Source of the DNA: Mobula hypostoma | Taxonomy: Eukaryota | Length of the DNA: 64,000 nt | Assembly (NCBI RefSeq): GCF_963921235.1 | Contig: NC_086097.1 | Location: 143,594,001 to 143,658,000 of the forward strand | Reading direction: 5' to 3' | Part shown: positions 1 through 64,000 of the stretch, one piece after another | How the letters are laid out: every line of letters starts with the position of its first letter | Numbering within the stretch: the stretch's first letter is position 1 | Position numbers and translations under genes: made by a program | The notes under the pieces: model-generated | Told to the model about the DNA's origin: nothing | The model's database searches: none | What the model saw: only the letters and a program-made list of their open reading frames with translations

Positions 1-432
1 TTCTTCCATCTCCCCCTTCTCTCTTTATCCATTCCCCATTCTGGTTTCCTGTTCACCCTTTCTCTTCTTACTTGCCCATCACCTTCATCTGATGCCCCTC
101 TTCCTTTCATGGTCCACTGTCCTCTCCTATTAGATTCCTTCTTCTTCAGCCCTTTACCTCTTCCACCTATCACTTCCTCAATTCTTACTTCATTTCCCCC
201 TCCCCCAGCTTCCTGCCTTTTCCCTTATCTGTTTTCACCTATCATCTTCCAGCTTCTTCCTCTCCCCACCTTCTTATCTTCTTCCTTCTTCCTTTCTATT
301 CTTGATGAAGGGTCTCAGCCTGAAACATCAAATGTTTATTCCTCTCCACAGGCGCTGCCTGATTTGCTGAGTTCCTCCAGCATTTTGTGTATGTTGCTCA
401 TGATTTCCAGCTTCCACAGAATTTCTTGTGTG
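1..432 (+). mobile_element. Penelope-like element 3' end (pyrimidine-rich tail + hammerhead-like terminal motif)
   Basis: Similar to 17160-17500; TTGATGA-AGGGTCTCAGCCT-GAAAC-ATC at about 302-329, then the family terminal motif GCTGAGTTCCTCCAGCATTTTGTG. Confidence 0.75.
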
Positions 433-771
433 TAGATGACCACACAACCTGTCATGACTACTTTACTATTTAATAAGATCATGGTTGAGTTTGTTAACTC
501 ATTGCTAATTGCACCAAAGACATTTTCTTTAATTCTTACAATGTTGAAAGACTTATTGAACTCTGTGTTGAATATATGTTGCAACAGCATCTACGTAGTT
601 CTCTTAGATCTAAAATGTCAAAGATTCATTCCACTTGTGGTGGAAAAAGTTCTTTCTTTCTTTCTTTTTTCATGGCTAATGCTGGGTTTAGAGACAGTGA
701 CAACTATTTCTAGGCTATATGGTCAGGGGAAACATCATCCCTCAATCTATCCTATTAAACCCCTTAAGAAG

Positions 772-975
772 ACACAAGCAATTCTGCAGATGCTACAAAT
801 CTTGATCAACACGCACAAAATTCTGGAGGAACTCAGCAGGTCAGTCTGCATCAATGGAGGGAATGTGCAGTTGACATTTCAGACTGAAGGAATGAAGGAT
901 CCCAGCCTGAAATGTTGATTACTCATTTCCCTCCATAGATGCTGGCTGCCCACTGCATCACTTAAGAATTTTATG
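772..975. mobile_element. Foldback Penelope-derived short element
   Basis: Inverted arms ATGGAGGGAA...TTGACATTTCAG / CTGAAATGTTGA...TTCCCTCCAT. Confidence 0.7.
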
Positions 976-1799
976 TTTCAAAGAGATTGCCATTCATTTT
1001 TTTGAAACTTAAAGGAATGTGGCTGAATGTTTTGCCTCTCTTCACAGAATAATTGACATTCAAGGAATCTTTGTTGCACTTCCTTTGTTGCAGATGTATC
1101 TGTTCAAAAGGAAGAGAGACCAGACTGTGCACAATATTGCAGGCTCTGCCTCACCAGGGCATATTTACTTTTGCACTTAAATTCTCTTACCATAAAGACC
1201 TATATAGTGTTTGCTCTAAATCCTTACTCTACCTGCAGTTTAGCTTTCAGTGATCCATGTACAGAGAAGTCCAGATTTGTCTGTACACCAGCACATTTCA
1301 ACCTTAATCCTGAATTGAAACTTGCTGGAACTGTGCGCTGGAGGCCAGATACCTTATTAATGTACCTATTTGAATTGGTGTAGGTCACTCACAAAGTTCA
1401 TGCTCACAAACTTACGAACAGGAATTTGGGCCCAGGTCAATGTTACCTGAGCCTCCCACTATCTGGTGCATGACATTGTGGCTCAATTTTTGTGAAGAGG
1501 CCTCACTTGTTGAAGTTAGCTGGTACTGATTGATGCCTTGTCTAACATGGTACAAGCACATTCACTGTCCGCACACACATGGCATTAACAGTGCTTTGTA
1601 TAGGTGCAGCATGAATATGCTTTACCAAGGTTCCTCAGATATAACGAGATCTATTTCTGCTTTTGATTTATTTTTGTCCATCCATGATTTGTTTACATGA
1701 ACCCTTTATTCCCTTTTTTTTTCCATCTTCTGTGAATTTAAAACTTTTTTTTGCCCCTCTCACTTTTGTTGACAGTTGCCTCTATTGAAACCTGTTAAC

Positions 1800-2560
1800 C
1801 ATAGTTTTAGATAAGTGAAGTGGATATGGCAAGTAGAATGTACTGTGAAAAATGTGAGGTCATCTATAAGGTAGTGAAATGGTGGTGTTTCTTTTAAATA
1901 GCAAAAGATTGACAGGTGTTAGTGTTCGGAGGGACTTTGCACAGGAATCACTTTGTAGGTTCAACAAGCAATTAGGAAGGCAAGTGTTAGGTTGAGTTTT
2001 ATCACAAGAGAATTGGTATAGAAAGGTGAAGACACCTTGCTCCTGGTAAGACTATATCTACAAGGTCTCTCTACTGAAGTGTAATAAATTTGTAATGGAG
2101 AAGGGTGGTGAAAGTACACAGGATTGTTTTCTGGGATGACAATTTGTTGCTAAAATGGCAATTAATTAGACCACATCTGTACTCTCTTGAGTTTGGAAGC
2201 ATGGGAGGTAAACTTATTGAAATATACAAACAATTTTAAGGAGATTGACAGCAGAGATGCAGAACTGATAATCACCGTAGCTGTAATGTCTAGAGCCAGA
2301 ACTCAGAGTCACTAAATAGAGGTGGCCCATTTATAATTTCTTCGTCGAGGTTGAGGTGAATCTTTAGAAGTCATGGACCAAGAGGATTGTGAAAGCTGGT
2401 TTATTGAATACAATCAATAAAGAAATTAATAGATTTTTAGATATTAGCGAACCAAAGGATGTGGAGTTATTTCAGAAAAGTGGCACAGAGATAATAGGCC
2501 ACCATAGTCATATTGAATAGAGAAGTAGACATGAGGAAGCAAACGATGGTTCTGTCTCAC
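1800..2560 (+). mobile_element. Old degenerate CR1 LINE 3' fragment
   Basis: Decayed similarity to the younger CR1 3' ends in this window (e.g. AAATGTGAGGTCATC); boundaries approximate. Confidence 0.6.
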
Positions 2561-2867
2561 ATCTCCTTACCTAATCTTTTAAGATTACAAGTATACTAAT
2601 ACTTGCACGTTGAGTATGCATTTTCAACCTTGTATAAGAGTAAGACAACATTTTCTAAGAAAGTTATAACAGTATACTGAATTCATCTCTTTTTTTTGCA
2701 ATGAAAATGCAAGCAAATGCACTTCATCCCACAACCAAATAATTCTGAATTGGTAGTCATCAACATGATTGATATCCTTCAGTTAACTTCAGGACTTTGG
2801 ATCCGGAAGCGTGGATTCAGTTTGCTACATTTTTGCCTTGGGAATTAAATTGAGTCCATTCATAGGA

Positions 2868-3363
2868 ACATAGAAACATAGAAAACCTACAGCACAATAT
2901 AGGCCCCTTGGCCCACAAAGCTGTGCCGAGCATGTCCTTACCTTAGAAATTACCTGGGCTCCGCACTAAACCCAGCAAATCCTCCATCATGTGGGTGGAT
3001 TATTTTGTGGGGGAAAGGTTAGCATCTACTGTCCAAAATGCCTGACCACTGCATTTTCTTATAAACACAAGATATTCTGCCGATTCTGGAAATTTTAATG
3101 ATTAACCTGGTTAGACCACACTTGGAATGTTGTGTTCAGTTCTGGTCACCTCTATTGGAAAGTAAAACATAGAAAACCTACAGCACAATACAGGCCCTTT
3201 ACCCCACAATGCTGTGCCGAACATGTACCTACTTCAGAAATTACCTGGGGTTACCTATAGCCCTCAATTTTTCTAAGCTCCATGTACCTATCCAGGAGCC
3301 TCTAAAGAAACCCTATTGTGTCCGCCTCCACCTCCGTCAGCGGCAGCCCATTCCACGCACTCA
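2868..3363 (-). mobile_element. Two short CR1 3'-end fragments (about 2868-2960, 3165-3363) flanking a + strand CR1 piece
   Basis: ACATAGAAAACCTACAGCACAATA.AGGCCC tail, shared with 36705-37605. Confidence 0.7.
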
Positions 3364-3602
3364 GGAGTAACACTTGAAGAGTGTTGAGGAGTTTTGTGAC
3401 GTCCTAGTTCTGTGAACCAAAATCCATATCAAAAAAACTCCTTTACATAGAAGGAAAAAGAAGAGTAATGTTGAGACATTTTTAAAATAAGATGAAATAT
3501 TTTTACTTGATTTTGCAGTGAGTGTGACAAGGGATGTTTTTGTTTGGGATCTAGAGTGTATACATTTCACACTGACCATTATGTGTAACTATTCCCTCAC
3601 AG

Positions 3603-3792
3603 ACGCCTTCACTGTACCAGGAACTACATCCACATCCATCTCTTTGTGTCTTTCATGCTCCGAGCAATCAGTACCTTTGTGAAGGACGCAGTGCTGTACT
3701 CAAAGACAGCTTTCTTAGATATGGAAGGGGTTGACTGGGCGAGCCTGAAATCTATAACTGAATCTCCTCCATCTCAGGACAAGTCTGAGTAT
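3603..3792 (+). CDS. PTH1R: PTH1R coding exon (ICL1-TM2-ECL1)
   Basis: AG at 3601-3602, GTAAGT donor at 3793. Translates [33 protein letters not shown]...[16 protein letters not shown], containing the class [14 protein letters not shown] motif. Upstream exons were not found in the window. Confidence 0.96.
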
Positions 3793-4950
3793 GTAAGTGC
3801 TGCCTTTTTCTGCGAGCAATTTCTTAAATTATACACAGTTAGATACCACTAATTCTTTATTCACTCCCAATGCTATTTTTCACTGGCAGTTCTCATTCCT
3901 TCCTTGGAGTAGCCATAATGCTCACAGCTGTCTCCCCGTGCTAGTCACAAAGTCATGTTAAAAAGTTAATAATCTTCTCTAAAACTACTAAATATTTTGA
4001 CAAGGTTCAATCATTGATGGGTATTAGAGGAAGGCTTGTGGATTTAATATGTCACCAAAATCAATTTTAAAATTTACCATTATTGACAAAGAATTCAAAT
4101 TCAATAAAACAAAAACATGGAAGGAAGGGGTTAATGCCAGTGACGATGACCACTAAGATGTCAGACAGCTTGCACCTTTTGGGGAAGGAAATCTTCCATC
4201 TCCCTTCTGTGATCCTTGGTTATCCTCTGCAATTACTTTACCAGTCATTTCATTGTATTGAAGGTTTTCATCACACCTCCAAGAGGGAAAAGTCCAAGTA
4301 TGAACCAGTTGCTGTGGTAACTAGGGATAACCCATAAATGCTAGCATATTTTAATACTAAATGGCAAGTAGCAAATTCTTGAGGTGAGATTTTCAATTGG
4401 AACCAGAGAGAATTTTGCAAACTGGTCACGTATACAGGACACAGACATCCAAATGTATTCCAGTTTGCATTGAACAGGTGGAGGAGACTTTCACCTTGTA
4501 GGGATCATTTTGAAACAACCCAACATCTTTATCAATCTAAGCAGCCATAAAGTGTTTTACAACCAGTCCACTGTACATTAATTCTCCAATTTACATTACC
4601 AAAGTTTGTCCTGGTCAATCACTTCCATGTCTGAGAGTTAGAATTCCACTGCATCACTTGCCCAATCACATATAGTAATTATTGCTCATTATTGATTATT
4701 TTTTTCATGAAACAGCAATAGAAAATGTGGAATGTGAGGATAAAGATTAGGATTGAGAATGAGTATATTTAAGTAATGTTGGTGATCCTGAATTATTAAA
4801 AGTGGGAAGTGTGTGAGAACTGAAGAGAATCGTGCATGTACATGTTTATCCCTAATTTTTCATCCTAACACATCACTGTAATTTCTATCAGCATTTTAGA
4901 GCAATAGCTAGCTGTTCCCTGCTGATAGATTTCTCCTTACTCTCCTCCAG

Positions 4951-5104
4951 ATTGGATGCAAGGTGGCTGTCATCATTTTCCTTTACTTTCTGGCTACTAA
5001 TTACTACTGGATTCTGGTCGAAGGCCTTTATCTCCATAGCCTCATCTTCATGACATTTTTTTCTGATAAGAAGTATCTCTGGGGCTTCACCTTAATTGGC
5101 TGGG
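4951..5104 (+). CDS. PTH1R: PTH1R coding exon (TM3-ICL2-start of TM4), 154 nt
   Basis: Pyrimidine tract + CAG, then [51 protein letters not shown], then GTAAGG. Confidence 0.97.
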
Positions 5105-5886
5105 GTAAGGTATCATTTTAAACAAACTTCATTCTCCACTGTTTGCTCTCTTCCCCCGTCTCCCCTGACTCTCTGTCTCCCTTCCTCCCCACTCCTCCAT
5201 CTATTAATTTGTTGTCTGAATGGTTTCATCTGTTTACAATTAGACAGTGTCCAAGTACATTTTAAGCATTCCTTAATAGACAGACATTCTCAACATGTGG
5301 TTTTCTCCATACCTTGGTGTAGATGTCTGAACAATACGAAAGAAATCCATCCCTTAGATAACCACTTACCTGAAAAAAACACTCAGGAAATATTTTTATC
5401 ATATCCAAGGTATTAGATGAGTGACAGAAAAGCTGTGTCACTGGTCTAGGATCCCCAATAAATATGAATGTGAGATACAGAACAGATAGAAACTGCATCC
5501 TCTGCATTGACAGTGGAGTTATTAACCTGTCAAATCATCATTACTAAAGTGCTACGTGTGTGGGAGGGCATGCCATACACATGAGGGAGTTAGTAAGGTA
5601 ACTATGACACAGGAGGAGGCCCATCAACTCCAAGCTGACTCCCAGCAGCTCAAACACATGTACCATTGACTCTGATCTCTTTATTTCCCTGAACCACCAC
5701 ATTGCATTACCAAATTCTGTGCTGGAATGAAGTCTGAGGCTCTGCAACAGGACTCGAGCCTCAGCACTTCTGTTAGAGTGATATAATTAATGAGTAACAG
5801 ATGAAACAAAAAAAAAGGAAACAGAAGGTAATGTCTTGCTCAGAATTTCTGTTTCATTAATTTTTTTGGTTGCTTTTAATCCGTAG

Positions 5887-5947
5887 GGGTCCCTGGTGTG
5901 TTTGTCGCAGCATGGACAAGTGTGAGGGCAACTCTGGCAGATACACA
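5887..5947 (+). CDS. PTH1R: PTH1R coding exon (TM4), 61 nt
   Basis: TAG acceptor, (G)VPGVFVAAWTSVRATLADT(Q), GTACGT donor; phase matches both neighbours. Confidence 0.95.
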
Positions 5948-7039
5948 GTACGTATGGAGGCCTTACCACCTTGGGTAGCGATTTTCTGTGGCAAGTTTGT
6001 ATATATAAAATAGAGCGCAAGCAGAAATGACGTAAGGTAACTCGTGCAGTCCTTCAACTTGCTCAGTAAGACTACTTCTAATTACTTTTCCCAATTCAGC
6101 ATCACATCTTGAATTTAGGAGCAGGCTATCTAAACCTTCATCAACTGAATAATGGTTAATTTGAATATCACTTCCATTTAATTGCTTTTAGTGTTTGACA
6201 AAAATCTGTCAATCTCACTCCTCAATTGATCTATTATCAGCCTTTTGAAGGAAAATATTCTTGATTATACTTGACGATATTTTTAATGAAAAATTGGCCT
6301 TGTAATGCACTCATAAATGGTTTGGACTTGAATTTAAAATTCATGAGATTAAAGAATTAGGATTTTTAATATTGCCAAAAAATGCAGATCGATTTAAGAT
6401 TGCAAATCTTCCTGATATCAGGAAAGGATCAGTAAGGAATATAGGAAAGCAAGCAGGATAAAAACGACTGTAAAAGCTTCTGTAGATTAGATTAGATTAT
6501 GAGGATACGCAGTCCTCTTTTATTGTCATTTAGTAATTTAGATATGTGAAAATGAAAAGGTTAGAAAACATTAAAATGAGTCTCTTAAAGACTGAGACTA
6601 AAGAAATTATATTGAGGAAAAAGGAACCAGTAAAGACATTAAATCTTCATGAAAGAAGATGCAGAAGGCCTGCCAGAAGTAGCAGAAACAATAGGCATAG
6701 AGTGAATGAGGAGCTGGATAAAAGTAACATTATTTAAAAAGAAACATTAATGAAAAACTAATGGGAGTGATAGTCAGTAAAATCCCATCATCTTGTAGCA
6801 TGAGCCTAATGATTTGCAAGATTTGGCTCTGGAGATAAGGAGTGCACTGGTTGTCATCTTCTAAATTTCCAAGGGGCCTCGAACTCTTCATGCTATTAGG
6901 AATATATTGGATCATGCAGCCCAGCTATTTACAATCTATGTCACTGATTTGATAAGGGGATTTTGTGTAATAAATTTGAGTTTACAGAGCTAAACAGGAT
7001 GATACTGTGAATCATGAGATCAAGACTAACCAGCATTGA

Positions 7040-9132
7040 CTGTACTAGTGGCACCTTCATCCCTGAAGTTCTAAAGAACTTTTATGCATGCTTCGAGGCA
7101 TGCATGAATGACTCTAGAAAGTCAACCCCAGAAAGGCTGTGGGATACAGGCCGAGTACTCAGGGAGTTCACACCGGGGATGGACATCTTCAAAACCTCCC
7201 TCATCCAGGATGCTTATCCTGCGTGTTTCAAATCAGCCACCACTATCCCCATACCAAAGAGCTCTACACTTTCAGAACCAAATAACCGCTGCATGGCGGC
7301 ACTGATGCCAATCATCATGAAGTGCTTTGATTGGCTGGTAATGGCACACCAGAAACTACATTCCTGTCACACTGGGCACTGGCCACTGGCCAATACGCTT
7401 ACCGACAGAGCCGGATACCGTAGCATTTGGCACCTGGCCTTGACACGCCTAGAAAACAAGGACATGATGTCAGAATGCTGTTTCTGGATTTCATTTGGGC
7501 ATTCAACACTGTTGTCCCACAGACCTTGGTGAGCAAACTCCTACTCCCCAATCTAAATACACCACAGTGCAGCTGGGTGTTGGACTTCCTAACCAATGGA
7601 GCTCAGGTAGTCAGGATACACAACTGCAACTCCCTCCCCATCATCCGCAACACTGGTTCCCCCCCAGGGCTGCTTGCTAAACCTGTTGCTCACATATGAC
7701 TGTGTGGCCAAGCACTTGAGTAATGGCACTGTCAAGTTTGCTGATGATAAGACCGTGCTGGGGCTCATCACCAACAACGATGAGACGCCCTACAGAGAGG
7801 AGGTGGATGAGCTCGAGACCTGGCGCCAGGCAAATAACCTGTTCCTCAATGTCAGCGAGGCAAAGTTCAAGTTCAATTTATTGTCATTCGACCGTACACA
7901 TCTATCCCTCCAAACAAAACAACATTCTTCCGGACCAAGGTACACAACTCAGTACATATAACTCACGTACACAGCACATAAGGTAGATTAACTAATGATA
8001 AGGTGCATTTACAGCACAAGTTTAAAAAGTACACTGTATAATGCTACTGGCGCTTCCTACATGATGAGACCTTGGTGGTGGCAAGGAGTTTAGTTGTCTT
8101 ACGGGCTGAGGGAAGAAGCTGTTCCCCATCCTGACAGTTCTTGTTCTGATGCTATGATACCTCCTCTCTGATGGTAGGAGGTCAAAGAGATTGTTGTATG
8201 GATGGGAGCGATCATTGATAATGCTAAGGGCCCTGTGTATGCAGCATTTCTGATAAAGATTTCTGATGGTTGGACGAGAGACCGCAATGATTCTCTCAGC
8301 AGCCCTCGCAATACTTTGAAAGGCCGTGCAGTCAGATGTCGTGCAATTCCCATATCAGGTGGTAAAGCAGCTGCATCGGGATACTCTCGATGGTGCTCCT
8401 GTGAAAATTGTTTGGAATGGAGGGGGATGGGGAACCAGTCTCACCTCAAACTCCGCAGGAAGTAGAAAAATTGCTGTGCTTCCTTGATCAAAGAGTTGGT
8501 TATTAACTTCAGGAGAACTTGCAGCACCTGCATCTCTCTTTATATCGACAGCACAGCAGTGGAAACTCTGAGCATTTTCAAACTCCTAGGAGTGCACATC
8601 TTACACAATCTCTCATGGTCCCAGAACACATCCTACACAATCAGGAAAGCTTGGAAAATGCCTCTACTTTCTGAGGAGGCTAAAGAGAACTGAGCTAAGT
8701 GCATCTATACTCACATCCTTCTGCAGATGTGCAGCAGAGAGCATCTTAACATGCTGCATCACTGCAGGGTACGGAAACTACACTGCAGCAGACTGGAAAA
8801 CTCTACAATGGGTAGTCAAAACTGCCCAACACATTACTGGCACCATCAGGACATATATACGGAAAGATGCCAGAAAAGGGCCAGTAACATCATGAAGAAT
8901 CCCATCCAGCCTGTTCATGGACTGTTTGTCCCACTCTCATCAGGGAGGAGACTACATAGCATCCATGTCAGACTCAATAAACAGTTACCTTCCCCAAGGC
9001 AGATCAACACCTCCACCCCTCCACATGCCCCACCACTAGTTTATCATTTTCTGTCAAAGTCAGTAACAATTATTTTGTCCTCCTTTACACTGGTGTACTG
9101 GAAATGACATTAAACAATTTTGAATCTTGAAA
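7040..9132 (+). mobile_element. Rex1/Babar-like LINE, frameshifted RT, interrupted by an antisense Rex1-like 3' end (about 7862-8482)
   Basis: RT motifs FKSATTIPIPK, IMKCF, VRMLFLDF..AFNT, KFADD.TVLGLITNNDETPYREEV; resumes as KELVINFRR at 8484; tail TTGAATCTTGAA. Confidence 0.82.
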
Positions 9133-9187
9133 CTAGGGCTCTCAAGTCTATCCCACCACCCAAAGTGACCCTGGCTGATCTTCAGAA

Positions 9188-9870
9188 GCAGAATCAGGTT
9201 TAATATCACTGACATATATCGTGAAATGTGTTAACTTTGCGGCAATGGTACAATGCAATGCATAATAATAGAGAAAAAGAACTGTGAATTACAGCAAGTG
9301 CACGTGTATTAAATAGTTAAATAGGTAGCGCAAAGAACAGAAATAAAAAAGTAGTGAGGTAGTGTTTATGGGTTCAATGTTCATTCGGAAATCGGATGGC
9401 AGAGGGGTCGAAGCTGTTCCTGAATCATTGAGTGTGAGTTTCCAGGCTCCTGTCCCTCCTCCCTGACGGTAACAATGGGAAGCGGGCTTTTGAGGCCTCA
9501 CTCCTTGACAGTATTCTGGATGTTACGGAGGCTAGTGCCTATGATGGAGCTGACTAAGTTTACAAATCTCTGCAGCTTACTTCAATCCGGTGCAGTAGGA
9601 CCCCCACCTCCCATACCAGATGGTGATGCAGCCAGTTAGAATGCTGTCCATGGTACAGCTGTAGAAATTTCAGTGTGTTTTGGGTGAAGTGCCAAATTAC
9701 CTCAAACTCCTAATGAAATATAGCCACTGCTGTACCTTCTTTGTAGCTGCATTCATATGTTGGGCCCAGTTTTCGTCCTCAGAGATATTGACCAGGAACT
9801 TGAAACTGCTCACTCTTTTCACTTCTGATCCCTCTGTGAGGACTGATGTGGTTTCCCTTATCTTACCCAT
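9188..9870 (-). mobile_element. Rex1-like LINE 3' fragment
   Basis: AGAATCAG tail; similar to 53708-54365. Confidence 0.7.
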
Positions 9871-11055
9871 CCACAGTCGAGACTTAACTCATCTTCTGTG
9901 CCAGTTTCATGCGGAGCTCAGTTCCCCAGTCTTTCAAGTGTGTATCTGTCTTCTCTTTCAATATCTCCAGCAAACTAACTTCCATCAGAACAGAGAGTTC
10001 AAGAAATTCACCATCTTCTGCAAATAGAAATTGGTTTATTATTGTCACATATATCATGGTACAGAGAAAAGCTGTTTTATGTGCTGTTCATATAGATCAA
10101 ATCATCACACCATGCATTACTCAGTTGTAAATGACTGAATCTTTATCTTGAAAGTATATTTCCTCACTCGAGACTCTTCCACTAGAGACCATTGAGACTG
10201 TGAAATATGTTCTTACATTCAGTTAAAAACAATGCTGGACTTCCACCTTACCTCCTATATTGTAGTGGCCCAATAGGATTTCACAGGTTTTAATAAAATT
10301 AGCCCTCATTCTTCTAAACCCAAAAAATACAGAGCTTTTAGGTCTTTATGATAGAACAAGCATCTCGTCCTTGGAATGAGGGCAGTCAGTCTTTTCTGCA
10401 CTGTCAATATGTACAATATGTCCTCACTTAAATAGAGGGGCTGAAACAGCACACAGGTGTGGCCATACCAACACTCTGTACAATTGTAGGGTGTAGGGAA
10501 ACTTAAAAATCATAAAAACAAGTAACAGGACAAAGGCAATGGCAGATGGAACATAATGAGGGAAAATATGAGCTCAACCACAGGCTGGAACAGCTAGAAT
10601 AGTAGAATATTTTTTAAATGGTGAGAGATTGAAACTCAGTCACTGAATATATTTGGGATAGTGATTTTTTTAAAATGCGTTTTTAGAGACTTGGAATATA
10701 TAGCACAACAGAGGATTACATGTGGAATTTACTGAAACTCTGTGTAATTCACCTTCCTCCAAGCCAAATTCCAAAATTTATGAGATAACTTCCATTAACC
10801 AACCACTTTGATTATTTTTGTACTTGTACAGTAATGATAATTGCTTTGTATATCCGGATACATAGAGCATACAGAATTTGTCGGATTTTAGAACACAGAA
10901 GCCATTCAGCAGACTCATTCCCAGATTGTGAAAACTGATGTATCAAATTTCTCACTGTTTTTGTCAAGCTAATGAAAATATATACAGGAATTATAGATAA
11001 TTGTTTCTTATATTGCATCTAATGATATTCTTCCTCTTTTTTTTTACCCCAATAG

Positions 11056-11122
11056 GTGCTGGGATCTAAGTGCTGGAAACTTAAAATTGATTTATCAATT
11101 ACCTATTCTGGCTTCAATATTG
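11056..11122 (+). CDS. PTH1R: PTH1R coding exon (ECL2-TM5), 67 nt
   Basis: TAG acceptor, [28 protein letters not shown] donor. Confidence 0.95.
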
Positions 11123-11227
11123 GTGAGATATAATAAATTTGCCTTCCTCCCCTTAGGATCTAACTCCATTCTGCAAACTTCTGTGTTATCACATTTTTCT
11201 GGTTTCACATTTCTCCTCTTTTTTCAG

Positions 11228-11322
11228 GTGAACTTCATGCTTTTTATCAATATTATCAGACTTCTCGCCACCAAACTGAGAGAGTCCAATGTCGGAAGGT
11301 GTGATACCCGTCAACAGTACCG
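11228..11322 (+). CDS. PTH1R: PTH1R coding exon (TM5-ICL3), 95 nt
   Basis: CAG acceptor, [31 protein letters not shown](R), GTAAGC donor. Confidence 0.96.
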
Positions 11323-12070
11323 GTAAGCTCTAGGGTTTTGGTAGAACAGGCCCTTCTGAAAAGTGGTGTTTAATGTAGAAACGGAAATGGACAAGGAGGC
11401 CCTCAACGTTTTTTCAAATTAAGACACCTTATTAGATCAATATTCATTTATCTATTGCTACCATATTTGGCTTGACAATACTTGAAATATTAAAGAAACT
11501 TTGTGCTTTATCTATGCTAGCAACAAAATGTTTGATGGGACATTAAAGAGGTAGTTTTATCCTAACATTTACTTTACAGTTTCTTGCACCACTTCTTGAT
11601 AAAACCTCTACTTTGTAGTTCCCAACCCATTGTCAATTCTAAAATCACTGATTACATTTGAACTTCAAACTTGGCACGTAATCTATTTCTTATCTGAGCC
11701 TTCCGAGATCCTTCCATTTTCATGTAGCTGAATAGGCGGTCAAGGCCTCAATTCAGATGAAAGGTATCAACCCAGGAATCAAAGTCTGTCTCTCTTTCTA
11801 CAAATGTTGCCTGACCTACTGTGTATTTCCAGCATTTTCATTTTTTTTTTGTCTCAGGTTTTTGTTTTGTGTGTTTTGTCTGGAGCGACTCCTGCAACAA
11901 TGTTCGGCAAATTTAAGGTGGTTAACCTTCTTGCTTGTGAATTGGAAAATAACATGTCCAAGAACTGCTTCAGCCACTAATGGAAGCTGTGATGGAGAGT
12001 GATTGTCGCTGTAATCTGTAAAATATGAAATTAAATGGAAATATCTCATCTGAGCTATTTTTAATTGCAG

Positions 12071-12212
12071 GAAGCTGCTGAAATCGACTTTGGTCCTGTC
12101 ACCTCTGTTCGGAGTACACTACATTGTCTTCATGGCAATCCCTTATACTGAGGTGTCCGGGATTCTCTGGCAAATCCAGATGCATTATGAAATGTTCTTT
12201 AATTCCTCTCAG
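12071..12212 (+). CDS. PTH1R: PTH1R coding exon (TM6-ECL3-TM7 start), 142 nt
   Basis: CAG acceptor, [53 protein letters not shown] donor. Confidence 0.97.
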
Positions 12213-12221
12213 GTAATTATA

Positions 12222-13200
12222 GTCATAGCGTCGTCCAACATAGAAACAGGCCCTTTGGCCCATGATATCCATGCCAACATTTTTGCCCAGTGACAATAAT
12301 CCCATTTGCCTGCATTAGTTCTCTGTCCTTCTATGCCTTGCCTTTTTAAATGCCTGTCTAAACAACTCTTTAAATGTAGTGATTTGATACGATTTCATCA
12401 CCTCCTCTGGCAGCAAGTTCCCGATTTTTTGCGTAAACAACTTTCCCCTTTAAAAATCCTTCCTCTCAATTAAACCAATGCCGTTTTGCTTTTAACACCA
12501 GATTCAGGGCAAAAGGATCTGCCTTTTCTGTGCTTCTTATGGTTTTTAAAAACTCTTATCAATTCACTCTTTAGCCAACTTCATTCAGGGAATAAAAAAA
12601 GAACAACCAATCCAATCTCTCTCCATAACTAAAATCCTCCAATCCAGGCAACATCCCAGTGAATCAGCTCTGCACTCTTGCCAGTACATTCTGATATTTC
12701 CTATAGAGTAGTGATGAGAACCCCATGCAAAATTCTCAGTGCATTTGGACCTGTGTTTTGTGCATTTGCTTATGATATTCCAGCTTTCATTTTCCATGCG
12801 CCAAATTATGATGGTGAGCATGCCACATGTCGTCTTCACCACTCTATCTCCCAGTGTCATCACTTTCAGGAAATTATGGACTTGAACCCCAAGGTCTCTC
12901 CATCCACCTTAGTGCCTTATCATGCTCCACTCCAATTTGACTTCCTATATTGCATTGTCTTGCATTTGCTGGAATTAAATTCCATCTTCAATTCTCTGAC
13001 CAACTGCCTTTTTGCTCTATATACCTCCGTACCATTTTACAAATTTTGTGCCATGTGCAAACTTCATAATCATACCATTTACATTTACATCTAACAAACA
13101 AAAGAAGTCCCAATGCTAATCCCAAACATCATAACATCACAGAATTCCAAACAGGAAGAACTCTTCCACTACCACCGTCTGTCTCCTGCTGGCTCTGTAA
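12222..13200 (-). mobile_element. Degenerate CR1 LINE 3' fragment
   Basis: ACAGGCCCTTTGGCCCA 3' motif and decayed ORF2 C-terminal similarity (ATCCAGGCAACATCC). Confidence 0.65.
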
Positions 13201-15417
13201 TCTTACGAATTCCCTTTTAAATAACTCCCATTTGTCAGCTGTCACATTACCCACATGTATTTGCTCTCATTCTATTTTTGCCAGCTCTTCTCTTAACACT
13301 ATTGAAATGGGCCTCCTCACAGTAGAAGTTATTAGCCTGAGGACAATATTATCCCTTTGCACAACTGCCTGAAATTTATAGTGTTATGGTCACTGTTCCA
13401 AAGTGTTTCCACAGCAACACTTCAACACCTGTCCAATTTCATTTCCCAAGATGAGGTCCAGAATTGCCCTGGCTGGGGGTCTTCCTTTGGTCAAGGTGGC
13501 CACTGGATGATGCATCCTGGCTGTCTATGTGCTACACAGAGCACTACAATATGGAGAGCAAGCTGTTGCCTATGCAGCATACTTTGCCCTCTCCATGCAG
13601 CCGATGACCCTAAAGGAAAGGCAGAGACCAATACAGCTTGGCATCAGCGGCACTGCAGGAGTTGCCAGTCAGTGTTGAACTCAACGTGGGACTGCCTTCG
13701 GGACTGCAGCTCCGGATTTTTTCCTCGGGGTGTACTCCTGAATCCTTCACCATGAGTGAGTGCAGCCACAAGGCCATGGGGGGTTGAGATCAGAGATTTC
13801 CTTCTAGATGAACTGCCAACCACAGCCAATGAGGCCCAAGTTTAAGGCACCAATAACCTGCCTTTGCACCTTCTCCTGTCAGTAGAAGTGGTTCCTCTGG
13901 GCTAAGTAGCTAAGCCACACATGAAGGCCAGGAGCTGAATAAGTTGTGTGAATTGATCCTCACTAACCACCCCCCAGCTCAATCAACCTTAAGGATGCAT
14001 AATATGCCCTGCCTATAGTAGGCCTGACAAGAAATTGTCTTAAAAATCTCCCTTTGACACGTCTGACCCTTCTATGCACCTAATTCTGACTGAAATTTGC
14101 ATAAGAACATCAAGTCAGATTATTGTTGCAGGTGGTTCTTGGATGTAATGACATGAAGCTGTTAGATTAATTTGAAAATTGATTGCTTTAGAAAAAGCCA
14201 ATCAAGTCTATTGCTCACGCACATTCTCGCCTATAGCTCATTCAAGTACACTCTTCACTGCCTTTTGGTCGGCCAAGCAGATGTTTTTACTTCTGTTTTC
14301 TCAGAGTAATTAAAAATGGACATAAAATCTGTCTTTCAATGAAACCCAGATTCACAGAATAAAATATAGTTGGACTGGCTCAACTTTTTTCCCAATGTTG
14401 TCAGTAATTGCAATCAATTGGGAGGTTTTAAGATTCTCAAAATTATACTGGGAATGGCTTTTATATTTTTCCTATATGGAATACAGTCTTCATTCTGGAG
14501 GGATACAAGATTGAATGCGAAAGGCATAACGAACTAGACATAATTTGGTATGTCATGTGCTGAATAACTTAAACGAGTAATTTATTCTTATCAAATACTG
14601 AATGGCCATTGTACTTCTCACTGATGACAGGTAGACAACACATCAGAATTGCAAGGTATCAATTACCTGTGTGTCAGCATTCGTTCATATACGTTACTCT
14701 GAGAGAATTGTTTTTGTGCTTCAAAGTTCAAACACTAAAAAATAAAATGTAGAAGCTAGAATTATTCATGGAAATATTCAGTTATGCAGCATTTGGAGTT
14801 ATAGAAGTAGAGTTATTCTTTGACGTTGATGGCCTCTCATCAGTAATGGAAGTTAAAAAAAAGCAGACCTTAATTACAGAGCCATAGAGTCATAGAAAAG
14901 TACAGCACTGAATGCTGAACGACTGAACCTTCTTGACCAAACCTTCATGTACAGAGAGAACAATAAGTAGTAGGAGGATAAAAAAAGGGTTAGGTTAAAT
15001 TAAACAATGAATAGAGAAACAAACTTGTGACATAAAAAGAGACAAAATATGCATTAAAAGGAGGTTTAAATGGAGATTGCAGAAAATTACTGATAACTGA
15101 TTTCTAGGGAGCAGTAGATATGAACTGAAATTGTTGAACACACTTGGAAGAATGTAAAATGTCTAATCTAAAGATGTGAGTCTGTCCACAACTTTGAGAT
15201 TTGTTAGAATAAATCAGGTTATTAGGATAGTGAGCGCAGAACTGGGGTATGGCTGTGGATCAGACTACAATCTACTGCAAGCTGGTAACTCGCCTTGCAG
15301 ACTGAGCAGAGCTGTTTCAGGGCGATCACTCAATTTGCATTTAGTCTCCCCAATGTGAAGAAGATTACGTTGTGAGTAGAAAATGTGGCTTTAAATATTA
15401 TCCTCTTAACTTTACAG

Positions 15418-15459
15418 GGTTGCTTTGTGGCTGTTATCTACTGCTTTTGCAATGGAGAG
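15418..15459 (+). CDS. PTH1R: PTH1R 42-nt TM7 exon
   Basis: CAG acceptor, GCFVAVIYCFCNGE, GTAAGC donor; the 42-nt TM7 exon typical of secretin-family GPCRs. Confidence 0.96.
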
Positions 15460-16237
15460 GTAAGCACTTGTGTTCCTGTGTGTAAGTGTATTGATTTCAG
15501 TGAATGAGCAAAGTCTCAGATGGAATGGCTGACTGGCCGACTGAGTAGGTTATAGCATACTGAGAGCTTATCTAGTTCTACCCTGCAGAGTACTATTTTT
15601 TTATATAGGGGCTCAGATTCTTGAGTCCTAACATTCAGTGCTGTGCCTTGTGTAAATTCGCTTGGGCTGTACTGGGAAGCCCTGCAGCAGTGGCATGGTG
15701 CTCTCGGTGTGGACAACAAAGCCAATGTGCAGATGTTGCCAGTGAGGGTTGGTGACGCCTGGGCTGGGTCAAGTGGTGCTGTCACTCAGCACTGAAGTGT
15801 GGTGTGGGGCTCGAGGCTGGCCTGGTACCCCTTGGTCAGGGCATTAGTGTAGTGGTTAGTGGCCATTGAGCTTGTTACCACAGAGAAATCACTAGGCTGG
15901 GAGCCAAACAAAGGGACAGGGAGGCAGCAGCCTCCACCATATTGAACTGGAGGTAATGAGAGAGACCACACGAGCTCAGTGGTTGATGATCTTTCATCAG
16001 AACTAGAAGAACATAGAATATAGCACAGTACAGGCTCTTTGGCCCACGATGCTGACACTACCTTTTAACCTACTCCAAGCTCAGCCTAGCCCTTCCCTCC
16101 GACATAGCCATCTTGTCTTTCTCAATCCATGTGCCTATGACAGTCCTTTAAATGCCCCGAATGTATTTGCCTCAACTGTCACCCCAGCAGTACATTCCAC
16201 ACACTTAACACCTTGTAAAAAAAAAATTACCCTTGAC

Positions 16238-17500
16238 ACAAACAAGAGAATATCTGCAGATGCTAGAAATCCGAGCAACACACACAAAATGCTGGCGGAA
16301 GTTTCGGAGAATTATGTGCTGGATGCGGAGGCTGGTGGGGTGGTAGGTGAGGACAAGAGGAACCCTATCCCTGGTAGGGTAGCGGGAGGATGGGGTAAGA
16401 GCAGATGTGCCCTGCCCTTAAGTTCGCTTGGTCCATTTCCTAAGCCTCAATCTCATTGACTCCATCTCTGGAGACAGCTTATCCACCGATGCCTATTACA
16501 AACCCACAAACTTACAGCTACCTAGACTACACCTCATCACACCCTACTACCTGTGAAAACGCCATCCCCTTTTTTCAATTCCTCCATCTCTGCCGCATTT
16601 GCTCTACGGATGAGGCTTTTCCTTTTAGAATGAAGGAGATTTCCTCCTTTTTCAAAGAAAGGGGCTTTCCTTCCTCCATCATCAACGCTGTCCTCAACTG
16701 CATCTCTTCTATTTCACGCACGTCTCATCCCTCCCCACTGACCTCACTCCTGGCACTTATCCTTGCAAGTGGAACCTGCCCCTACACCTCCCCCCTCATT
16801 ATCATCCAGGGCCCTAAATAGTCCTTCCAGGTGTGAGTCTGTTGGGGTCATCTACTGTGTTCGGTGCTCCCAGTGTAGCCTCCTGTACATCGGTGAGACC
16901 CGACATAGAGCAGAAGACCGCTTTCCTGAGCACCTATGCTCCACCCAGCAGAACAAGCGGGATCTCCCAGTGGCCACCCATTTTAATTCCACTTTCTGTT
17001 CCCATTCCAATATGTCCATCTATGGCCTCCAGCACTGTCATGATGAGTCCACACTTAGGCTGGAGGACCAACACCTTATATTCTGTTTGGGTAGCCTCCA
17101 ACCTGATGGCATGAACATCGATTTCTCAAACTTCAAGTAATGTGGTAATGCCCCCCAACCACCTCCCCCGCACCTTCTCAATTTCCCATCCCCTTTTCCT
17201 TCTCTCACATCTCCTTGCCTGCCCATCGCCTCCCTCTGTTGCTCCTTTCTGCCCCTTTATCTTTCTTCCATGACCTTCTGTCATTTCCACCAATCAACTT
17301 CCCAACTCTTTGCTTCATCCCTCCTCCTCCAGATTTTGCCTGTTACCTGGTGTTTCTCTCTCCTCTCCTGCCACCTTTTAAGTCTACTCCTCAGCTTCTT
17401 TCCTCCAGTCCTGCTGAAGGGTTTCAGCCTGAAACGTTGATTGTACTTTTTCAATAGATGCTGCCTGGCCTGCAGAGTTCCTCCAACATTTTGTGTGTGT
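16238..17500 (+). mobile_element. Penelope-like retroelement fragment (RT C-terminus + GIY-YIG endonuclease + hammerhead-like terminus) nested in a CR1 3' end
   Basis: YLDYTSSHP.TC.NAIPF.QF..L.RICS and GVIYCVRCSQCSLLYIGET...RF.EH...PVATHF (GIY-YIG with CCHH); inverted termini at 16277-16300 and 17478-17500. Confidence 0.88.
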
Positions 17501-18780
17501 GTACCTTAGACATCGGCTCTATACTTTCCTTTGGTTACCTTAAAATTAAGCCCTCTTGTATTAACTGTTGCTACCCTAGGAAAAAGGTGTAGGCTGTCCA
17601 CTTTATGCCTCTTAAAATCTTGTACACCTCTGTCAAGTCACCTCTCATCCTCTTCTCCAAAGAGAAACTAAAATCTTTACCAGGACTTTAATTATGTACA
17701 GAGAGAGAAAAAAAATCAGTAGGAGGGGGGTAAAACACAGGATAGGAGAGATTAAATGGAGGAGAAGGGATGGAGCAGCTGATGTCAGTCCCCCTCAATG
17801 ATCTATTGTCCATAGCACCCAAGTTCAGCACCACACTTGCTCAGCCCGATCAAGACAGACAGCCATTGGACATTGCCTCATCAATCCAATTGAGAACAAG
17901 GTGACTTCAAATTTGTTTATCGTCATGGGAAGAGCAAAAAAGGGCTGAGCCACTTCATAGATACACCAGCAGTACAGCAGACTGTCAGTAAAGCTAGCCT
18001 ACAAACATAATGTGATAACAACCCCCTCTAATGCTGATTACATTAGCTCTCTCAGTCAGCGGGATACATGTTGACTGCTAAATAAGCTGAATCCTGCCCC
18101 TGGGTTGTTTCGGAGCTCAGGAGTGTAAAGCTGTGACGTTAGATTTATTGCATATATGAAGCTGTACAGGATTTTCCTTTGATGCTGCTTTGGAATTCTT
18201 GAGCTTATAAATTGCATGACATCTATTTATTTTACAGTCAGAAGAGTGGGTCAAAGGAATGAGTATAAAGGCCAAGGTGCATGTGCATTCTGTGCACTTG
18301 GCACACTGAGCACCATGTTGCTTGGGACATCTCTCAGTGCTCAGTATTTGCCTAAAATCAGTGTAGTATTAAGTTGTAATTTGTACTAGCCATGTCCTGC
18401 AATACGATGTCAGCAGGATGCAGCCTTAAGCCCCACATTTCATTTGCCAATTAGCGCGCATATCTTAATGAAAGTTTCAAGCTATCTTTGTGTCATCCAA
18501 TAAGATTCCAAGCTGACTTTAAATTTGGGAAAGCCAAAAATGTAAAGATTAAGCTTTGCTGCGAGGGGTTGTCACTGGAAGTTAAGCTTTAATGCACTCT
18601 TACTGAGAGGTCAGCCGATCTTGCTGCTACTTGTGGCTAATGGGCTATTTCTGGCTTCTTGATGAGAATAATTGGGGGGAAAATGGCAGACCTGCGGCTA
18701 GTAATTTTGCTTTGTGCCGAGTGAGGTTTGGAACGCTGCTTTTTGCCTTTTTAATTGTGTATCTTTATATTTTGTTTCAG

Positions 18781-19143
18781 GTCCAGAGTGAGATCAAAAA
18801 AGCATGGGCCCGTTGGATTTTGGCGCTTGACTTCAAACGCAAAGCTCGGAGCGGAAGCACGGCCTACAGCTATGGGCCAATGGTGTCACACACTAACAAC
18901 AGCATCAGTGCCAACATAACCACCCGGGCACCACAAACTCTCCACCTCAATAGCCGAGTGGGTGGCGGGTTACTCGATGGGCATTGGAACCTGCCGGGCT
19001 ACGTGAAGAGCAGCTCTGTGTCTGAGAACTCGCACCCCTCCTCCCTTCCCGAGCAGTATGGCAAGGATGATGAGAATGGCAAGTCTCCAGCATCCAACAA
19101 GCCTTCATTGGTTGTTGAGGAAGAGAGGGAAACTGTAATGTAA
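18781..19143 (+). CDS. PTH1R: PTH1R terminal coding exon (helix 8, cytoplasmic tail)
   Basis: TTTCAG acceptor, VQSEIKKAW...LALDFKRKARSGS.AYSYGPMVSHT...EEERETVM*. DFKRKARSGS and the ETVM PDZ ligand are PTH1R-type rather than PTH2R/PTH3R-type. Confidence 0.96.
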   Translation, partial: VQSEIKKAWARWILALDFKRKARSGSTAYSYGPMVSHTNNSISANITTRAPQTLHLNSRVGGGLLDGHWNLPGYVKSSSVSENSHPSSLPEQYGKDDENGKSPASNKPSLVVEEERETVM

Positions 19144-19631
19144 TTTATAGACACACTTAAGAAACTTCATTTCCAACTGCACACCACAGGTGTTAGACAC
19201 TGGCACTGGACTGTATTATTTCTGCCCACACTGGAATAGCAGGCTCCTGAAAATAGAAAAGGGAAAACAATTGTGAAGAGAGAGTTAGGAAGTTATGACA
19301 TGTCTGGCTTCATCATGCTTTCCTGCTATCTGCTAAGGGTTGTCTGGACATTTGAGTAATTATTTAGAGCTTTGTTAAGCACTGTTTCACAACATTGTCA
19401 CAAGTGCCAGTGTTCAGTGGCTCGATTCAGAACGACATTGATGACAATCATTGCTTCATCCAGCCTGAATCTAGCAGAGGAAGTCCTTGATTCCAGCACT
19501 TCAGAGCTCACTCAGCCAAACTAGTTGACTATACTAAGCTGCACATAATCTTATCAAACTCACGGGAGAAAGTGAGTCATCAGATCCCATTCGGGCAGTA
19601 AAAAGAGAAAATGCTGGCGATAGCAGGTCAG

Positions 19632-20186
19632 CGTACTCTTTGGGCTCCTTATATTAGAAAGGATTTACTGACATTGGAGAGGGTTCAGAGAAGATTCACG
19701 AGAATGATTCCAGGAATGAAAGGGTTACTGTATGAGGAACGTCTGGCAGCTCTTGGGCTGTATTTCCTGGAGTTCAGGAGAATGAGGAGGCATCTCATAG
19801 AAACATTCTGAATGTTAAAAGGCCTGAACAGATTAGATATGGCAAAGTTATTTCCCATAGTAGGAGATTCTAGGACAAGAGGGCACGACTTCAGGATTGA
19901 AGGACATCCTTTTAGAACAGAGATGCGGAGAAATTACTTTAGTCAGAGGGTGGTAAATCTGTGGAATTTGTTGCCACGAGCGGCTGTAGAAGCCAAGTCA
20001 TTGGGTGTATTAAAGGCAGAGATAGAAAGATACTTGATTAACCGGCCTTCAAAGGGTATGGGGTGAAGGCAAGGGAGTGGGGGTGACTGGAAGAATTGGA
20101 TCAACCCATGATTGAATGGTGGAGCAGACTTGATTGGCCGAATGGCCTACTTCTGCTCCTATAATTTATGGTCTTATGGTCTTTTC
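19632..20186 (+). mobile_element. CR1 LINE 3' fragment in the probable PTH1R 3' UTR
   Basis: LERVQRRFTRMIPG and FSQRVVNLWN ORF2 motifs, (TTATGGTC)2 tail, GGTCAG duplicated at 19626-19631 and 20187-20192. Confidence 0.85.
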
Positions 20187-20980
20187 GGTCAGGCAGCATC
20201 TGAAGAGAGGAACATGGTTAACATTTTGGGTTGATAGAAGTCAGATTCAGCATTGGGAATGAATGACAAAGCTGTGCTTTTTGGCGAGGACATCTGGAAG
20301 GATTAGATAACTAATGAAGCGAAGGGTCTGGGAGATGGCCTCAACATAATTAAGCCCTAGCTGGAGTTTAAAAGGCACCCCTTCCTGTTGTTATGGAGTC
20401 TGCAGGTGTACGGCTACACGTAGTGGTGCAGAGCCCCAGTGAGGTGGGACACCATCCTGGACATCTTGTCTGATATTAGACCTTTTCATTTTAGGTGTTT
20501 ATCAAAAGGAAGATCAGAAATGATATGTAGCAAATAGATCCAGGAATCAACATCAGGACAGATCCTCAATGAAAGAATCCTGGGAAGAAATTACAAACGT
20601 GTAGAATTCAGACTGAGCTGAGGTCAAATACTATCTGAAGCACGACAGATCAATGCCCCTGCAAGATTCAGTTGTATTCAATGTGTTGAGTTGGATCGTA
20701 GTCAATCCATTAAAATACAACCACAATTAAAACCATGATCTTCTTCACAAAGTAGGTTTTGATATATATGCATGTATTAGGTTCAACTGACTCTGTGTCC
20801 ACTCGCTGTCCAGTGAAACTAATTGAAGTGCGTTCTAAACACGCCTGGTTGTTGTTGCTGATTGAGTTTGTAATGTCAATGTTGTTTGGTTGACAATTGT
20901 GAGAAAAAGGAGTAAATTATTATTTATTGTTAATATTTTTAAAATTCAAAAGACTGCATCTTTAGTGAATGTGAAAAGAA

Positions 20981-20986
20981 AATAAA
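20981..20986 (+). promoter_or_regulatory. Candidate PTH1R polyadenylation signal AATAAA
   Basis: AATAAA about 1.84 kb after the stop, preceded by an AU-rich tract (TTATTATTTATTGTTAATATTTTT). Usage not demonstrable. Confidence 0.5.
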
Positions 20987-21941
20987 TGTGCTGTCTCTAT
21001 CATGACTGACAAGAAGCGGTGAATTGTATTCTGTTTGGATATTGATTTTAAAATAATATAGTGTGGAGCATGAGATGACAATCCTGGGTGTTAGCTAATT
21101 TACCTGTAAAGGTTATTCAAATAGAATCTACAATTACTCTTCATATGAGTAAGCTGTATCTGTTGATGATAATGGGGAAGTCATGAATTTAAATCCCCAC
21201 AAAATAAGTCAGGGAATGATGTTAAGTACATTCAGTAATTCTGAGGCAACAGCAAAGCAAACTGTTTTGGTTTACTATGTCCTTCATTAAGTAAAAACAT
21301 GCCATCTCACCCCGACTTGGTCATCCGAACGAGTCCTATTCTTTCTTGTAGGTCTATACTTTATGAAGTGGCCTAGCAAATTACGGTGCCACATAAAAAA
21401 GTAATATTACAGATCAGGATTAACGTATCTACCTTGCATGGATGCCATGATTATGAATACTAATATAAATTTATAGCACCCTTGTGTGGAACCATATACA
21501 ATAACAAATCAAATCATTACAGAACAAAACAGCACAGGCACAGGCCTTTTGACCCATAATGTCTGCTCTGACCATGATGTGAATTTAGACTTATTGCATC
21601 TGTCTGCACATGGTCTATATCCTCCATTCCCTGAATAAGGGTGAAGCAATCTGGTTATGAGGAGAAGGCAGTGGAATGGGGATAATAAATCAACCATGAT
21701 GGAATGGCAGAGCAGACTCGATGGTCCGAATGGCCTAATTCTGCTCTGGTATTATAGTCTTATGGAAAAGGAATTGATTCACGTTTACTTTCATTCTGTA
21801 TTTCAGAGAATCTTTTGTTTCAATGATATCTCTATCCCTCTTGCCAGATTGCAGTTTTGTTCAGGATGGGATTGAAGTTCTCATGTTGCCTTTGAAGTTG
21901 CATCTGCTCAGACAAATAGAGAATATTTCAATATTCCACAT

Positions 21942-24350
21942 TAGACACTGGAATACTACGGCACAGTACAGGCCCTTCGGCCCTCGATGTTGTGCCGACC
22001 CATATGTTCCTTTTAAAAAAAGTACTAAACCCACACTACCCCGTAACCCTCTATTATTCTTTCACCCATGTGCCTGTCCAAGAGGCTCTTAAATACCCCT
22101 AATGTTTTAGCCTCCACCACCATCTCTGGCAAGTCATTCCAGGCACCCACAACCCTCTGTGTAAAAACAAAAATATACCCCTGATGTCTCCCCTAAACTT
22201 CCCTCCCTTAATTTTGTACATATGCCCTCTGGTGTTTGCTATTCGTGCCCTGGGAAACAGGTACTGGCTAGCCACCCTATCTATGCCTCTCATAATCTTG
22301 TAGACCTCTATCGAGTCCCCTCTCATCTTTCTACACTCCAAAGAGAAAAGTCCCAGTTCTGCTAACCTTGCCTCATAAGACTTGTATCCCAATCCAGGCA
22401 ACATCCTGGTAAATCTCTTCTGCACCCTCACCACAGCTTCCACATCCTTCCTATAATGAGGTGACAAGAACTGAACACAATACTCGGCAGGAGGAGAAGA
22501 TGGCGGCGCGACGCAGCGCGCACAGCCTCTCCAGTGAAATGATATCGTATTTGTTAAATAGGGTACCATGCATAATTCTGATTTAATGGAGACAGCTGTG
22601 AGAAGCACGGAAGAACATCTGGAGAAACTTCTGAAATGCCCGGTTCGCTACCGCTGCTACTGTGCGATCGAGAATCCCCAGAGGGAAGGCCCCAAATCCT
22701 CGGCTTTGCCTGCTGCTGGCGGCCGGGGCTGGGGTCAAAATGGTCTGCAGAGTCGATGCTCGGTGCATGGTGTTGGAGGGCTGGTCGGAGCCTTGATGTT
22801 TTTAGACGACTCAGAGTCGGACTGTGGTCGAGCATGGCAGAGAGAATTTTCTTCCTTCTCCTGTCTGCGTGAGATGTGGGACTTTCAAGAGACTTTGAAC
22901 CTTTTTTTACAGTGCCCATGGCCTGTTCTTCATCAAGTTACGGTATTGCTTGCACTGTTTAACTATATATTACAATTATGTGGTTTTTGTCAGTTTTTCA
23001 GTTTTGGTCTGTCCTGTGTTTCTGTGATATCACACCAGAGGAATATTGTATCGTTTCTTAATGCATGCATTACTAAATGACAATAAGAAAAGACTGCGTG
23101 TCCTCATAATCTAAAAAAAAAGTGTGGTCTCACTAGAGATTTGTAGAGTTGCAACATGACCTCTCTACTCTTGAACTCAATCCCCCCATTAATGAAGCTT
23201 AGCATCCCATAGGCCTGCTTAACTATCCTATCAACCTGTACAGTGACTTTGAGGGATGTATGGATTTGAACCTCTGTTCATCCACACTCTTAAGTAACCG
23301 ACCATTACACCTGTACTCAGCCTTCTAGTTTGTCCTTCCAAAATGCATCACCTCACACTTATCCGGATTGAACTCCATTTGCCACTTATCTGCCCAACTC
23401 TACATCCTGTCTATATCCTCTTGTAACCTTCGACAACCTACAGCTCCATCCACAACTCCTCCAATCTTCGTGAAGTCTGCAAACTTATTCACCCATCCTT
23501 CCCCCTCTTCATCCAGGTCATTTATAAAAATCACAAAGAGCAGGGGTCCCAGGACAGATCCTTGCGGCACTCCACTAGTCACCGACCTCCAGGCAGAATA
23601 CTTTCCTTGCACTACTAGCCTCTGCTTTCTTCTTTTAAGCCAATTTTTTATCCAAACAGCCAAGGTTCCACTGATGCCATGCCTCATGACTTTCTGGATG
23701 AGTCTCTCATGGGGGACCTTGTCAAATGCCTTGCTAAAATCCATGTAGACCACATCTACCGCCCTACCCTCATCAATTTCTTTTGTTACCTCTTCAAAAA
23801 ACTCAATTAGGCTCGTGAGGCATGACCATCCCTTCACAAAGCCATGTTGACTATCTTTGAGTAGACTGTACTTCTCTAAGTGCTCGTAGATCCCATTCTT
23901 AAGAATCCTTTCCAATAGTTTGCAGACCACCGACGTAAGACTCACCGGTCTATGGTTCCCAGGATTCTCCCTAATACCTTTTATAAACAATGGAACTACA
24001 TTTGCCGTTCTCCAATCCTCCGGCACCTCCCCTGCAGCCAAAGAGGATTCAAAGATCATAGCTACTGCTCCAGCAATCTCTTCTCTCACTTCCCTCAGCA
24101 ACCTGGGGTATATCACGTCCGGCCCTGCGGCTTATCAATCTTGATGTTTTTAAGAAGATCCAACACTTCTTCCTTAATCTCCACATTGTCCAGCACACAG
24201 GCCTGTTCTGTTTCGACCTCACCCTGATCAAGGTCCTTTTCACTTGTGAATACTGAAGCAAAGTATTTATTTAGGACCTCCCCATCCTCCTCCGCCTCCA
24301 GGCACGTTGCCTTCTTTATCCTTTAGTGGCCCCACCTTCATTCTTGTCAT
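21942..24350 (-). mobile_element. CR1 family A, 3' half (RT), interrupted at 22486-23119
   Basis: 238-aa ORF with EDWRTANVVPLF, QHGF, YMDFSKAFDKV, GVPQGSVLGP; 3' tail at 21942. Confidence 0.9.
22486..23119 (+). mobile_element. Non-autonomous non-coding retroelement (~630 bp)
   Basis: Interrupts CR1 sequence; starts GGCAGGAGGAGAAGATGGCGGCG, ends GTCCTCATAATCT + A-run; related copies at 34526-35113, 6484-6540, 53105-53240. Confidence 0.8.
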
Positions 24351-24627
24351 AGAAACATAGAAACATAGAAAATAGGTGCAGGAGTAGGCCATTCGGCCCT
24401 TCGAACCTGCACCGCCATTTATTATGATCATGGCTGATCCTCCAACTCAGAACCCCGCCCCAGCCTTCCCTCCATACCCCCTGATCCCTGTAGCCACAAG
24501 GGCCATATCTAACTCCCTCTTAAATATAGCCAATGAACTGGCTTCAACTGTTTCCTGTAGCAGAGAATTCCACAGATTCACCACTCTCTGTGTGAAGAAG
24601 TTTTTCCTAATCTCGGTCCTAAAAGGC
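24348..24627 (-). mobile_element. CR1 family B short 3' end
   Basis: (TTTCTATG)n tail; near-identical to the reverse complement of 36320-36606. Confidence 0.88.
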
Positions 24628-27480
24628 ATGTAGGATTAAGGAGAACCCCAAGGCGTTCTATGCATATGTGAAGAACAGAAGGATGACAAGAATGAAGGTG
24701 GGGCTCCTAAAGGATAAAGAAGGCAACATGTGCCTGAAGGCGGAGAAGGTTGGGGAGGTCCGAAATGAATACTTTGCTTCAGTATTCACAAGTGAAAAGG
24801 ACCTTGATCAGGGTGAGGTTGAAACAGAACAGGCCTGTGTGTTGGACAATGTGGAGATTAAGGAAGAAGAAGTGTTGGATCTTCTTAAAAACATCAAGAT
24901 TGATAAGTCCCCAGGGCTGGACGTGATATACCCCAGGTGGCTGAGGGAAGTGAGAGAAGAGATCGCTGGAGCAGTAGCTATGATCTTTGAATCCTCTTTG
25001 GCTGCAGGGGAGGTGCCGGAGGATTGGAGAACGGCAAATGTAGTTCCCTTGTTTAAAAAAGGTAATAGGGAGAATCCTGGGAATTATACACTGGTGAGTC
25101 TTATGTCGGTGGTCTGCAAACTATTGGAAAGGATTCTTAAACATAGAAACATAGAAAATAGGTGCAGGAGTAGGCCATTTGGCCCTTCGAGTCTGCACCA
25201 CCATTCAGTATGATCATGGCTGACCATCCAACTCAGAACCCTGTACCGGCCTTCCCTCCATACCCCCGATCCCTTTAGCCACAAGGGCCATATCTAACTC
25301 CCTCTTAATTATAGTCAATGAACTGGCCTCAACTGTTTCCTGTGGCAGAGAATTCCGCAGATTCACCACTCTCTGTGTGAAGAAGTTTTTCCTTATCTCG
25401 GTCCTAAAAGGCTTCCCCTTTATCCTCAGACTGTGACCCCTCGTTCTGGACTTCCCCAACATCGGGAACAATCTTCCTGCATCTAGCCTGTCCAATCCCT
25501 TTAGGACTTTATACGTTTCAATCAGATCCCCCCTCAATCTTCTAAATTCCAATGAGTATAAGCCTAGTTCATCCAGTCTTTCATCATATGAAAATCCTGC
25601 CATCCCAGGAATCAATCTGGTGAACCTTCTTTGTACTCCCTCTATGGCAAGGATATCTTTCCTCAGATTAGGGGACCAAAACTGCACACAATACTCCAGG
25701 TGTGGTCTCACCAAGGCCTTGTACAACTGCAGTAGTACCTCCCTGCTCCTGTACTCAAATCCTCTTGCTATAAATGCCAGCATACCATTCCCCTTTTTCA
25801 CCGCCTGCTGTACCTGCATGCCCACTTTCAATGACTGGTGTATAATGACACCCAGGTCTCGTTGCACCTCCCCTTTTCCTAATCGGCCACCATTCAGATA
25901 ATAATCTGTTTTCCTGTTTTTTTCCACCAAAGTGGATAACTTCACATTTATCCACATTAAATTGCATCTGCCATGAATTTGCCCACTCACCTAACCTATC
26001 CAAGTCACCCTGCATCCTCTTAGCATCCTCCTCACAGCTAACACTGCCGCCCAGCTTCGTGTCATCCGCAAACTTGGAGATGCTGCATTTAATTCCCTCA
26101 TCCAAGTCATTAATATATATTGTAAACAACTGGGGTCCCAGCACTGAGCCTTGCGGTACCTAACTAGTCACTGCCTGCCAGTGGCTAAGATCTACTAGTA
26201 CTTACAGAAGTACAGTCTACTCAAGGATAGTCAACATGGCTTTGTGAAGGGAAGGTCATGCCTCATGAGCCTAATTGAGCTTTTTGAAGAGGTAACAAGA
26301 GAAATTGATGAGGGTAGGGTGGTAGATGTGGTCTACATGGATTTTAGCAAGGCATTTGACAAGGTCCCCCACGAGAGACTCATCCAGAAAGTCATGAGGC
26401 ATGGGATCAGTGGAACCTTGGCTGTTTAGATTAAAAATTGGCTTAAAGGAAGAAAGCAGAGGCTAGTAGTGGAAGGAAAGTATTCTGCCTGGAGGTCGGT
26501 GACTAGTGGAGTGCCGCAAGGATCTGTCCTGGGACGCCTGTTCTTTGTGACTTTTATAAATGACCTGGATGAAGAGGCGGAAGGATGGGTGAGTAAGTTT
26601 GCGGATGACACAAAGATTGGAGGAGTTGTGGATGGAGCTGTAGGTTGTCGAAGGTTACAAGAGAATATAGACAGGATGCAGAGTTGGGCCGAAAAGTGAG
26701 CAGATGGAGTTCAATCTGGATAAGTGTGAGGTGATGCATTTTGGAAGGACAAACCAGAAGGCTGAATACAGGGTTAATGTTTGGTTACTTAAGAGAGTGG
26801 ATGAACAGAGGGACCTTGGGGTTCATATCCAACATCCTTCAAGATCGCTGCACAGGTTGATAGGATAGTTAAGAAGGCCTGTGGGATGTTAGGCTTCATT
26901 AGTAGGGGGATTGAGTTTAAAAGTAGAGAGTTCATGTTGCAATTCAGTTCTGGTCACCTCATTATAGGAAGGATGTGGAAGCTATGGAGAGGATGCAGAG
27001 GAGATTTACCAGGATGTTGCCTGGATTGGAAAGCAAGTCTTATGAGGCAAGGTTAGCAGAGCTGGGACTTTTCTCTTTGGAGCATAGAAAGATGAGAGGG
27101 GACTTGATAGAGGTCTACAAGATTATGAGAGGCATAGATAGGGTGGATAGCCAGTACCTGTTTCCCAGGGCATGAATAGCAAACACCAGAGGGCATATGT
27201 ACAAAGTTAGGGAAGTGAAGTTTAGGGGAGACATCAGGGGTAAGTTTTTTACACAGAGGGTTGTGGGTGCCTGGAATGCTTTGCCAGGGATGGTGGTGGA
27301 GGCTAAAATATTAGGGGTATTTAAGAGCCTCTTGGACAGGCACATGGGTGAAAGAAAAATAGAGGGTTAGGAGGTAGTGTGGGTTTAGTACGTTTTTTTA
27401 AGGAATGTATGGGTCGGCACAACATCAAAGGTCGAAGGGGCCTGTACTGTGTTGTAGTATTCTAGTGTCTAGTGCCTAGT
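24625..27480 (+). mobile_element. CR1 family A, 3' half, interrupted by antisense family B (about 25141-26180)
   Basis: ORFs at 24668, 26244, 26469, 26975 are inverted near-copies of 21942-24350; CTAGTGT-type tandem tail ending about 27480. Confidence 0.9.
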
Positions 27481-28909
27481 GAGTCCTTCAAAGTGAGTCA
27501 TAGGTTGTGGGAAGAGTTCAGTGATGGGGAGATTGAAATTGAGTGAAGTGGCTCAAGAGCCTGATGGTTGAGGGGTAATAATTGTTCCTGATTGTGGAGG
27601 TGTTTGTCATGAGGCTCCTCTACCTCCTTCCTGAGAAGGGAGCATGGCCTGGATGGTGGAGGTCCGTGATGATTAATGATGCTTTCCTGCAACAGCAGTC
27701 CATGTAAATGTGCTCAATAGTGAGGAGGGCTTTACTGTGGTGGAATGGGCAGTATCCACCACTTCTTGTAGGATTTTCTGTTCAAGGCTCTTGGTGTTTC
27801 CATATCAGACTGTGTTGCCCCTTTGTCCTGTCTTAATCTATTTGCAAAGATCCCAAAAACTATCCCAAAGTTGCATCCAATTGCTTCATTAATCAGCATC
27901 AGGTATTTGTGCTCTGCTAATAGGGATTTTCTTATTAGTAGTGATGACATTACACTTTTCTTTTATGAATCTTGTTCCACCAGTTCAACAGCACTGGTTT
28001 ATTTTAAGTGGTACACAAAATGCTGGAGGAATTCAGCAGGTCAGGCAGCATCTATGGAGGAGGAGTTCTGGGCCTAGACCCTTCTCCAGGACTGGGCCCT
28101 GCATCACAGCCTGGTATGTTCTCAATGTTAATTGCTTATATTATTATTATTATTTTGTTTTTTTTTATTTGCATAGCTTGTTGGTTCGTTGTGTGCGGTC
28201 TTTCATTGTCCCGTTGTATTTGCTGTGAATGCCCATAAGAAAATGAATCTCAGGGTTGTATACAGTGACATATATGTTCTTTGATCATAAATTTACTTTC
28301 AACTTTGAACTTGTCCTTGACTATCAAATGACCTCACTGCCCTAAATTAATTATCCACTAATACTTTTACTGGAAGTTTCTTATTAGTAAATGTCATACC
28401 CTTACATAAAGATGATGTCATTATTCCTCTGTTGTTAAGTGGGATTAATTCCCACTCTTATGGCTCTCATGATTTTTTTTTATGTTCCTGTGGTAGCAAA
28501 TTACATTGGTATTTGCTATGACTTGAGAACTTAATTAGATTGATCTATCACCAAGAGAGAATTATTTGTGTTGGAAAGGTGAGTGGTGTCATTCCTGGAG
28601 AAGTAATTATGATTATTAAGGTCCCTGTTCTAGTGCTTTAGCAGAATTAAGAAAAAATGGTATTAATGTGTCAACTTTCACAACTTTCTGCCCTTTTAAT
28701 TTAGGAAACGCAACACCCAATTGAGTCATGTCAAGCTTCCACAATCTTTATAAGGTGGGTCCTGTAGAAGAGAAATGACTTACACAGGCAGGACCAGAAA
28801 CAATACTCCGCAGGTCCTGTTGACCCCAATCTCGGTCCAAAACATCGACTGCTTATTCCACTACATAGATGCTGTCTGATATGCAGAGTTCCTTCAGCAC
28901 CTTGTGATA

Positions 28910-31260
28910 TACAGTAGATGACAAACAACAACAGACCCAGCACCAATCCCTGCAGCACACCACTAGTCACATGCCTCCAGTGATAGAGGCAACCATCTAC
29001 AACAAACTCTCTAACTGCTTGCATGAAGCCAATGTCTAATCCAATTTACTACCTCACCTTGAATGCCAAGCAATTGAACCTTCTTAACCAACCTCCCATG
29101 TGGGACCTTGTCAAATGCCTTGCTAAAGGCCATGTAGACATGCTCTTAATACATCTGTAGAAGCCCTTAGGATTCTTCTTCACTCGTCTGCTAGAGCAAC
29201 CTCATGTATTTGTTTAGCCCTGATTTCCTTCTTAAGAGTTCTCTTGTATTTCTTATAATTTTCAAGTACCTCATTCGTTCCTGTCTGCCTATACCTGCTA
29301 TGCAGCCCCCTCTTTTTCTTAACCAGGGTCTCAATATCTCTTGGAAACCAAGGTTCCCCAAACCTATTATCCTTGCTTTTTATTCTGACAGAAACATGCA
29401 AAGTCTGTACCCTACACAAACTTCTGTCACCTGCCCTGTCTCATTCATTCACAGGAAATCTAGTATCACACTCTCTCTACTTGGGACTTCTACGTACTGA
29501 TGAAGCAAACTTTACTGAACACATTTGACAAGCTCTTTCCCATCCAGCCCTTATACAGTATGGGAGCTCCAGTCAATACGTGGAAAGTTAGAATCACCTC
29601 CCATCACAACCAGATGTTTCTTACAGCAGTCTGTTATCTCTCTACAATTTTGCTTCCTTAAATCCCAAAGACTGTTTGTAGTCAAAATATAATCCCACTG
29701 ACATGGTTATAACTTTTTTATTCCTTAATTCTACATATAAAGCTTCAATAGATGAGTTCTCCAGTCTATCCTGATTGAGAATTGCGGTGACTACTGTGCT
29801 CCCATTTTCCCTAATTAGTAATGCCAACCCTCTCCCTTTAATACCTCCTGCTTTATCACATCTAAACAATGGGACCCCACATCACTGAGCTGTCAGTCCT
29901 GCTGCTCTTGCAACCAAGTCTTACTAATGGCTACAATGTCATAATTCCATATGCTGATCTATGCCCCAAACTCATCCACTTTCTCTACAATACTACTACT
30001 ACTATGTCGACTCAGGCCTAGGGGGCCGGCGTCGGGCACGATGATGTTCTCTCCACTTCTCCCTCTCCCTCATCAGTGTGTTCAGTTCATCTACATCAGC
30101 CCCGCCACTGTCTTCTAGGAACATGTTGACCATAGTCTTGTGAGGGCGCCCAGGGTTCATCCTCCTGTGTTTGGGCTCCCATATGATGACTAGGCTGGCA
30201 GGTAGCTCGGGATGGCGTAGACAGTGTCCCGCTAGTTGCAGTCTTCTCGCCTTGATTTTAGTGGTGAGCATCGGTAGGTCATCACAGAGCTGTAATTGTT
30301 ATATGTTATATGTTATATATTCATCATGTGCTGTTGCCAGCTCACGTCAAGAGCCATCCAGAGCATTCATGTATAGCAATCATCTAGAGACTTTCGCATA
30401 GTCTTGGTGAGTGTCTACGTCTCGCATCCGTACGTGAGAATGGACTCTATGACTGCTATGAAGATCCTCTTTTTGAGCCCTCTGGTCAGGTTCGACTTCC
30501 AGATTTCCTTCATGTCATTCATAGCCCTCCACGCCAGCACCTTCTGTATCTTTATGTCCTTCTACAATACTCCTTACATTGAAAAGTACGCAGCTCAGAA
30601 CATTAGTCCTACAATGCTTGACCTTTCGATTCCTGACTTTGTATAACAACTTTCCCCACAACCACTCCACTATCTGTCCAACACTCTGATTCCAATCACC
30701 CTGCTATTCTAATTTAACCCCACCCCGCTCCCCATGCAGCACTAGCAAACTTTCCTGCTAGGATATTAGTCCCCCTTCAGTTCAGGTGCAAACAATCCCT
30801 TCCGTATAGGTCCCACATTCCCTAAAAGACAGCCCAAAATTCTGAAGCCCTCCCTCCTGCACCAGATCCTTAGCTACATGTTAAACTATATGATCTTCCC
30901 ATTTCTGGCCTCAGTAGCATGTGGCAAGGGTAGCAATACTGAGGCTTTCCTCTGCTGGGTCATTCCACACCCCCAACAGTATCCAAAGTGATATACGGTA
31001 CCTGCAAGTGGGAGGAACGGCCACAGGGGTACTTTCCCCTCATTGCCTGTCCCCTTCCCCCTCCTGACAGTCACCCAGTTATCTGTGCCCTCCACCTTGG
31101 CTGTGACTATCCCCCATATCTCCTGCCTATCAATCTCTCAGCCTCCCAAATGATCCAGAATTCATCCATTTCCAGCTCTATCCCCTTAACATGCACTGTT
31201 AGCTGGATGCTCTTCTTACAGTTGTAGTGTCAGGGACTCTGGAGGTCTCCCTGCCTTCCC
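28910..31260 (-). mobile_element. Degenerate CR1 LINE, 5' and middle part with deletions
   Basis: WRHVTSGVLQG.VLG.LLF (RT), PWFPRDIE.LVKKK, FRCD..G..GRG.ALLIRE (endonuclease), WVTVRR (ORF1-like). Confidence 0.75.
29995..30560 (-). mobile_element. RTE-clade LINE 3' fragment
   Basis: IKARRLQLAGHCLRHPE...WEP....GRP C-terminus, (TAG)n tail, perfect 11-bp TSD TCTACAATACT (29984-29994, 30561-30571). Confidence 0.8.
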
Positions 31261-31989
31261 ACAATGTCCCACTTGCTGGCTAAGTGAACAGTTTGCTAAA
31301 GGGACAACTGGTTTGGACCCCTTCAACACTGTGATCATGAAATTATCAGCTGACTTTAATGGAATCTGGTGTAAGTCCCCCATCAACTATACTCTGGATG
31401 CAGGTGTATGTTTGAGGCTGAGATTTTGTGACCTCTATGCAGAAATTCAGTACTAAGCAGAAGTCTGAGCACATAAACCATATAACAATTACAGCACGGA
31501 AACAGGCCATCTCGGCCCTTCTAGTCTGTGCCGAACTCTTACTCTCACCTAGTCCCACTAACCTGCACTCAGCCCATAACCCTCCATTCCTTTCCTGTCC
31601 ATATATCTATCCAATTTAACTTTAAATGACAACATTGAACCTGCCTCAACCACTTCTGCTGGAAGCTCATTCCACACAGCTACCACTCTTTGAGTAAAGA
31701 AGTTCCCCCTCATGTTACCCCTAATGACATGAAAAGCTTCTAAATATCAAAAAAATTACCATAAAGTGCAGTAAACTGTAAAAAAACTAAATCGAAAAAT
31801 ATTTGGTGTGACCATCCTTTGTCTTTAAAACCACATCATTATCATAGGTACACTGTTCTGCAGTTTTATAAGAAAATCCACAGGTAGGTTGTTCCAAGCA
31901 TCTTGGAGAACTTGCCACAGTTCTTCTGCAGACTTTGGCTTTCTTGCTTTCTTCTGTTCCTCCACGTAATCCGAAACAGCCTCGATGAT

Positions 31990-32845
31990 AGGTAGATAGG
32001 GTCATTAAGAAAACTTTTGGCATTTTGGCCTTCATAGATTAAGGTACTGAGTACAGGAACACACGCAAAATGCTGGAGGAACTCAGCAGGTCAGTCAACA
32101 TCTATGGAAAAGAGTATAGTCGACTGTATCCCTCTGACTGAGAGTCCTGCCAAAGGGTCTCAGCCTGAAACATCAACTGTACTCCTTTTCATAGATGCTG
32201 CTGGGCCTGCTGAGTTCCTCCAGCATTTTGTGTGAGTTGCCTGGATTTCCAGCAACTGCAGATTTTCTCTTGTTTGGTATTGAGTACAGAAGTTGGGATG
32301 TTATGTTAAAGTTGTCTAAGACATTGGTGAGACCCAATTTGGAATATTGTGGTGCAGTTTTGGTCACCACCCTACAGGAAAGATGTAAATAATATTGAAA
32401 GAGTATAGAGAATATTTACAAGGATGTTGCCAAGACTGGAGGACCTGATTTATGAGGTGAATTTGATTGAGGATACAAAGTTATGAGGGGTATAATTAAG
32501 GTAAATGCAAGCAGGCCTTTTCCACTGAAATTGAGTGAAACTACAACTAGAGGTCTTGGGTTAAGTGTGAAAGGTGAAATGTTTAAGGAGAACATGAGGG
32601 GGGGATCTTCTTCACTTAGAGGGTGGTGACAGTGTGGAACAAGCTGCCAGCTCAGCTGGTGGATGCAATTTCACTTTCAACATTTAAGAGAAGTTGAAAT
32701 AGATACATGGATGGTAGGGGTGCGGAGGCCTATGATCTGGGTGTAGGTTGATGGGACTAGCCAGCTTAAATGGTTTGGTGGGGACTAGATGGGCTGAAGG
32801 GCCTGTTTCTGTGCTGTAGTTTTCTACAATTCCATGACTCTATGA
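31990..32845 (+). mobile_element. CR1 3' fragment flanked by probable Tc1-like remnant (about 31735-31990 and 32870-32965)
   Basis: GIEYRSWDVMLKLSKTLVRPNLEYC; the assignment of the flanks to Tc1 is tentative. Confidence 0.7.
32059..32275. mobile_element. 217-bp foldback Penelope-derived element with decayed hammerhead motif
   Basis: Inverted arms about 32060-32125 and 32172-32238; 16-bp TSD matching at 14/16 (32043-32058, 32276-32291). Confidence 0.85.
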
Positions 32846-33939
32846 TATTGAGAGCAGGGCTCTGTCGAGTGTTCTTTTAGCTGGAGATAATTCTTTATGA
32901 CCTTGGCTGTGTGTTTGTGGTCATTGTCCTCGGACCAACCAGACACCTGCCTGATGATATTGCTTGTCCAGTGTGTCAGTCATAATGACATCCTGATTCT
33001 GATTCTTTGACATTACCTCATTTGATCTCACCCTGACAGAGATATTGCTCATCTCTTCCCTACCTTCTCTGCCCCCAAAACTCTCTTTCACAATAGTGAC
33101 AAAGGGCTTGGTCCTGAAACATTAATTGTTTTCCCATTCCGCAGAGTATTTCCTATCTGCTATTACTACAGAGACGAGGACAGAGATCTGGGAAAGAGAC
33201 CCAATGAACCATAAAGAGAGGATCTAAGAGCCAAACAGACTCCAAAAAAATTAGTAGAGGATGTTGTTTTCCTGAGTTGATGGGGAGGGCTCAGTACTTT
33301 GCTTTCAATTCAGACACAGACATTAATTACACTGATTAACTGCAAGTTGTGGTCTGGTATTCTGAATAGCTTAGACCAGGCCGTCCTCAAAGGAACTGGG
33401 CAACTTCCATCAGAATCAATTGCATGCTGTGCAGGCGACAGCAAGTGTTCTTTCAATGACTTTGGCCAAAGTAAAATCCTCTTTGGTGGTGTAATATTTA
33501 AATTTTAAATCGGATTGTTAAAAACCTGAGAACATTTCAGTTTTTACCTACAAAGCCGCCCGTTTGCGCGCCATTCTCTCCTTTCGCTGTTGCCATCAGG
33601 AAGGAGGTACAGGAGACTTAGGTCCCACACCACCAGGTTCAGGAACAGCTATTACCCTTCAATCATAAGGCTCTTGAACCCATGTGGATAACTTCACTAA
33701 CCTCAAAACCGAGCTGATTCCACACTCTATAAACTCACTTTCAAGGACTCTACAACTCATATTCTCAATATTGTTAATTGATTTATTTGTGTGTTTGCTA
33801 AATTTTTTGCGTTTGCTCAGTTTGTCTTCTGTTGCATATTGGTTGTCAAACTTTGTGTGTAGTTTGTCATTGATTGTATTGTATTTCTCTGTTCTATTGT
33901 GAATTCCTGCAAGAAAGTGATTGTCAAGAGTAGCATGTG

Positions 33940-35281
33940 CCTCTTTCGGGATAGTAATAGCCCTCGGGCCACGGAGGAGCAGATAAGCAGGCAGATTTTA
34001 GAATGGTGCAGGAAATACAGGGTTGTAGTTATGGGTGATTTCAACTTCCCTCATATTGACTGGCACCTCCTGACTGCAAAGGGAACAGATGGGGCTGAAT
34101 TTGTCAGGTGTGCTCAAGAAGGATTCCTGACACAGTATGTGGACCGGCCGACGAGAGGAGAGGCCATACTGGATCTAGTTCTGGGTAATGAACCTGGTCA
34201 GGTGGCAGATGTCTTGGTGGGGGAGCATTTTGTGAGAGTGACCACAACTCCCTTAGCTTCAGCATAGCTATGGAAAAGGATAAAAACAGACAAAATGGGA
34301 AAGTGCTTAACTGGGGAAGGGATGAGGCAGGAACTAGCGAGAGTAAATTGGAAACAGATGCTCAAGGGTGAAAGCACAGAAGTAATGTGGAGGAAGTTTA
34401 GGTACCACTTGTGCTGGGTTCAGGATAGGTTTGTCCCACTGAGACAAGGAAAAAATGGTAGGAAAAGGGAACCGTGGCTGACGAAACACGTGAGGCAACT
34501 CGTCAAGAGGAAGAAGGAAGCATATTAAATTAGATTATGAGAACACTCAGTCCTCTTTTATTGTTATTTATAAATACATACATGCATTAAGAAATGATAC
34601 AATGTTTCTCCGGAGTGATATCACAGAAAGCAGGACAAACCAAAGACTAACACTGACAGAACCACAATTATAACATATAGTTACAGCAGTGCAAAGCAAT
34701 AACATAATTTGATGAAGAACAGACCATGGGCACAGTAAAAAATAGTCTCAAAGTCCCGAGTCGATCGACTCCTGAGTCCCCGATAGCAGGCGGCAAAAGG
34801 GAGAAACTCCCTACCATAAACCTCCAGGCACCATCAACTTGCCGATACCTTGGAAGCAGCCGACCACAGCCGACACTGAGTCCATCCATCCGAAAACTTC
34901 GAGCTTCCGACCAGCCACTCCGATACAGCTTCCCGAGCACCATCGACCTCTCCCCGGACCCTGAAACACGCAAAGCCGAGGATTTCGGGCCTTCTGCTCC
35001 GGAGATTCCTGTTACCACACAGTAGCAGCAGCAGCGGCGAAGTTTTCCAGATGTTCTTCCATGCTCTCACGTCTGCCTCCGTCAAATCAGAATTGTGCAC
35101 GGTCCCCTACTTACATATGTTAGATATTAGAAGCAGGAAGCAGGAGGGGCTCATGAGAAATATAGGGTAGCCAGGAAGGAGCTTAAGAAAGGACTTAGGA
35201 GAGCTCGAAGGGGACATGAGAAGGCCTTGGCATGTAGGATTAAGGAGAACCCCAAGGCGTTCTATGCGTATGTGAAGAACA
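33940..35281 (+). mobile_element. CR1 family A 5' part (AP endonuclease), interrupted at 34526-35113
   Basis: VVMGDFNFPHIDW, LTQYVDRPTRGEAILDLVL; its last ~55 bp are near-identical to 24625-24678. Confidence 0.88.
34526..35113 (-). mobile_element. Non-autonomous retroelement, same family as 22486-23119, 5'-truncated
   Basis: Sequence similarity to 22560-23112; CATAT duplication at 34521-34525 and 35114-35118. Confidence 0.82.
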
Positions 35282-36606
35282 TGATCGGACAAAGTCAGCA
35301 TGGATTTGTGAAAGGAAAATCATGTCTGACGAATCTCATAGAATTTTTTGAGGATGTAACTAGTAGAGTGGATAGGGGAGAACCAGTGGATGTGGTATAT
35401 TTGGATTTTCAAAAGGCTTTTGACAAGGTCCCACACAGGAGATTAGTGTGCAAACTTAAAGCACACAGTATTGGGGGTAAGGTATTGATGTGGATGGAGA
35501 ATTGGTTAGCAGACAGGAAGCAAAGAGTGGGAATAAATGGGACCTTTTCAGAATGGCAGGCGGTGACTAGTGGGGTACCGCAAGGCTCAGTGCTGGGACC
35601 CCAGTTGTTTACAATATATATTAATGACTTGGATGAGGGAATTAAATGCAGCATCTCCAAGTTTGCGGATGACACGAAGCTGGGTGGCAGTGTTAGCTGT
35701 GAGGAGGATGCTAAGAGGATGCAGAGTGACTTGGATAGTTTGGGTGAGTGGGCAAATTCATGGCAGATGCAATTCAATGTGGATAAATGTGAAGTTATCC
35801 ACTTTGGTGGCAAAAATAGGAAAACAGATTATTATCTGAATGGTGGCCGATTAGGAAAAGAGGAGGTGCAACGAGACCTGGGTGTCATTATACACCAGTC
35901 ATTGAAAGTGGGCATGCAGGTACAGCAGGCGGTGAAAAAGGGGAATGGTATGCTGGCATTTATAGCGAGAGGATTCGAGTACAGGAGCAGGGAGGTACTA
36001 CTGCAGTTGTACAAGGCCTTGGTGAGACCACACCTGGAGTATTGTGTGCAGTTTTGGTCCCCTAATCTGAGGAAAGATATCCTTGCCATAGAGGGAGTAC
36101 AAAGAAGGTTCACCAGATTGATTCCTGGGATGGCAGGACTTTCATATGAAGAAAGACTGGATGAACTGGGCTTGTACTCGTTGGAATTTAGAAGATTGAG
36201 GGGGGATCTGATTGAAACGTATAAGATCCTAAAGGGATTGGACAGGCTAGATGCAGGAAGATTGTTCCCGATATTGGGGAAGTCCAGAACAAGGGGTCAC
36301 AGTTTGAGGATAAAGGGGAAGCCTTTTAGGACCGAGATTAGGAAAAACTTCTTCACACAGAGAGTGGTGAATCTGTGGAATTCTCTGCCACAGGAAACAG
36401 TTGAGGCCAGTTCATTGGCTATGTTTAAGAGGGAGTTAGATATGGCCCTTGTGGCTACAAAGGGTCAGGGGGTATGGAGGGAAGGCTGGGGCGGGGTTCT
36501 GAGTTGGATGATCAGCCATGATCATAATAAATGGCGGTGCAGGCTCGAAGGGCCGAATGGCCTACTCCTGCACCTATTTTCTATGTTTCTGTGTTTCTAT
36601 GTTTCT
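35282..36606 (+). mobile_element. Young CR1 family B, RT to 3' end, essentially intact frame
   Basis: QHGFVKGKSCLTNL, YLDFQKAFDKV, GVPQGSVLGP, SKFADDTKL; (TTTCTATG)n tail. Confidence 0.93.
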
Positions 36607-36704
36607 AATCTGGAGAGTGTTTCCTGCATTCTTTATGTTCCAAATTTCTCACATTTACAGTTTGTTAGTTTTCAATTGCAGATAAACATGTTTTGTCATC
36701 TGTA

Positions 36705-37605
36705 CATAGAAACATAGAAAACCTACAGCATAGTACAGGCCCTTCAGCCCACAATGCTGTGTGTACTTACTTACATGTACGTACTTTAGAAATTACCTAG
36801 GGTTACCCATAGCTCTCTATTTTTCTAAGCTTCAAGTACTTGTCAAAGAGTCTCTTAAAAGTCCCTATTGTATCCGCTTCCACCACAGTCGCTGACAGCC
36901 CATTCCATGCACTCACCACCCTCTGCGTAAAAAATGTACCACTGACATCCCCTATGTACCTACTTCCAAGCACCTTAAAACTGTGTCCTCTCACATTACC
37001 CATTTCAGCCCTGGGGAAAAACCTCTGAGTGTCCATGCGATCAATGCCTTTCATCATCTTATACACCTCTATCAGATCACCTCTTGTCCTCCCTCACTCC
37101 AAGGAGAAAAGGCCAAGTTCACTCAACCTATTCTTGTAAGGCATGCTCCCCAATCCAGGCAACATCCTTGTAAATCTCCTCTGCACCCTTTCTATAGTTT
37201 CCACATCCTTCCTGTAGTGAGGTGATTGGAACTGAGCACAGTACTGCAAGTGGGGTCTGATCAGCATCCTATATCGCTGTAACATTACCTCCCAGCTCTT
37301 GAACTCAATCCCACGGTTGATGAAGGCCAATGCTCTGTATGCCTTCTCAACCACAGAGTCAACCTGCGGAGCTGCTTTGAGTGTCCTATGGAAATAGACC
37401 CTAAGATCCCTCTGATCCTCCACACTGCCAAGAGTCTTACCATTAATACTATGTTCTGCCATCATATTTGACCTACCAAAATGAACCACCTCACACTTAT
37501 CTGGGTTGAACTCCATCTGCCACTTCTCAGCCCAGTTTTGCATCATATTGATGTCCCACTGTAACCTCTGATAGCCCTCCACACTATCCACAACACCCCC
37601 AACCA
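36705..37605 (-). mobile_element. CR1 3' fragment (third family)
   Basis: WAEKWQMEFNPDKCEVVHFG, ERVQRRFTRMLPG; tail-to-tail with 35282-36606. Confidence 0.88.
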
Positions 37606-39661
37606 TGAAATATACCTGCTGTAGTGGATTTTATTATCAACTGTTAAAGAGTGACTGAGATTGTTGGATGGCTAACTCAATAAGTACTGTGCTATTTAAT
37701 GGAACACTCTCTGGGTTGTAGCAGGGCCTTCTGGACCTGTCCGCAGAGAGGCCTTTGGAATAAGCAGATAAGTGAGTCTGTTATGTTCCTTGTTCACAAG
37801 GTTACAAAAGGACCCAGACACCAAACCTGCCAGACATGAAAGTTGTTCAAAGAAAATCTTCCTCCAAATAAGTTCTTGTAGATGTCCACTGATTTTCACT
37901 TTTGCAGCAATATTCCAGAATTTGTTTGAATATAGTATTTGACTGAGTTTAATGAGAAAATTATGTCATTATACCAAAGTGCATAAGTTAGCTGCTATAT
38001 TATTTTCTGGCTTTGTTCAAATATATTTGTAAGTTATTAAAAGTGAAACATATATTTCAGAAACACCAATTTATTCATTAATAGCTAAAACTACATCTAT
38101 AAAAACTTGAACTAATGAAAAATAATAAAGTAATTAAACAATTTTTTAAAAGATTAGCTCATTTTTCCATGAAATGTTTACCCAACAACGCCATTACAAC
38201 CAGTGGTGTCTCAGAACTGTGCCAGCCCATCCATGACACACAATATGCAGCAAAATAATTAAAAGATTCAGCAAAACAAGAGAGTCTGATGGTGGGGCCA
38301 GCCAGCCGATTCAGGCATCAATCTGGCCCAATGACACAGCATCCTTTAGTGGAGAATTCAAATTATTCCTGATTCTCTAAGAGGAGAAGTTCTTCATTAC
38401 ATAAGTTTCAAGTGACCCATCCCTCAATCTGACACGATGCTCCTGGTGTAGAAATCCCAATCGTGGGAAATGTCCTTATAGTATCTACCCTATCTAGCGT
38501 ACTCACAAACACTAGCAGCATTGCCTTTGCTAGAAACTAGATTTAACCCTCATTTATTGCACTGGATGCCTGCTGCTTTTAACCCTAACCACCAGTCAAG
38601 GGACATCAAAAAATAAAGAAGCAATTGGGAAAATGTCGCCATTTAAATAATCACTAGGGTGACTTTCAACCTGCTTGTTAAACTGAAGCACAAGCTGTGT
38701 GATTGCCAGAGGCAGATGTCTGCAGCTGGATGAAGTGATCTTTAACGTTATAAAGTATGGATGGAGAATAACAACCTGAAATAATTATCTCTGTTTCATC
38801 AACAGCACAGCAATGCTGCTGGATGAGAAGATGGAGGTTGGGAAAATGGGCCTTTTGCATAGACCATTTCCTCTCACCCACAGCTGGGAAAATATTCCAG
38901 TCATGTAAAATATGCATATTCAATAAGTTCTTAACCTCTAATGAAGTCTATCTCAGAGTGTACAGACTGAAGCATGTAAATTCAGACAAGATGTGTGTGA
39001 GTTGTACAAAGGCTCTTCACAATCTCTGGAACTTTCTGTACATATTATGGCAACTCAGAAAACCAATTAGTCATATAACGCCATCCTTAATTGGATGGCA
39101 CCTTAAACCAAAAAATATTGACCAGTGACAATATTCACTCTAGGGCCAACATCTCAGCCACTTTGCCCCTAGTTAACCTTATTCAGCCTCTTTGTGCACA
39201 CTTCAGTGTTGGTTTGCTACATCAGACTTCTTAAAGCAGACACTTGCTTGAGCAATTTTACTGAATAGAGGGACTAAAGAAAAAAAAAACACAAGGATGT
39301 GTTCAGAACTTCCTTGAAAAGTGCAAATCTCCACTGATTCCTGGGAGTTCCTGCTCAGAAATGGAGAGGAAGCATGTAGAAAGGTATTGATAATATTAAG
39401 CATTGGGAGAACAGGGAGATCTGGGTCCAGCAAAAAAAAAATCCATCTCCCATGCTATCAGCCACCTTCTGCCCCTTCTAAGGAAATGTCTATGGTTATT
39501 ACAACAAACATCCGCTGAAGGAACTCAGAAGGTTAAGCAGCAACTGTGGGAGAAAAGTAATTGTTGTCATTTTGGTTCAAAATGCTGCATCAGGCCGAGA
39601 GTGGAGAGGTGAGATGGCCAGTGGCGACAAAGGAGTCTGAGGTGACTGGTGGACTGAGGAG

Positions 39662-40205
39662 AACATAGAACATAGAAATCTACAGCACATTACAGGCCCT
39701 TCAGCCCACAATGTTGTGCTGACCATGTAACCTACTCTAGAAGCTGCCTAAAATTACTTTACCCCATAGCCCTCTATTTTTCGAAGATCCATGTACTATC
39801 TAAGAGTCTCTTAAAAGACCCTATTGTATCCACCTCTACTACCATCGCTGGCACCCACCACTCTCTGTGTGAAAAACTTATCCTTGACATCCCCTCTGTA
39901 CCTACTTCCAAGCACCTGAAAGCTATGCCCCCTCATGTTAGCCATTTCATCCCTGGGAAAAAGCCTCTGGCTATCCACACAATCAATGCCTCTCATCATC
40001 TTACACACCTCTATCAGGTCACCTCTCATCCTCTGTTGCTCCAAGGAGAAAAAGCCAAATACACTCAATCTATTCTCATAAGCCATGCTCTCCAATCCAG
40101 GTAACATCCTTGTAAATCTCCTCTGCACTCTCTCTATAGCATCCACATCCCTCCTGTAGTGAGGTGACCGCAACTGAACACAGTACTCCAAGTGGGGTCT
40201 GACCA
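39662..40205 (-). mobile_element. CR1 3' fragment nested in a Penelope-like tail (about 39505-40400)
   Basis: LVRPHLEYCVQ...ERVQRRFTRMLPG; purine-rich Penelope-like tail continues on both sides. Confidence 0.8.
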
Positions 40206-42153
40206 AGGAGAGATGTAAGGTAACAGGCAGAGAGTGCCAGGTTGGAGTGGAGATTGTGGTTGGAGCTGAGAGAGAATGGCAGGTGGATGATGGTGGAGGC
40301 AGACAAAGAGATAGAGAGAGAAAATAGAGGGAGGCAGTTGGAACAAGGTGGAGGGAAGGGAATGTGAATATTGGAAACAACCACTAGAGGGAGCTAAGCA
40401 GGAATGCGAAGGTTGGAGTTCAGCATCCACAGGCTCTCTTGGCTATCAGATTGGCCTTCAACTACAAGAAAAAATTCCAGGTAAACATTGACCCATTGGA
40501 TGGTGATATAGTTTTGGGGAACAAAGAAATGGCAGAGGAGTTAAAGCAAATATTTTACATTTATGTTTACGGTAGAAGGTATTTTGAACATCTCATTAAT
40601 ATCAAACATTATCAGGGAGGAATTAAACACCCTCACTGTTACCAGAGAATTGGCATTAGGCTAGCTAGTGGGGGCGAGGGGGGCTCCTAAGACCCTTGGT
40701 CTGGATAGCTTGCATCCAAGGATCTTAAAAAAAGTAGTTGCCAAGATATAGGATGAAACTGCTTAGGTTCTGGATAAGTGCCAGAGGACTGGAAAACTGC
40801 CAGCTGCCTAGTGGGTAACTACTGCCTAGCATCTATTGTTGGAAAATGTTTCTCCATTATTAAAGAAGTAACAGGAACACAGTTGAAAAAAATCATTATC
40901 CATTCAAGCACATTCGGCAGGATTTCATGGAGGAGAAATTATGTCTGACAAATTTATCAGAGATTTGTTATAAGTTCACAGAGGCACAAAGATAGAGAAT
41001 GGAAACAGGCCAAGTGGCCCACCATATCCAAGCCAATGTTGGGGATGTTAGAGCAATTTTAGCACATCCAGCAAATGACTTCAACCACCAATCTTCAAAT
41101 CTGAATATGGACTGTAGATTTAATTAAAAATGCAGCTTTGAACAATAGGTTTCTAAAGACCTTGAATCACAGACCAGACAATGCTGATTAAAATTCATTT
41201 AGGTGGACATGGTGTGGGTGTGAATCAGGAGGTGTGAAGTTTGAGTGTAGTTTCAAAGAAAGCATTGTGAATACATCGGAAATATGGGATTGTCCTTTGA
41301 TGTTCAGCACATAAAATATAGGGTAGCGTGGGCCAACCAGACCTTTTCCAACTGAAGCATCTCAATATGATGCCTACTGTATCTTATTTTGTCAAATAAA
41401 GAGGCTGCTTCATATCTACCAGTAGCTTTCTCCAATGACTTCATTCACACAACAGTAGCAGATCCTTCTGCACTAGTCCCATCTCCCAGCAGAAATGGGC
41501 TAAGCGCTAGGGGATGTGACAACTGAGCACCGAGAGACTTGTTAATGCTGTCAGCAATGCTGCTTCAACCACTATCTTGGACGGTACATTTGATGCATTC
41601 ACTGCTCATGAGAGAGGTCCTTCTCAACTCCCCCTAAAGCACTTTCCCCTTGCACTAAATCTACATCCTCTTGCCTTGTCTGTCTTTGATATGGTGAAAG
41701 GTTCCCTGCAATTTATCTGTCTATATCCCTCAATTCTAAATATGTCAACAATGGTCCCTTTTAACCTCCACTGCAGCAGGGAGTACAAACCAACTGTGGC
41801 CAATTTCTATTCTCTGAATCCACCATCTCCGTTAACACAGTAGCAATCTCTTTCCTGCTTCCCAGAGTAGCTTGGTATATATCCTGTTCAGCCATTGGGA
41901 TTTATCTACCTTTAAATCTACGAAGGCAATGAGTACTTTGTTCCATATTTAACATATTGGCCCTTTGGACCCTTTTTAACTCTTTCCTATCTCACTTTAA
42001 ATTAATGCCGTCTATTCTGGGGAAAAGACTGTGACCACCGTCTTATTTCTGCCTCTCAAGAGTTTATGAACATCTACAAGGCCATCGTTCAGCCTTCATT
42101 TTCGGAGCCTATCAAGGCTGACTATTTAACTCAAGCACAGTCAGGATTCAACT

Positions 42154-43422
42154 ACTTCCGGTTAAGATGGCGTCTGGTTCAATGCTCCTTCGGTCAACAT
42201 CTTCTGGATAGATCATGAAACCAAATATTTCACTTCTTTTACTATATGTTTTTAATGCTTGTTTTTCATCTTGAATGTGACTCTAGAACTGTTGGAGCCT
42301 GTGATTTGGAGATCATTTGGGTGTTACAGCACTGAGGTCTCTTAGAGGAATCCTGGAGGCAGAGACAGAGTGTGGGACCCTTGTGGTGAAAAGGCTGTGG
42401 GACGGGGCATGTTCGTCTCCATTTCACCAACTAAAGATTCCATTGTTTGCCGAATAAAACGACAAGGGAGATTGAAACATCGAGGCGAATACCAAAGATG
42501 AGCATCAGCAGCCTGGCTTTTTATCGCAGGGGGGAGACTCCCTTTTTATTGGCGGTGTGAATGCTCTGCCATACACGGGGAGACTGCCTTTTTATTGCTG
42601 GTGAGAGTGCTCTGCTGCGGATAAGGAGAGGCCTGCTGTTACACCCAGAGAACGTTACCCAGGGAACGTTACCCAGTGTTTCTGCATTTTAGATATGGAC
42701 TTGGACTATAGACGTTTTTCAGTCTTATAGTTTTCTTATATTCTGTGTTTTTTTGCCCAGTCTATCACTTTTTTGTGTGTGCAGGGGAGGGGGATTTGGG
42801 TGTTGATCTGTCTGTTCCATTTTTGTTCATTTTTGTGTACGAGGAGGAGGATTTGGGGGTCAATGTACCTGTTCTGTTTTTGTTTTTGTGCGGGGAGGAG
42901 GGTCTGGGGGTCGATGTACCTGTTCTGTTTTTGTTTTTGTGTGGGGAGGAGGGTCTGGGGGTCGATGTACCTGTTCTGTTTTTGTTTTTGTGCGGGGAGG
43001 AGGGTCTGGGGGTCGATGTACCTGTTCTGTTTTTGTTTTTGTGCGGGGAGGAGGGTCTGGGGGTCAATGTACCTGTTCTGTTTTTGTTTTTGTGCGGGGA
43101 GGAGGGTCTGGGGGTCAATGTACCTGTTCTGTTTTTGTTTTTGTGCGGGGAGGAGGGTCTGGGGGTCAATGTACCTGTTCTGTTTTTGTTTTTGTGCGGG
43201 GAGGAGGGTCTGGGGGTCAATGTACCTGTTCTGTTTTTGTTTTTGTGCGGGGAGGAGGGTCTGGGGGTCAATGTACCTGTTCTGTTTTTGTTTTTGTGCG
43301 GGGAGGAGGGTCTGGGGGTTGATGATCATGTTGCCGTTCTTTTCTTTCTTGGTTTTCTGGCTATCTGGAGAAGAAGTATTTCAGAGTTGTATACTTTAAT
43401 AATAAATGAACCTTTGAACCTT
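42154..43422 (+). mobile_element. Non-autonomous non-coding retroelement containing a minisatellite
   Basis: Starts ACTTCCGGTTAAGATGGCG, ends AATAAA-(TGAACCTT)2; flanked by degenerate minus-strand CR1 sequence. Confidence 0.65.
42865..43323. repeat. 51-bp minisatellite, 9 near-perfect units plus 2 degenerate upstream units
   Basis: Unit GTACCTGTTCTGTTTTTGTTTTTGTGCGGGGAGGAGGGTCTGGGGGTC(A/G)AT; 17-aa periodicity in the ORF track. Confidence 0.97.
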
Positions 43423-43429
43423 TGGAGCC

Positions 43430-44890
43430 TTTCAGATTCTGTGAATCTTTACTGTTGAATCACATCTGTCCTGCAGTATGTGATGAGAATTGCATACAAT
43501 ACTCCAAGAGCGGTCTCATCAATGTACACCTATAACGAGGTCCCAGTTCTTTTCCAGAGTGCTCTGGCAAATGAAGGCAAACATACCATACAGCTTTTTT
43601 CACTGCTCTGTCCAACTGTATTACTACTTTGAGGGAATCCCTAGTACTTCCTGATCTCTCTGTTCTACAACATTTTCCAGAGTGCTGTCATTTACTGTGT
43701 AGTTCCTGCCATGGTTTAACTGACCAAAAAATTCAACACTTCACACTTGTCTGAATTAAACTCCCTCTGCTATTCATTGTCCCACTTTCTCACTTGATCA
43801 GGTTCCTATTGTAACCTTAGATAACCTTTTTCACAATCCACCATACCACCCAGCTTAGTGTTATCTGTAAACTTATTAAACATACCACCCATGTGCTCAT
43901 CCAAATCTATAAATATGACAAATGACAGGGGATCACACTGATCTCAGTGGCACATAATGATCACAGACCTTCAATCTGAAATACAACCTCTCCACTACTA
44001 CCCACTGACTCCTCTGAGCAAACCAATTTTGTATTTACTTGGCCAGTGAACTAACCTTTTAGCTCTTCTAGTCTACTATGAGGGACCTTGTCAAAAGCAT
44101 TGCTAAAGTGCATGTAGACAATGTCTGCTGGCCTGCCTTTTCCAATCCTCTTGGTCACCTCTTCAAATAAAAACACAATCAAATTTGTGAGACACAATTT
44201 CCCATGCACGAAGCCATGCTGGACAACCTAATCACTTGAATGAAAGGAAACAAATGTATATCATCTAAATTTGTAGAAAACACAAAACTTGTGGGAGGCA
44301 AATTGTGAAAAGGACATTGGGTTAAGATGAATTAATCTGGGTTTCACAATACTTTTGGTGGTTCTAGACTGGAAGAGGTAGTTGTGTTCAGTTCTGGTTG
44401 CACCTATATAAGAAAGATATGGAAGTTTTAGAGAAAGTGCAGAGGAGATTTTCCAGTGTGCTTCCTGGATTAGAGGAAGTGTCTTATGAGGAGAAGTTGG
44501 GTGAATTAGGGTTTTTCTCTTCAGAGTAAGGAGGACGAGGATGAGACTTGATAGAGGTGTATAGGATAATTAGAGGCAAAGACAGAGTGAACAGTCAGAT
44601 AGCTTTTTCCCAGACCATAGCCAATATAGGTACTTTTCTGGTGACAGGAGGAAATTATAAGGGGGATGTTGGAGTTTTTACACAGAGTGTCATGGGTGTA
44701 TGGAATGCACTGCCTGGCATGGGGTAGAGGCAGATACATTAGAGACATTTATGAGACTCTTAGATAGACACACGGATGAATGAAAAGTGGAGGGCTATGT
44801 GGGAGAAAAGGGTTAGATTGATCTTGGGGAAGGTTAAAATGTCAGCACTACATCATGGGATTGTGCTGCACTGCTCAATGTTCTATGTAA
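43430..44890. mobile_element. Degenerate CR1 fragments (- strand about 43430-44240, + strand about 44375-44890)
   Basis: GGGACCTTGTCAAAAGCATTGCTAAAGTGCATGTAGAC (RT DFSxAFDKV region, minus) and GTTCAGTTCTGG...GTGCAGAGGAGATTT (plus). Confidence 0.7.
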
Positions 44891-47158
44891 TTCTTTTAAT
44901 ACTCCAGTGCATTACAAATTCAATTTTACATGGTAGAACAATACAGTAACACAAATTTAAAAGGCAGCATGGGAATCAAGACTTCGTTAAATTTAAAAGC
45001 AACATAGGGATTTGAATGATGTTAGTTTAGAGGCAGTGCAGCCAACAGAACCATACAAATTTGAAGGGACTGTGGGAACGAGGGTTCAGGTGAGTGGGTG
45101 GGCGGTGAAGTACAGACATGGAGGCATTGGTGAACAACTGGGGAGGATCGCAAGCATTACCGGTTTAGCCAAATGCTGGACCATCAATTCTGAATTTTCT
45201 TACAGTGGATTATTGAAGTTTTATTGCAAACAGTTTACAGAGAAAGATTGATGGGTTAATATAATGGGGACTGAAAGTTGGTGAATAGAGCAGATAGTGC
45301 AAAAAATGAAATTGTTCATTTTGGAAGGAATAGGATCATTTAACTGGAGAAAACAACAACACAAAGGGTTTTGTGGACCTTTGACTGAATGCCAGCACAA
45401 TACAGGTACTAGGAAAAGTTAGCAAAATATTTTATTTTAAGTCTCTGACCCAAGACATTAACCTGCTTCTTTTTCCACAAATAGTGTCTGATCTGCTGAG
45501 GGCTTTCAGAATTGTTTTTATTTTTGATTCTCAACCTCAAAAAATATTCGTTTCTTTTTTCTTATTTTAAAGAGGTTGGTGAAGTACTCTGAATAGGTTT
45601 GTTGACCTTATTTAAGGAAGGACGTTTGTTTTAATAGGAGGCCATTCAGTGAAGGTTCATTATGATGATCCCAGATGTAGACTGTTCATTTCTATACAAA
45701 AATACAATCCACCTTGTCCCTCATTGAATATTTTGATGCAGATGAATATTCTTGTTACCATGCATTCAAACCACATTTGTCCCTGCATTTCTGGTTGCAA
45801 GCAAGAAATGTGATGCAATGTTTTACTGGGCCTTGGTTCAAATAATCTCGAAGGTCAACCACATACGTAACCTTGATAAACTGCCCGCAGATGTATTTTG
45901 ACTCTGGGTTTCTTTCCTGAGGAACACCACAGAAGCTGACATCCTGCCATAGTAACTTAGGATCATGGAGACTTCAAAGAAACAATTGTTGGCGGGTACA
46001 TGCGCTCCCTTCAGGTTTGGTCTACTTTTAAGTTTTTTTGGTGTTGGAGGATGATTTGTCACTGCCTCCAACAAATTCATGTACAGTCGCTCACTCTGGG
46101 TTCACGCTTTAGCTTTGTGGACTGACCAGGTTCAACCTAAATCCAAATGTTACATTATTAGAATTCTAATTGCCATGTACACCCAACAGCTGGGTGAATC
46201 CATGTGCCAGGAACAGCAGTTGTTCCTTCCCTATCCTACCTGAGTTGACCTGATGGAACAGGTTGAGAAAATCAATAGAAAGCCTTTGCATCACTTCTCT
46301 GACCAATATGCAAACGAAGCTCATATTTTGAAAAGAGCAAACACAACCCAATTAGCAATATGTTGAATATCAAATTAGTTTGCTTTTAAAGGTGGCATTA
46401 ATAAGAATATTAATTAGGACACCAGAAGAGCATCTTTCTCTTGTTCATGCTAGACTCCATAGTCTCAAGTGTTGGCTATAGATAGTTACAGTATTCTGAC
46501 CTCTTCATTAGAGTGCAATGAGCTCAAATTCTACACCATTGGCTTAAGTATGTAAACGATAATGAGCTACAGTATGGCAAGGAGGAATAACTAAAGGTGT
46601 CATATTTTGGATAAAACCCTCTCTAGTCAATGCATAAGATCAGCTAGTACTAATTTGAAGAGGAGGAGAAATGTTCCAGTGACTGGATTACTATGTGCTC
46701 CCAGTGCAACATTGTAAAGTGTTATTTCATTGATATTGTGGAACTTGACATTGAGTAAATTGCCATGTTTTGTATGTTATTACAGAGATTGCATTTCAAA
46801 AGCAATTAATTTTCTGTGTGGAAAAACATGAAATAGTGTTTTACAAGCTTTATATCATACAATATCCTTTATATCTTTACAGACCTTAATCATCTTTAGA
46901 CCCTTGATGCATCTAAGAACTTATTTGCAATTGTGGCTACCACTGTGTACCACCTTCTTATTTCGAAACCCAAAGCTACCCTTACAGGTATGTTTGTGCT
47001 CTTTGTCTGCTGTTACGTGAGACTTGTGTGACCAGCTGGTTTTGTTTTACCATTTGGCCCTCTTTTAACCTGTGAAGATTATCGGGCTCCCTCCTGTTTG
47101 AGAGTGTTTTTTAATTGAACATATTTATCTTTGGCACTTGATCAATTACCTATTTGTT

Positions 47159-47842
47159 TGTAGCCCCCTGGTAATCCTCAGGCTCGCTCAGCTCGCTTTT
47201 ATCTAGGGGAAGCAGCCTTCGGCCCCACCAGACTGGGTAATCAAGTTTGTGTGGATGCTGTGTGATGTATCCCACCCCGCCAAATAACAGACAATACACC
47301 ATATGCGATTAAATGATTACGATTTATAGATATTACTGGAACTATATAATTAATAGAGATAAAATATAAAAGGAAAGTAAAAGGCGCCAAACTTATCAAA
47401 GTTCAACCGCCGTGCACAGTTGGAGCTCTAGTAACGAGGTCGGCTTTCCACCATTTGATCCCCTCTGACCACCTCGACCCGCCGCCTGGGACCATCCACG
47501 GTGGTCAACCAGACACTCCACACGAGTCTATCTTCGTCTCCTCTCCTCGCTGAAGACCCTGGACCTCGGACTCCGGCTCGCAGTCCGCCCCGTCGGCCAG
47601 CTCACAGCATCGTGTCCACTCTCTCTCTCCCCATCGCGTCTTCTGCTTAAAAACCCGCACATCACAATAGCTTACAGACACACAAGAAAGAATAACATCT
47701 ATCCCAATTGGTTTGTTTGCTCTCTTATCAATAATATAACCCAAACAAGCTGCTAGTGAGAGAACTTTTCTCAAAAGTTAACATAAGAAAGAAGCCATTT
47801 TAATTAGCCTATGCAGTAACATAAAAGAAGAAACCCCTTACG
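47159..47842 (-). mobile_element. Solo LTR, 684 bp (Gypsy-like)
   Basis: TGTA...TACG termini (terminal CA mutated to CG), 4-bp TSD TGTT at 47155-47158 and 47843-47846. Orientation is inferred. Confidence 0.78.
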
Positions 47843-50800
47843 TGTTGTATTCTGATTATCCAGCATATACTGTATGTAGTGCTTTTTTGTTCAGTCTCTG
47901 TGTGTGAATTATACAATTGCTTAGAGAGTGGTGTATACCTCTAATTACAATTAGAGATATTCAAATTATCAGCTTACTTGAGGCAGAATCTAAGACTGAA
48001 ATACCATCAATGGACTTGACTTTATCAGGTAAGATCCAAATCAGGTACATCTTAGAAAATTGTAGAAAACAGTCCAAATGACCTGAATAATACCTCTCAA
48101 GAAGCTCACATTATTTTGCACAGAAGTACTATCCATCATCCCAAACACCCTAAATGTTCCTCCCTGTCACAATCAGATTTACAGTTTCTTCTTTCACTTG
48201 TGAAGAGAGGCTGACTAGTCTTCCTTTTGGGTTCCCTTAGAGCACAGGGAGCACGTGGGGAACAGGACTGCAGACTGATGAAGGATAATAAGGTGGATTA
48301 GCAGGAATTTCCTTCTCCATAGCAATGTGTTTAAAACCAGAGAGCATAGGTTTAAGATAAGAGATTAAGATGGAATCTGAGGAACATCTTTTTCATCTGG
48401 GGGTGGTTGGAATCTGAAGTGCACCCCCTGAGAGAGCTTTGGAGGTCAAGACTCTTGTAACTCTTTAGATATCTTTAGTACTTACTGCCGTGACATATAA
48501 AAAAACACAGTTACAACACTGTTATACACCACAGCTAGCTACTCTGGTGGATTCTTCCAGACCCTCATCTACAAGGGTCACAGGTTGGAGGATCACCACC
48601 CTCCAAGTCAGAACCCCTTCTGACTTTGATAAATAATGGCATTCCCTTCATCAATGCTGGGTCTAAGACTCTGATATTTCCTGCCCAAATTCATTGTGGG
48701 AATATATTCACCAGAAGGACTGCAATGGTTGAAGATGGTGGCTCGTCAAGGGCAGTAAATGCTGGCCTCGCCAAATCTGCCCACATCCTGAAAAGTGAAT
48801 TTAAAAATTATAGTTCGCACTTTATTACAGTGTTTCGGGTTTTCCACAATGTATCAGTTACCATCTTTTTGAAGGGATGTTAACACAGGTGTCCATCTGC
48901 ATACTTCAATTACAGTGTATGGTCAGAATCAAAGTCAAAGTGGAGTTTATTATCACATGAACAAGTAAATGTATGCACAGGTGCAACAAAGACTTACTGC
49001 AGCAGAGTTACAGGCACATGGTACCATATAAGAAGAAAAATGCAGGCTTTTGTGCCTAACACCTAAAATACTATGGATAATTTGGAAAGTAATTTCTTAG
49101 CTATATATTTGTGGGAATGAGCCACACTTTCTACATTACAATATGAAAGATTATTTTTCCATATTGAAGTGCTTTGGGAGATGTGTAAACACCTGTATTT
49201 CTTTCCTTCATTTGTTTGTTACCTTTATTTGCATAATAGGGCCATTAGATGAGATTTATTGGATCTTTTGCTTACAGAAATCATGGCACCTTATTATTTA
49301 TCTAAAGTATTTTAAGCATTCTACAAATACTTCCCATTTGAACCAGCCCTGGGTTTTAACTGAAAGTTGCAAAATATTTGCATGATAGCAGTCAGACCTT
49401 TTGAACTGTCTCTATCAGGTTGAAATCATCTCTTCACAATATCCACATTACTGCATTTAAAGGAGAGGAATCTCTCTGATTTGCTCCCACATGTATGAAG
49501 CTTGTTCACAGGCAAGAATTGTGCATTATCCCTCTACAGAAAGAGCCCATAGCGTCAAACAGTCGCTCAAGAAGCCTATGTGGAATTTGTCGGGAACGTG
49601 ACAGAATTAGAGAGAAGGCAGAACAGATGTGAGCCAAAACAAAGGTCAATATCCACCAGTGAAAAGCATAATCCTCAGACTAATTTTCAGTCTGCGGCTA
49701 CTGCTGGCAAAACCAGTATTTATTGCCCATTCCTGGTTGCCTTGGGAAGCTAATATTTTTCAAACCTGAAGTCTAGTGGTTAAGGTACTTTCTCATTACT
49801 GCTAGGTAGGGAGTCCTGAGGATTTGGACTTAGCAACAATAAAAGAATGGTATGCATCCAGTTCTAGATGGTTTGAAAGGCACTGCCTAACTCGCATGTC
49901 TGATAGCCTTGTGCTCAGTGGCAAGGATCAAAGGTTTAGGTGGTGCCTTCACAGTAGTCTGGCAGTGGAAGTGGGGATGTTTATGGTGCTGGATCAAGTG
50001 GTCAGGTTTCTCTTGCATGGTGTGGGACTTCTTGAATGTTATTGCAGCTGCACCTAGCCAAGGAGGAGGAGAGTGTTTCACAACACAGCTGGCTTGTAAC
50101 TTGTTGGTAGTGGAAAGGCACTGGGGAGTCAAGAGGTACATTACTTGCTCCACATTATTTATTGCTTAGCTGAGTTCCACATCAAGGTATAGGTAAAAGA
50201 CACACAGATCCTCCCCGGCACAGTTTTAATTGTCCATAAAGTCTAAATCTGAAGGTAAGAAATAGTTTCAATTATAGAATATGTTATGCATGCTGCAGGG
50301 TAATAAGGCAATGCAATGATGGCAATCGTATTTACTGATATTTATTTATAGCTGGCTCTACATTTATATCAGTGCACTTGTAGAATTCACTGTGATGCTG
50401 GGCTGTTCCTTAGGCGCAAAATGAGCTAAAAATCTCAGCTGCATTTGAATGCAAAATTATTCATTGTACATAAAATAAATACAAAGCAACAAATGAACGG
50501 TTGTTTACAAATTACATTGAAGGTAGAGAATGTCATTTGGCTGGAAAGTTTGAGACAAGTACGAAGTTTGATTCTACCATGCACCCACAAACCCAGATTG
50601 GGATAATGAATTTCACTGCCTTCATATCCATTTCTCTTAATGGAGTGCAAATTTATTAATTTACCAGGCTTGCTTGTCAGTAGGGACATGGAGATCTACT
50701 GAATCTTATGAATGGGGTGTCAGTTTGCTATATCAATCTTCCCTGTCGATCACGGAGAGCAGAGCGGTTGATATCTGGCATGAGCTGTCAGAAGGAAGTC

Positions 50801-52777
50801 CTGGAATCAGATGCAATTGCTGTGTTTCAGGGGCATTTTGACAGATACTGAAATAGGGAAATCATAGAAAAATGCAGTCCTAATGAAGGACAATGTGATT
50901 AGATAGAGGGATAGAAAGGTTAACAGGGCTGTGGTGGACTGAGGGCACATTATTTTATGACCGTATGATTCTATAAACATTTAAATGAAAATTCTGTTAC
51001 CTTTTTCATTTCATTTTCTCCCAACCCAAGAATTATTGCAGCCACATTTTTGCTTCCCAGTACTCTCTTTCCCTGCTTTCACCTGCTGTTGCTGTCTCGA
51101 TCAGCCCACTTGCCTGCTGTCAGTTCTGCCAGAAATGCTTACGGTCTTACACCCTGTTGTTGCTTGGGTAAAACACCCAGTTTCACATCTTCAACTCAGT
51201 GGATTGGGGCATGAATGCATTACTGAACCAGTCTAGCCTGATCACCTATAAATATTCACCTACTGTAGAAACTGATCAAAATCCAAATAGCTGTAGACGA
51301 TGGGACTAGAGATGGGAACAGGACCATGGACATTTGATCTGTCACCTCGTTAGGATCATGAACTGTAGGCAGCAGTTATAACCCTTGAGGATCCTTGAGA
51401 ATGGGGATAGAATATGGTGTATAGTGCTGGAGGAGGCAAAACTTGACCTCAGAATCCAGGGGAAAAGAACAGAATCATGTCAAGGACCTACTCTGTTATC
51501 TCTACTACGAATATACAAATGACATGAATCCGAAGCATCCTCCAGCACTCCCTTTAAGAATAATTGGCTTAATGGATTGCCTGGGAAATAAATTGCTTCC
51601 TGTGGGCTGTATAGCAGATCATTCACAAGCCAGTTCACAAACCCCCTGATGGATATAAGTGTAGATTATGTGACTAACTGCACCGTTAAGAACTGAGTGT
51701 ACCTTATAGGATGTACTCCTCAAAAATTGTTGTACCAGTCACTCCTGTTAGTTGAGAGCTACTGCATTTAATGAAGGATGTTCTGCTTATAGCTCAACCT
51801 CTCTTATTTTGCTATGTGGGTAGGAGCACAAAACACTTACAGACAGAATGATAAGCCATGAGCCCACGTCCTATTACAGATACAAACAGATGTAAGGGCA
51901 CTCATGCGTCCAATGTAACTGGCGCACTTCCAGCATAGGACAAGCGTGGGAGGACAAGATATTCTGTGGCTGTTAAAACAGGAGCAATACCATTAAAGTG
52001 TGGAGCCACTGAAATAAAAAATAACATTGAAAATATTGGAAGAAGAAGAATAGTATAGAAATCATGACAGTTTTTCATCTATTCAGAGTCTTACCTTATT
52101 TACATAAAGACACAATAGGAGGCTCTTTAGCTATTGGGCCCAGCTCGTTCCCAGGGGATTGCTCCCATTATCCCTATTTCCTCTCCCTTATTTTCCTGTT
52201 TGTGTGCACATTATTTTCTCTCACTGATGTCCATTAACTCCTCTTTAATTCTGTACTAAGGGATAATTTGCAGTAATGAGTTAACCTCCTAGCAGACCTC
52301 TGGTGTGTGGGAAGAAATTCTCATGATCTCTGAGAGAGTATGCAATATCTGCCCAAAAGGGACTGGAGCTCAGAAATGAACTGGATACCCGGGGTTGTGA
52401 GTCAACACCGTGCTGCTGCTCACTAAGTACAGACAACAGGGAAACTCATCTGTGCTATATCACACTCACATCAGTTTTCTTCACAGAAAACCTGGATAGG
52501 ATATCTATGTTTCCCTGCTAGTCAGCTTGAGAAAATGCACACTTCCTTGACAATTCCCTCAAGATTTACTTCAGCTTCCTTCGCGAGCGTATCCTTCTCA
52601 TCAGTGTGAATATATTACTTCCCCACATTAGTTCACAGCAAGGTAGAGAAGTGACATTTAAGCCTGTTCTTTCTGATTGGATTGGAGGGTATGATCTAGA
52701 GGTTGAAACGTCAGCATGTCAACATTCTCTCCAGCTTGGGCTCACCATCACTGTACTGCATTGTCCATTTGAAACTA

Positions 52778-53082
52778 TTAAGACCTTTTTGCAGGTGTTT
52801 TCTTTGGCCCTCCCCTGGAATTTACTCCTGCCTTCCCGGTACTTTTGGCATTTCCTGGTCCTTTAGTATCAGCCCTCCCTCCACCTTTTGCCCCTGTCTC
52901 TTTCTGTCTTGTTCCGTGTTTATTTTCTCCATCCTTTGTTTTGCTCTTTGATCCGTCCCTGTCATCTTTAGTGCTGTCCTTTTTCTGCCCATCCTTCTTC
53001 TTAACTTGGTTCTTGGACCCGTTAGCTGAAATGCTCGCGGAAACAGTGGGAACCTCATCCTTTTGTTCTGCCTCTGTCGCAG
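52778..53082 (-). CDS. TMIE: Terminal coding exon of a convergent gene, probably TMIE (transmembrane inner ear protein)
   Basis: Minus strand TATTCCACAG acceptor, phase 1, 100 open codons ATEAEQKDEVPTVSASISANGSKNQVKKKDGQKKD...GAKGGGRADTKGPG...GGPKKTPAKRS*, no repeat similarity seen. Resembles the recalled long K/G-rich C-tail of fish Tmie; TMIE is near PTH1R on human 3p21. Conserved upstream exons not found in the window. Confidence 0.68.
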
Positions 53083-53104
53083 CTGTGGAATATAACAGGA
53101 CACC

Positions 53105-53240
53105 GATTAGATTAGATTATGAGGACACTCAGTCCTCGTTTATTGTCATTTAGAAATGCATGCATTAAAACATGATACAATGTTCCTCCAGAATGATATC
53201 ACAAGAAACGCAGGACAAACCAAGACTAAAACTGACAAAG
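53105..53240 (-). mobile_element. 3' fragment of the 22486-type retroelement
   Basis: (TAATC)n tail and GAGGAC-TGAGT-GTCCTC stem-loop on the minus strand; GGACA at 53098-53102 and 53241-53245. Confidence 0.8.
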
Positions 53241-53707
53241 GGACAGCCATCAAATGTGAAAACATAGAAATGGAGCAATCCTGGACCTGTGCTTGGGAGC
53301 ATTCCTGCTTTTTGCCAGGAATCCCATCTGAAATATCCACAGAAGGGTCTATTGATTTACATCATCTGAGGGTCCCTTTGTGAGCCTGGCGATATCCCCA
53401 AATACAGAACAGTAGGAAGGAACAAAGAAACATAATTTTACCTACTACACAGGGTCTCAAACATCATCTCAAATAAAAAGAGACAACGTTGGAAACACTT
53501 AGTAGGTCAAGCAACATCTGTGAAATAGAAACAGAATTTAAAATTCAGATCAGGGACCCTTGACCAGAAGCCTCCACTATTATTTCAGATTTCTGGAATT
53601 TTTAATTTTTTTAAATCTACTCTTTTAATTTAATATAATCTATTCATTTCTTGCCTTGCAGCCTTTGATTTACTAAAGCAAAATACTGAAGTAATTTGAA
53701 ATGGAAA

Positions 53708-54365
53708 CAGAATCAGAATCAGATCAAGTTTTGTGTCGTGAAATTTGTTAACTTAGCAGCAGCAGTTCAGTGCAATACATAATATAGAAAGAAAAAAAAG
53801 TAAAAATAAATAGATAAGTTAATCAATTACAGTATGTGTATATTGAATAGCTTAAAAATCATGCAAAAACATAAATAATATACACTTAAAAAGTGAGGTA
53901 GTGTTCACGGGTTCAACGTCCATTTAGTAATCAGATGGCAGAGGGGAAGAAACTGTTCCTGAATCACTGAGTGTGTGCCTTCAGGCTTCTGTACCTCCTA
54001 CCTGGTGGTTAACAATGAGAAAAGGGAATGCTCTGGGTGCTGGGGGTCCTTAATAATGGACGCTGCCTTACTGAGACACCACTCCTTGAAGATGTCCTGG
54101 GTGCTTTGTAGGCTAGTTCTCAAGATGGAGCTGACTAAATTTATGACCCCCTGCAGCTTCTTTCGATCCTGTGCAGAGCCTTCACCCACCCCCCCCATAC
54201 CGGGCAGTGATGCAGCCTGTCAGAATGCCCTCCACGGTACATCTATAGAGGTTTTTGTTGACATACCAAGTCTCTTCAAACTCCTAATGAGGTATAGTCA
54301 CTGTCTTGCTTTCTTTATAGCTGTATCAATATGTTGGGAGCAGGTTAGTTCCTCATAGATCTTGA
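53708..54365 (-). mobile_element. Rex1-like LINE 3' fragment
   Basis: AQDRKKLQ.V...CLSKAASIIKDPQHP.HSLFSLL; AGAATC repeat tail. Confidence 0.8.
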
Positions 54366-57300
54366 AAGAACCTGCATACAGCTGCCCATGGCTTCTGATT
54401 GTTCCTAGCTGTCTCTGACATCCTAGCTTCATTACCCTGAGATTTCCCACCACATTTTTTCCCTGCCCCTTTCCGTTCTTTTACATCCTGCACCATTTTT
54501 ATATGCAAAGTTGAATGTAGAAGAATGAACTAAAAATAGAAAATGTTGAGAGTACCCATCAGGCTGTGCGGCATCTGGTGGGATGCTAAGTTAACACGTC
54601 AGATCAATGAGAAAAGTTAAGGATGCAAAATACAAGTACAGAGGTGGGTAAATGGGAGGAGAGGAAGAAAAGAGAGACCCAATTTTGGCACGGAAAGCAG
54701 CAGAGGTTAAATAACAATAGGTGCCTGGTTGGTTCAAGGATGAAGGGTGGAAAGGGGTTAGTGAAGAAATGGAAGAAATGAATTAAGAATTGTCAGTGGG
54801 AAAAGCAGAATTTTTTTCAGTAACAGTTATCCTAAAATATAGTCAGTGGATAAGGTAATACTGAGTTTTGAGTTTTAATATTGAGTCTTGAAACTTGTAA
54901 AATGTGTCATCAAAAGGTCACAGTTTTTCTGGAGATTGTTTTTCACTGAAACAATGGAGAGCGAGATCACAGGGGGAATGGTTGTAGATTTAAAGTGACT
55001 GAGAATTGGAGGCTGTCAGCATGTTTGTAGTCTGACCAAAAAGGATTCTGCTGTTTACTACCCAATCTATAATGAAGTGCTGACCAGTTTTGATCATTGA
55101 ATACAGAACATAAAAATTGAAAGAACAGTAGTTTGATCACTGTTTTCCTGCGCCCTGCCTTTAATCTTTAGAAATGTTACTCATACCAATTTCTCTTGCA
55201 TTACAGATGCTGCATGAATACTGAGCATTTCCAATATATATTTCATTTATCTAAAAAGGTATTACCTTAACCAAGCAAATCTATATTCCCTTTGGGGAAT
55301 CTCACGAATGACTCTATTTCAGGCTTGATTGAGACTTAACAAAGCAACTTCAGTATGTTATGAATCTTCACAAACAAATGTGTTCATCCTCAAACATCAA
55401 TCAATATTGCCTTGGGATTTGGGACAATGTTATGTTTAAGTAGTGAATGGAAGTCTTGTTTTGTAGATTGTACATTAATACACGTGTTTTTGTTGAACAT
55501 TATTCCTTTCATAACACTTATCTAACTGAGAAACTGCATTTGGAATCTCAGTTCCTGATAGGGACAAAAGCTCCAATCTGGTATGTTTAATAGAAGCGAC
55601 CAACAGATAGATTTCATGGAAACTTTTGAAACTTTAATTGGGCAGGAGAAGTTGTTATGAACTAGTGAATTAATGAGCCCCAGTAAGTGCTCAACACAGA
55701 GATAAAATGCAAATACTTATTTGAAGCAAGCAAAGATGCAGGGCAATGGATAAGACTATAGATATGGAAATAGTTTTGAATTGCTTTGACAAAATTATGA
55801 TGGTTGCAAACATGTATGTTCTTTGATTTCCTATGACTCGAAACAAGAGTGTAGGTTGTGTAAATTGTGTGCTTAGTATTAACATCAGGAGGTGAATTTC
55901 TAGGCAAAAAAGTTTTATTGCTTAAAGGAAAAGTAATATTGTGCTGTAAGATTCACTCTTTTTAGGCGATTATGCAGTCAGTCAGAGGACATTTACAGTT
56001 TCTGGCGTTTTTTGGTAATTAGCACAAATTAGTTTGCCTTCCCTTTCTGCCTTACGTTCAAGAGATGAGGTTTCCTGAAGGGACAATGATCGTTATTTTC
56101 AGTATTTTTATAGCATCATGAGTCTTATTCCATGCAATGCACAATGTATTAATCCTGCTGTTAGTGAAGCTATCTTTATTGAGACTGGTCTCTGAAGAGC
56201 AGAATACTAATTGTAAAAGTAAACAGAAGCTGAGGCTGGAAGGAAAATGTTATCTTGAGGTCTGTTAGTGTTGTCCTTAATTTTGCTTCATCACAGTAAT
56301 CTGTAGCCTTTGCCTGTTGTCTGGGGTCATCAAAGTGGTCAGACCACAGTGAAATTTCTAAATTCAGTCTGTTAATAGTAAAAACAGAATTAAGAAGATG
56401 ACTTTTCAGAAATTCAGAGGTTACATCATCCTTTTAAATTGTATAGATTCATTCCATTAATTAATTAATTGCTATAAACTGAATTTTACTGCTTCCTGAT
56501 ATGTTAAATCTGTACTGCATATTGCACCTAATTAGATCCCTTGCAAAATTGGGTTAGAATTTAGTGCTGTTATGCACTCAAGATCATGCATTAAAAAGGA
56601 AACTGCAGGGTACCAAGTAGAACTTCATATATGCTGGCACAGCTCAAGACCCTTCACTGCACGAAAATCTGAGGAGGATATCAGCCCTTAAAGGCAACCT
56701 GCCCATGGTAACCTGCCCTCAGTCACACACATTGCAGAGAGGCTATATAATAGATGGTGAAGGTTTCATAATTGTAAGGATGAACATCAAAATCCTAGTG
56801 GCTGAGATAGTAGCCAGAACTGGGATTTGGTGTTTGGGAGTGCGTGGAGTTAGGAGTAATAATTGGGAACCAACCAGGACCACCATTAAGTAGCATGCTA
56901 GGAGGTGGTTTTAGTAGATTTTTCCAACATGTTGAAGCAAGTCCTGATGGAATGATCACAATCTCATACATGCCAGAGAAAAATGTAGTGCAAGATGTAC
57001 CACTGTCGCACGTGTACATGCACACACACATGTGACCCATAGTTTATCAGGTATGATCATTAGTAATATTTCATTACGATTAATGCATCCACTTTGATTT
57101 GATCCCCAACAATCTTTGTCCTTACCATCTAAGCTTCCACGTCACCATTAAGGTGAAAGCCCCTCTATACCTCAAGGTACATTTTTTTGTGAGCTGTTTG
57201 AGAAACCTGCACAGTTCTGAAGTTGCTCATCAAGCAATCTTTCCGTGTGTAGAGCAACAGTCGATGCTATCCTTAATTGCCCTTGAGGAGGGGGTGGTGA

Positions 57301-58670
57301 GTCACCTTCTTGAACTGCTTCAGGTGAAGGTACTGAGGAAATGAGGATCCTGAGGATTGATTTCAAGAATTTGGATTGAGTGATAGCAAAGAAAAAGTGA
57401 AATCTTTCCAAGTCAGAACATGGAGAGAAATCTGTAGTTGGTGGTAATCCAATGGACCCACTGCATAATGGTGATAGAGATAATCATTTTGAGAGGTGCC
57501 GTAGCAGCATTTGTACCTGGTGTTCACTGCAGTTTTGGTGCAGTACAGGTGGTATCTTCTTCCTTGCTGAAGACTTTTGTAACATACTCATTTATTCCTC
57601 AGTAACGCCCTCTGCCTCCATGAGTAAATTTCCTTCTTGTCTCTTAATCATAACCCTTGCTCTTATAACCTTTTTTTCATTTATTTGTCTATAGACTAGT
57701 TCCAGATTCTCTCTAATGTTTTCTGCCAATCTTTGCTTATGTTTGTTTTTTTCGTGTCAGAACTGTTTATATGTAATCAGCCTGGTGATCAAACTGGCAT
57801 TTATCATATGTTATTATTGTGTTTCTATGCTAAACTGACTGTCCTGTTGTACATACTATATATTACAAATTACTATAAATTGCACATTGCACATTTAGAA
57901 GGAGACATAACGTAAAGATTTTTACTCCTCGTGTCTATGAAGGATGTAAGTGATAAACTCAATTCAATTCAGATTCTTCTTTATTAGCTTGACTTCACTC
58001 TTTCTCTTTTTAATTCCACAGGACACACTTTAATTTTAATTTCCTAATCCTTCTCATGGATGGGAATGTATGTACGCAGCAACATAAATGCTCCACCTTT
58101 AAGGCCTCTCAGTGTTCAATTACTGTTTTGTCTGAAAAGCCTTGATTCCAGTTTTCTAATATGAGATCAGTGCTCATTCACCATATAACTACTCTGATCT
58201 TTACCATCACTGTTAGGAAAGTTATGATATTACGATGGCTTTTATTCCGGTAGTTGATCCATGGAAACTTGCTTCATGTGGTCTGACTCATTTCTGGATC
58301 AGCAATTTTGCCTTCCTCACTGGGCCAGGAACACATTAACCAAGAATGTTCTGCTAAATGTCACTCTCACTTTACCCCTTATGTCATTACTAGTCCAATT
58401 CATGTTTGGGTAGCTGAGGTAATTGGTACTCCATGGATCCTGTATATCCTTTGCAGAACTTTGATCTGATCTGCTACTTATGAGATCAATTACGTCTGTC
58501 TATTTCAAAATATTTCTGCTGTTTATGCATGCAGTCCTATTTTGCACCTCCACTAGATTGGCACCTCATTTTTAGATATGTATGTTTCTTTACATTTTCA
58601 ATTGAACAGTTTGATTGCACTTCCTGATTGGAATGGTGGGGTGGGAGATATGCCAGGCCATGAGATTATA

Positions 58671-59220
58671 CACTCAGTGGCCACTTTATTAGGTACCTTC
58701 TTTACCTAATAAATTGACCACTGAGTATATATTTGTGCTCTTCTGCTGCTGTAACCCATCCACTTCAAGGTTTGATATGTTGTGCATTTGGAGATGCTCA
58801 TCTGCACACCACTGTTGTTATGCATAGCTATTTGAGTTACTGTCGCCTTCCGGTCTGCTTTAACCAGTCTGGCCATTATCCTCTGACCTCTCTCATTAAC
58901 AAGGCACTTTTGCCCACAGAACTGCCACTCACTGGATGTTTTTGCTTTTCTCTGTCAACACTAGAGAGTGTTGTATGTGAAAATCCCAGGAGATCTACAG
59001 TTTCTGAGATACTTAAACCAACTTGTCGGGAACCAACAATCATTCCGCAATCAAAGTCACATTTCTTCCCCATTCTGATGTTTGGTCTTAACAACAACTG
59101 AACCTCTTGACCATGTCTGCATGCTTTTATGCATTGAGATGCTGCCACATGATTGGCTGAAGATATATTTGCATAAATGAGCATGTGTACAGGTGTACCT
59201 AATAAAGTGGCCGCTGAGTA
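58671..59220 (-). mobile_element. Non-autonomous Tc1/mariner element
   Basis: TIRs CACTCAGTGGCCACTTTATTAGGTAC / GTACCTAATAAAGTGGCCGCTGAGTA flanked by TA; transposase N-terminal HTH remnant GMIVGSRQVGLSISETVDLLGFSHTT. Confidence 0.88.
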
Positions 59221-59609
59221 TAGATTGAGTTTGTAATATTTATTCCTGCTGCTAATGATGACTCACAGGACATCATGAATACCCAATTTACCAATTTCTG
59301 CAGAGGTTCCTTTCAACAGATACAAACCAGCAATAAGGACATGTCTGGCTCCAGGAGAACTTCTGAAGTGAATTCAACACAAAAGTGCCCAAAATAATTT
59401 CCTATATTACTAGAACAATCTATTCCAAGTAAATCTTTTCCATGTTTGAGTTGCACGTAAGAAGTCAAATTATTGGCTAGATAGCGGTACTAGGCATATA
59501 ACAACTTGGCGGTATCTGAGTTTGTGAAAGTTGCTGTATAAATGCAGATACCTAATTGATAATTCTGTAGAAGCAGCAGCTTAGTAAAAAGCATTAATGA
59601 AACAGAAAG

Positions 59610-60260
59610 AGTTTTAAGACCATTGAGTCTCTTCCACCATTTGATCATGGCTGATTTATTTTCCATCTCAACCCCATAACCTTTGATACCTTTACTAATC
59701 AAGAACATATCAACATCCACTTTAAATATACCCAATGACTTGGTGTCCATATCTGCCTGTGGCAATGAATTCCACAAATTCATCAGCCTCTGGCTAACGA
59801 AATTCCACCTCATCTCTGTTCTAAAGGGAGTTTGAGGAGATTTGGCATGTCACCAAAGACTAATATATTTCTGCAGATGTACCGTGGAGATCAATCTAAC
59901 TACTTGCCTCACTGCCTGGTATGATGGGGCCACCGTATGGGATTGGAAAAAGCTGCAAAGGTTTGCAAACTCCACTAGCTTCGTCAAGGGCACTAGCCTC
60001 CCCAGCATCGAGAACGTCTTCAAAAGGTGATGCCTCAAAAAGGCACCATCCATCATTAAGAACCCTCATGACCCACCCAGGACATGCGGTCTTCTTATTA
60101 AGACCATCAGAGGGAGGCACAGCAGCCTGAACATGCACACTCAATGTTCTAGGAACAGCTTCTTCCCTTCTTCCATCAGATTTCTGATCATATAATGAAT
60201 CAACTCATGAACATTACCTTACTATTTTTGCTCTCTTTTTGAACTACCTATTTAATTCAT
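59610..60260. mobile_element. CR1 3' end (-, about 59610-59830) abutting a Rex1-like 3' fragment (+, about 59835-60260)
   Basis: FVSQRLMNLWNSLPQ on minus; RCTVE..LT.CLTAWY....WDWKKLQR on plus. Confidence 0.72.
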
Positions 60261-61159
60261 ATATAAGCAAAACTGTGCAAAAGCCTTAGGCACATATCTA
60301 GAGCGAGGGTGCCCCAGGCTTTTGCACAGTGCTGTATTCGTCAACTTGGAGCAGAGAGTAAGTTTGTAAATCTGATGGGAACAAAGGATGTTGGGAATGG
60401 TGAGGATGGAGTGCCACAGGACAGGTGGCAGAGAATGACGGCCAGGGAAGTGGGGTGGGGGGTGGCTGACGAAGGACCAGGGAAGGTCATTTGATTCCAA
60501 ATAATTGGTTTATTGATCATTACAGAATGTCTCTCTGATGCTTCCCAATCCCAGCCCTCTCCCTTTCCCTTTTCCCAACCATGATTCCCCCCTCCCTGCT
60601 CCCTTCACACCTTCAGTCCACAATAGAAACCTATTTCAGAATCACTGCACTGTATTGTGCTGTACTGCTGCTGCGAAACAATAAATCTCTCTACATATGT
60701 CAACGATATTAAACCAGATTCTGAATCTGGCATCCTTCCAATCGGAGGCTGTGCCATCTGGTCCTAGATGCTCTCACTATTGGAAGTATTCTTTTCCACT
60801 CTGGGCCTTTCAATATTTGGTAGGTTTCAATTTGAACCCCTCTCATTCTTCTAAACTCCAGAGTTATAATTAAATGTTTCTCCTAGGGGAATATCAACTT
60901 TATGTTACAAGGTACAAATTACAAAATTCATAACAAAGTAAAGCTGTACTGATCCAAAACAGTCAGTGTTGCATTTCATGTAGTAGATTTAATATCCTCT
61001 ACCTATTTCAAGATGTTTTACAGCCACTGAATTATCTTTGAAGCATTGTCACTCTTATATATGGGGAGAGTTGTATCATACTTGCACCATAGAAGAACTC
61101 CATTTCAGCCAGCCGAATCTATGTCAACACTCAGTGTAACACCTCTCTCCTACTCACCT

Positions 61160-61315
61160 ACAATGAGGGGAATACACAGTGACCAATCAACTTATCAAAC
61201 CATGTGACTTTGGGTTAAGGGAGAAGTACGAACTCCACACAAACAGAACTTGAGATCAGGTTTGAACCTGGGTCACTGGAGTTTTGAAGCAGCACACACT
61301 GTACTTTGTGCTACT
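61160..61315 (-). mobile_element. Degenerate tRNA-derived SINE (similar remnant at about 52260-52415)
   Basis: B-box-like CCCAGGTTCAAACC on the minus strand; family not determined. Confidence 0.5.
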
Positions 61316-61342
61316 CAAATACATTTTCAAAGCATTAGTAGT

Positions 61343-62011
61343 CAACATAAGCAAAATGCTGGAAAACTTGGAAAGTTAGGAAGCATCTACGGAGCGGAAT
61401 AAACAATTGAAGTTTCTGGCCCGGATGCTTCATCAGGACTTCTGACTTGCTGATTTCCTCCAGCGGGAGCTAGAAGAAAGTCCCGAGGTTTGATTGATGT
61501 AAGTGCAGGGCTGAAACAGAAAGCTTGGGTACAAGCTGAATCATGGTGTCGGCGTCTGGGCTCCAGAGAGAGGAATGAACTGATGTCTGGATGGTTTAAG
61601 CGTCTGGCCAGATTGAAAAACTCAGGATGTCGGGATCCGAGGCGAGGGATGGAACAGTTTCATTCGCTGCTCTGCCATGTTTACTCGGCTCTGCACTGAC
61701 CTGAGGCTGTAGTCTGCCCCAGCTGCAGTGACGTTTGACTTCATGTCTGTGGACTCACTTGTGTAAAACTCCAGTTTTAAATACTACTTGTTTACTTTTA
61801 TTGTTTGCACGATTTGGTTTTTTCTCTGCCCATTGGGTGTTTGATAGTCTCCTTTTTTAAATGGGTCCTTTTGGGTTTCTTTGTTTTACGGCTGCCTGTA
61901 AGGAGATGAATCTCAGGGTTGTATAATGTATATATACCTTAATTATAAATGTACTTTGAACTTTGAACATTTTGTGTATGTTGCTCAATATTACCAGCAT
62001 CTGCAGAATCT
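61343..62011. mobile_element. Foldback Penelope-derived element split by a ~500-bp retroelement (about 61465-61967)
   Basis: Terminal motif TTCCTCCAGC|ATTTTGTG is split by an insert ending GTACTTTGAACTTTGAA; CTGATGA...GAAAC on the minus strand at 61404-61441. Confidence 0.75.
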
Positions 62012-63551
62012 CAATGTGCTAATGACCAGATAATCTGATTAAATTATTTTGATTTGCTAAGATCAATTTTGGCTATATATTGGGAGAAACTTCTAGCTTG
62101 TTAAAGTAGTGTGTTTGGATACTTAAAATGAACTGTGCATTCTGAAGCTGCCCAGTCCTATCCAAAAGATGACATTACCTACCCTTGCACAATACAGTGA
62201 AATGTCAGCCTAGATTTAGTGATCAAATTCTTTAGAGCGAAACTTGAGACCGCAACTGTCTGACTCAGTGAATGCCAGGTGACAGATACAGGAAAGGAAA
62301 GTATATTAAGCAAGGAAAACTAATGTTACTGAATGGGGATGTCAATTAAATTGTATAGCCTTTGCATTATTTTCAGTTTTCAGATTTCCAGGATCTGCAC
62401 TATTTTATTTTATTATTAAATTCTCACTAACGTAGAATGATATTTTAAATATGAACTAAGTTTATCAAGTGCAGAAATGTGTGTAATTTCACACAAGAGT
62501 TAGGCAAGTGTATTAAAACTGTGCTCCAGATGCGTTTGATTTGTGAAGGCTTAAAATAGCAAGCTCTAATCCCAAATTTATTTGAAATACATTTCTGTTT
62601 GTCAAATACTATGTTTGTATGTATGGCTGCACACGTTCCTTTATCATGCTACTTAAATAATAAATCTGTGAATTCACATGGTAGCATTTTGCAGGAAGAA
62701 ATGAATTAAATATTTTGAGGATTATCCCAAACTATCTATCTTGTTAAAGTTATTGAATTATCAGAGAATCCTTAAGGAAAAGCATGATTTGCCAGATAGC
62801 GACAACAGTACGAAAATGCTACAGTTCAGACCACAGTACAGCATCAAGCTGTACATGAACTAAGAGAAAAAAGCTGACAAATTGGTTATTTCTTTTTGCC
62901 ATCTCCAATTGTAACATAAAATGATCGATGAATTATTCATGCCCCTTAATGAGCAGGGTGTTTTGTAGAACAGTACAAAGTCTGATTTACATGAAATGCA
63001 CCGCGAATTTGAAAATCTAACCTCTTTTCTGAGCTTCAAGCTTTGAGTTAAGTGTCAATCCATTTTCAGATAGAGCTTCTTTACACAGCAGACCATTGTA
63101 AATCCGTGAGTCTTTTCCAATGGATCCACAGAAAACATTTCCTTTGATTTATTTGCAGTCTGCCATTTTCAAATGACTTTGAATATATGGCGTCATTCAT
63201 AGGATGTTCTCAGTTTGTACTGACTCAGCTGCACTTACCAGGTTCCTGAATGTTATAATTACCAGAAGGGAAAAGGAAAATATAGCTAGTTATTTTGCCT
63301 TTGCCAATTATTTGCTAATTTTTGACAGACAGTACGGTATACAGTTTGGGTTTTGGGTATAGAGAGCTTGAGTCATTATTCCATGATCAGATCGCCTTCA
63401 ATACATTATGAATGGCTGATGTTTTGCATGATTATTCTGGTCATATTCTGATTGCTACCTGCTGGGGGAATAACAAGGGCCACTAGGACACAGAAATAGG
63501 ATCTGGTGCTTTCACAAGCAAAAGAACATATACAGATGCTGGAAATCCAAG

Positions 63552-63774
63552 TGAAGCTCCTTCAATAATTCCAAAAGACTGAAGTAGGGTAAATACTGAA
63601 AGGCTTTTATTTGCTGTACAACACGACTTCCATGTGTCTGCCCCTGGACTGAGGGGGAGGGGCAAGGTGAAATCACCTTTATTCAGGGGTCTGTGGGAGG
63701 AGCCACAGGGGCAGTCAGCAGAGGGGCGTCTCCAGACAGGTAACCCAGTTACAACATATATATGGTTTACCACA
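63552..63774 (-). mobile_element. Solo LTR, 223 bp, inserted in a Penelope-derived element (about 63515-63870)
   Basis: TG...CA termini, 5-bp TSD CCAAG (63547-63551, 63775-63779), two AATAAA on the minus strand. Confidence 0.8.
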
Positions 63775-64000
63775 CCAAGCAACACACACAAAATGCTGGA
63801 GGAGCTCATCAGGAATCTATGGAAAAGAGTACAGTTGGCATTTCGGGCCAGGACACTTCATCAGGATGGGCGGTTGCTCACGTTGTCATTTCTTCATTCG
63901 AATTAAAAAAAGATGAAGTTCACTTTCTATTTTGTCTTTCCATTCTATTTGCAATTCCTCTGATAATGAAAATCTGGACACCATTCATGCACAGGCTGAT

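Follow-up and report, generated by a model that had tools for sequence, protein, structure and literature searches.

Minimal hammerheads in Penelope-like elements

Minimal hammerhead ribozymes occur in the pseudo-LTRs (pLTRs) of metazoan Penelope-like elements (PLEs), including Xena, Poseidon and Neptune of fishes (Cervera and de la Pena, 2014, PMC4209133). Their role is still described as open in the part of a later survey drawn on here (Craig et al., 2021, PMC8557442). The family studied here shares with these elements, as far as the sections consulted describe them, the core CUGANGA/GAAA/UH, a helix I of 4-5 bp, an unpaired base between positions 9 and 10.1, a palindromic 15.2-16.2 (15.1-16.1) stretch without loop 3, and a place in both pLTRs; solo copies from truncated elements predominate, and opposite-strand pairs occur (PMC4209133). 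Helix II differs, having 4 bp and a 4-nt loop compared with 7-8 bp in Schistosoma. The G10.1-C11.1 pair is described as highly conserved (PMC4209133); here the oldest lineage has A-U at 10.1-11.1, and the youngest has G-U as its master state. A structure descriptor that requires the core, GAAA, UH and at least 4 bp in each of stems I and II puts the number of intact copies in this genome at an estimated 84,000 (56,000-121,000), compared with 4,000-9,000 in coelacanth and Xenopus (PMC4209133). The searched portions of two supplementary files of that study hold no shark, skate or Callorhinchus entry.

PAc, a Poseidon element of Anolis carolinensis (Frangieh et al., 2024, PMC11167929), is alike in its two adjacent 3' end sites, its tail of 30-40 nt and its hammerhead upstream of the 3' end sites; nor, in the sections of that report used here, is there any sign of cleaved RNA as template. 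It differs in that Poseidon is without the CX2-5CxxC linker present here, and in that its ORF starts inside the ribozyme, whereas ours begins about 140 nt past the cleavage site. Endonuclease-positive PLEs of the Neptune clade, as characterized in the parts of two studies consulted (Arkhipova et al., 2013, PMC3846280; Craig et al., 2021, PMC8557442), share the C-terminal GIY-YIG domain with CCHH, the CX2-5CxxC linker and DKG, as well as partial tandems, inverted 5'-truncated copies, a one-sided tail and target-site duplications. Unlike in that clade, no strong (TA)n targeting was seen at the insertion junctions inspected here.

The A6C core change found in some of our copies is also that of the phage Bcep176 hammerhead (CUGCUGA or CUGCCGA; Perreault et al., 2011, PMC3088659; Naghdi et al., 2020, PMC7151607); here it is a retroelement lineage trait with more than 10,000 exact matches, set in a minimal type-I scaffold. 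Animal non-LTR retrozymes also have a type-I hammerhead of PLE origin, according to the part consulted of a study that took in one chondrichthyan genome (Li, Clavereau and Pollet, 2026, 10.64898/2026.07.22.740005). They are non-coding tandem arrays, whereas the copies here are dispersed pieces of a coding element.

Copies in the window

In the 64-kb stretch of DNA analysed (the window), a profile made from window copies together with a single genome copy finds 17 family fragments. Seven hammerhead-like motifs and two CTGATGA heptamers had been listed in the initial annotation, and the window letters confirm their positions and strands. The features are as follows.

1-430, plus: truncated Penelope-like copy, a 3' pseudo-LTR remnant with pyrimidine-rich part, hammerhead motif and tail (profile)
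296/297-334, plus: decayed hammerhead motif with C3U and no G8A, broken in stem I and in the ACGU palindrome; sense, within a PTH1R intron
773-977, both strands: two pLTR end pieces folded back head to head, one minus (773-887) and one plus (892-977), part of the core missing in both arms (profile)
3603-19143, plus: PTH1R-like gene, last eight coding exons; more exons lie upstream of the window
11749-11846, plus: older related family, decayed copy; PTH1R intron, sense (profile)
14768-14843, minus: older related family, decayed copy, CTGATGA kept, stems broken (profile, E 6e-10)
15975-16004, minus: older-family motif reduced to its 5' half, with the stem I strand, CTGATGA and some of stem II, the GAAA half being absent (by eye)
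16237-16408, minus: 5' inversion of a truncated element, with inverted tail (16237-16300) and inverted internal ORF piece (16293-16408)
16410-17140, plus: broken ORF remnant, end of the RT region and GIY-YIG endonuclease, about 210 nt gone at 16725
17141-17503, plus: 3' pseudo-LTR of the 16410-17140 element, ending at the first tail site
17406-17443, plus: best-preserved window motif, A6C core, C17U, ACGU kept, stems I and II retained with wobble pairs; last PTH1R intron, sense
20187-20234, minus: short decayed fragment, motif 3' half and tail start (profile)
28013-28095, minus: pLTR end piece (the 28060 copy), core altered, stem III and cleavage site lost by deletion (profile)
28810-28906, plus: pLTR end piece with A6U and with damage to stem II and G12 (profile)
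32053-32275, both strands: one fold-back insertion with a 9-nt target-site duplication, its minus arm at 32053-32124 and its plus arm at 32139-32275; the motif at 32142-32179 belongs to the A6C lineage and has G8A
39502-39606, minus: pLTR end piece, strongly decayed (profile)
45439-45519, plus: older related family, fragment (profile)
53474-53567, minus: older related family, decayed copy (profile)
54531-54610, minus: older related family, fragment (profile)
61343-61441, minus: pLTR end piece from stem I onward, core retained, stems I-III broken (profile)
61966-62012, plus: tail-only fragment (profile)
63776-63869, minus: pLTR end piece, core retained, stem I broken, cleavage triplet destroyed by U16.1C (profile)

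At the family level CUGANGA, GAAA and UH are present in that order, and no single window copy combines them with intact stems. The earlier statement that no copy is intact holds for the window, where the canonical descriptor gives no match and permitting A6C gives one (17406). It does not hold for the genome, in which one exact intact 36-nt motif occurs 35,322 times (control 0). A proposed older subfamily keeping CTGATGA is upheld at 14837, which lies in the related older family; at 15994 only the motif 5' half remains, and neither profile matches it. Cleavage by the damaged window copies is unlikely, and all of them, those in PTH1R introns included, would be dead passengers.

Identity and abundance of the element

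Two window copies (1-430 and 17141-17503) are joined to endonuclease remnants. The remnant of the former has its end just upstream of the window (L298:9780-9999, 73% to the end of the L048 ORF); that of the latter, at 16410-17140, matches PF01541 at E 2.6e-4, below the curated cut-off, and L048 at 75-76%. In L048, a full copy elsewhere in the genome, the motif stands in both pLTRs (2528-2565 and 6044-6081, 3516 nt apart) and flanks a 1016-codon RT and GIY-YIG ORF; two further near-complete ORFs were found. The element unit consists of pLTR, ORF (RT, CX4CxxC linker, GIY-YIG with CCHH) and pLTR. Matches of the ORF to RVT_1 (E 6e-5) and GIY-YIG (E 6e-4) both fall below curated cut-offs, and YIDD, DKG, and CxxC between the VIY and YIG boxes can be read in its translation.

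The reading of the repeat as a ribozyme-bearing Penelope terminus is borne out by the physical linkage of the motif to RT/GIY-YIG ORFs and by the PLE-typical two-site tail, 5' inversions and target-site duplications. It is virtually certain that the motifs are decayed pseudo-LTR ends of a very abundant endonuclease-positive PLE whose intact copies carry the hammerhead motif. The window holds no new kind of element. Because a CX4CxxC linker precedes GIY-YIG in L046, L047 and L048, and a CX2-5CxxC linker belongs to the definition of the type in the part of that survey consulted (PMC8557442), the element appears to be Neptune-type, an assignment made by this one motif. Its presence speaks against the Penelope/Poseidon clade, which is defined by having no such linker.

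Most copies are short, 5'-truncated or folded back, and head-to-head pairs number 42 among 308 profile matches. The term SINE-like fits the short copies of 100-135 nt only, and these are truncated pLTR pieces without a separate head. A tRNA-derived SINE does not fit, as short copies start inside the pLTR and the Rfam scan of the window gave no tRNA match. Nor does a non-LTR retrozyme fit the window, where copies are dispersed or linked to ORF remnants and no same-strand neighbours lie within 600 nt.

Across 120 evenly spaced 10-kb genome stretches (1.2 Mb), the profile found 291 family fragments and, in a block-shuffled control, none. This corresponds to a genome-wide density of about 240 fragments per Mb and, by extrapolation from the sample, to about 840,000 fragments in total. 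Canonical 14-mers occur 144,382 times in the genome (control 193). Of the two scans suggested at the outset, the descriptor detected the hammerhead, with 30 matches in the same 1.2 Mb against 0-1 per shuffle (five shuffles); 29 of the 30 belong to the Penelope-like hammerhead family, and 23 have the ACGT palindrome. Up to E 10, the Rfam scan of the window showed no hammerhead, which is expected because the motif is minimal and decayed.

Hammerhead structure and lineage variation

The motif is the minimal, dimer-type hammerhead already known from metazoan PLEs, and the initial assignment of stems, core, cleavage triplet and ACGU palindrome agrees with its published form in the sections consulted (PMC4209133). 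The by-eye consensus and that of the profile differ only at stem II position 11.1, where 112 of 241 copies have C and 110 have T. In the stems 81.6% of cells are paired, compared with at most 43.6% in slid registers, and an unpaired extra A separates 9 from 10.1 in 184/201 copies. Among 121 distinct copies the 10.1-11.1 pair is G-C in 62, G-U in 31, A-U in 7 and unpaired in 21. Between lineages the core varies chiefly at N7, a free position (T in 98, C in 59, A in 23 and G in 8 of 192), and it is retained across lineages differing at about 36% of synonymous sites. In the older family (35 copies), U-A stands in place of C-G in stem I and A-U in place of G-C in stem II, with the core kept; the 5' strand of these compensatory changes was seen in 6 of 8 readable copies.

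The predicted covariation is weak across copies and not significant on most measures. In the 121 distinct copies double changes are in excess (10 of 500 shuffles reach the count), whereas percent paired (47/500) and the covariation score (150/500) are not distinctive. CpG decay may mimic part of such a signal. Conservation of the core among copies is no higher than that of the tail, as expected for dead copies, and this gives no support. The folding energy of the motif is no better than that of shuffles (z 0.10). For a lone copy, folding predicts a hairpin that pairs the core with the stem III strand and is inactive (-11.0 kcal/mol, compared with -7.0 for the open core). The intact form probably has some real cleavage activity.

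Ends of the insertions

The 3' ends of copies fall at two sites, at about +65 and about +102 nt counted from the predicted cleavage site. In a first set 20/60 end at +63 to +68 and 28/60 at +99 to +108; in a second, selected for an intact -31 to +4 and confined to the first 8 Mb of one contig, 29/95 and 42/95 end at the two tail sites. Young copies do not start preferentially at the cleavage site; their 5' ends pile up at the stem I 5' edge. In the first set 11/60 begin at -33 to -30 (1.1 expected, P 3e-8) and 1/60 at the cleavage site (1.1 expected); in the second 19/95 begin at -33 to -31 (4.3 expected, P 1e-7), and 11 of those 19 have target-site duplications of 8-15 nt. The 5' ends are spread continuously, out to nearly 2 kb. 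Causes other than an RNA start may underlie the pile-up: at its place are a branch-point, a pyrimidine tract and an AG resembling a 3' splice site, and many 5' ends take in base -33, one upstream of an initiator-like A.

The A6C lineage

At 17406 (CTGCTGA) and 32142 (CTGCCAA) the C marks a lineage and does not result from decay. A6C copies make up 17/159 of an unbiased set, and the change is linked to a diagnostic site outside the motif (15/17, compared with 18/131). Genome-wide, exact A6C 14-mers number 10,188 compared with 2,193 for the transition A6G. The A6C-core lineage, window copies 17406 and 32142 included, has spread to more than 10,000 copies. Its endonuclease majority sequence is open, with pN/pS of 0.07-0.10 to young lineages. 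The A6C copies may not be monophyletic: among the tree rows listed, 49 young canonical rows stand apart from the rest (100/100), but at least four older canonical-core copies are placed among or beside A6C rows. We infer that the lineage stayed autonomous after the core change.

Cleavage and transposition

The explanation that we hold to be quite probable as a whole is that these are PLE pLTR ends with a weak hammerhead, aided by dimerization or protein, and a mostly uncut RNA template. The intact hammerhead would cleave weakly, either in dimeric form or assisted by the protein of the element, and the element's RT would start copying within the RNA at the two tail sites, as in vitro for PAc. 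That the main template is uncut RNA is in itself likely. Copying would often halt at the 5' edge of stem I, most plausibly since the RNA begins there, and would therefore yield the 100-135 nt pieces and fold-backs. We give an RNA start at stem I an even chance. Cleavage would be a modulating step that removes a 32-nt leader and is not required for spread. A stricter version is tentative, its chance somewhat below even: the RNA would start at the first base of the hammerhead, the cut would act as a 5'-terminal switch removing a capped 32-nt leader, only uncut RNA would be copied, RT run-off at that base would give the short and fold-back copies in their hundreds of thousands, and spread of an autonomous A6C lineage with a crippled core to tens of thousands of copies would mean that cleavage is dispensable in vivo.

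Alternatively, cleavage could be essential, with hammerheads in tandem transcripts cutting as a dimer and the unit-length RNA circularized as template (Cervera and de la Pena). In agreement with this, both pLTRs carry the motif, at a spacing of 3516 nt, the palindrome is retained in 23/30 intact matches and the core is kept across divergent lineages; a ligated circle leaves no cleavage-site end, so that the scarcity of such ends is compatible. However, a circle fails to account for the pile-up at -33 to -30. The A6C lineage spread widely, yet A6C strongly lowers Mg-dependent cleavage in two other hammerheads, according to the portion consulted of PMC7151607, and PAc insertion in vitro is described as unaffected by catalytic mutants in the part used of PMC11167929. 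Essential cleavage is unlikely.

Slightly less likely is a non-catalytic relic, its letters kept as a pLTR transcription start, splice acceptor or protein-binding structure. Initiator-like and 3'-splice-site-like signals do overlap the stem I 5' strand, a Drosophila Penelope intron ends at helix I (described in the part consulted of PMC4209133), covariation is weak, and non-canonical 10.1-11.1 pairs and A6C are tolerated. But GAAA, U16.1, H17 and the palindrome fall outside those signals and are kept in all lineages, N7 varies freely, the older family has compensatory pairs, and the related PAc motif cleaves with protein present (sections consulted of PMC11167929). It is improbable that the 100-135 nt copies are an independent SINE-like mini-element with its own internal promoter, served in trans by Penelope protein: target-site duplications and a common 5' end at stem I are seen in many short copies, but they also share lineage variants of ORF-bearing copies, their 5' ends grade into the continuum, and they show neither a separate head nor, in the window, a tRNA match.

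The family in this genome is young and very abundant. It has near-intact ORFs, identical ribozyme copies by the tens of thousands, precise insertion ends and three natural variants (A6C, G10.1-U11.1 and A10.1-U11.1), which together make it directly testable whether cleavage matters for transposition. If the A6C lineage did spread autonomously with a crippled core, it would be a natural test in which cleavage proved dispensable for Penelope transposition in vivo.

Position relative to PTH1R

The last exon of the PTH1R-like gene matches PTH1R chains at E 2e-21; the inner exons were read by eye from translations. The initial annotation had placed several copies within this transcription unit. Of its seven motifs, those at 296 and 17406 are intronic and in sense orientation, and the other five lie 9-45 kb past the stop codon; the heptamers at 14837 and 15994 are intronic and antisense. 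That intronic copies regulate PTH1R by cutting its pre-mRNA has a negligible chance, for although the copies at 297, 892, 11749 and 17406 are sense, each has core or stem defects, four further fragments in the same introns are antisense, and 17 fragments in 64 kb equal the genome average. The PTH1R location looks incidental, because the family has this density genome-wide and all intronic copies are damaged.

Occurrence and abundance of the motif

The seven hammerhead motifs and two CTGATGA heptamers reported in the initial annotation are all present where it had placed them. We searched with a profile whose seeds were three copies from the window and one from the genome at large. It matches 17 fragments in the window and 291 same-family fragments in a genome sample of 1.2 Mb (of 3,476 Mb), made up of 120 10-kb stretches at even spacing, against none in the shuffled control. 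Extrapolation gives about 840,000 family fragments genome-wide (750,000-945,000, a range that covers Poisson error only). A structure descriptor specifying the canonical core and both stems finds 30 motifs in the same 1.2 Mb and 0-1 in five shuffles; 29 of the 30 belong to this Penelope-like element (PLE) family, and 23 carry the ACGT palindrome. One intact 36-nt form of the motif has 35,322 exact copies genome-wide (control, 0), and a canonical 14-nt 5' half has 144,382 (control, 193). The profile, descriptor and exact 36-mer counts, set against their controls, rule out a chance origin of the motifs. The earlier statement that no copy is intact is correct for the window, where the descriptor finds no canonical motif and, with the core change A6C (CTGC..) allowed, matches only the copy at 17406; it does not extend to the genome, where the intact 36-nt form is abundant. 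A scan with the Rfam hammerhead models, which had been proposed as a check, gave no match to any hammerhead family in the window at E values up to 10.

In sequence, and in its location in the pseudo-LTR (pLTR), the motif agrees with the minimal hammerhead that Cervera and de la Pena described in PLEs, naming Neptune elements of fishes among the carriers (PMC4209133). The motif is real, and a putative ribozyme of this minimal kind. We found no account of PLE hammerheads in cartilaginous fishes, the group to which the host probably belongs by its repeat types, but supplements, subscription papers or Repbase may hold one.

Element structure and clade

Copy 17406 is the end of a truncated element at 16237-17503, in which the parts follow one another in this order:

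inverted tail and inverted ORF piece
RT-end remnant
GIY-YIG remnant (PF01541, E 2.6e-4, below cut-off)
motif-bearing pyrimidine-rich repeat

As with 17406, copy 297 is preceded by an endonuclease remnant, which ends just upstream of the window. Searching the genome at the protein level brought up 171,386 candidates at a first look, and among the 150 of these that were scored, three loci have open frames of more than 1000 codons. One of the three, L048, is a complete element with a motif-to-motif period of 3516 nt.

Features of the complete element L048 (locus coordinates)
from about 2301: 5' repeat
2528-2565: motif of the 5' repeat
2699-5746: ORF, from the likely ATG
6044-6081: motif of the 3' repeat
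to 6143: 3' repeat

The L048 protein gives weak RVT_1 and weak GIY-YIG matches. It has DKG and YIDD motifs; a CxxC stands between its VIY box and its YIG box, and a CX4CxxC lies just upstream. A linker of the CX4CxxC type marks Neptune and Nematis, and Penelope and Poseidon lack it (PMC8557442); on this linker motif Poseidon is rejected as the clade. A PDB search with the element ORF gave no match. Another locus (L047:3059-6124) has a near-complete ORF in whose proline-rich N-terminal region about 60 codons are duplicated internally and in frame. Two further loci (L053 and L054) hold identical composite Penelope insertions, direct and inverted, within 20 kb, reflecting either local duplication or an assembly artefact.

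Ends of copies and a possible mechanism of copying

Copy ends were studied in two sets, one of 60 young fragments that reach the tail and share at least 88% identity with L048, the other of 95 copies that carry the exact 36-mer, drawn from the first 87 loci of the listing and restricted to copies whose -31..+4 stretch is intact. Positions are counted from the predicted cleavage site after GUC. In the first set, 3' ends fall at +63..68 in 20 of 60 and at +99..108 in 28 of 60; in the second, 29 and 42 of 95 end at the same two sites. This two-site tail matches the RT initiation sites of the anole Poseidon element PAc (PMC11167929). No excess of 5' ends is seen at the cleavage site in the first set (1/60 vs 1.1 expected), and the sole such end is an inversion junction. 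The 5' ends pile up instead at the 5' strand of stem I: 11 of 60 are at -33..-30 (1.1 expected, P 3e-8), and in the second set 19 of 95 are at -33..-31 (P 1e-7 against the 4.3 that the 14 adjoining nt would predict), 11 of these 19 copies having clear target-site duplications.

The anatomy, counts, ends and lineage variants are direct observations. From these we propose that reverse transcription would initiate internally, at the two tail sites, that its template would be mostly uncut RNA, and that copying would frequently halt at stem I, an RNA start there being the best explanation of the halt. The initiator consensus, YYANWYY, is matched at stem I with its A at -32; at +28..+33, comparison by eye with the consensus of the downstream promoter element gave no match. 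We found no account of the stem I pile-up of 5' ends, though supplements or databases may hold one.

The pile-up could also be due to a 3'-splice-site-like signal at the same place. In L048 (2509-2531) and sister copies, a branch-point-like CTCAC or CTAAC, a pyrimidine tract and two AG lie directly upstream of and inside stem I, resembling the Drosophila Penelope intron, which ends at helix I (PMC4209133; PMC2377424). Among the runs listed, 22 contain the stretch, all as contigs and none recorded as RNA. Contigs from four runs have neither start or end peaks nor a GT..AG skip into the motif, and since contigs cannot show RNA ends they count neither for nor against. An RNA start at stem I is preferred over the splice signal. 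An extra G from cap copying is unsupported: of 29 non-continuing copies, 8 have G just before the A of stem I, but C and T are almost as common there, and T at -33 is the commonest 5' end in the second set.

Contigs of two different organisms (runs X1 and X5) join L048:2527, one base upstream of stem I, to L048:2818 on the opposite strand, which suggests a shared or amplified rearranged copy. Fold-backs are common, with 42 head-to-head pairs vs 5 tail-to-tail among 308 hits, and two head-to-head ones are in the window (773-977 and 32053-32275). A stem I snap-back is not their rule, as the turn falls at the cleavage site and stem I in about 2 of the 42 pairs and at scattered microhomologies in the others. 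Published minimal hammerheads cleave weakly as dimers (PMC4209133); a fold-back cannot supply such a dimer within one transcript because its arms are on opposite strands. According to PMC11167929, cleavage can need the element's own protein, and insertion in vitro was still seen with catalytic mutants.

Lineages and the A6C core

When 142 copies are clustered on positions outside the motif, they fall into a group of young copies, whose mean divergence is 5-7%, another in the middle, and older groups at 15-28%, all with the same motif. Lineage-level variation in the core is mainly at N7, a position left free in hammerheads (T in 98, C in 59, A in 23, G in 8 and a gap in 4 of 192 copies). The single exception is A6: 17 of 159 unbiased copies have C there, and this C is tightly linked to one site outside the motif (15/17 vs 18/131 of the others). 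Genome-wide exact counts of the transversion A6C (10,188) are above those of the transition A6G (2,193), so A6C marks a lineage and not recurrent mutation. A set of 83 distinct copies that still join endonuclease to motif, biased because it was collected by similarity, includes 34 with A6C or a state decayed from it. The A6C endonuclease majority frame is open, copies are 8.8% from the majority, and pN/pS against the young majorities is 0.07-0.10. In the tree, 49 young canonical rows are set apart from the rest at 100/100. In the lower part of the tree, four older canonical-core copies lie among or beside the A6C rows, so the A6C copies are putatively monophyletic and the lineage putatively autonomous. 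A6C is a known natural hammerhead variant, cleaving poorly in Mg and better in Mn according to PMC7151607 and PMC3088659; we found no account of an A6C PLE lineage, though supplements or databases may hold one.

In the youngest lineage, whose copies diverge by 2.2% (minimum 0.3%), position 11.1 is U. It reads T in 23 and C in 20 of 44 young copies, against T in 3-4 of 44 at the other CpG cytosines. Two lineages differ at the 10.1-11.1 pair from the minimal PLE hammerhead as given in PMC4209133.

Covariation and folding

An older, related hammerhead-bearing family (35 copies) keeps the core, with A at 10.1 in 22 of 26 and T at 11.1 in 25 of 33. In its stem I the 3' strand reads AACT and, in 6 of 8 readable copies, the 5' strand reads AGTT; this older family and the main one thus differ by two double changes in stems. 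In an alignment of 126 unselected gap-free sample copies with 5 of 9 older-family copies (the other 4 being of doubtful register), 81.6% of stem cells are paired vs at most 43.6% in slid registers. Of 500 shuffles, 47 reach the observed percent paired, 150 the covariation score and 10 the double-change count. Stem covariation is therefore suggestive between the families, but over the whole alignment most measures do not stand out from the shuffles. One older-family copy, L299:4066-4104 (-), also reads CTGCTGA: either A6C arose in that family too or the copy has decayed.

Folding z-scores of the window copies (-1.4 to 0.4) are uninformative. For a lone young motif, a hairpin at -11.0 kcal/mol is predicted vs -7.0 for the open core; in it the stem III strand and C17 are the partners of G5-G8, and A6C would abolish this predicted G5-G8 pairing. 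Co-folding of two motifs predicts a full intermolecular duplex and not the active dimer, which is beyond the program's scoring.

Copies within PTH1R

The last exon of the host gene matches PTH1R chains (E 2e-21), and further exons were recognized by eye, seven at 3603-15460 and two upstream of the window.

Fragments in PTH1R introns
297, 892, 11749, 17406 (starts): sense
773-887, 14768-14843, 15994, 16237-16300: antisense

Copies do lie inside the PTH1R transcription unit, as had been claimed. Regulation of the host gene by them is unlikely, since every intronic fragment is damaged and fragment density in the window equals the genome average.

Other features of the window

A near-perfect 67-nt palindrome (58666-58732) resembles the terminus of a small inverted-repeat element; Rfam matches it to mir-9256 at 49.4 bits, below the cut-off of 80. 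At 42688-43401, a 51-nt unit is repeated in tandem about 14 times, with open frames on both strands. CR1-like LINE pieces occupy 21943-27401 and 35131-36717; the latter has a 528-codon open frame with RVT_1 (E 7e-27), and nested inverted arms, 92-97% identical, lie at 22012-27401.
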